DNA from: Catajapyx aquilonaris
Taxonomy: Eukaryota
Direction: 5' to 3'
DNA length: 45,287 nucleotides
NCBI GenBank assembly: GCA_000934665.2
Contig: KZ538852.1
Location: 1-45,287 of the forward strand
Positions 1-45,287 of the stretch are shown in pieces. The position numbers and the translations under genes are program-made. The notes under the pieces were generated by a model that worked only from the letters and a program-made list of their open reading frames with translations, ran no database searches and was not told the origin of the DNA. How positions within the stretch are numbered: the first letter of the stretch is position 1; each line of letters begins with the position of its first letter.

Positions 1-983
1 GCACGAATGTTTTGAATTAAATTTGATTATCACACATCCCTATGACACGAACCAACCCCCACCTATGGACTTGTTTCTTACTTTTAATCTCACCCACCAG
101 AGGAAGAATAGTTTTCTGCAGTTTTACTGCCTATTTTTATTTAATTCTTTTCATCATCAGAATAAAGTGAAAACCTGCTGATGCCCCCCTTTCATCCCAA
201 AATGTTTCCCCCCTTCAACCTCCTGTGGGGGGAAGTGGGCTCCAGACTGGGACCCCCCCTCCCAAGTATATCCGATCTCGGTACAGAAAGGTAGCGAGAG
301 CCACAAAACTGACACTTTCGAAATCGCCTTGTAGCTCAAAAAGTAAAGGTTTTTCTCAAAAAAAGGTAGGCAGGAGGGCACCCCCTGGGAACATTGCGGT
401 TCGAATAACACATTGTATGACCCTCTACGACGCACCGTTTAGGCTGTACCCTGGTGCAACTAACGACCCCTTTTTGAACTTTGACCCCGGCTAATGACCC
501 CGGTAATGGCCCTAGTTGTTGTTTATCCAGCTAAGGTTTGAAACTGGAGTGAGCGGAGTGTAAATCTTGTTTCCGATTTGAAATCGATTAACCCGATCGC
601 GAGTTATGAAGTCGGGAAAATCGCATTGGGATGAGGGCGATAACCTACTATTCGTTTCACCCGCGCCGGATGGCCCGCTTCACGGGCCATCCGGCAGGTT
701 GGTTGCCTCCCTGCCGGTTGCCCAGCTTCGCTGGGCAACTGGCAGGGAGGAAGAATAGAAAAACCAGGTTTCTTTAGGAAAATCCATACAAATAGATAGG
801 GATTTTGAGAAATACCCTGGTTTTATCATATACTGAGCTCGGTGAAACCGGCCCTTAGTATAACGGAAATTTGTCAATTGCGGAATTTTTCCTGGGAACG
901 GGCTTATCCCCAGTACAGTACATGAATTCCGTGTCGAATGTGTAAAGGAAACATGTCCGTTACGTGCGATTCCGCTATAATGC

Positions 984-1125
984 CCTCCTGAGACCTGATG
1001 TCCAATATATTGGACCTCAGAAAAAATAAAAAGGTGTCCGCTGTAATTGACGTCTTTTTTTTTTTTTTTTTTTTTTNTTTTTTTTTTGCTGATGTCCAAT
1101 ATATTGGACATCAGGTCTCAGGAGG
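984..1125. mobile_element. Small MITE with palindromic subterminal motif
   Basis: TIR CCTCCTGAGACCTGATGTCCAATATATTGGAC at 984 and its reverse complement ending at 1125; a related end (caggtctcaggagg) occurs near 40644-40660. Confidence 0.7.
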
Positions 1126-1721
1126 ATACACAGGTTTCACACCAACGCAACGTGAAGTCAAGCGTTAGTCACCCAGATCCAGTTTCAGTTCTGCCACATG
1201 ATAAGGAGACTGCCATTACAGCTGCTCGGAATGTGGGATACGGGTATAAAACAGCGCCTCATGAGTCAACCAAGTGTCAGAGGAGGTCAAATATTTTAAA
1301 AATCTGTCACTTATAGTCCCGGCTGAATTTACTCACAATTTAGGAAGCATTTATATTTTGGTGGTTTTGTTAATGTAAGTTTGTAATCGAAAAAACGACG
1401 TGGGGTCCAAAAAGGACCCCACGTTACCAGTTAAGAATGGCTAAATGAGGTTGCAAGTTAAGGGTTAAAGGTGTTGGCTGTTATCTTTAACGGCCCTGAT
1501 AAGTGAGTTGGCTGAGGGCTGGGACCCTCTCATGCGCCAGGAGAATGAGTCGTGCGTGAAAATGGTGGCCTTGTGCTGACGTATTCCAGACAGGGCAGGA
1601 CTGGATCTGGTTTCAGGAAATGGCAGCTATAAATAATATTATTCTTATCTGATTCATCACCCATTAGCGACCCTATGCACTCGCTCATGTGAATATGATG
1701 TTATGTAGGCCTACTGTATTA

Positions 1722-2305
1722 CGTGGTGCGTCTGAAAAGTTCAGTGAATGTTATTACCATAAAAGCAACAAAACAGGAGATACAGTACATAGGAATTACC
1801 TTTACTGGCCTTCAAAGTGCTGTCCAATCAGACACAAAACACTTTTGAAATCGCTCGTATAAAGCTTCTGAAAAGAATTAGAAAAATTTATCTTTGGACC
1901 CCCCTCCAGATCTGTTGTCACCCGGGCATGAACCTCCACGACGTCCACAAAACGTGATCCCTTCATGCTGTCGTATCACTTTTTTTTGGATCACCCAGCA
2001 TCACATCACTCGATCACTGTACTCCCCTGACTTTTCACCTGCTCACTTTTTTTGTATGTTTGATAGCCTTTAACAAAGGGATCACGCTTTGCGGACGTTC
2101 AGACCCGTGCACAGCAGCCGTGTGACAACAGATCTGAAGGGGGTCCAATAAAATTTCTAGCTGTTTTCAGAAGCTTTACGAACGATTTCAAAAGTGTGTT
2201 GTGTCTAATGGAGAGCACTTTTAAGGCCAATAAAGGTAATTCCAATGTACCTTCTGTTTTGTAGCTTTTATTGTAACATTCACTGAACTTTTCAGATGCA
2301 TCACG
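1722..2305. mobile_element. Mariner-derived foldback MITE (two inverted transposase 3' ends)
   Basis: TA target duplication (1720-21, 2306-07); long TIR CGTGGTGCGTCTGAAAAGTTCAGTGAATG; degenerate mariner peptides YSPDFSP (cf. HPPYSPDLAP) and CFQKLYERFQKCVVSNGEHF. Confidence 0.85.
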
Positions 2306-3199
2306 TATGTGCAGTGCATTAATGAGGAGAAACTTTGCAAATGTCTGGTCTATAATTTAATGACTGATTTGATCACAACAAACAACAGAAACCATCATGA
2401 TGAAAGAAATAGTCAGCAATGTAGAAGACCCAAGTGGAATAATAAGTATGGTATGATTTAAAACTGACGCATAAATATAGACGGCATTCAATGAGATGTG
2501 ACGGTTATAATTTCACAAACCGACTTTCTCTCTGGATATTGTAAGAATTAATTTGATAACCGATGATGATCAGGCCAAGCACATTGCAAGCTGACTACAT
2601 GTTGTTAGGAGAGTCATTCCAAATATCTATAGTGACAATGGTTGGACTGGACTATTCCCATCTTACAAATAATTTGGATGAGGCACTAGAAAATATACAG
2701 TATATCATACTGATATGACTCAAATGAGGCAAACCTGCTCAGTATACGAAAATGCGGTATATAAGGTGACATATTTCACTGCATTTCAGTTATAAAATGG
2801 AGACCCGTTCAGTCCGGGAAACTTGCGGCATGGAGGACTCCGTAATGTAGAGAGATTTTTCGTTGCATATCCTATGATGGAAACCTGCCCGCAACGGAAT
2901 TTTAGCGGAAATGAGTGACCCGCCTGCTCACTTACTGTTAGGGCAGATCACATGATCAATCACTTGTTTTTGGATAGACTGGGAAGCCTGGTGGGAAGCG
3001 TGCGGCCATCTTTGTGTCTTTATTGGCTTCTATACTACTCTGCCAGTCAGGTGTAGCTCAGGTGGTCACACCTTCCGAGGGCCTGGGGGGTCGCACCTGG
3101 ATCCTTCCCTCCATCTGGAAAATTCAAGCAGAAAAATCCGTCATAAAGAGGTTTCCTCTATGCAGACCAAGATTGTTTCAAACTACTTGATATGATTTT

Positions 3200-3378
3200 T
3201 TTTACGTCACATACCCCGTGATGATAAGCCGGAGCCTTTTTTTGTGTGTGTGGGGGGGGGGGNGGGGGGGTGGCACACCACCATCAGTTTTCTTAACTGT
3301 GTGCTATTTTTCTTCGCTCACCGGTGCAAGGAGACAGGGACATGGGTAAGGATAGGGATTTTTGAGGAGGGAACATGT
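3200..3378 (-). mobile_element. 3' fragment of tRNA-derived SINE family 1
   Basis: Reverse complement matches the 3' half of the copy at 29257-29600 (cctcctcaaaaatccctatccttacccatgtccctgtctcc...caccggtgagcgaagaaaaa). Confidence 0.75.
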
Positions 3379-5585
3379 AATTAATTTCCAAAAAGATCGC
3401 CGTAACAACTCGAAATTAAATTACTACCGGCCAACTGTTAGGCTGATTTAATTATGAAATACATTAAAATATACGGAATAATAACCTTGAGAATCGCGCT
3501 GTGCCCTATATCTTTGGCTCACTTTGACATTTCATTGTGCAGCATTTGGAGATCAGTAAGAAGATAATGGGTAGCGTAAGGAATAATTGCGCCAATCACT
3601 TGGGCTAGTATATAGCCCAGCAGTATTGTAAATGATAATCAATACTACTATTTAGTGACTTTCGTTTGTTAGAATGATACAAACTGAACCAAAGGCAAAC
3701 AAATTCATTTAGTCGTGCGTATATGTAAGGATGCAAGAAGCAGATTTTATCTGCTCGACGAAATGACACTCAAGTATGGTATGGGCTATATAGTGAAATG
3801 GAACATTTTTGGGTTTTATATTGCACTGCTTTGCAGGAGCATTCATTGGAACCATCAATCATCATGTGGTAGAAATTAGGCATATGTTATAATTTTAAGG
3901 TGCCGATCATCAGCCCTGTATCATTGTCGCGTGGTACTGCAGAAACATCTAAGTCCCAAGACGTCGTGGCACTAGGTGTTTCTGCCGAACCACGCGACAT
4001 TTGGTATAGAGCATACTATACTGATGAATATTATAAACATGACAATAATGGTGGCATCACTAACAATGAAATAATATTATGAACGGCACGCTCTCGAATG
4101 CACAATAAAAGTCGACCTGTAAAATTTAACGGCCTGTAAAACACCACTTAAAAGCGGTCCGGCGCCTCCTTATACATATCGGGTTCCAATGCCTATATTT
4201 AAATCTCTTTAAATTAAAAGCTTGTAAAAATGTCAACATGACCATTGTTCACACGATCAAGGCGCCGCGCCGCGCCGCGCCGCTGAAATCACATACATTG
4301 TCCCCTGTTCCCTCGATTTACAGTCTTTTGGAAGCTGCCCACCCAGCAGGCACCGAATCACCTGCAAATGACGTCAGCGGTCTCTTCGACTCCGTAAGTC
4401 TCGAAAATGGCCAGAAAAACACTGGATCTTGTGCTCTGCCTTTTGAAACATGACGCGTAAGTCAGTCATGCTCGAAAGGAAGTTGTCGGCCGGTGGAAGG
4501 TGATACCCGGTAACCATCGGTTGCCCTTGGTGGGGCAAGCGTCCAAGCCATAAAGAACGGGGGTTTCACACCCGAAACCCGCAATAAATTGTGAAGAATA
4601 TGGTATAGCCTTCTGGCGGAGGGACAACAGTGTAACATCTGGGGAGAAAATTGAGGGTCACATCAAAGGGTCACAAGCCAGATCCCATAGGAATGCAAAT
4701 CATAACGGCCACTCCAAGCCGTGCTGATTTGCAGTCACATTTTGGTCATTGAGTAATGCCTATAATACAAATCTGCGTGGTCTTCACCTAATTGTCGGCC
4801 TTGGACATCACACGAATGACATAATTTCTTTGAAATGAGCATTTTGGCTGGGTCAGGGGTTGTGGGTATAATAAATGTTTACATTGGTCCCATATTGGCC
4901 ACATATCCGTTAAAAAAAAGGAGTTTACAGTTATCCGAAGGCCATCTGAGAGTATAATATATAGACTATTCCCCGTCACAAATCAACCGCGTGGAGAAAT
5001 CTATCACTGTCAGCACTTCGCGGCTCATCAAAATTAACTACGCATTCCCTTGATGCTGAGCTTTCACATGGCGTTTATTTTGACCTCCCGACAGTAAAAC
5101 ATATCATGGCCTCAATAAAACGCAATAAATAAGTCAGGTCCCATTTTTGTTTATGCTGAGGCTTTGAAAGAAAAACAACTCGGTATTGTATCCCTCTGCT
5201 GAGCTATAGCTTACATCTGGGGTCCGGACGGTTAAAAATGCTGCGGATCAGATAAACAAAACCACACCCCTTCATTTACCACCATCCCTCATGTAGGGAA
5301 ACAAAAGTTCATAGGCCTACATATGCCATTTAATTAGTTACTCGTCAATTAGGAAATATGCTTTTAAAACTTTTCTTTGAATAACGGATTGATCTGTCAC
5401 TATTGCATGTCCAAGCACATATAGAGCACACATAAGAAGGCCCGGATTGTAAACAGATCGCGATTACACCGCACTACAGTGACTAGACACTTTTTGCTTC
5501 ATTTTGTCAATCACATTTTGTATTTATAAACTGTACGTCTGAGTTTGAGTATTTCATGAGTATATGAATGCGTAGTTTATTACAG

Positions 5586-5824
5586 TTTGTTATCACATAA
5601 GCGTCCAGTACACACTTTGTGCCATTGAATATATTTGGCATCCCATTCCTGGGAAACCTTTTTTGACGCTACGACTGACAATAAGCATGGCTGATGTGAG
5701 TGGCGGAAAGAGAAGCGTGCCGCCATTGCAATACCGTATATTGGCCCACTCCCCGACCCAGTTAGGAAAGCCTCATCCTCCTCTTCTTTCTCTCCAGCCG
5801 TCTCCAACTATCTCGCCTCCAAGG
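5586..5824 (+). other. Candidate exon, possibly with a start codon at 5687 (MADVSGGKRSVPPLQYRILAHSPTQLGKPHPPLLSLQPSPTISPPR)
   Basis: ttattacAG acceptor at 5584-85, AGG|GTGAGT donor at 5825, Kozak-like gcATGG; no recognisable homology. Confidence 0.3.
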
Positions 5825-7454
5825 GTGAGTTTTTATAGTCCAATTTTGCCAATTTACTGGTATTTACTTTATTTGTGGGTTTGCTCGAGCCCGAATACCG
5901 TCTTTTTATTTGTTGAGCAACAAATGAAGCTCATATCGAAACAAACTATCAGTATAAGGTGAGACCAAAACTTATGGCATGTCTTAGCATTTCAAAACTT
6001 AAATCATTTAGATATGTCTACAAGTGTTCGAGTTATAGGGTTTTAAAATTGGGACATTCTTTTCGGATTACCCTGTATAACATTCCACTCATTAATGCAG
6101 TAATAATGTATAGTAACCAAAGAAGTTTCTTTTGCATCGAGCCCGAGTTTTCAGTATAGGGAAGTCTGGGGCAAACGTGCTCATGTGGCCATAGTTTTGC
6201 AACTGGACTGTTGTTCTTGACTTTTATAGTTACCTTAGAATGTGCAGTATCTATTCCTATACTTGGTTGTTACACTGGTGTTAGCTGTTGAAGCAACATA
6301 AATATTTTTCTGAAACAATGCACGCCTGTCCGTATGCCCCCGCCTGGGGGCATACGGACACCTACATTTAGACATGAAAAAACAGACATTCTTGCAAATA
6401 AGAACGTGGAATTTATGGCGAAGAGTGTTGCGGGGCATCGAGAATGTCTTTGCAGCTGAAAGCTCGGTCCATATGGGTTCAGTATCCCAGCACGAACACC
6501 GAGTAGAAGAAAGTTTCCGATATCGTACTATTCTGCAATAAGAATGGCAAGTCAAAACTAATTATCTCACCATATACACACCATGGGGATGTCAAATTAA
6601 GTGACGAATAGTCTACTGTACATGTATTTTCAACGCCGTTTGAAAGTGTCCATAAACCCCTTGTCCTTGGAGCGTGTCCGTTTGCCCCAGCACACCTCCA
6701 TGTCCGTCTGCCCCCAAAGTCATTATTGTGAGTTATGAGTTACAGCAACAATAGGTGTGTGCTTTCCGAACTCACATTGTAACATTTTCACGGGCAGGAA
6801 GCTGGCTTACGAACTGACCATGTGTCATTGTTCTGAAGCCACCCTAATTATCACCACATCCCTGTCTTTATATATATATCAAAAATAACTGAATCGGTCA
6901 TTTTGAAAAGGGGTCATATCCTCATTTACTGCGCTGGAGATGACCCCTTTTCCAAATGACCGATTCAACTATACGCATGACTTTTGGAATGCTTGGGGCT
7001 TGCATATACACTACTTATTCAGATGGTCCTGTCATCCGATGAGTATACTTGATACAAGCGAATGTCTGATTGGACTTTCTTCCTTACAGTCTTTGAAGTC
7101 TTCAATCCTGAGAGGTAATAACCGATTTATGCTATTTGCCTGCAGGCGGCAAGTGTTCGTTTTCCCCAGACTTCCCATCTTGTATAGAAGTGTATAGACT
7201 GTGATGCAAAATTAGAAATATAGTAGAGCTGAACAACTCGAAGCTACCGCCATCCTGTGCATGCGCCACCTGCACCATCAAAAAACTCGGGAAAAGATGA
7301 ATCTTGAAAGGATAATAGTAATTAAGTAAAAAAATTTAACATGCGGGTAAATGTTGGGAATTTCAGCCAAGAATGAAATCACAGCGAAATAATCCATTTA
7401 GTTATGCAACCCGGCCTATACACCAGATTAATACCAAATATATACACTCCTTAT

Positions 7455-7798
7455 GGGGAGGCGGAGTGGTGCTGCGGTAGCGTATGCGCCCACGGATGTT
7501 AAGGTCCCGGGTTCGATCCCAACCCGGGGACACCCCCTTCATCTCGTGCTGAGTTCAGGGTCACCTCTGGCTTCGTCTCGGGTGGTATTTCCACAGACTA
7601 AACCACCCGGGGGAGTTCACTAAAAATGGCAACCACGTCAGATGCACTGCACTTTGCACATCCCCTCCTGTCATCCTGCCCGTGGGCCCGGGCGCTTCTC
7701 AATGGCTCCAACTTGTACACTATGTACTTGTACGATCAAATAATAAAGGTCCGTGCCGAACACCGAAAGGTGAAGCACTACCCCCACAATTAATTATT
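7455..7798 (+). mobile_element. tRNA-derived SINE family 2, full length
   Basis: A/B-box-like head (GGTTCGATCCC); perfect 15-bp TSD atatacactccttat at 7440-7454 and 7799-7813. Confidence 0.9.
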
Positions 7799-9034
7799 AT
7801 ATACACTCCTTATCAATAATATACGGGTTGATTAATTATTATGCCGGCCAACATTTGAGTGGGCTAGGCCACTCTTGTGCAAGTCTGAGATTTATTCCTT
7901 TTCGAGAGAAAAATGTCTATGATCGGGACACTTTTCTCTCAAAAAAGTTGGGTGGGATCAATGACTGGGCATATGACATCTGGCCTAACTGTTCTTGAAC
8001 CACAAAATGAATTCCATCTGCTTCTAATGTAGTGGAGGTAGGGCGAAGTAGGGCCAGCGGGAGGTCGAAGGGCGCCAAAAGGAGAAGGGGTTCGCCCCCC
8101 CCCCCCCCNCCCCCTTCCCAGCCTAAATTTGGACAGGGTAGTTCAAACCGGTATAGAGGTACAAGGAAAATCGCACCACTGAGGCAAGGTCGCGTATCCA
8201 ACCCACAATCTCCACCCTGGACTAAAACTACTTGGAATATGCATAAAAATGTACGATTATGACTAAGTCAAAGGTGAACCAATTAACTTGCGTCCGCTGG
8301 ACTTCCCAAATAACTATTATCAAGATCATAATGAAATATTATTGGATGCATAGATTTGTTTGGCATGTAACACTACTCCGCAGACTTTTCTGGTGTAGTA
8401 CACAGTAAGCTTACCTTTTTTCCCGCAGTCTTAACACCCCGGTATGTGAGAATTATTGAAAAAGAATGCGAGGGGCATCATCGTCGGGGTATTGTAATTT
8501 CACTCAATGTCGTCAGTGTTCGAGACGTACTGTACCTCCACTTTGCTGATGCCATGACACGCGCATAATTATCGGAAAAATATATTGATATATTATTTTC
8601 ATCTTTTTTTGCTCCGCCTCAGTATCGTCGTTTTCATAACAAACCATATCGTGACTCGAACATCAGCAAAGAGCAGAGGTTATTTCACCTGGTTTGCATG
8701 CTGCTTAGGTTTCATCTTGTCAACATGCTGAAATTTTAGAGGTCAAAAGCAATATAGCCATCAACTCATCAAGCCAGTTTATTGGCATTTGCCAGATATT
8801 TTCTTTAAATTGGAATTGGTTGATTTATATTCACAAAGCGCTATACACGTATTCAAGGTATAACTACCGGACAAATGCATGTAGTCCTACTGTATAGGAT
8901 AATATATTACTGTGCAACTGGTAGTTGAGACCAGATGACATTTTAAAACTCAAAAAAATGATTTTAAAAAAAACAGCAGAACTGCAATATTTGAATTGCC
9001 CCAACAGTCCTTGAATGAAATCGTCATCCTCTTA

Positions 9035-9480
9035 ACAACCAATCGCAGGCTAGAATGAGTTTGCGCATGATCTCCTCTTTGGCCCCACCCACTTGCATGG
9101 AGGAGGAGGCCAGAGGGGGTGGTGGAGGGTTGGTTTTGGAGGTTGCCTACTTGCCTTTTCCTCGCCTCATTTGTCCGCCGATTCTTGGTGCGACGTCCGA
9201 CGTGCGTCGTGCTGTGTTGTGGACACGGCGTGCTGTAGGCCCTACCGCTGACACGTAGAAGGTAAGAGGGGCTGCTTGCCAGCCTGATTGTCAGAAGGTG
9301 GTCTCATCGGTTGTTCGCCTTGGCCATTTGACTAGGATTGGCGGCGAATGGCAGACGGAGGGATAGGGGCAGAGAGGGGCTCAGGGGCAGAACATGGGGC
9401 AGAAGAGGGTCGGTCTTACCTGCCAGATGATTCTGCCTCCTTCCGGGTGTTTACGTAGGCAGCTGCTCTCACAAGAGCAA
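9035..9480. promoter_or_regulatory. CpG-rich promoter-like region with candidate non-coding first exons
   Basis: CCAAT at 9039, TGCGCATG, CCCCACCC, ATTGG near 9337; + strand donor AAG|GTAAGA at 9262; - strand donor CAG|GTAAGA at 9419. Confidence 0.4.
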
Positions 9481-9919
9481 TAATTGAAGCATTCACTTTG
9501 GACGTAGGTTTTATTGCTGTTGTTTCCGCGCACACGTATACAGAGCTCTTGAAAATAATACGGCCAAGTTCTTATAGCATATATAGCAACAATGTTCCTA
9601 GATTGATTTGATTTTCGTTTACTAATACGGTGGGGGAGTTGAGGCAACTGGGGCCATGAAGCATGCGGGAACTGAAGTGCAGCGAAGGAAAGCACAATTT
9701 TAGACAATTTACTGTAGTTGCGTGAGAAAAGATTATTCGCCAAGTCTCATGACACGGTCAGGACAGTAGCTTTTCCAGAACCGATTTTCTTATACGTATC
9801 TATATCATTTTTAGTGGAAAATGTTCCTAATAATAACAACAAATGAAAAAGTGAAACAATTTTCAATAGTTGTTCCTTGCGTGGTGAACTATACAACTGC
9901 CCCTTCCAGAAAACATACA

Positions 9920-10281
9920 CTCTGTATACGGCCGCAAAAATGGTTCAATCGACACAGATATTGCACCAAAAAAGTGGATCATTTGGCACAGGGACCTAGT
10001 ATAGTTAGTCTTTTTCTATTTTCTGCCTAGAAATTACTTTTACGGCAAGTTGAAGTCAGCAGAAAACGGCGTCTCCGAAAAGTAAATTTGATTAACATGG
10101 CGGCAGTAATCGCGAGAAAATCGGACACATTTCTGTAGCCATATGTCCCACAATTTTAATGCAATCGTGTTCGAGTATGGTACCATTTTAAAGGCCAAAC
10201 CTTTACGCGTGTTTTTTTTTTTTTCTTCCTCCAGATTAACGGCGCATTTCGCGACAAAAAATTAATTGATACTGCGCCCCC
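9920..10281. mobile_element. Partial copy of the TTAA-flanked (Kolobok-like) element at 35449-35954
   Basis: Ends tgcgcccccTTAA; shares cacaattttaatgcaatc...cgagtatggtaccat with ~35793-35830. Confidence 0.65.
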
Positions 10282-12548
10282 TTAAGCCCGGGTATTCCCC
10301 CTGCACATCCAGCCAGAACTTCGTCAATTTACCATTTGGAAATTTTTCAAAGTGCGATCGCAGCGCAAATCAATGAGGTGCTCTCGTTCATAAGTAGACA
10401 GTTTCTTTCCTTGAAACTCGCGGAAGAGATTTTGAACCTACTTGACAATATCAATGTCACGAAAATATTTCTCGAAACCCTCCTTTTTAGCAAATGTGTG
10501 TAGGTGACTCGCTCTTCAACTTTGCGCCACTGTCCTCGATATATTCTTGCAGCCGATGAAACATTTCAAATGAAGATTGCTCCACTTTTTTCTGCCAACC
10601 AGAGTTCCAGTTTTAATGAAAATGCACTTATTTTTTCACGCTATGAAAAAAAAAAAGTTGCTTGTGTTGAGCATATTTAGCTCCTCAAATGTCCGCATCA
10701 TGCATGTCAGCTACTGCAAAGTCCTTTTCAATCATTGCTCTGCTTCCCCTGTATATAGCTTATATTTCATCAAAATATTGTATAGGTGCACGTTGATTGG
10801 CTCCGTAGCGAGCTCCGCGGAAGGAGGAGAGCGTGAGGGCGAAAAAGTTGAGAGATTTCTCTCGCCGAACGATACGTCTCCAACATTCAACTCATATACA
10901 TTCGCTCATTTTTTATTATTAAATTACTCATTATTGCACATAAATTGTGGAAAAAAAGTTTTAATCAGAGCTCGCGATCCCCCGCGATCCATGCCACACA
11001 CTTATGGTCAACATCGTAGAGCATGGCATGGCCTGAAAATATATCCGAGGATGTCCGTAGTGTATGCAAGATTTTTGCGACAGTCGTACTTATGTGCCGC
11101 CGCCTACTCTAGTTGGCCCAAACTTGAGTATTGTTGCGATTTGCACTCTGATACTTTTTCTAAGGCTCGTCAGCATTATCTGATTTCTACTACAGTATAT
11201 ACCGTAGTTTTCATTTTCGAATTCGATATGAAGAGCACAAGGGAAAAACGGGGAATGTCCAATTCCGTTGGGGTTCCTGCCAAGTGCACAGTACAATAGT
11301 AGCATAGGTGACACTTATACCTGGAGGCTTTCCATGGGTACAAGGGTGACAGTTGCATATAATGACGTGAAGATATCCCTATTATTCTTTAGACACGTGA
11401 ATAAATAAAGCTATTTCTTCGATATGTCATGGACATTTTTTGTGTGACATTCCCCACTTTTCCCCTGTGCTCTTCATATAGTCTCCGAGTAGATACCAAC
11501 ATCCCAGTGTATATTTTTTCAATCGCTCGTGTGAAAAGGTGAAGTGGTGAAAAGTATACCGCCTTTCTTTTCATATATATTAGGCCTATAAAGTCATCTC
11601 TCGTCGATGGATGCTTCATAATCATAGAGAAACTAATCATACATGCAGATTAATGCAGGTTCTGTGAAAGCGCAATAATCATATAGAAAATCCCAGATTA
11701 TGACTCGTCGAGAGCCACAATATACATTAACCTGACTGGAAAATAAATAATTATCTTATTATAATTTGAATTCATACAACTGACCCTATTGAATACACCT
11801 GAATGCCGAGTTTTTTTTTTTGTGTCGGTGGGTAGGGGCTATCCTCGGTATTGTCTATGGGGGCTATTAGCAATGCCAGGCAGCCCCCCTTAAACTTAAC
11901 TTTCAAATGTCTCGGTGGGTAATCGACTTTTAAAAACAGGGTGGGGTAATCCGGATTATTCCGGTATACCTACATGTCAGAAGCGGAAAGTGGAGTTTAC
12001 CACAGCTCGGTGTCAATCGCTGTCCAATTTATAAATGCCGACCCTTACGCATACTGTCATTCGATTACACTGGAAAACAAATTTTAACTCATTTTTTGAG
12101 TGTTTATGCATTATTTTGATTAACTTATCTCTTGCAGAGTTGTAATTCTGTACCCAGCCCGCTTTCTGGGAACAGACGGCGATACTTTTGAGTACGTTTA
12201 AATTTTTTCATGTAATAGAGCACGGTGTAATTTATCACGCACATTTCTGGCTTGCCGTCCATACATTCGCGAAGTAATTCGGATTATAAACAGCCGAGAT
12301 AACAGGTGTGCAATTAACTTAATTACGATTACACAAATGGCGATTTCTAAGTTTCAAATATATCATTAGATGGACAAAGATTTGCACTATCCAGGGTTCA
12401 CAGGGGGAATCCGTTGGCTTCCGAGAAGTGTCACAAAAATTCACTTTGCGGTGTAACGTCGGCAACTAGTCAAAAAATGACTTTTCCGTGTTCTTCTTGC
12501 GATAAAAATGACACAATGAAGATAGGTAATCAACTCTCATAATTATAT

Positions 12549-13427
12549 GAGGCGCTTAGAACAAAAGTGGCCCAAGTCCAAAATGCTCAAGTTGGGATAA
12601 TTCGCCTGCAAGTTTGAAAGGTCGTAGAAAAAAGAAAAATCATGTGTCTGGATCCATATTATATATACATATGTTAGATTGGCAATCATTACAGCACAGT
12701 CTTTTTTTTAGATGTATTGCTACTGTAACAAAAAAACTGATTTATTGATAAAAAATCATATGTGACTTACACCATAATGATCCTACAGAATCATGGACTT
12801 ACACCATTGTTGACTGGGTGTAATACAATTCAATCCGGATATAATAAGACTTCAAAGGACCGCGGAAATCAGCCTTGTTATAACCGAGGTCTGTTATAAC
12901 CGAATACGCAAGCCATAATTATGGAAATATCCCGGGACCGTCCTTTCGAGTCCGTTATAGCCGAGGCTGTTATATCTGGTCTCAACTGTATTTATAAAAT
13001 TTCCTTTGCTGATCCTTCAATTTTAAGAAAAATGATTTCAGTAAAAATTAATTTCAGTAAAAAATTTAAGAGAAGGAAATTTTCTGCAAATGTTTAAAAT
13101 TCTCCAATTCACAGCATAATTTTAAACATGACAAAACTGACAGCCACACACTTATTATTTGCCATACACAATATTATTTTGTCCATAGAGGTGCCCCCAG
13201 CAAAGTCGCTTGGATATTCGCTGGCCTTACACCAGGATTGCTCCAAGGGGTAGGCACCTCTCCTTGGAGCATAAATGACATTGTGTCATTTACTGCCCAA
13301 ATATCCAACTTAGGATTTATACAATTTTTTTACCAACTTGGAATAGTTCTCTGAATGCTGTGATGGCAGCAGTCCTATCTCGAAAATTGCATTTTTCGAC
13401 TGGGGCCACTTTTGTTCTCAGCGCCTC
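12549..13427. mobile_element. Non-autonomous DNA transposon (GAG...CTC termini, 4-bp TSD; Sola-like)
   Basis: TIR GAGGCGCTtAGAACAAAAGTGGCCC / GGGCCACTTTTGTTCTcAGCGCCTC; ATAT duplicated at 12545-48 and 13428-31. Superfamily is inferred from termini only. Confidence 0.8.
12826..12988. mobile_element. pogo/Tigger-like MITE nested in the 12549-13427 element
   Basis: TA-flanked CAATTCAATCCGGATATAA...TTATATCTGGTCTCAACTG; internal gttataaccga repeats. Confidence 0.65.
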
Positions 13428-14069
13428 ATATGCTACGTAGATTTAACCAAAGCTTTCTAACGATGTATAACGTTATTTTTTGGACCGTTTTTTTCTAAAT
13501 TTTATTTACCCCATTAGAGGGCGTTTTTACTTTTTAGACCATTTTCATTGGAGTTGTTTAGAGTGAAACACAGGGGCCAGTATTTAAAAAATCCGATAGT
13601 AGTCCTGTTCCTCTTCCTGGCGCGATTATGACACGAATGACACGTACGCGTATATATGGGGAGGCCATTTTGAAATATGACGTCTTATGGGGACAAATTA
13701 CGAGACAGACGCGTTTCTGACATACATACAGGGTATGGTCTCCATTCGTCTTAGCGGTGGTCGAATAATTACGCGGAAAAGACACAAAAACCGAAAGAAG
13801 CCTTCAGTTGATGCACTTTCAATTAGCACCACACCACTGATCTTAATTGACACCCCCTCCTCAGGAATGGAATATAATTATTTCGTGTGCTGTGGACGAA
13901 AACCGTTGAGTCCCTGAGGGATAATTTCCCCAGTGAAGTGGCTTGCTTCTCACATAATTATTTTCCAGTTTTTTTTCCTGGTGAGCAGTATGGTCGTCTG
14001 TCACTCACTCGATCTGTAAACAGTGCAACAATGGAAAGAATATTCAGCAGTCCCCATATGTTGATGTTT

Positions 14070-14720
14070 GAATGATTGGTCCGCCGCGCCGGCCTGGGTA
14101 TGCTGCCAGGTAACACGCGCCGTCGCGTCGCCGAAGAAAAAGAAAAACATTTAGAGACGGATAATGTGTCCAGCACTGTATACTGTACAGTACATCTCGT
14201 GACCTTGGAATTTGGTGGGAATTTACACAAAAATTCGAACTGTTTCTGACTCGGCATAATTAAGGCAAGCTCCAATTTTCGTTCACATCCCAGGATGGAG
14301 GGTGACATTTTTATTTAATTTTGTCTGAACTGTCGTGGAATTGCACGTCCATTATGTACTGCATGGCTTACGCTGCGCGTGAGACACGAACGTGTGATGT
14401 GTGATGCTGGCTTCCTGGTATTATTAGGGAAGCACAAATCCCTGCCGTGAGTCACAGTCAGCGGGGAATCCCCTCGCTACAGGTGGTACGGTGTTGAGCC
14501 GGTTCGGTTCCTTGTTTGCAACCTCGTTAATATTTTCCCCTCCAAGTGGCGACAGTAGCGGAATGGGTGGCGGCTAGTGGTGCAATTGGTGGTAATTTTT
14601 GCGCGTATTTAGCGCCATACTGCGATGCAGCTGAAAGTGCGACCTGTTCGGCGCGTGGGAGGTCACGGAAGTGGTTGCCCGAGGGCAGCATCACATGGCG
14701 CGGGTTTGCGGACATTTTCT
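14070..14720. promoter_or_regulatory. CpG-rich promoter-like patch
   Basis: Dense CG/CGCG, ATTGG boxes, GGGGAATCCCC kappaB-like palindrome at 14463-14473. Confidence 0.35.
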
Positions 14721-15650
14721 TGAAATTCAGTTCTTTTTTCTGGGCTGTATGAGCATAATTATTACGGGCAGCTCATAGCTAGGTGCATCATAATTTGGCA
14801 ATTTTATAAAAATAATTTCTGTTCGTGTTAAGGAGTTTCGTAATGTGACATTTGACCTCGTTTTTAAGAAATTGATCCATATTTGCTTTTCAAAACTGAT
14901 ATGCCATGTGAAAGGTCATGTCATGCTCTTAGTGCCTCTACAAATCACGATCGAGTAACGAGAGGCTGGCTGAGCAAATAAATAAAACATTAGACTCACC
15001 ACTCACCAGCCGATGACTCATATGTCTGAAGTAAACAGGCTTGCTAACTGAATGTCTCACGTGGTCTCACCTTTGTTACCGATATTGTTTGCTTGCCTTC
15101 TGTTGACATGTTAATGGCTCCCACATGAAGGGGTCTTTGTGTTGATCACTGGGGAAGTGTGTACTGAGTTCAGCAAGAGTTCCAAAGTATATAGGGAGCT
15201 ACCTGTAGGTTCCTTTGGCGAGAGAACATTACATTATTATCGAAAGTACAGTACCTGCATTACATTTCTTTTTGCATATGAGTGTCGGATGCAGACAGTC
15301 CCGAGAGTTGGTAGACTTAAAAACGTGTTATTTATTTGCTCAGCAGAGCCCCTATACCATGACATGTGCTTTCACATGGCACATGAATTTTCAAAACCAA
15401 AGATGGATCAATTTCTTAAAAATGAGGTCAAAGGTCACTACGAAACTCCATGATACGGACAGAATTAAGTAGACTAATATTTTCATAATTGAAGTGACTA
15501 ATAAAATTATGATACACCTAGCTATGAGCTGACCGTAACAATACGATCATTGTCCAATTGAATTATATAACCAATAGAAAAAAATTAATCAAGAAAATGT
15601 CCGCAAACCAGCGCAGCGTGGTGCCCTCGGGTAACAATTTCGGTCACCTC
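14658..15650. repeat. Old foldback element with ~330-bp imperfect inverted arms
   Basis: Matching inverted blocks gtttgcggacattttctt/aagaaaatgtccgcaaac, ctcatagctaggtg/cacctagctatgag, ttaagaaattgatccat/atggatcaatttcttaa, ctgagcaaataaataa/ttatttatttgctcag. Confidence 0.8.
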
Positions 15651-16779
15651 CCAGAACAGGTATAGAACCAATGAACGTGTCATTTGGCCCTACCTTATAC
15701 CCTATCTCGATGAAACCTATACAACTGTGCCAAATTAAATTCGGAGGTGACGAGGTTTTATGAGTGATCCTAGTTCGAATTTTTAGGCACGAAAAAACCC
15801 CGAAATAGGCACAAAAAGTTTACTTTTTTGGGCATATGGAGGAATGTTACAGAAAATGAAAAAGTCAGAATAATTTTATAGGCATAAACTAAAGTATAAA
15901 TATAAAGTCGCAAACCAGAGCAAAAATCGAATAACAACGATAAACTGACAGAAAATCACAAAACTTGGGCAAAAGACACAACGTGCAAGCAAAGTATCAC
16001 TCTTGCTCTGGACTCTATACCATTATATAGCCAGTTTCCACATGCACCAGACTTGCACAATATATTGCCAAATATTTTTCCAATCCGAGGAAAATTTAGA
16101 AACATATTTGGCATACTGTACGTGTCACGGAAACATGATTCGTATTACTTTTGAGCAATTTTGGTACTTTCAGAGCACAAAAAATACTCCTCAAAAAACC
16201 AAACATTCCTCTGAAGGAATAGACCCGTAATAGGTCCCAAAAGTCCCGAAATTGCTTCAAAAAGTTTAAAAAACTACCCCAAAAAAGGACAAATAGGCAT
16301 GAAAAGTCACAAAAAGGTAGAATAGGCAAAATAGTTCCCAAAACCACGAAATAGCCCATTTTAGGCACTCTAAAACCTACATTTTCCACATCCTGCACTT
16401 ATGCAACGAATAGATCTCTTCACAAAACCATTCCAACTGTTAGGAACTAAATAGCCATTTGCCAGAAAATTAATCGGCGATTTTGAAACGGGCAAGATTC
16501 AACAAACCCTTTTTTTCAGGACACAAGAAAAACTGAATATTATTTAAATGGTGCTCTCTATAAAAATGTGAAATAGCAGTTTTGTTCTGAAAGTCACAGT
16601 GTATTACACAGCACTCACCTGTTACCCACCTATCGCTTCACATTGTTGCAATATGGAATTCAAATTGTTGGAATAATGCCCTTTTCAAAATCACTGTACA
16701 ATGCATATGTAAAGGAGTTGCATTGTGTACATATTATTTGATTTGAAACCTACTCGTACAAACATGAGATGATCACAGT

Positions 16780-17190
16780 GTTATCAGTCCTCATTTTCAG
16801 AGTCACTTTCTTTCTCCTCAGTCAGCCAAGTCATTATAATTATCATCATAAAAGGTGATGTAGTCTGAATCTACATACTTCACCACCTTGGATATGACTT
16901 CTAGCTTTTGAGACTTGATTGGGACTCCCCCTTCATAGGCTGTGGTACTTGGCATTTCAGGTGGCAGTTGTATACTGTACCTTACGAAGCTTATATAGGA
17001 GGATGAGAGTAGTGCCTGAATATTGCCCTTTCCAAACTCAGTGGCCTCAGTTCACCATGACCGGTGTATGGCATGATGACGTTTACAATCTCATTCGATA
17101 CATTCCCAAGCATATGATACTTCTGCATCAGCAGTTCATTTTGACAAAAAAAGTGAATATTGTCCTTTTCAAAATGACCGATTCAAATCC
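16780..17190 (-). pseudogene. Degenerate DNA-transposon ORF C-terminal remnant
   Basis: - strand peptide AYEGGVPIKSQKLEVISKVVKYVDSDYITFYDD followed by an acidic tail with stops; adjacent ccttttcaaaatgaccgattcaa matches the arm of the hairpin at 6890-6968. Confidence 0.4.
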
Positions 17191-18847
17191 GGACTCTCGT
17201 GATCAGCACCTTGACGTGGTATAAATAATAAAATATTTATTTAAATGTCATGTGCACTGCTTGGTCATGGCCACTTTTGAGCCCTCCGATTTCTCTTTTC
17301 TTCCCCCAGCACATCAGGTCAAGTGCTGGCGCTGGCGGTTTCCTTTCAGAACAAATAATATTAGGCGTGACATCTTTATTGCCTGCAGATGTTTTAGGGT
17401 TCGCACTCTTCGCATCCTGGGCAAAGAAAGGTGACACGGGAAAGAGGTCCAGTGATAGCCCCCCCCACCCCCCCCCCCCCCCNCCCCCCCCCCCCCCGGC
17501 TCTCGGCTCTCTTGTCGGCTCGATTGGTGGTAAATTGAGGCAGTACCGACAAATACGGTACTGTCAATTTCACGGTGCCGTTAGTCTGAGTCCCTTCGGA
17601 GTCACCGCAATGGCTGCAACTGCCTTCTGGATCTGTAACCCGATACTTTTTGGTCCGTATAATAAAAGCAAGGCGCCTGGGATGGGGCCGGACGCGTCAC
17701 CTTGATTTAATTGGAACGCGGGGTAATTATAATACTATTGATGTATTGCGAGCGGTATCTGTAAAACTTCTCTCAGTCGAATTTCCATGGGACCGGGAAA
17801 AAACTTCGAGTAATGTTACAGAAGATTCGAGTTAGAGAAGTTTGGAATTTTTGAAGCACATAACTCAATAAGGAAGCCTACATTTATATCCAGCGACGAA
17901 AGGTGTTCCAAACTTAAAAAGAACTGTCACTATCACACTTACAATATTCATCATTGTTTTGTTGTAAAAAAAAAAACTCCGTTATGGGCATTTGCCTAGA
18001 TCGGCTCTCACTCGCAATAAATAAGGATGGCATGAGTCATTACTGGTAGACGGAGATCTGTGCATGTGCCCTACTCTCGACCCTTCGTCTGGGAAATGAG
18101 AAAATTTTCGGTACTCGCCAACATGAACTTCGACTTCTAGGGAGACTGAAAATACATTGACTATTGACATCCCATCGTAAGGCCCTGCCTGCACTTAGAG
18201 TTATGGAGAACTTCCAGTTAGGGAAGTTTATTTCCTATTATTTTACATTGTGACCAACCAAGCTCATCATTTTCTTCGACTTATATAGAGAACTTCCACT
18301 TAGGAAAGTTCGACATGGAAGTTTTACTATATAAACAAGGCCAATCCGGTGGTGTAGTATTACGTATATGTGATGTGACACTCTGACAGAATGGGTCATT
18401 CCATGTCAATACAGACAAGTTGGTGACTCGACCATCTCAGAATTGATATTTAAAAAATCATGCGCGTACACACACATGGGCTGTTGCTAAAAACAAAATT
18501 AGAGCCACCCAGGTGAAAATTCTAGGGAGATATGGCAAAGTCTTTTCGGCAACAATGGAGCCGGACGGACATTTTATTTCAGGTAGAGTTCTTCTTGTAA
18601 CTGAAACTGAGATATACCGTACATAAGAAAGGGCAAGTCTTCCTCTAATTTTATACATAGTCACCAACTCACCATACACTTTGGTGCACTTGTCCCAGCG
18701 GGGCACTATTTAGTAGTTTTTCCATAGCCCTGCAGGAAAAAGCGTCAGGCTGGGTGGGAAGCCAGTGGGGGATGAGGATGTAACATAAGCCTCCCAGATC
18801 ATATTTAACTTAATTAGCAGGCTACAGTAGCATACTACTAGTCTACT

Positions 18848-19078
18848 ACCGAAGCAGGTTGGCATAGTGGATAGGGCGTCCGACTGCTAATCGGGAGGTC
18901 CTGGGTTCGAATCCCGGGGCCGGCAACCTTGACTGTGGTTTTCTGGGGTTTTCCACGGTCTTTCTAGGATAATTCCGGGGTCGCTTCCGTATATTAGGCC
19001 ACAGCCTCTTCCTTCCTTCCCTATCCTTGGAGGTTGAAAGGCAATGCTGGGCCAACCTTCTTAATATCAATTATATAA
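18848..19078 (+). mobile_element. tRNA-derived SINE family 3
   Basis: A box TGGCATAGTGG, B box GGTTCGAATCC, core ggttttct...ggttttcc...ggccacagcc..ttccttcc; near-identical flanks agtagcata(c/g)tact at 18826 and 19079. Confidence 0.85.
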
Positions 19079-21177
19079 AGTAGCATAGTACTTCCAAGTG
19101 GGGGGCCAGGGGGACCAGGCAGTGTGGACAAAATTTGGCAACGGGTCGAACTAGTGCCTAATAGAAACGGGCATCTCAATTGAAACATGGTGCCATTATT
19201 TTTGAAGAGACTTTAACATAAACACGTGGCAAAATGCAGTAATTAAACATGGAATGCAATTGTCCCACTTCCCTGGCTACAGTATCACACATGCTAATGG
19301 TGTAAAAGCAACGAATTGTAAAATTGCTTGCACAGAACTCCAAATTTGGAGCACATGACTGTTGGTCACTCTTTTGCTGATTTGATGAAGGGGAAGATTT
19401 TGGGGTGTCAAGGACACATTCCCCTCGGAATTTTCGACCCGGGCAATAAACCCACACCCAAAGTCTTTCAAGATGCTTTCTCGAAAGGGCGTGAATAAAC
19501 CAGTGTCTCCAGGGGTCAAGCTAGCAGGGCTTTGTGACAGAAACACATGTTGCACATCCTGGAATGACCCCTCTGGCCATAGGGAGCTCAACAAAAGGGG
19601 GTTGTTACTTGTTTCGACCCATCCCAAAAATGAAGGCTACCATTCGGCTTACTGAAACCGGAACTGGGCGAACAGAATTCTTACCAATTGAGGTGAAATC
19701 AGAATGATGGCCAACAATACAGGGTGATCCAACTTTATGACACCAACAGTTATTGGGAAAATCGCGCAAGCTGCTACTTTTTAAGCAGCTACTTTGCTAA
19801 GAGTTACTTTCTCGAGTATCTGGAATAGCGCCTGCTGATGCATGTCTTCATGTGACATTGTCAAATGTATGACGACAGTATCCTGACAACGGAGGATGAA
19901 TATGGTGGCAATGCAGATGAGATGCTGAAGCAGGTGTTGCAGGATACACAAAGTAAATCTTCAGCAGATGAATACACTATAAACCCTGGTTAGGACGATA
20001 AACCACCTTCTCATTGGGATGGCCTTGACTTGAGTGCATTAAAAAAATTAGAACTTGATGCTTTGGCATGCCACTCTTACTATTGAGGACATTTTTTTGC
20101 TGCCCAAAATAAAAACTTAATTTCCTAAAGAGTCACTTGTTACCGATTTATAAACCAAAAAGGTTTAAAATAAAGAAGAAAACGTGCATTGAAAGTTGAT
20201 TACTGGATCTGGATGATTACTGTACAGTACTAATTCATACATTATCAGGCTGCACTATGAAACCCGAGATATTGAAATCCTAATATGTTGGAGGACACCT
20301 CCCTATGTTGGACAATTTCCTTGGAACCGTCAGTGTCCAACATAGACAGGTTTTACTGTATGTGTATGATGTTTCTTGGACAGGAGAAGATATGGTATGA
20401 ATTGTGTCTACCTCTGTTATGATTTGGGACAATAACACAGATTATCGGGTCAGGTTTCTTGCTCCATGATTGTAGTGTCTGGCAGGGTGGGTAAAACTAG
20501 TAACTTGTAAGTGCCACAAGTGAATCAATATTTTTTTACTTATAATTCTACAATGGGTTATTATGGCAACAGATTTCCATGGCATCAACAATGATTGATT
20601 GTTGTTGATTACATTGTCATGGAAACAGACTGTGCGAAGAATGGGCTCCAGACCTCTGCTACTGCAGAATAAATAGCCTATAACTTGTAATATCCAGAAC
20701 CACTAATCTACCATCAAATTCACAATTTCTTGGGTTTAAAAACAGGTGGCCAAATTCACTCCTGGGTGGCCTTCAAGTGGGCAAGTTTACGTTTCCATGA
20801 TTTTATGCTTCTGGTAAGGTTTGGTCCCTCCCCTATGTGTAGCACCAAGGTAGCACATATTAGAAGTAGTGGCCAAGTTGTCCCATGTGGATGGCAATGG
20901 CCAGGTTCACCCATTCAAATATTTTCTGGCCCAGAGAAGTGCATTTATAATGGGAAAATTAGATGGCCAAGTCCACCCCACAGTGGGGTAGACATGGCCA
21001 TGACGTCATAATTTGTCTATGTAGTATTGTGCACTGGAAAAACATTTTTATACTCCCCCTATTGGCCAGGATTGTCCAATGCCTAATTAAAAAATTTATC
21101 GTGACTTACACGACAAGAAAGCCACGGGTAACGGAGGCTTCAGATAGGAATATAAAATTCATCGCATTTATGACTTA

Positions 21178-21333
21178 GGCCGGGCTGCACCGGCTCCCGG
21201 AAAATTTGTCTGGCCAAAGAAGAGCCAGGATAGTTCGTTACTCATTGTTAGAATTTTTGACAACAATGAATAACAAACTATCCTGGCTCTTCTTCGGCCA
21301 GACAAATTTTCCTGGAGCTGGTGCAACCCGGCC
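21178..21333. mobile_element. PIF/Harbinger (Tourist-like) MITE, copy 1
   Basis: TTA TSD on both sides; TIR GGCCGGGcTGCACC / GGTGCAACCCGGCC; hairpin over its whole length; second copy at 28878. Confidence 0.85.
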
Positions 21334-21361
21334 TTAACCGTTAGGGTTATTGGGTTCAGGA

Positions 21362-21709
21362 GGGGAAGGCGGTGGCCAAGATGGTAACGTCTCGGCTTGC
21401 TGTGCGAAAGGTCCTGGGTTCTAATCCCCGCCCTGGAGTTACCTTTCGCCTGCATAAGTGGGTCGCTGGCGCCTAAGGAGGCGTCTTGGCAACTGGCCTC
21501 CTGGGGGACTGCACATGACCCTTTTCCGACATTGCACTTGCACCTGTGTCCCTTCCCCAAAACTCCAACCCTTACCCCATTTCATAGTATTCCTTGCACC
21601 GGAGAACGAAGTAAAAAGTAACAGAAAACTGATGGTGGCGTGCCACTCCCCTCTAACGACTTAAAAAGTTGTATCATGGGGTGAAATAAATAAATTAATT
21701 TAAAAAATT
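21362..21709 (+). mobile_element. tRNA-derived SINE family 1
   Basis: Head GGTGGCCAAGATGGTAACGTC, AT-rich tail, TSD ttgggtt(c/g)agga at 21350 and 21710; homologous to 29257 and 37388. Confidence 0.9.
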
Positions 21710-23892
21710 TTGGGTTGAGGATATTTTCAAAGACCTAAATTAAAATATTATATGAACTTGGTGTTATGTTATTAATTTTACAAAAAATAAATTATTTCTT
21801 TCGTGACTTACATGACACTTATTTTGTCCTCATTGCTTTCTGATTAGATTCATGAGAAGAATTTTGGATTTTTAGGGCAGAAACAAAGTAATCTCTCTTA
21901 TTACATGTTATTTTATTTAAACATTTAAATGATAGGCCTACATGAGAATGTGCAGGGCTACAATTCTTATGAACATTTGAAGATGTGTAATGCATATACA
22001 TAATGTGTGTACCTGAGCAGACAGCAGTGGATTCATTGTATTGTTATGTGAGATGGCCAGATGTGATACCTGATGGTCATCACTGGCCACCCTGTAAGGA
22101 TATAATGCCATGAAGGTGGAATGTGTATTTAGGCTACAATGTATGTAGTCTGTGTAATGTGTATGTGTAATGTGTATGAATGGTATATAATTGGTATAAC
22201 TTGCCCAACAAAGCATATATAGTGAGTTCTGTCCATTACATTAAATTGCATTCAATGACAATCCATCTGCTTTAATATCTGTAAAACCAAGAGCTTGGTA
22301 AAACTAAAAGCGGATGCACTACTATTTTGTAGATTCTGCAGGCAAATTACGTACGTCTGGGATGAATTAGCTAGGAGTACTGGAAGTTTGTGGTACAATG
22401 TCTTTAATAAGTCAAGTGGAAAATAAACAATATAAAACGCAAAAATTGAAGCATTGGAAATAAGAGAATGTTCTAGTTCAATGTCCAAGTGCACTGAAAT
22501 AATGAGATTTTCTTAGTTAGGAATGTAAAGAATTTCTTTTCCAGTAGGAGTCCACATTTCATCAAGCTTATAGCTATTCTTCTTTCCATATCCTTTGATC
22601 CAATGAATATAATAATTATAATGTTTGGATAAACTCTACAGGCAACTTCTGCAAATTCTCTAGCTGTGTTTGGATCAAACTGTCTGGCATTGATGGCGTC
22701 TCAAACTCTCCATTTTACCTTCAAAGTTTCTCTCTGACCTCTGAAAGTCACCAATGAAAAAAATTACACCTTTCTTTTTGCCTTTCCAATGCACTTATCT
22801 AGGACAGCTCTTACTTCCCTTCTTGATTTAACTACGGCATTTGCTTTTTCTTCCATACCACTACAACTGTATGTGCCATTTTACCAGCCGCGAAACAATA
22901 GTGACAGTGGCATCCAAGGGGAAACGTGACTTACACAACAAAAATGAAATGGCCATAACAATGTTCAGACAAATATTACCGCAAAATTATTAATAAGTTA
23001 TTATTTGAAGGGTACTACTGTGTAGTGAGAAGGTAATTAATATCAATTTTTAGATTTTGGTACTACAGCTAAAAATGTAAAAAGGTCAAAAAATCGTGAC
23101 TTACATGACACACAATGATGGTATGTAAACTTGCTAATTTTTATGCTGAATAAGTCATTGGAATGGAAAGATAAATATATAGTAGGCCTACATTCATCCA
23201 GTTCTTATGTGATAGAAATCATAGTTTACTGCATGAAAACCACTACCGGTATCTTACTCGTACTTTGAATTATGAAATTTTTTTCATCATTCAAAGTAAG
23301 ACAGTTCAACTTTAATCCCCTGGGATTAAAGTTGAAAATTTTCTACCTTTTCTCTTTCCTCTGTTCCGGGCATGCGCAGTTGGCACCTCTTGCATGAGAA
23401 AACTGTAACGTGGATACCATGCTTTACTTGCTTTGGTTCCTTCCCACTCAAATAAGAACATACAGATGGGATCATTAAGCATGACTGGATATACACTGTA
23501 CTTCCGATTATTATCTGGGCTAATGACTGGATGGGTGACGCCGGATAATCAGAAAATATATTCACAGGTTTTTAATGTATAATACTACTGTACTACTGTA
23601 CTATTGTGCTGCTTGGTTTAATCAAAATAATAAAACGTACCATAAATCTTCTAATACAGTGGTTCTTAACCTGGGGTGAGGTGGCTCCCCTGGGGGTGCG
23701 AGCAAGCAGGTGCACCTCTGGACTTAGTCTAACTATGAACTTAATCAATCACCCCTGATATAGGGGGTGCAACAAGGACCAACTCTCTTTGAAGGGGTGC
23801 GGAGGCCCGAAAAGGTTAAGAACCCTTGTTCTAATGCTTTGTCTTCTAGAAAAAGTCTGTTATATTTCTTCATTGGCGAGACATATTGACAG

Positions 23893-24310
23893 GGGTGGAT
23901 TTTCATCCCACAGCTACAGTAGTCTCTCTGTCTTTGTCTCTCTCTCTCTCCCCCTCCCCCCTCCCCCAGTGATAGGGCTCGAGGACCTCTTAGGGGGGAA
24001 GGGGAAGTTCCCAAGGGGGGGCGCCATGCGATAGCCATTTCTGACATTCTCTAACACCAGGCCTTTTCTCCTGGCCCCGAGCAGAGAAGGGAGTGCAATT
24101 CTGCTCCAGCATGTCGGGTGAAAAGCGGGAAGAAGACCCGGACAAGCAGAGGTGATGGGGACGGGAATTGAACCACGGCCTCCCGCTTGGCTGGCCAGTG
24201 GCGTAACCACTAGACCACCATGCAACCCCCAGCTACAGTAGTTATCGCTAACTGAGAGTACCAGTGTTGGCACTGGTGTCTAACAGTGCAGTGGGACGAA
24301 AATTCCACCC
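23893..24310. mobile_element. Small MITE (GGGTGGA..TTTC.TCCCAC TIR) interrupted by a SINE
   Basis: gggtggattttcatcccac ... gtgggacgaaaattccaccc; same family as 30216-30759. Confidence 0.75.
23924..24229 (-). mobile_element. tRNA-derived SINE family 4
   Basis: - strand A box TGGTCTAGTGG and B box GGTTCAATTCC; GA-rich tail; 13-bp TSD cagctacagtagt at 23911-23923 and 24230-24242. Confidence 0.9.
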
Positions 24311-24509
24311 ATTTTTTCGGACTTTAACTTTTATTTTATTTTTTGGCGATGCACAGATAATCCGCACCAGGATAATCGGGAATACAGTGTATAGTTTTGC
24401 ATTGAAATTTGGCGTATATTACCTCATTGTTTGTCCATTGGGCATTGCAAATTGTCTTTTTTTTTTCCAGTTCACCGAGTATCTTCTGTTATTGAGAAGC
24501 TACAGTATA

Positions 24510-25965
24510 ATGGCTAGGAAAAAGAGACGCCAAAAAAATAAAGACAAGCCCGTGCACAGTCAGAAGCGAAGTGAACCTTCACCCCAGAAGAAAAGGAGGG
24601 TGGAGAGTGGGTCAGACCAATTTGATATTGGTGGAAATTGTCTGACAGTGAAGGAAACATTGCCTCATCAAAATCAGCAGGATGAGTTAAATGTGGACTC
24701 AGTAATAATAGTTGCAACTGTGCATAAATTACGAGAAGCCAACCATCTCGGGTACGCCCAATATCAAGAAAAAGAGAAGCAAATTGCCCACAATGAGAGT
24801 GATTCTGGAATAAGTTGTGGACATGGTGAAGACAGGGGTGAGGACAGGGATCCACCAAATGGATCAGTCTCTTCCATTAGTCCACTACCCCTATGGAGTG
24901 CTGTGGAAAGTCCTGTTGATCCGATTCCATTAGCGAGTGAGGCGAGTTACTCACTAAATGTTGTAAGTGAAATGCTCAAACATTTGGAAGGAAGTAACGA
25001 GAATGTCAGCTGGTCACCAGATAAGGAACTAGCCACATTGAATTCAGAAGATATGTCTCTTTTTGACAGCTTGCCAGTTTGTGCAGTGAGCGCTTTTTTG
25101 AGGCATGAGAGTGAGGGATTGGCATCAGAGGAAAAGAGTCAGGCTGAAGACATCAACCACATAAAATCCCACGGGAAGCCACATGAGGTAAAACTGTACA
25201 GTAGTACACCACAGACTAAGAGTCTCTGTCACGAAGACCAGCAACCAGGTCATCCATTAGAAATTATTGATGTTCAGGTTGAGGGTCCAACCATTCATGG
25301 GAGTAAATTGAGTTGTGAAAGGCAGTTTGAAGTACCAAAGAAGTACCCTCTTTCAGAACAGGTTTGCAATAGCAATAACCTGACAGATACCCAGATGGAT
25401 ATTGTGACAGACGAGTCAGAAACGGATAATAGTGCAGCATCAAATAGAAGTAATGAACCCCTGAATATGGATGATAGTGAATGCAAAGGTGTAAGCATTG
25501 CCAAGAGTTCACCTGAAAAAGCCAAGTCAAGGTCGTGTGAAGGAAGAGAATCAAAGGCGAAAGAAGCCCTGGAAAAAGAAAAGAAGGTGGCTATCAGAAA
25601 AGAAGGTGGGCCAGGGAAACTCGGACATGAACATGAAGGACATAAAAGCAGCATTCAAAAAAAGACTGTGTGTGGGGTACAAGGCTTAGCGAAGAAGACG
25701 AAGGAGGAAGGCAGGAGGACTGACAAAACTAGTGTAACAAAGCCACGTAGCTCTACTTCCAAGCAAGTTAGTGATAGAGAGCAGGCAGGTGATATTCCTC
25801 TCAAACGGAAGGAAGGCTTGGCGCAAAGCAAATCGAAGGACTCCGAGGGAGAAAAGGCAGGTGGGAAAAGAACCCATGAAGTTCCAATGGGTTTACCTGG
25901 GAAACCAAGGAGTATGACTCACAGCAAATTATTGCAACAGCGTTTTATGAATGATACCAGTGAAG
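24510..25965 (+). CDS. Dnmt3: DNMT3-like gene, coding exon 1: ~485-aa charged/low-complexity N-terminus with basic NLS-like motifs (RKKRR, PQKKRRV)
   Basis: Long open frame; polypyrimidine tract plus CAG acceptor at 24470; AAG|GTAAGA donor at 25966; phase 1 matches the ADD exon at 31316. The link to the downstream exons is inferred from phase and position, not homology. Confidence 0.8.
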
Positions 25966-26595
25966 GTAAGAATCTTTATAATATTGATAGGTGGATGTGC
26001 ATGCATTTAATTAAGGTCTCTCTACATATTTCTGTTGACACCAGTAGTTTCAAGTTTTGTGTCATGTTACGTATAGAGAGGATTCATGGAATTAGGTCTA
26101 ACCTGTCTGCATATAGAGTGTGCTTGCTTGCCAAACAGTGCCTTAATGTTGTGAGAATTTTGGATAATTGAAGATGTGACAATGCAAAGGTGTAAGTGCC
26201 GAAAACCGGATTCTGAGTTGTGTTTGATTTTTTCTCCGCAAGAAACATTATGCCATAGGCAACCTGCCCCATCTACTGGCCAAATGTAGAACCTTCCTGA
26301 TTTTTCTGGCACTTGGGACTTCTACCCCACATTGGCAATGGCATATAGGATACGTTGACTCAATCCAGATTTTTTAGCACTTAGGACCTTTGCATTGTCA
26401 CGTCTTCAATTCACTTTGGTGGCTTATAAGAACAAAAGCTTCATCCAATTATTATTGAGAATATTGGATAATTTCATTAAGGACAGTATGACCAAAGCCA
26501 TTCTCTTACAGCACCAGGTTCCTTTCTTACCACATTACCAACATGTTACCCCTCACTACTGGAACATTGCAGATTGTAGAATGCCCCATTAAGTA

Positions 26596-27216
26596 CAGGG
26601 TGGGCGAAAAGTCCCAGGACACCAGGCTTTTTTTGCCTGCGAAACAAATCTGTGCATGGAAAATGTGTCTGGGATACTGGTGTGACATCGTCTGGACACA
26701 GACGGAACTGTTTGATGAGGGGAGACATCTGGGGACCCCCAACAACACCCACAGTAAGTTAACAGTGTTAACAGTGCAAGATGGCGGATATGAGCAGGTT
26801 CACTGTGGAGGAGAGAGTGGCTGCTGTGTGGGCCTCATACGGGAAAGAACATAACGCACACCATGCAGGATTTCAGGGCTGGTTTTGGTAAGGCGCCACC
26901 GAGCAGAAGTAACTTGTTCCAGTGGGAGAAAAAAGCATTCAGCACGGGAAGTGTCATGAGGTCTCTCGTCGTGGACCCACACAGCAGTCACAAGTCTCTC
27001 CTCCACAGTGAACCCATTCGTATCCGCCATCTTGCACTGTTATCACTGTTAACTTACTGTGGGTGTTGTTGGGGGTCCCCAGATGTCTCCCCTCATCAAA
27101 CAGTTCCATCTGTGTCCAGACGATGTCACGTACACCAGTATCTCATGCACATTTTCCATGCACAGATTTGTTTCGCAGGCAAAAAAAAAAGCCTGGTGTC
27201 CTGGGACCTGGGACTG
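26596..27216. mobile_element. Tc1/mariner-derived foldback MITE (two inverted transposase 5' ends)
   Basis: TA-flanked CAGGGTG... end; ~230-bp inverted arms; N-terminal HTH-like remnants MADTNGFTVEERLVTAVWVH (-) and FGKAPPSRSNLFQWEKKAFSTGSV (+). Confidence 0.85.
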
Positions 27217-27609
27217 TAATTTGCCTCTAGTAACAGCACAAAGGTAAAGGACCTCATCTTATTATCGCCACAGTGCTGCAATGCATATTGACCCAAAGCT
27301 ATGTCTCGCCATTGCCAATTTTATGTTATCTGCATTATTTGTGATATAGAAATGAAATATCATATGTGTTGGGAGTTTCATAATTAGCTTAATATGAATT
27401 GCCATGCCTCTATTCTGTTGACGAGATGTTCGGGAGAACAGCAAGTTATACTCATTTTAGTTCAGTTTCTCTCCGAGGTTCGAAGTTGGGGGTAGGTAGT
27501 AAGAGGAGGTGAAAAATAGTGAGGCTAGACTCTCCATTGTTAACATAAGGGGTATCCATAACAAGGAGGATATTATTAGAAAAGCATTTTGTTGATGCGC
27601 GTTTAGATA

Positions 27610-28369
27610 CGAGGGCCGTACTAAAATGATTGACAATTTATTTTTTGCCGCAAATACAGTGCCTGTACAGCGGTCAGCAGATAGTCACATATTATAGATA
27701 GAATCCTCCTGGAGGTGAATACACAGGAGCATGGGTGTGAAACCTCTCCTTGCCCTCCAGGAAGAATTTTTTGGAGGAACTTCACACCCACTCCCGGACA
27801 ACTGCTTGCAGTCAACCAAGTCCTCGACATGGCGTCGACAAAGGTTTTTTTTTTTCATGTCTCTGAACAGGCGAAAGTTACTGGGTGCCATGTCTGGTGA
27901 GTATGGCGGGTGTGGAAGCACCGAAACCCAGATCCAGGGAAAAAAAACCCATTGCCAATGCCATTTCGAGGACATTGTTTATAGTTGTTGACTGTGAGCA
28001 GTTGTCCGGTAGTGGTGCGTCGCACCTCCAAAAGGTGGTTCCTGGAGGGCCTGGAGAGCCTGGAGAGGTTGACACACATGTGGTGGTATGACATTTGGCT
28101 CCAGGAGGACTCTATCTATAATGTGTCACTATCTGCCTACCTGCTGTACAGTGCTGGCCATATATCGAGGCAACCGTCAGCGACACTTTTCCGAAGCGGC
28201 AGAAGAAGGAATCTTGCTCGCCCGGCTTGTAGCATGCTCATCTTCAATTCCTTCTTCTGCCGCTTAGGGAAAATGTCACTGGCGGTTGCCTCGATATATG
28301 GCCAGCACTGTACAGGCACTGTATTTGTGGCAAAAAAATAAATTGCCAATCATTTTAGTATGGCCCTCG
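27610..28369 (-). mobile_element. Deleted/rearranged mariner element
   Basis: TA TSD; TIR CGAGGGCCgTACTAAAATGATTG; - strand peptide VLPHPPYSPDMAPSNFRLF (mariner YSPDLAP motif). Confidence 0.9.
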
Positions 28370-28877
28370 TATAATGTGCTTGTGATAGACCAAGATGAAA
28401 GGTTGTTCAGAAGGTGATTTCAATGGGTGAATAGGTATCTGGTCTGATGTAGATGAAAGGAAGAGGGCTTGTCAGGTGTGGGTATACTTATTAGTCCTAA
28501 GCTGGTTCACTGTGTGAAAGCGTTATTTAGTCAGGTCAGTGAGAGAATTATGTGGGTGAGTCTGAAGGTGGTTAAGACTAGGATTGTGATAGTGGCTATG
28601 TATGCACCAGTTGACTCATCTTTGGAAGAGGATATAAGGAGAGGTTCTGGGATAGTTTAACCCTAGAACCATGACGTGGGGTCTTTTAGGACCCCAAAGG
28701 AAATAAAATGCATCACAGTGAGTGACCTTGAAACGATAATGACCTGAAACTCCTGTATTTCTTTAAAAAACCTCATTTCATGGATCAAATCTGGTTTCTC
28801 AGATATTCTGTATGAGACTTGTGATAGAAAAGTATTTAGCTGTAAACAAGCAGGTTTATGTTGCCTTTGTAGACTTA

Positions 28878-29036
28878 GGCTGGGTTGCACCGGCTCCCAG
28901 AAAATTTGTCTGGCCAAAGAAGAGCCAGGATAGTTTGTTATTCATTGTTGACATAATTGTTGACAACAATGAATAACAAGCAAATCGGGCTCTTCGTCGG
29001 CCAGACAAATTTTCCAGGAGCCAGTGCAACCCGGCC
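28878..29036. mobile_element. PIF/Harbinger (Tourist-like) MITE, copy 2
   Basis: TTA TSD; near-identical to 21178-21333. Confidence 0.85.
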
Positions 29037-29256
29037 TTAGAGAAAGCCTATGACACAGTAAGTAGGGTAGGTTTGTGGGAAGTTCCGAGTCTACATGGAG
29101 TGAAGGGTTCCCTGTTGGAGGCTGTAAAGTCATTGTATGAAGAGAGTAGAACTAGTGGGGCTTTCTCTGACTGGTTTAACATTAGTGTTGGGGTTAATCA
29201 GAGTTGTGTCACGTCTCCCTGGTTATTTAACTTGTATTTAGATTCATGTGTAAGGG

Positions 29257-29600
29257 GGGGGGGGGAAGTGTAGATGCCCAAGATAGTAACGTCTTGGCTT
29301 GCTGAGGGAAAGGCTCCGGTTCAATTCCTGCCTGTGGAGTTTTCCTTTCACCTGTGTCAGGAGGGTCTCTGACCTGCGCCTTGGGAGGTGTCTGGCAACC
29401 TAACCTCCTGGGGAACAGCACATGGCCCCTTTACAGACCTTGCACTTGCACCACATGTTCCCTCCTCAAAAATCCCTATCCTTACCCATGTCCCTGTCTC
29501 CTTTCACCGGTGAGCGAAGAAAAATGGTACACAGTTACAGGCCACCCCCCTAAAAAGGCTCCGCCTTATCACGGGGTAACGTAAAGAAAGAATAAAGAAA
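29257..29600 (+). mobile_element. tRNA-derived SINE family 1 inserted in the LINE RT
   Basis: Homologous to 21362 and 37388; flanked by approximate duplication gat(t/g)catg..tgtaaggg. Confidence 0.85.
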
Positions 29601-30215
29601 GATGCATGAGTGTGTAAGGGAAGCTATGATTGAAGGTGTAGGAGTACATTTTGGTGATGATATAGTTAGTCACTTGCTGTATGCGGATGATTATGCCTTT
29701 CTGGCGGAGAGTGAGGCTGATTTACAGTCAAGTCTGTCCAAGTTGGACAAAGTTTGTGAGAAGAGGGGTATGAGGATTAACGTAGATAAGACTAAGGTAT
29801 TGGTATTTGAGAGAGGACAGCAGGTTTCTCCTTGTATGTTGCAGGTACGAGGAAAACTGGTTGAGCAGGTCAACCAGTTTGTATACCTGGGTAGTGTCCT
29901 TGAGAGTAATGGTAGAATGGATGGGGAGATTGACAGGAGAGTTAGTTCTGGGTTGAAAGTGATAGGTGCCACAAGTAAGTTCTCTAGAAATAAGGACTTA
30001 TCTTCTGCCTGTAGGTTGCCTGTCTATTCGCACGTTATTGTTCCTTCACTTATGTATGGTAATGAAGAGCGGGCTTGGTCAGATAGGCATAAGAGTAGGG
30101 TGTTGGCTACAGAGATGCGTTAAATCCGGGCTGTTTGTGGGGTTACTAAGTTGGATAGGATTAGGAATGAGGAGATTTTGCAGAGGTGTAATATTTAGGA
30201 GACTGTTAAAGATAA

Positions 30216-30759
30216 GGGTTGAAATTTTCGTCCTACTGATAGTCATTGCTAACTCATCAGTAGGCCTACCATTGCCAACACTGGTACTGCTAAGTTAGCA
30301 GTGACTGTACAGGGTGTATCTGAACTCAGTGCACAGACGTATATGACTGCCTTCCTAGCCACTAGAGGATCAACTTATGTAGAGGAGTCATTATGTCTGG
30401 GCAGCCTCATTACTAAGATACTCTTTAGCGATTTTTGCCTAATCGCTCCTTCTGACTTTGAAATAGAATTTTCTGGTGTAACTAGCCAAAGAGACCTTGC
30501 CACCTGTGGGCAACAAACCAACAAAGTCCGGCCCCCAGACCTTCCAGAGCCTTCTGACTGGGGGAGGGTTCGATGGGTGGCCTAACCGACAGGATATTTT
30601 GTACTACATGTTTGCGGCCAATTATCTCAGTAATGTGGCGGCCAGACATAATGACTCCTATACTTAAATGGATCCTCTGGTGGCTAGGAAGGCAGTCATA
30701 TACGTCTGTGCACTGAGTTCAGATACACCCTGTATATCAGTGGGACGAAAATTCCACCC
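30216..30759. mobile_element. Small MITE (same family as 23893-24310) inserted in the LINE
   Basis: gggttgaaattttcgtcctactg ... cagtgggacgaaaattccaccc; internal gccaacactggtact is the reverse complement of sequence near 24257. Confidence 0.75.
30310..30732. mobile_element. Tc1/mariner MITE nested in the 30216-30759 MITE
   Basis: TA TSD; ~60-bp near-perfect TIR CAGGGTGTATCTGAACTCAGTGCACAGACGTATATGACTGCCTTCCTAGCCAC. Confidence 0.9.
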
Positions 30760-31315
30760 ATGGTGTATAGGACAAATCTAAGGTGGTTTGGGCCATGTGG
30801 AGAGGATGAAGGAGGAGGAGATAACGAAGGTTTATTTCAATGGAGTAGTTGGTATGAGTGGCACAAGGCCTATTCCTAGGAAGACATGGTTGGACCATGT
30901 GGGTCAGTGTCTTAAGCATAAGGGTGTTGCTAGTGTTAAGCCTAGAGGTTCAGAGGACCATGGACGTGGCTGAGGCTAAGGTTGTTTGTTTAGACAAGTG
31001 TAAATGGCATAGGGTAATTAATGGGGGTGAGTAATGGAGGAGGAGGGAGGGACACAGGAGATGTTAGGAGCATTCACGCAGACAATTACACATGAGGGGG
31101 TGGGGGGTAGGACAGGTAGTTTATAGTTTTATTTTTATAATATTTAATTTAATTCATATGTGGGGTTAACTTGCTTCTCCCTTCATCACTGACTACCCCT
31201 TATAGGGAAATGTCGTGACGTTGTTGTTGTTGTAGTTTGCTTGCAGATTGCCATGCTTGAGTTTGACTTCTATTTGTTGAAACCTGTGTCTTAATGTCTT
31301 CTTTTGATGTTGCAG

Positions 31316-31494
31316 GATGTGCAATGGATAAGGTGCGAACTAATCATCTGAAGATAGATGACACATGCATTGCATGCAGGTTACTCTCAGTGAAACCGGT
31401 GGAATGCCATCCTTTCTTTTCTGGAGGAATCTGTGAAAAGTGCAAGAAGAAATTAATCAAGACCCTTTATGTTTGCGGAGAAGATGGAACCAGT
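31316..31494 (+). CDS. Dnmt3: DNMT3-like coding exon 2: ADD domain, GATA-like finger (CIAC...HPFFSGGICEKC...GEDG)
   Basis: Aligns by eye to DNMT3A CISC...HPLFVGGMCQNC...DDDG; tgCAG acceptor, GTAAGT donor at 31495; phase 1 to 0. Confidence 0.95.
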
Positions 31495-31658
31495 GTAAGT
31501 GAATTTCTATTAATCTCGTAGTTAACACTTATTTGGATCATTATAATTATGAAGTGAATTGTTCAATGCGAAAGATGATTACTGTATTACCCCATGTATT
31601 GTGGCTGGTCAAAACAGTGGAGACCTGCGGGTTGTGCCCTTTTTGTCTCTTTATTTTA

Positions 31659-32045
31659 CATAGATGCGGCACCCGGCTTTGCCCGGGAAGAAATGAATGA
31701 AGGGAAAACACCTGCCAGTAGCCACGTCAAAATCCTCACGCACAGAGAGCCGCAGTGATAGTTTTCCCAGCCGTTTTGGACTTGGCAAGAAGTCGACATT
31801 TGCACGTGCCACCTTGTTCATCAGCTCCTCATTAAGGCGCCGGAGAACAATAACATCTCTCCGGCGGTGCCTCCCCCCACCTGCTGATAAAGTGGATGTA
31901 CTCTAATCCCACCTCAGCTGCAACCCCTCCCGTCCTTCCCACCCGGACCACAGATGGGAGGCAAATGACGGTTGGCAGGCGGACAGACAGATAGACGGAA
32001 AGACGGAAAGACAGACAGACTCACAAACGGCTTTATTTATATAGA
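31659..32045 (-). mobile_element. Non-autonomous Helitron (Lep1-like)
   Basis: - strand A|TCTATATAAATAAA 5' end, (CTGT)n microsatellite, 3' hairpin CCCGGGCAAAGCCGGG before a degenerate CTAG. Confidence 0.7.
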
Positions 32046-32233
32046 TGAGTCAAGTCATGGTAGCACATGTTTTTGCTGGCCCTTCCCCAAATAAGCATTA
32101 TTATCAAGAGGGAGCCACCTCCAGAAGGAATTAAGGCAGGATCTGCAATTAGGGTGGTATCATAAAGTGGCTGAGCTTGAACTTGGCCTGAGAAATGGAA
32201 TGTGTGATATGACAGGATATATTCATATACAGT

Positions 32234-32453
32234 AGGGTCACCTCTGGCTTTGTCTCGGGTGGTATTTCCGTTAAGACAAACCACCCGGGGAAGTTCACTA
32301 AAAATGGCCACACAAGGACATAGCACTGCACCTTGCACATGCCTCCTGTGATCCTGCCCGTGGGCCCAGGCGCTTTAATAAATAGGTTCCAAAAATGTAC
32401 ATTGTACAAATAAAGATCTGTGCTACATGCCCAGAGGCCAAGCACTACCCGGA

Positions 32454-32547
<94 letters not shown>
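32234..32547 (+). mobile_element. 5'-truncated SINE family 2 with expanded (ATT)n tail
   Basis: Matches 7557-7790 (agggtcacctctggct..gtctcgggtggtatttcc...); (ATT)n tract ~32455-32545; tatacagta flanks both sides. Confidence 0.85.
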
Positions 32548-32548
<1 letters not shown>

Positions 32549-32590
32549 ATACAGTAAGTAACATTTGTGTTCCCCCCGCCCCTCTTACAG

Positions 32591-32655
32591 GTTTATTGCA
32601 TCATCTGCAGCGATGCTAAGCAAGTGATTACTTGCTCAAAACGCACTTGCAACAG
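32591..32655 (+). CDS. Dnmt3: DNMT3-like coding exon 3: ADD PHD finger (VYCIICSDAKQVITCSKRTCN)
   Basis: cf. DNMT3A [20 protein letters not shown]; ttaCAG acceptor, AG|GTATT donor; phase 0 to 2; not in the ORF track. Confidence 0.95.
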
Positions 32656-32740
32656 GTATTGTCTTTTATGCTGTTCCTCAGAGGACATAATGGGAATGAT
32701 GAAACAGAATTTTTCAGTCATGCTTTCATTACATTTATAG

Positions 32741-32894
32741 TACGTTTTGCAAGAAATGTTTGAAGGCCTTGGCAGGCCCAGGTGAAGTAGAAATGATTTT
32801 GGGAGATGACCTCTCGACATGGCTCTGCTACTTTTGCAGGGATGACTATGAAGGCATTGATTTTCTTGTCAAGCGGGATGGGTGGCAGCGTTAT
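32741..32894 (+). CDS. Dnmt3: DNMT3-like coding exon 4: ADD C-terminal part (FCKKCLKALAGPG...WLCYFC...KRDGW)
   Basis: cf. DNMT3A FCVECVDLLVGPG...WNCYMC...RREDW; ttaTAG acceptor, GTAAGT donor; phase 2 to 0. Confidence 0.95.
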
Positions 32895-32957
32895 GTAAGT
32901 ATATTACTAGGCAGCAACAGACTCATGAGTGTATTATTAAATATTTTTGTATTTCAG

Positions 32958-33060
32958 GTAATCAAATTATACTCACCTTTTTACTACATCAGTAATAAAA
33001 ATGTGAGTTATAAGATTCGACAAATGCGAGTTTTATCCATATTTGATGGAATCGGAACAG
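32958..33060 (+). CDS. Dnmt3: DNMT3-like coding exon 5: linker and MTase motif I (MRVLSIFDGIGTG)
   Basis: cf. DNMT3A IRVLSLFDGIATG; tttCAG acceptor, CAG|GTATTG donor; phase 0 to 1. Confidence 0.95.
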
Positions 33061-33503
33061 GTATTGTGAAAGATTCATTATTTTTATGTGGGAAATGTCA
33101 GTGTCAGGGAGGTTTTGAAGTGACCAGTAACTACAAACCTGAAATTGTGACATCAACCAGTTTTGATTGTTCTGGGATGCATTAGTATGGGCACATCAAT
33201 TGACAGTTTCAGGTATTCTTTCTGAATGATTTCTCATTAGAAGGTGTTTTACTCTCTCAGTTGATATGGTGTCCAAATCAAAAATCATGGGCGATTTTAT
33301 AAATACATTCATTATTGCAGTTGAATGAGAGGGCTCATTTTAGTAACTTTATCATCATTTCATGTGTTGTTTGTTATTCCTTATAAATTATAATATTAGG
33401 TGAAAAAATGAAACTCAATTTTAGCCTCCTTCGATCTCCAACTGGGAAATTTGGATTCGGAAATTAACTTTTTTGAACTTCAAATGGCCACCAAAAGCAT
33501 TAA

Positions 33504-33964
33504 CCCTTAACTACGTAGGTGGCGCCTGAGAGGCTCCAAGCACTATTTAAACGCATGTAACTTTTTCATTGAATTTTATTTTCCCCTGTCCTTCTTTGTC
33601 AGAAAAACCTTCCTAAGCATGAAAAGGAAAGTAAATTTTTTAAAGTCCCTATTGTTTGGTTAAAAAAAATTCGTAACGAGGAACAGGTCCCTCCTGGAAC
33701 CGATGAGGCTCTATATCTCGTAGGTGAAGTCTGAGCAGCTCAAGCATGATGTAACCTTTTAAGAATTTTTCCCTGTCGGAATATGCTGACTCAGCGTGTG
33801 ATTTTTACGTTTTCGGAAGCCTAGTGATCTGAACTGCACTTTCTGTATGTGAAAAGTCCAATATAACAATTTAGTTGATAAGCAGAAATTTAAATATACC
33901 GTTGGAGCCTCTCAGGCTCCACCTACGTAGTTAAAGGTGTTTCGCCCACCTACGTAGTTAAGGG
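33504..33964. mobile_element. piggyBac-type non-autonomous element
   Basis: TTAA TSD (33500-03, 33965-68); TIR CCCTTAACTACGTAGGTGG; duplicated subterminal copy at the right end. Confidence 0.9.
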
Positions 33965-34621
33965 TTAAGATTGTTTAAAAATCTTTGTTTTACAGAAACG
34001 ATTTTGTAGAGAGTAGCCAGTAATCCAGTAAAATTAATATTAGTGGAGTTAATGCAGATTTCCCATTGTGTTTATGAAATTTAGATTACTCCTCAAGAAC
34101 AGTAAGCTACTCATAAACCTGAGCATTTTCTAGCATTGTCATAAAAAAAACATTGTATAACAGTTCTATATGTGGCCAAATAAAGTTGGGAAAAATTGCA
34201 CAATAATAATTTTCAAAACCTACTTTCTCAGCTGGGGGATCTCATTAAGGTCAAACTGAGTTTCATTTTTCATCAAATATTACTGCAGTAGAACATTATC
34301 TTAAAATTATTGCGAGTCACTGCAAAATCAATCCTGGGAGGTATCCTTTCATTGCAAAGAGAGCTGCTGCTGTTAATACGCCAAAAGGACGAATTGAACC
34401 TTTTCATAATTTTACAGGCGAGCCAAAAGAAACCTGCAAACTGATATACTAAAAAAGAAGATGCCATGACAAGCAAAATGGGGATAGTGAACAAAATGTA
34501 CTTCCCATGATCATGAGGCACACGCATTACTCATGTAATATGCATGTATCAATGACATAGTCAGAATTCGCCCTTTTGTCAGCTTTTACTTGGACCAAGT
34601 GATTGTTGCAAAAAAGAAGTA

Positions 34622-36075
34622 GGGGAGATCAGGGTCGGTTGTAATAGGGTATGATTGTAGCATTGCCAATAATAAATACGTTTGGAAAGCCCTGAAGCTG
34701 AAACTCACACAGCACGTGTGTCACTATGGCTCTCAGCCAGGCAAAACTTAGGCGTCTCCTTTTTGGTTTTTTGTTCTTCTATATGCAAAAAACCAAAATC
34801 AAGGTGTGTTCCCAACTTTTCAAGTGACAGTAATCAAGTGATTATGTGAAGGGTAGAGGTGACATTTTTGAATTGCCCTTGGTATCATGAGAAAGGTTCC
34901 TGTAGTGGGGTCACACTGACCGTATGTGGATGACCAAATCATGTGTACAGTTAAAAAGTAGTAAGCATATCTGCAAGACAACACACAACAGTTGTAACAG
35001 CTTACTTTGGGGTCAGTTGTAACGTGGTAAAATCATAAGAGAAAGGTCACGTCGGTCATGTCTGTGTACAGATGTTACAGCTACACATGTCACATATCTC
35101 ACAGGATATTGAGAGTAGAAGTAATTATTATTTTGTGCAATAAAGCCTCTTATAACCAGTTGGTCGAAAATTTATATGAATAAAAAATCTATTCTCTTTG
35201 AATACTATTCTGCTGAATAAATTCCAGTGTATCGAGAGATATAGAGCAATCTATGTGGATCAAGTAGGTCATAAAGACAATTTCCGAGAAGATGAGTGGG
35301 TGTAAACTGTTCTTCCATATTACATTTGCCATTTAAGACGTAGTGTTACAATCGACCCCGCCCTCTGTTACAACTGCCCGTATGATGGGGTCGGTTGTGA
35401 CACTCGGCCTTGCCTTGGAAAAATATTTATACATCTATCAATTTTTAAGGGGGCGCACTAGTAAAAAAATACGGTAACAATCGGTAACAATGCGAGCCCT
35501 TGGCGACTACGTAAACAAACTCGCGTTTGCATGGACAGCATATGGGGATTCGACATGTCCACGCTTCTGCGGCCGTACGGCCACAAAAATGGAGCAATGG
35601 ACACAAAAATTACACCAAAAAATAGGACATGATCTGGCGCAGGGCACCTTCGGCGTCATTTTACCATTTTCGGCCTAGAAGTGACCTTTTCATCAAGTTG
35701 AAGTGAAGGAAAATGGCGTTCCCGAAAAGCCCATATGAATAACATGGCGGGAGGAACGCGACAAATTCGGGAACGCTTCGGCGCCCGTATGTCCACAATT
35801 TTAATGCAATCATATCGAGTATGGTACCATAGTAAAGACCAAACCTTTCCGCAGGGCACCTTCGGCGTGATTTTTCCGATTAACCGTTCGTTTCGCCACA
35901 AAAAATAAAATTCCCTCAAAAATGCGCCTACCGTATTTTTACTCATGCGCCCCCTTAATCTTAAGATTTCATTATAGACAATTTTACATCATGTCAAAAA
36001 CCTGTGCCTAAATGCATATGTAACTGAATTAAAAAATCCATACTAAAAAGTGTTACAATCGACCCCGATCTCTCC
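34622..36075. mobile_element. TA-flanked non-autonomous DNA transposon (pogo-like)
   Basis: TIR GGGGAGATCaGGGTCGGTTGTAA / TTACAATCGACCCCGATCTCTCC; internal repeats of ggggtc(g/a)gttgt. Confidence 0.8.
35449..35954. mobile_element. TTAA-flanked element with GGGGGCGCA termini (Kolobok-like) nested in 34622-36075
   Basis: TTAA|GGGGGCGCA..AGTAAAAA..TACGGTA ... TACCGTATTTTTACTCATGCGCCCCC|TTAA. Confidence 0.8.
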
Positions 36076-36488
36076 TATATTAATTGTGCACAATATGGAG
36101 ATTTTTTTTTCAGGGTTATCACATTGCATGACAATGACAAGATTAGCATCGTAAGGGTTCATAAGTGAGACACTTCATAACATGTTACCTTCGTATGAAC
36201 ATAATTATACCATAAGGAAAGACACCAAAGTAACGTTTGCCGGAGCAAAATATTTTTGGCTACTGTTAATGCGAGAGATACATAGAGCTCTGAGAGGAAT
36301 CCTCACTTAAGAATGTAGTATCTTCTGGCTGAGTTTCACATTTTGTCTGAATGCGACACAACACTTTACGGTGCTGCCAGTGGCCAAAACTCAATTTTGG
36401 AAAAAATGTTGAATGTTGAAATGTTGTTTTGTCACATTAGCGCTATTTATGGAATTAATGATATTTAATACTATTAATTTTCAACCAG

Positions 36489-36713
36489 GACTCTATGTGC
36501 TGGATAAGTTAGGACTGAAAATTGAGAGATACCTGTCTGCTGAAAATGATGGCGATGCGAAGAATCTAGTCAGCTTGAAGTTTGGAGAAAAAATTAAGCC
36601 TCTGAGCTCAGTGGAGAATGTAGTTGGTTCAGAACTGGATAGTATGGGACAGATTGACCTGGTTCTTGCCAATATACCCTACACTGCTGCAGAGACACCA
36701 GAAGCTACAGCTG
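36489..36713 (+). CDS. Dnmt3: DNMT3-like coding exon 6: motifs II-IV (LYVLDKLGLKIERYLSAE...IDLVLANIPY)
   Basis: cf. DNMT3A LLVLKDLGIQVDRYIASE...FDLVIGGSPC; acCAG acceptor, G|GTGAGT donor; phase 1 to 1. Confidence 0.95.
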
Positions 36714-36761
36714 GTGAGTGATTAACTAGATTTGAATTAAAGTGTTTGTGGAGTGTAAGTA

Positions 36762-37775
36762 CAGGGTCATCGAAAAAGAATGTCCCTATTTTAAATCTGG
36801 CCATAACTCAAAAACTTGTAGACATATCTAAATCATTTCAGTTTTAAAATGCTAAGAAATGTCTAAGGTTTTGGCCTTACCATAGTTTGTTTCGATGTGA
36901 GCTCCATTTGTCACTCAGAAAATGCAAAGACAGTAATCGGTGTCGTGCCTAACCCGCTCAGACATGTCTGGCATTGCCGTTGCAGTCTAATGACGTAGGT
37001 GCTGGAGATGCCCGATCTTTTCACCATACGTGTATCTCCCAAAAAAGTCAATCGGGGTAAGATCCGGGCTTCTGGCAGGTGCTATGCCTGGAGAGACTTC
37101 TCATTCAAGACTTCTCACACTAGGAGGCTGAACAAATGAAACTTTCCTAATGCAGGATTGTTTCATGGATGAGGAGACTTTTTATGTGCGTCATCAAAAA
37201 TAATGTGTGGTGTAAAGACTTGTCATATCCAGCACCTATGGGATAGGATTGCAACAACACCGATTATCGCCTTTTTTGTCTGCTGAGCGACAAATTAAGC
37301 TAATATCTAAACAAAATAAGGTGATACCAAAACTGTAGACATTTCCTAGCATTTCATAACAGAAATCATGTAGATATGTTTACAAGTGGGGAGGTGTGGT
37401 GGCCGAGATGGTAACGTCTCGGCTTGCTGAGTGAAAGGTCCCAGGTTCGATCCCCGCCTGGGAGTTCCCTCTCACCTGCATCAGGAGGGTCTCTAACCCG
37501 GCACCTAGGAGGTGTCTGGCAATCTGACCTCCTGGGGGACTGCACATGGCCTGGCGCTTGACATTGCACCTGCACCCGTGTCCCCTCCCCAAAAATCCCT
37601 TTCCTTACCCTATGTCCTTCTTTCCCTATACCGGAGTAAAACCAACTAGAAAACTGATGGTGGTGTGCCATCCCCCTATAGACCCGTAAGGGTCATCGCA
37701 GGGTTTCAAAAAAAAGTTTACAAGTTTTCGAGTTACAGGGATTTAAAATAGTGACATTCTTTTTCGATGACCCTG
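36762..37775. mobile_element. Tc1/mariner non-autonomous element
   Basis: TA TSD; TIR CAGGGTCATCGAAAAAGAATGTC.CTATTTTAAATC; begins 48 bp after the exon 6 donor. Confidence 0.9.
37388..37715 (+). mobile_element. tRNA-derived SINE family 1 nested in the mariner element
   Basis: B box GGTTCGATCCC; A tail; 10-bp TSD gtttacaagt at 37378 and 37716. Confidence 0.9.
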
Positions 37776-38032
37776 TATAATATGCTCTTCCTATGGGTCG
37801 TGTCAAGAAAAAATGGGTCAAATTGCAGGATAAAGTAACCATGGATCAAGAGCATAAGCGCTTCTGCTCTGCAAGACTGGTTGTGGGGACAGGTCCACAA
37901 GCCATGTTTTCATGTATGAACACTCCCTTAGGAAGTTCAATTTATAGAAATTTCATTGTATTGGTAACTCCCCCTGAACAAGTGTTCATATATTTGAATA
38001 GGTATTGAATAATTTACTTATTTACTTTGCAG

Positions 38033-38162
38033 AGATAATCAAGATGTTCCATGAATTTCATCGCATACTACAAAATGTTCAGATCCGTAACAATGGCCAT
38101 CACGTTTTCTGGCTATTTGAGTGCACGGCTATGGAAAAAAAGGAACAAGACATAATGACTAG
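38033..38162 (+). CDS. Dnmt3: DNMT3-like coding exon 7: motifs V-VII (IIKMFHEFHRILQ...HVFWLFECTAMEKKEQDIMTR)
   Basis: cf. DNMT3A RLFFEFYRLL...[22 protein letters not shown]; ttgCAG acceptor, AG|GTGAGT donor; phase 1 to 2; not in the ORF track. Confidence 0.95.
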
Positions 38163-38884
38163 GTGAGTTAATGATGCAAAGGTTTGCACCTGAATGTTTT
38201 CTGGGAAGATATGAAGTTTTGTTGCCGAAATGAGGAACGTACCACTCCCGTGAGCTTGGAGTGGGCTTATCATTGCTTATGTAAGTTGAATTCATACGTT
38301 TCTCTTTCCTGCCTTCGTCATGCCCAGCTAGCTGCCAATTTTCATTGAGGTGCCACTTTACGAGACGTTTGATAATGCATCCACTTGGCAGCATCTTGAT
38401 TCCACAATATTCCAAATTGAACCATTGTTTACTCTTTACACCTATTACCCACAGCAACTTCTAGCATAATTTTTTAAAGTTGAACTAGAAACTTAGTAAG
38501 ATACTGTAGTTACTTCAGGGAAGTTGGTGGAAGCATGTTTCATCACATGGTTGAATGGTTGCACAATCTCCTTTAGGCCAGGTGCAAATGGGGTAATTTG
38601 GGAGTAACTTGTTGTCTGACCCCCTGCCTGAGCATTTGGGCTTCCCCCCCCCACATTTCTTGCTTGCAAGAAATTAGTCTCTGGCAGTTGGTGTCTCCTG
38701 GCAGGAAACAAGTTACTCCCAAAATCCCTCGTTTGTGCCCATCCTGAGACACTGTATATACAGTAATGACATTTTCATAAGGGAAGATGAGAAATGAAAG
38801 CAGCCTTCCACACAAAGATGTCTCTGAGATTAAATGTTGCAGTAAAATGATTATGCACAGATGTGGCAAGGGTATCAAGCAAGC

Positions 38885-38956
38885 GCTCTTGTAGCTTAGT
38901 GGCAGAGCAAACACTTGATTCAAGTGTTGACCTGGGTTCAATTCCTGGCAGGGGCC
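38885..38956 (+). pseudogene. tRNA-like cloverleaf (tRNA pseudogene or SINE head)
   Basis: Acceptor GCTCTTG/CAGGGGC, D arm GCTT/GAGC with AGTGG, T arm CTGGG-TTCAATT-CCTGG; non-canonical anticodon arm. Confidence 0.65.
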
Positions 38957-39330
38957 GTGCTATACAATATTACTCCGTCACATCTTGCTATGTTACTGAT
39001 CCTGTCCATAACCTTGAACACTTACTTGAAAGAAGTGTGTGTAAATCATAACTTGATGTGAAGAGTTGTTGTATATCTAGTGAAAAATTGTAATCTGCAT
39101 TTTTGGATAATAATATCAATACAGTTTGATTGCTTGCTTCTGGAATGCTCTTCATCACTAATTCAATCAGCACTATATAATTATGAGGCATTCCTCGTCA
39201 AGCGGAACACCTTCCTACAAATCTTTTCCGATTTTGACCAAATTCGAGTATGTTGTGGTGCCCATGCATGTACGTGTGTCTGTAACCAAGTTTGTTTCAC
39301 TCTACGATGTCCATTTGTCCATTTGTCCCA

Positions 39331-39565
39331 AGGTTGTGGGTTCGAACCCGGCCGAGGTCGGTGACTTTTCTCCGGGTGGTAGAAAAGTGAGAGTGCGCCT
39401 TCCTCCGGAGGGGAAGTAAAGCCGTTGGTCCTGTGTGCTTGTGACATTGCGCGAGTGCACGTTAAAGATCCCCAGAGTGGCCAAATTTCCAGGAGGAGGA
39501 CCACCCCCTGGCGTCGGTGTTGAGCCTTAGAGGCAGAAATAGGCAGACGTTAAGCCCCACTGAAC
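39331..39565 (+). mobile_element. 5'-truncated tRNA-derived SINE family 5
   Basis: B box GGTTCGAACCC then ggaggggaagtaaagccgttggtcc...gcacgttaaagatcccc, a core that resembles arthropod SINEs. Confidence 0.7.
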
Positions 39566-40756
39566 CTAGGTGTAGGAGGTGAAAGTAATTCACAATTAGA
39601 GGACACCCCTAGCCTTTAGTGGTCCTTGCAAGAGGGTTCAATGCACAAGTGAGACAAGGAGTTATGATTACAGATCTGATAGATCTGATATCAGTGAAGT
39701 CAAAGGTCAGCTTGATGGGCTTTGTAGACAACTCACTAATTTTTAACAAAGCCTAATATTGCAACAAGCTGTAATGCCACATTCTATCCAAAATTATGTA
39801 ATTTTTGTTGGTAATGACAATTTGATGTACCGGCTTAATTTGAAAGATATGCTACTGACTACTGACTACCCTGAATTGCAGTAAAAGTTTGTGAAAACTT
39901 TTAGGGGCAATATTAAATTTTAACATTGCTAAATTGCATTAATACTTGTAATGTCAAAAGTACCCACACTAATTTGTGCATACTGAAGGGATCATTATTA
40001 CAGGAATATTTTTTTTTTCAGTTTGGAAATAAATTTAGTGAAGTCGTGCTTTAAAAGTGATAATATCCTCCCGAGACCTGAGAAGAATTTTTAATGCAAT
40101 GTCAGTTCCTATTGCATTTTCTGAAAATTTTCCCAATAAGAAATGAGAAAAAAATTTAAGTTTTAAAAACTGAACTGTATAATGCAAAGCACACTTCCTT
40201 ATGGGTGTATAGGTACAGGCACTTAAAGAAATGCCACAACCCATTCAGCTAAAAATAATAATTTCGAATGTCCATTTAAATGGGCATTTGGTCTCTGGAA
40301 GAAAAGAAAATTACCAGTTCTCTACAGCAACAAAGATTGTCCCAGACACATCTTTTCGTATTTCCCAATCCACATTCCTTGAGAATCCCAGGACATTCAC
40401 TGGATTACGAAAATGGCACTCTCAATATGAGTAAAAAAATAAAACTTATCAGATGAGCGCCTAGCTTCAGCAGCGGAATCTGCCATTTTCATAAGTGATT
40501 CAATTTTTGGGGCCAAATTCAGATATTCAACACTTGGTGGCTACACCTATTGAGGCCAGATTGTAATCATGGGATACCAACAGATTACAGTTCTGTTGGC
40601 ATCACTAGTTGGCGCCAAAAAAATTCATTAGCTGATGTCGACACCAGGTCTCAGGAGGATATTACAAGTTGCCCTTGCCTTCCATACAATAGGCCAGGGC
40701 TATTCAACTAGTTTATTCCAAGGGCCAGTATTTACCTTTCCTGGACCATTACAGGG

Positions 40757-40815
40757 CTCTCTCTCTTTCTCTCTCTCTCTCTCTNNNNNNNNNNNNNNNN
40801 NNNNNNNNNNNNNNN
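40757..40815. repeat. (CT)n microsatellite running into an assembly gap
   Basis: ctct repeats followed by an N run at 40785-40815. Confidence 0.9.
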
Positions 40816-42774
40816 CCGGGGTACATAATATGTTGAATTTGGTGTCAGTCAACATATGCAGAAGTGATTGAAAGTGGAGGGATAATTATCAAATATCCTT
40901 ATGGGGAGCCTTGGGAGCCCATTTGTAAGTGCAGACCGCAGGAAATCATACTGCAATAAGTAAGTAGGCCAGTATCAAAACCAGGCTACCTATTTCAGAA
41001 CTAAAATTCCAGGAAAGGGGAATTTATGATTTTGCATTTTTTTTTTTAACGGCCCAGGGAAAAGTAACATGTTCATTATTATTATTATGCTCTGCCATGT
41101 CTCCTTTCACATATCCAGAGCATGGAAGTCATGATATATGTATAAACAAAATCATAATGATAAATTGAAAATATATTATGATACCCTGGTTGTGAAGCAG
41201 CCAAGGAAGATTTCCTATACTTTGTTCAAGGCAGGTTGATAATGCAGGGCAATGCTAAAAGCTCTTCAAAACGCAAATTTTAATAGCATAAGTGATGCAT
41301 AATGAAAGTCGCAATGAAAAGCGATAATTTGTCATCCAAAGTCGTCTTCATTACATTGGTTTATTTCCATATAACTGTCTAATTTATCTTTCAATCAACT
41401 GGTTTTAAGTAGTTACTAAAGGCAGGTTCAGACACTGGGTGATTTTGCTACGTCCATACAAATTTCGCATTTATTTTAAATGATAAATAGGCAGACAATT
41501 AAATTGCACTTTTGTGGAACGATGGTATTTAGCCTGGACTACCAATTCCGTTGCCAACTAATTTTTGGATAATTTCAAAGATAGATTGGTTGTGATAATC
41601 ATCATCATCGCCATCACCATCGCGGCATTTCCCGATAAAGCGATGCAGGGAGAGCAAGGTAACCCAACATATGAACTAAATTAAAACTTTCCAGGTGTAC
41701 ACCTGAGCACGGGGTATGAAAATAAAATAAATAAATAAATAAATAAATAAAACTAAATTAAAACTAAATAAACCAATAAACAACCCGTCCCACCCCTCAC
41801 CCCTCTGGTTGTGATAATGACCTACTAATTTAAGTATAGTAAGTACCCGTTTTACGGCGCTCCATTTCATATCCGCCGTTTCATATTAACCCAGGTTTGA
41901 AAATGACATGTTAAAAAATTGTAGATGAAAAATGGTTAAAAATTTGACGATAACAATGCAATCTGATCATAAACACATCACTGCAACACTTCTGGGTCCA
42001 AACACACGACCATAAAGGGCTCTTTTTTGTTTTTCGTGGTGCCTTGTGGTGCCTTGTGGTGGGGTCTATTGATAAATACAGTACTGCCAGGTTGTTAAAA
42101 TTAAGTACTGTCTGAGGGAAATTTTTGGAAATTTTTGGAACCTATTTCATTTACTTCCACATTATAATAGGCTATTGTCTCATTTTACTCCGTTTCACTT
42201 TTCGCCGTATTTTGCTGGAACCAATTTATGGCGTAAAACGGGTACTACCTGTAGGCCTACTGCAGGAAGTACTGCACAACCGACACCATTTCCTTCTGCA
42301 ATAGTAGTGGAAGACCAGGGAAGACCCTCGCGAAGCACAGGTTTGCTGCTGGCGGGGCTGACAGGGTGCCCAGTGTTGGATTCTCAGCCCCCAACGCATA
42401 TGGGAAAGTGCTATATGAGCTGGATCTACTGGAATATGACCAGTGAATAAGGAAAATGGCGTCCTTCAATCTCTTGAACCAATAAGAACACGTTATTTAC
42501 ATCCATTACTATGCAGCCATCATATTGTTGTCAACAATATGGAAAACGGAAAAACGCGGAATTTTATGGGGGCTTCCAAACATTGCGGATTGTGGACTTT
42601 TCCTGGACTCAGGGAAGCATAAGACATAGGTGTGAAAAATTTCAGTGCTCTCAGGACCTGGGAAGTGGGTTAAGTAGGCGTGCATGTAAGGCATCGGTGT
42701 AAAAAATTTCAGTCCTCTCAGAGGTGTGGAAGTGCGTCAGGTAGCCGTGACATACATACAAAGATTCTGCTATA

Positions 42775-43308
42775 TGGGGTGTAAATGAATTCAGCCGACA
42801 AACTTGTAGGGGTAATAGAGGGGACCAAGACAAACATATTTGACATAGGAAACCGTGTCCGGAAACGTCATCTAGAGGGGGTTCATAGACAAGGAACGGG
42901 TGCGCTCAGACGCGTCAGGCTCGCGGTGTTAGCGAGCGGACCGTTTAGTTGCTAGGTGGCGGGCGGATTGTACACGACTTTGCATTTCGCCATAACCTGG
43001 CAACAACAGAGTTGTTGTTTATTATCTGCGCGCTACCTAGCATGCTGACTTTACTTGCTAGGTGGCTCTGTTGTTGCCAGGTTATGGTGAATTGCAAAGT
43101 TGTGTACAATCCGCCCGCCACCTAGCAACTAAACGGTCCGCTCGCTAACGCCGCCAGCCTGACGGGTCTGAGCGCACCCGTTCCTTGTCTATGAACCCCC
43201 TCTAGATGGCGTTTCCGGACACGGTTTTCTATGTCAAATATGTTTGTCTTGGTCCCCTCTATTACCCCTACAAGTTTGTAAGTAAGTGTTGAATTCATTT
43301 ACACCCTG
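42775..43308. mobile_element. Near-perfect palindromic Tc1/mariner-type MITE
   Basis: TA flanks; TIR (C/T)(A/G)GGGTGTAAATGAATTCA; ~235-bp arms with few mismatches around a ~55-nt loop. Confidence 0.9.
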
Positions 43309-43860
43309 TATATATAGAGATTATTATTGTATTTGAAAAAAAAAATTATTGGAACTCGCGGCCTCCCCTAGGCAAGTGCCTACTGTGCCTAATGGGAAAT
43401 GCGGTGCTGATGCTTACATCTCATCGAAGACACCTTAACTGCCTTAAGACGGGTTGTTCGTAAACCAGGGACTTCCTGTACTGAAAATGAAATATTTTCA
43501 GTGTTGCTAAAGTATTTTAGATAAATGATATAATATGCAAGTAACAGTGGTCCCCTCTTTGCTCCTGGAACTACATTGACAAAATCAGTTGATGCAAGAA
43601 ACTTTGACAAGACGAGGTATTGGTTTGACATATTGTAGTGCTTCACGATGAGGCGTAAGAGACACCACAAAATCACCCAGGGAAACACGCCGGGGGAAAA
43701 GGTAAAACCACCACTGTGGACATTTATTCAGGACAATAGGTACAGCACATCCGTCCAGGAGGAAGGTAGAACAAGAACTGATTTACATTCAAATCAACAA
43801 TCACAACTTCCTGGCAACCAGGGCAACAGACAACAGCCAGGTTGCCAGGACACTACAATA

Positions 43861-44203
43861 TAGGAAGTCCCTGGTTTACGAACGGGGTTACATTTCTGAA
43901 AATGTCCGCAAGTCGGATTTGCATGTAACTTGTATCTCCGAGGAACAGCCCATATATACAGCATAAAGATGCTGTTCCAATGAACCGCTTATGTCATGTG
44001 TGTTTGCTTACATGCACAGAAGAACTTAGTTTCCCAATGCTTTATTAATTATACATGATTTACATTGAACTTGGTGTTGGTCAACATACGCAGAAGTGAT
44101 TTAAAGTTTAGGAAATCATCCTTATGAAGAGCTTTGGGAACTCTTTCATAAGTAGGCCTACAGATCACCATAGGTCGGGTTGTTTGTAAACCGGGACGAC
44201 CTG
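43861..44203. mobile_element. Tigger/pogo-like MITE
   Basis: TA-flanked taggaagtccctggtttacgaac ... gtttgtaaaccgggacgacctg; a further end of the same family at ~43450-43480. Confidence 0.7.
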
Positions 44204-44281
44204 TAATACTTCTCAATTGCTGCAAGGAAACAATGGAAGTTGCACTGTTTGTGAGATTTTATTTATTTATTTCGCATTTAG

Positions 44282-44747
44282 GTTCCTGGAATGCGACCCC
44301 GTAACTCTGGATCCAGCGCTGATCCCCAATACATTCTTTGGGCGTTCATTTTGGGGCAACATTCCTGGATTGCGGGCAACACTGGCCACAGAGAAGTTGG
44401 CAAAGCGACTTTCTCTTCAGGAGTTCCTTGTTGGAAGTTCCAAGCCCAGTGCAGCGGAGAGCTGCATGCTGCTCTCTCTCCCTAATCCAACAGGAAGTAC
44501 TTCCAGCAATGGAATGTATTTCCCTGCCTCCACTGCAGAGATGAAGTCCAATGCCCTGTATCCCATGCAGTGGTTCAGTGAGATTGTGACTGCCTATGGT
44601 ATGGACAGCCAGTTGGCGACCCTGAATATGCTCTCACCTGGGACATGCAGGAAACTTCTCCACAGAGCCTCCAGTGCCCTGGTCACTGCTCATATCTTGA
44701 GAACTCTCACTCACTTCTTTACCTGCGTGAATGATGACAAACTCTAG
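44282..44747 (+). CDS. Dnmt3: DNMT3-like coding exon 8: motif VIII, TRD, motifs IX-X and stop
   Basis: RFLECDPVTLD...RSFWGNIPG...LSLQEFL...RKLLHRASS..VTAHILRTLTHFFTCV, cf. DNMT3A RFLESNPVMID...RYFWGNLPG...LELQECL...QRLLGRSWS..VIRHLFAPLKEYFACV; ttTAG acceptor, phase 2. Confidence 0.95.
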
Positions 44748-44919
44748 GTGAGTCTAGGTATTTTCCACTTTTGGCCTGTCTGCATGCCAATGGGGAACTA
44801 GCCTTGGTCTGGGATTTGGGATTTTTGTTCATAACTAGCTAGCCCATGCCTGTAAACATACATTCCATCATGCTGTTGCATCAAAATGACATTACAGGAT
44901 AAATTACGGCACATTTAAA

Positions 44920-45287
44920 AGTGCCTTCAAAATTGGCGGGAAAAACAGAGCAACAGAGTGGTGCCAATCGAAAGGGTACACTGAAATGCCTGGTTGACTG
45001 CGAGATATGAGGAATTTGACTTTGAATTAACCGCGGACACGACGGAAAGCATTCGCAAGGCGGCTGTAGGCCATCGAGGTGGCCTTTATGTGCCTAATTC
45101 GGGAGACAGATATTTCCGACCTGGTGGCATCACTGCCATGTACAAAGCGGTTTGAGCGGCTTAGAGTAAACACTCGCCCGTTACCTGGCAACTAACAAGG
45201 GAAGTGTCTGTAGGGCCATCGGCCAATCGGCCCGAAAATGACACTAGGGGTAAATCGCAGGCCAGAAATTCATTGGTGAAAGTAAAA
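44920..45287. promoter_or_regulatory. CpG-rich promoter-like region with E2F/CHR-like and CCAAT motifs
   Basis: - strand TTTTTCCCGCCAATTTTGAA at 44926-44945; CCAAT at 44964 and 45223; TTTGAA at 45021. Confidence 0.45.

Follow-up and report, generated by a model that had tools for sequence, protein, structure and literature searches.

A divergent DNMT3-family gene with a kept ADD domain and a replaced methyltransferase active site, best read as a non-catalytic pseudoenzyme

The 45,287-nucleotide stretch of Catajapyx aquilonaris DNA analysed here (the window) contains an eight-exon gene on the forward strand (24510–44747) that is an intact-looking member of the DNMT3 family, with a reading frame that is open despite extreme divergence. 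The encoded protein probably acts as a helper or reader and not as an enzyme, because its catalytic residues are replaced while its histone-reading finger is kept. On our best reading, it is a DNMT3 pseudoenzyme without catalytic function that serves as a reader of chromatin or as a partner.

Gene structure and N-terminal region

As read from the sequence, the coding region spans 2778 nt, which specify 925 amino acids and a TAG stop codon (Table 1). All seven introns are bounded by GT and AG, the exon phases agree, and there are no internal stops, which confirms the initial annotation's model of eight phase-consistent exons without stop or frameshift. The codon-position composition is coding-like, and the ATG of exon 1 has A at –3 and G at +4. 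When the window was searched by tblastn with 15 canonical DNMT3s, real matches were confined to exons 2–8. The sequence GTGAGT lies immediately 3′ of the stop codon in exon 8.

Table 1 Features of the DNMT3-like gene (positions in the window)
Feature	Position	Strand	Residues	Content and basis
Possible 3′ splice site	24459..24470	+		Polypyrimidine tract and CAG; read from the sequence, role putative
Exon 1	24510..25965	+	1–486	ATG, KKRR motifs, S/K/E-rich region; 0 Pfam families
Exon 2	31316..31494	+	486–545	ADD GATA-like zinc finger, acidic EDG loop; PF17980 and PDB matches
Exon 3	32591..32655	+	546–567	First part of ADD PHD finger (Cys 548, 551, 560, 565)
Exon 4	32741..32894	+	567–618	Remainder of ADD PHD finger and start of linker; PF21255
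Exon 5	32958..33060	+	619–653	Linker, then intact MTase motif I VLSIFDGIGTG
Exon 6	36489..36713	+	653–728	Motifs II, III and IV; alignment to DNMT3A/B/C chains
Exon 7	38033..38162	+	728–771	Post-motif IV helix, motif VI
Exon 8	44282..44747	+	771–925 and TAG	RFLEC, motif VIII, TRD, motifs IX and X

By composition, exon 1 encodes a 485-residue stretch rich in S, K and E, with NLS-like KKRR motifs at residues 4–7 and 27–30. This region is probably disordered, as its single-sequence AF2 model has a mean pLDDT of 40.8 and 412 of 485 residues score below 50. The absence of a visible PWWP domain, noted at the outset, is upheld within the window. Pfam assigns no family to exon 1, nor to any of 100 further ORFs of at least 75 amino acids across the window, tblastn with the 15 canonical DNMT3s, several of which have a PWWP, gives only chance matches upstream (best E 0.14), and the AF2 model of exon 1, itself weak, contains no β-barrel. 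A strong putative acceptor 39 nt 5′ of the ATG (Table 1) could mark an intron in the 5′ UTR or, because it is in frame and stop-free up to the ATG, an upstream coding exon.

ADD domain

An ADD domain composed of a GATA-like finger and a PHD finger lies 5′ of the MTase domain, as expected of a DNMT3-family member by descent. Pfam PF17980 matches exon 2 with E 1.1e-11 (44.9 bits, cutoff 26), and PF21255 matches exon 4 under its cutoff (E 9.5e-5). In alignments, all 12 zinc-ligand cysteines are present: 503, 506, 525 and 528 in the GATA-like finger of exon 2, then 548, 551, 560 and 565, and finally 570, 573, 596 and 599 in the part of the PHD finger encoded by exon 4. Together with the PF17980 match, this complete set establishes the 12-Cys ADD domain that had been proposed. 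More broadly, 15 of 19 near-invariant ADD and linker columns are kept, all zinc cysteines among them. Compared with solved structures, exon 2 is closest to the ADD of DNMT3L (E 7e-9), followed by those of DNMT3B (3.7e-7) and DNMT3A (1e-5). The domain also has three cysteines in addition to the 12 ligands.

MTase-like domain

In phmmer searches of the PDB, exon 8 matches DNMT3C (E 1.4e-8) and DNMT3B (E 2e-8), with query residues 1–149 corresponding to DNMT3A 772–912; exon 6 matches DNMT3A/B/C chains at E 4e-4 and exon 7 does so weakly at E 1.4. These matches fall in the expected order, as colinear homology to a C5 MTase requires. The Pfam DNA_methylase family gives no match from single exons. 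Motifs were read by aligning the protein with solved DNMT3 chains and with 11 canonical DNMT3s; apart from 710 and 772–912, human residue numbers were obtained by counting.

The motifs associated with SAM are partly preserved. In agreement with the initial annotation, motif I is intact (FDGIGTG) and motif II retains its Glu (E671, which an ungapped alignment to 9lq1_A pairs with human DNMT3A E664); the motif III Asp is gone, GD being replaced by SS at residues 692–693. C5 DNA MTases require the motif IV Cys (C710 in human DNMT3A). In the window protein, motif IV reads ANIPYTAAE in place of the canonical GGSPCNDLS, and Tyr717 (codon 36680–36682) occupies the position of C710: residues P63 and Y64 of the exon 6 query align without gaps to P709 and C710 of 9lq1_A, and Cys is found here in 11 of 11 canonical DNMT3s. 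An alternative exon carrying PC is absent from all frames of the window. The rewritten catalytic loop has lost seven residues after motif IV, and the helix that follows reads MFHEFHRIL (canonical LFFEFYRIL). Motif VI is FWLFECT versus FWLFENV, with Glu alone of Glu-Asn-Val kept. In motif VIII, FGRSFWGNIPG, the FWGNIPG portion persists; the TRD and motif IX (YGMDSQLAT) are rewritten; motif X reads HRASSALV; and the R891-equivalent Arg is kept. The substitutions originally listed (PC to PY, ENV to ECT, RAR to FGR and GRSW to HRAS) all hold in these alignments, which add that R790 is replaced by Phe with R792 kept and that motif X retains its Arg with Trp replaced by Ser. Neither the motif IV Pro-Cys nucleophile nor the motif VI Glu-Asn-Val of an active C5 MTase is present, and, as judged from these replacements, the domain very probably lacks C5 activity.

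The losses are not spread evenly. Among invariant columns, defined as those identical in at least nine of ten canonical DNMT3s, the window protein keeps 16/20 in motifs I–II, 3/5 in the post-motif IV helix, 4/5 in motif VI, 5/6 in the RFLEC segment and 7/10 in motif VIII. Losses concentrate in the motif III segment (0/4 kept), the motif IV loop (3/17), the TRD (3/7) and motifs IX–X (7/22). Pooled, 35 of 46 columns are kept in the former segments versus 13 of 50 in the latter (Fisher p 1.6e-6, with post hoc grouping). The accessible text of PMC5062992 describes roles of the hydrophobic FF and the RD interfaces in DNMT3 proteins. RFLEC is kept in exon 8, including F772, and the F732-equivalent is His (numbering counted back from E756/F772). 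At the ungapped ends of the exon 8 PDB alignment, the equivalents of human D876, R882 and R885 are T, P and C. By alignment, the helices of the FF interface thus appear comparatively kept and polar residues of the RD dimer and DNA-binding interface appear replaced. The better preservation of the FF helix and RFLEC than of neighbouring loops suggests a conserved protein–protein surface.

Divergence and selection

The terminal branch of the window protein in our tree has a length of 4.06, approximately four times the median for canonical DNMT3s (0.91), and its identity to these proteins is at most 31% over 422 colinear columns. Its best relatives are canonical DNMT3s (26–32% identity), in a set of matches led by protostomes; searches of a library of 1.84 billion representatives and of word-indexed candidates yielded no orthologue. 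When we simulated neutral drift of the 440 ADD and MTase codons to 31% identity, the sequences acquired 15 stops on average and the frame survived in 0 of 300 runs, ruling out neutral decay for the bulk of the divergence. The initial annotation had named a pseudogene in decay as an outcome that would refute it; in its long-decayed form, this outcome is not borne out. After short drift, by contrast, the frame was open in 50 of 300 runs at 95% identity and in 18 of 300 at 90%. For most of its history, the gene was very probably under selection that maintained it.

CpG content

The observed/expected CpG ratio is 0.39 in the coding sequence, and 0.51 in the gene body versus 0.80 upstream (p 8e-5). 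Depletion begins ~5 kb upstream of the ATG, and the pattern is mosaic, which, like the protostome-led matches, is suggestive of an invertebrate. Gene-body depletion is consistent with a transcribed unit methylated in the germline of a mosaic-methylation genome, and a methylation system therefore works, or worked, in the host. In the introns, which are filled with repeats, the depletion may partly be a legacy of those repeats.

Discussion

Taken as a whole, the best explanation is a DNMT3-family pseudoenzyme whose dead MTase domain docks onto an active DNMT3 or another partner, a proposal that we advance tentatively; a role specifically as a DNMT3 partner, in the manner of DNMT3L, is likewise possible without being probable. 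By analogy with other ADDs, the ADD would bind histone H3 tails with unmethylated K4. The MTase-like domain would serve as a docking module, its FF-type surface contacting the active DNMT3 or other partner. The pseudoenzyme could then cap or regulate the complex rather than bind DNA itself, because the RD surface appears to be absent; DNMT3L, DNMT3B3, Daphnia DNMT3.1 and aphid Dnmt3x invite comparison. Several observations run against this proposal. The searches yielded no orthologue, and of the two FF phenylalanines one is replaced by His. Motifs I and II are intact, which is unexpected for a pure scaffold, and the domain may still bind SAM and have some other activity. With regard to the DNMT3L-like form of the proposal, the MTase exons match no DNMT3L chain at E ≤ 10.

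The protein might instead be a methylation-independent chromatin reader or scaffold, possibly encoded by the only DNMT3 gene of the lineage and having no DNMT3 partner, with recruitment or repression through histone tails falling to the ADD together with the long, charged N-terminal half and the MTase fold serving only as a structural or self-association module. The disordered, NLS-bearing, K/E-rich N-terminus, which DNMT3L does not have, would suit such a function, as would the replaced FF phenylalanine, and catalysis-independent roles of DNMT3s are discussed in the accessible text of PMC8016896. We consider this explanation unlikely, however, as adjoining loops have changed more than the FF-helix and RFLEC segments and gene-body CpG depletion is a sign of a present or past methylation system. 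Another possibility is an enzyme that still depends on SAM but has changed its chemistry or substrate. Amino-methyltransferases have a catalytic tetrapeptide, (D/N/S)-x-P-(Y/F), at the same position in the fold as motif IV; the N-I-P-Y now found in the motif IV loop resembles this tetrapeptide. Of the invariants in motifs I–II, which belong to the SAM pocket, 16 of 20 are kept, as are E671 and the R891-equivalent Arg. Nevertheless, motif III has lost its Asp and motif X its Ser-Trp, the exon 6 ORF matches no Pfam amino-MTase family at E ≤ 1, and chance is a plausible origin of NIPY, because the Pro is ancestral and few changes are required. A literature search found no paper on NIPY in methyltransferase motif IV, and from the sequence we regard retained enzymatic activity of this kind as very improbable.

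Two further explanations concern the gene itself. The copy could have been inactivated recently, or never expressed, its frame being open for lack of time since death. The very long branch and the failure to find an orthologue are compatible with this idea, and amino-acid drift of ~5–10% can leave a frame stop-free in our simulations. Against it stand seven of seven introns with GT–AG boundaries and correct phase, 925 open codons, the complete set of zinc cysteines with 15 of 19 ADD invariants, the non-uniform losses and a bulk of divergence that cannot be neutral, and we judge recent death improbable. Slightly less probable still is an incomplete gene model, in which further 5′ coding exons, for example encoding a PWWP, are missing and this domain seems absent only because of the limits of the window or the choice of ATG. 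The strong in-frame acceptor and the start of CpG depletion ~5 kb 5′ of the ATG could be explained in this way, but the upstream tblastn matches are at chance level, none of 56 upstream ORFs of at least 75 amino acids belongs to a Pfam family, the ATG lies in a favourable context and is followed by an NLS-like N-terminus.

Pseudoenzymes of this general design are known. Mammalian DNMT3L consists of an ADD and a dead MTase domain without a PWWP, and stimulates DNMT3A; it has itself lost motifs I and II. Within the window, the same architecture is found, and the first ADD finger has DNMT3L as its best solved match. A functional RD interface, absent from DNMT3L, may be missing here too (FF and RD interfaces as described in the accessible text of PMC5062992). 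By contrast, the window protein has an intact motif I, an additional 485-residue disordered N-terminus, one FF Phe changed to His and a full-length TRD/motif IX–X half in which residues are replaced and not deleted. Nor does its sequence place it with DNMT3L, which only the ADD matches, whereas exons 6 and 8 find DNMT3A/B/C chains (1e-8) and no DNMT3L chain. The DNMT3L-like reading of the initial annotation therefore stands with respect to an intact-looking gene, a kept ADD, a disabled active site and the missing PWWP, and is not supported by MTase-exon matches, motif I or the length of the C-terminal half.

DNMT3B3 and related inactive DNMT3B isoforms occupy the accessory position in DNMT3 heterotetramers and are also non-catalytic DNMT3 proteins. 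They are, however, made from an active gene by alternative splicing and their PC motif is unchanged, whereas the window gene is separate and carries point replacements across its active site. Solved chains of DNMT3B isoforms 3 or 7 match only residues 1–31 of exon 8 because the next segment is missing in them. Canonical bilaterian DNMT3s (for example those of the millipede Chamberlinius, P0006, and the annelid Owenia, P0002, and tick, shrimp and fish proteins) share the ADD–MTase order and are colinear with the window protein, yet 11 of 11 aligned keep SPCNDL, ENV, RxR-FWGN, the TRD T-TT--NS, FGFP-HYTD and G(K/R)(A/S)WSVPV, all of which are changed in it.

Among arthropods, Daphnia magna DNMT3.1 has a diverged MTase domain, was likened to DNMT3L and was proposed to bind active DNMT3.2; the accessible text of PMC8016896 also reports a mutant phenotype, loss of five of six motifs with only motif VI kept, and a PWWP missing from DNMT3.2. 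Compared by this description, both proteins are diverged-MTase DNMT3 copies, but the window protein, in which no PWWP is seen, retains motif I together with portions of II, VI and VIII. Aphid Dnmt3x, according to the accessible text of bioRxiv 10.1101/2024.02.14.579807, is a diverged paralogue without residues needed for methyltransferase activity, was suggested to be Dnmt3L-like, has persisted for >106 My and is expressed together with dnmt3a in germ cells. It is reported to have a PWWP and an ADD, whereas the window gene, compared by description, shows no PWWP. The mutant phenotype in Daphnia and the retention in aphids, as far as these texts describe them, are precedents for functional dead DNMT3 copies. 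With a dead-DNMT3 helper already described in mammals, water fleas and aphids, and both arthropod proteins likened to DNMT3L in those texts, novelty was initially overrated and is moderate. The window gene has long repeat-filled introns and a GC content of 42%, features that we take not to be aphid-like.

Gene structure

The window gene, an eight-exon member of the DNMT3 family, was read directly from the DNA, and the exon count, coordinates and motif readings of the initial annotation all held. GT..AG bounds each of the seven introns, phases are compatible, and the spliced coding sequence of 2778 nt encodes 925 residues followed by TAG, with no internal stops. The start ATG at 24510 is the earliest in its open frame and has A at -3 and G at +4.

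Exons of the window gene
Feature	Position	Strand	Splice signals
Exon 1	24510-25965	+	canonical
Exon 2	31316-31494	+	canonical
Exon 3	32591-32655	+	canonical
Exon 4	32741-32894	+	canonical
Exon 5	32958-33060	+	canonical
Exon 6	36489-36713	+	canonical
Exon 7	38033-38162	+	canonical
Exon 8	44282-44747	+	canonical

At the 5′ end, a strong polypyrimidine tract and CAG acceptor (24459-24470) lie 39 nt before the ATG in the same frame, and at the 3′ end a consensus donor, GTGAGT, directly follows the TAG stop (44745-44753). An acceptor before the ATG and a donor after the stop suggest, as read from the DNA, UTR introns or additional exons. No AATAAA occurs in the 540 nt 3′ of the stop. A six-frame search of the window found no substitute exons carrying canonical PC, ENV, RxR-FWGN, GRSW, TRD, FGFP or PWWP motifs.

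Domain architecture

The ADD, a histone-reading zinc finger with 12 ligand cysteines in the initial annotation, is present as described. Its finger in exon 2 matches Pfam PF17980 (E 1.1e-11, 44.9 bits against a cutoff of 26), the PHD part in exons 3-4 gives a Pfam match under the cutoff, and all 12 zinc-ligand cysteines are in place, together with three extra cysteines. Among solved structures, exon 2 matches the ADDs of DNMT3L (E 7e-9), DNMT3B (3.7e-7) and DNMT3A (1e-5), and exon 4 weakly matches those of DNMT3L, DNMT3A and ATRX. Further downstream, exons 6, 7 and 8 are colinear with the DNMT3C/B/A catalytic domain (E 4e-4, 1.4 and 1.4e-8, respectively).

The N-terminal half, encoded by exon 1 (485 aa), contains no Pfam family, is rich in S, K and E and carries two KKRR motifs. 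Single-sequence AF2 folding of this region yields a mean pLDDT of 40.8, with 412 of 485 residues below 50 and nothing confident. No PWWP had been visible by eye, and within the window this stands: tblastn of 15 canonical DNMT3s gives matches confined to exons 2-8, and Pfam searches of 100 other window ORFs return LINE reverse-transcriptase fragments and nothing else. The best tblastn matches upstream of the gene (E 0.14 and 0.19) were judged not to look real.

Loss and retention of catalytic residues

Positions in exon 6 are fixed by an ungapped alignment to full-length human DNMT3A (chain 9lq1_A; query 2-63 on residues 648-709), and in exon 8 residue 1 corresponds to DNMT3A F772 and the final 46 residues align without gaps up to 912. 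Four motif readings made by eye are confirmed at residue level: motif IV PC has become PY, with Y717 of the model on DNMT3A C710; the motif II Glu is retained (E671 on E664); RAR has become FGR, with R790 replaced by F and R792 kept; and GRSW has become HRAS, with R891 kept and W893 replaced by S. In addition, D686 corresponds to S693, and D876, R882 and R885 are replaced by T, P and C, so that the positions of the polar RD interface and the AML-hotspot Arg position are altered (T, C, P). The two helices of the hydrophobic FF interface have changed comparatively little; they retain F772, and the other Phe, which by residue count would be F732 of DNMT3A, is His. The loop following motif IV is seven residues shorter than in canonical proteins, and their DNA-contacting TRD loop is unrecognizable. 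Because C5 methyltransferases need the motif IV Cys as nucleophile and the model has Tyr717 at this position, C5 methylation by the window protein is, judged from its residues, very unlikely.

We also compared the model with ten canonical DNMT3s (annelid, millipede, priapulid, nematomorph, shrimp, gastropod and fish proteins), defining near-invariant columns as those identical in at least 9 of the 10. Of 119 such columns, the model keeps 15 of 19 in the ADD and linker and 48 of 97 in the MTase-like domain, and has gaps at 3 more. Losses cluster by segment: the five well-kept segments pooled retain 35 of 46 columns versus 13 of 50 in the four poorly kept ones (Fisher p 1.6e-6, with the grouping made post hoc).

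Near-invariant columns kept by the model, by segment
Segment	Kept
Motif I-II	16/20
Helix after motif IV	3/5
Motif VI	4/5
RFLEC segment	5/6
Motif VIII	7/10
Motif III segment	0/4
Motif IV loop	3/17
TRD	3/7
Motif IX-X	7/22

Relatives and selection

A profile-free scan of 1.84 billion representative proteins with exon 8 gave 16 matches at E<=1e-3, 15 of which are canonical DNMT3s at 26-32% identity in a protostome-led list; the sixteenth, a spurious repeat protein, aligned to exon 8 residues 135-149 alone. Word-indexed searches against longer proteins found no orthologue among 752 candidates for exon 8 or 6153 for exon 1, and none of 508 pattern matches in metagenome contigs was confirmed. Because a close relative is lacking among the 1.84 billion representative proteins, the gene is likely to be missing from annotations or confined to its lineage. 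A maximum-likelihood tree of 16 sequences leaves the model unplaced, without a supported sister; its end branch measures 4.06 changes per site versus a median of 0.91, and its best identity is 31% over 422 columns.

When 440 ADD and MTase codons drift neutrally to 31% identity, they accumulate a mean of 15 stops, and none of 300 runs stays open; the simulation leaves out indels and splice sites and is therefore conservative. This result, the retention of every zinc ligand, the non-uniform pattern of loss and the coding-like codon-position composition of the coding sequence together argue strongly for selection acting on the protein through most of its divergence. Drift to only 90% identity leaves 18 of 300 runs open. 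A recent death of the gene keeps a small probability.

Among the sequencing runs listed for the gene none is RNA; exon 1 is contained in four DNA runs from one sample, possibly the sample behind the window itself. A small 2022 sequencing run from the same organism covers 13% of words and includes one identical 255-nt contig within exon 1; aligned to the gene, it has no joint at the seven introns, all its listed joints fall in repeats, and it is uninformative about expression. DNA-run contigs bearing exons have depths of 24-34 and repeat bins sum to thousands, depth here not being equal to copy number; there is a hint that the gene is single copy.

CpG pattern

CpG observed/expected is 0.80 over 1-17 kb versus 0.51 over the gene body (p 8e-5), and 0.39 in the coding sequence. 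Mosaic CpG depletion is the usual product of germline gene-body methylation in many invertebrates, and the pattern suggests, indirectly, that methylation works, or once worked, in this genome and that the locus lies in a methylated, and therefore probably transcribed, domain. With the protostome-led list of matches, the mosaic pattern also makes a non-vertebrate animal the likely host. The fall begins at ~19 kb, some 5 kb 5′ of the ATG, and the ratio stays at ~0.5 over 24000-44700; the step suggests a methylated transcription unit beginning 5′ of exon 1. The ratio is locally higher at 35-36 kb (1.17) and at 45.0-45.3 kb (1.01, GC 0.50), and part of the depletion may stem from the separate history of the intronic repeats.

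Possible functions of a non-catalytic DNMT3

According to the review PMC5062992, the FF interface joins DNMT3A to DNMT3L, the RD interface joins DNMT3A to itself and forms the DNA-binding site, and DNMT3L caps the complex because it lacks an RD interface. By analogy, the ADD of the window protein would read H3 tails, presumably unmethylated at H3K4, the dead MTase-like domain could dock through its FF-type surface onto an active DNMT3 or another partner, and the long charged N-terminus might provide nuclear targeting or further contacts. Architecture, residue losses and the maintained frame belong to what is observed; H3K4me0 reading, partner binding and expression are steps that we infer, and we propose the complete chain tentatively, at somewhat under an even chance. 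The protein might instead read chromatin independently of methylation and could even be the only DNMT3 of its lineage; the replaced FF Phe and the long N-terminus speak for this role, the comparatively conserved FF helices and the CpG pattern against it. We consider such a reader unlikely, though far from negligible.

Two further readings concern the model itself and its chemistry. Upstream exons, of the kind that the acceptor before the ATG could serve, would make the gene model incomplete and would bear on architecture only; with DNMT3 matches confined to exons 2-8, we give this a slim chance. Less probable still is a re-tooled, ADD-guided SAM-dependent enzyme that acts on an atom or substrate other than cytosine C5, for instance an exocyclic base amine or, on chromatin, the side chain of a protein. 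Amino-methyltransferases use the catalytic tetrapeptide (D/N/S)-x-P-(Y/F), and the catalytic loop of the model reads N-I-P-Y at this place; motifs I and II of the SAM pocket are intact and would, on this reading, be under constraint. However, the amino-methyltransferase motif finds no Pfam support, and a literature search combining NIPY, methyltransferase and motif IV returned no match.

Relation to other non-catalytic DNMT3s

Non-catalytic DNMT3 relatives, including DNMT3L and DNMT3B3, set the place and strength of mammalian de novo methylation, and by its sequence the window gene is one of this group. The initial proposal of a convergent DNMT3L-like protein stands in part: the dead active site, the ADD and the lack of a PWWP in the window agree with it, but the protein is not a DNMT3L by sequence, as no DNMT3L chain appears at E<=10 among the solved-structure matches of exons 6, 7 and 8. 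An independent origin is likely.

A dead, DNMT3L-like DNMT3 in an invertebrate is not a new idea, as two cases are described in published reports. For Daphnia magna DNMT3.1, binding to DNMT3.2 has been proposed, and CRISPR mutants show a phenotype when starved (PMC8016896); aphid Dnmt3x is >106 My old and expressed in germ cells (bioRxiv 10.1101/2024.02.14.579807). A literature search on ‘DNMT3L-like’ plus invertebrate returned no match, and the passages of PMC8821070 matching six related terms say nothing of DNMT3 paralogues or inactive copies. By published description, the window gene differs from DNMT3.1 and Dnmt3x in showing no PWWP, which is the DNMT3L layout, in retaining motifs I and II and a full-length C-terminal half, and in its very long disordered N-terminus; nor could any close relative of it be detected.

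Should dead DNMT3 copies prove to have arisen several times among invertebrates, an enzyme teamed with a pseudoenzyme would be a recurrent solution. More broadly, the gene offers a natural experiment: it has lost its nucleophile, its RD interface and the TRD that contacts DNA but retains the ADD, the motifs of the SAM pocket and, for the most part, the FF helices, separating DNMT3 surfaces that selection still needs from those dispensable after loss of catalysis. A DNMT3A-like protein of the tick Haemaphysalis longicornis is the reciprocal case, with all MTase motifs kept, the ADD cysteines lost and a poor fit to the alignment across the ADD. Arthropod DNMT3 copies may commonly lose one module and retain the other.

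Repeats and other features of the window

Intron 1 contains a fragmented LINE-type reverse transcriptase (28977-30120, forward strand; RVT_1 E 2e-8 and 7e-4). DNA-run contigs pile up on it, their summed depths reaching tens of thousands, and its best protein relative, from ENA, is 33% identical and uninformative as to taxon. An ORF at 27688-27978 (reverse strand), with no Pfam family at E<=0.01, resembles by eye the C-terminal part of a mariner-type transposase. At 26500-27250, the same peptide-like strings recur in ORF translations of opposite strands, a sign that a repeat unit in intron 1 has been duplicated in inverted orientation; a read joint at 26954/27060 falls in this stretch.

Two tRNA-like sequences on the forward strand, at 18854-18925 and, within intron 7, at 38885-38956, score 38-39 bits against Rfam tRNA, are called Ser-GCT and Asn-ATT by ARAGORN and are probably the heads of tRNA-derived SINEs; tRNA-like stretches of this kind also turn up in other ORF translations. 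An (ATT)n microsatellite occupies 32447-32554 in intron 2, a 31-N assembly gap (40785-40815) lies beside a CT/GA-type simple repeat in intron 7, and single Ns at 1077, 3263, 8109 and 17483 fall within homopolymer-like runs.
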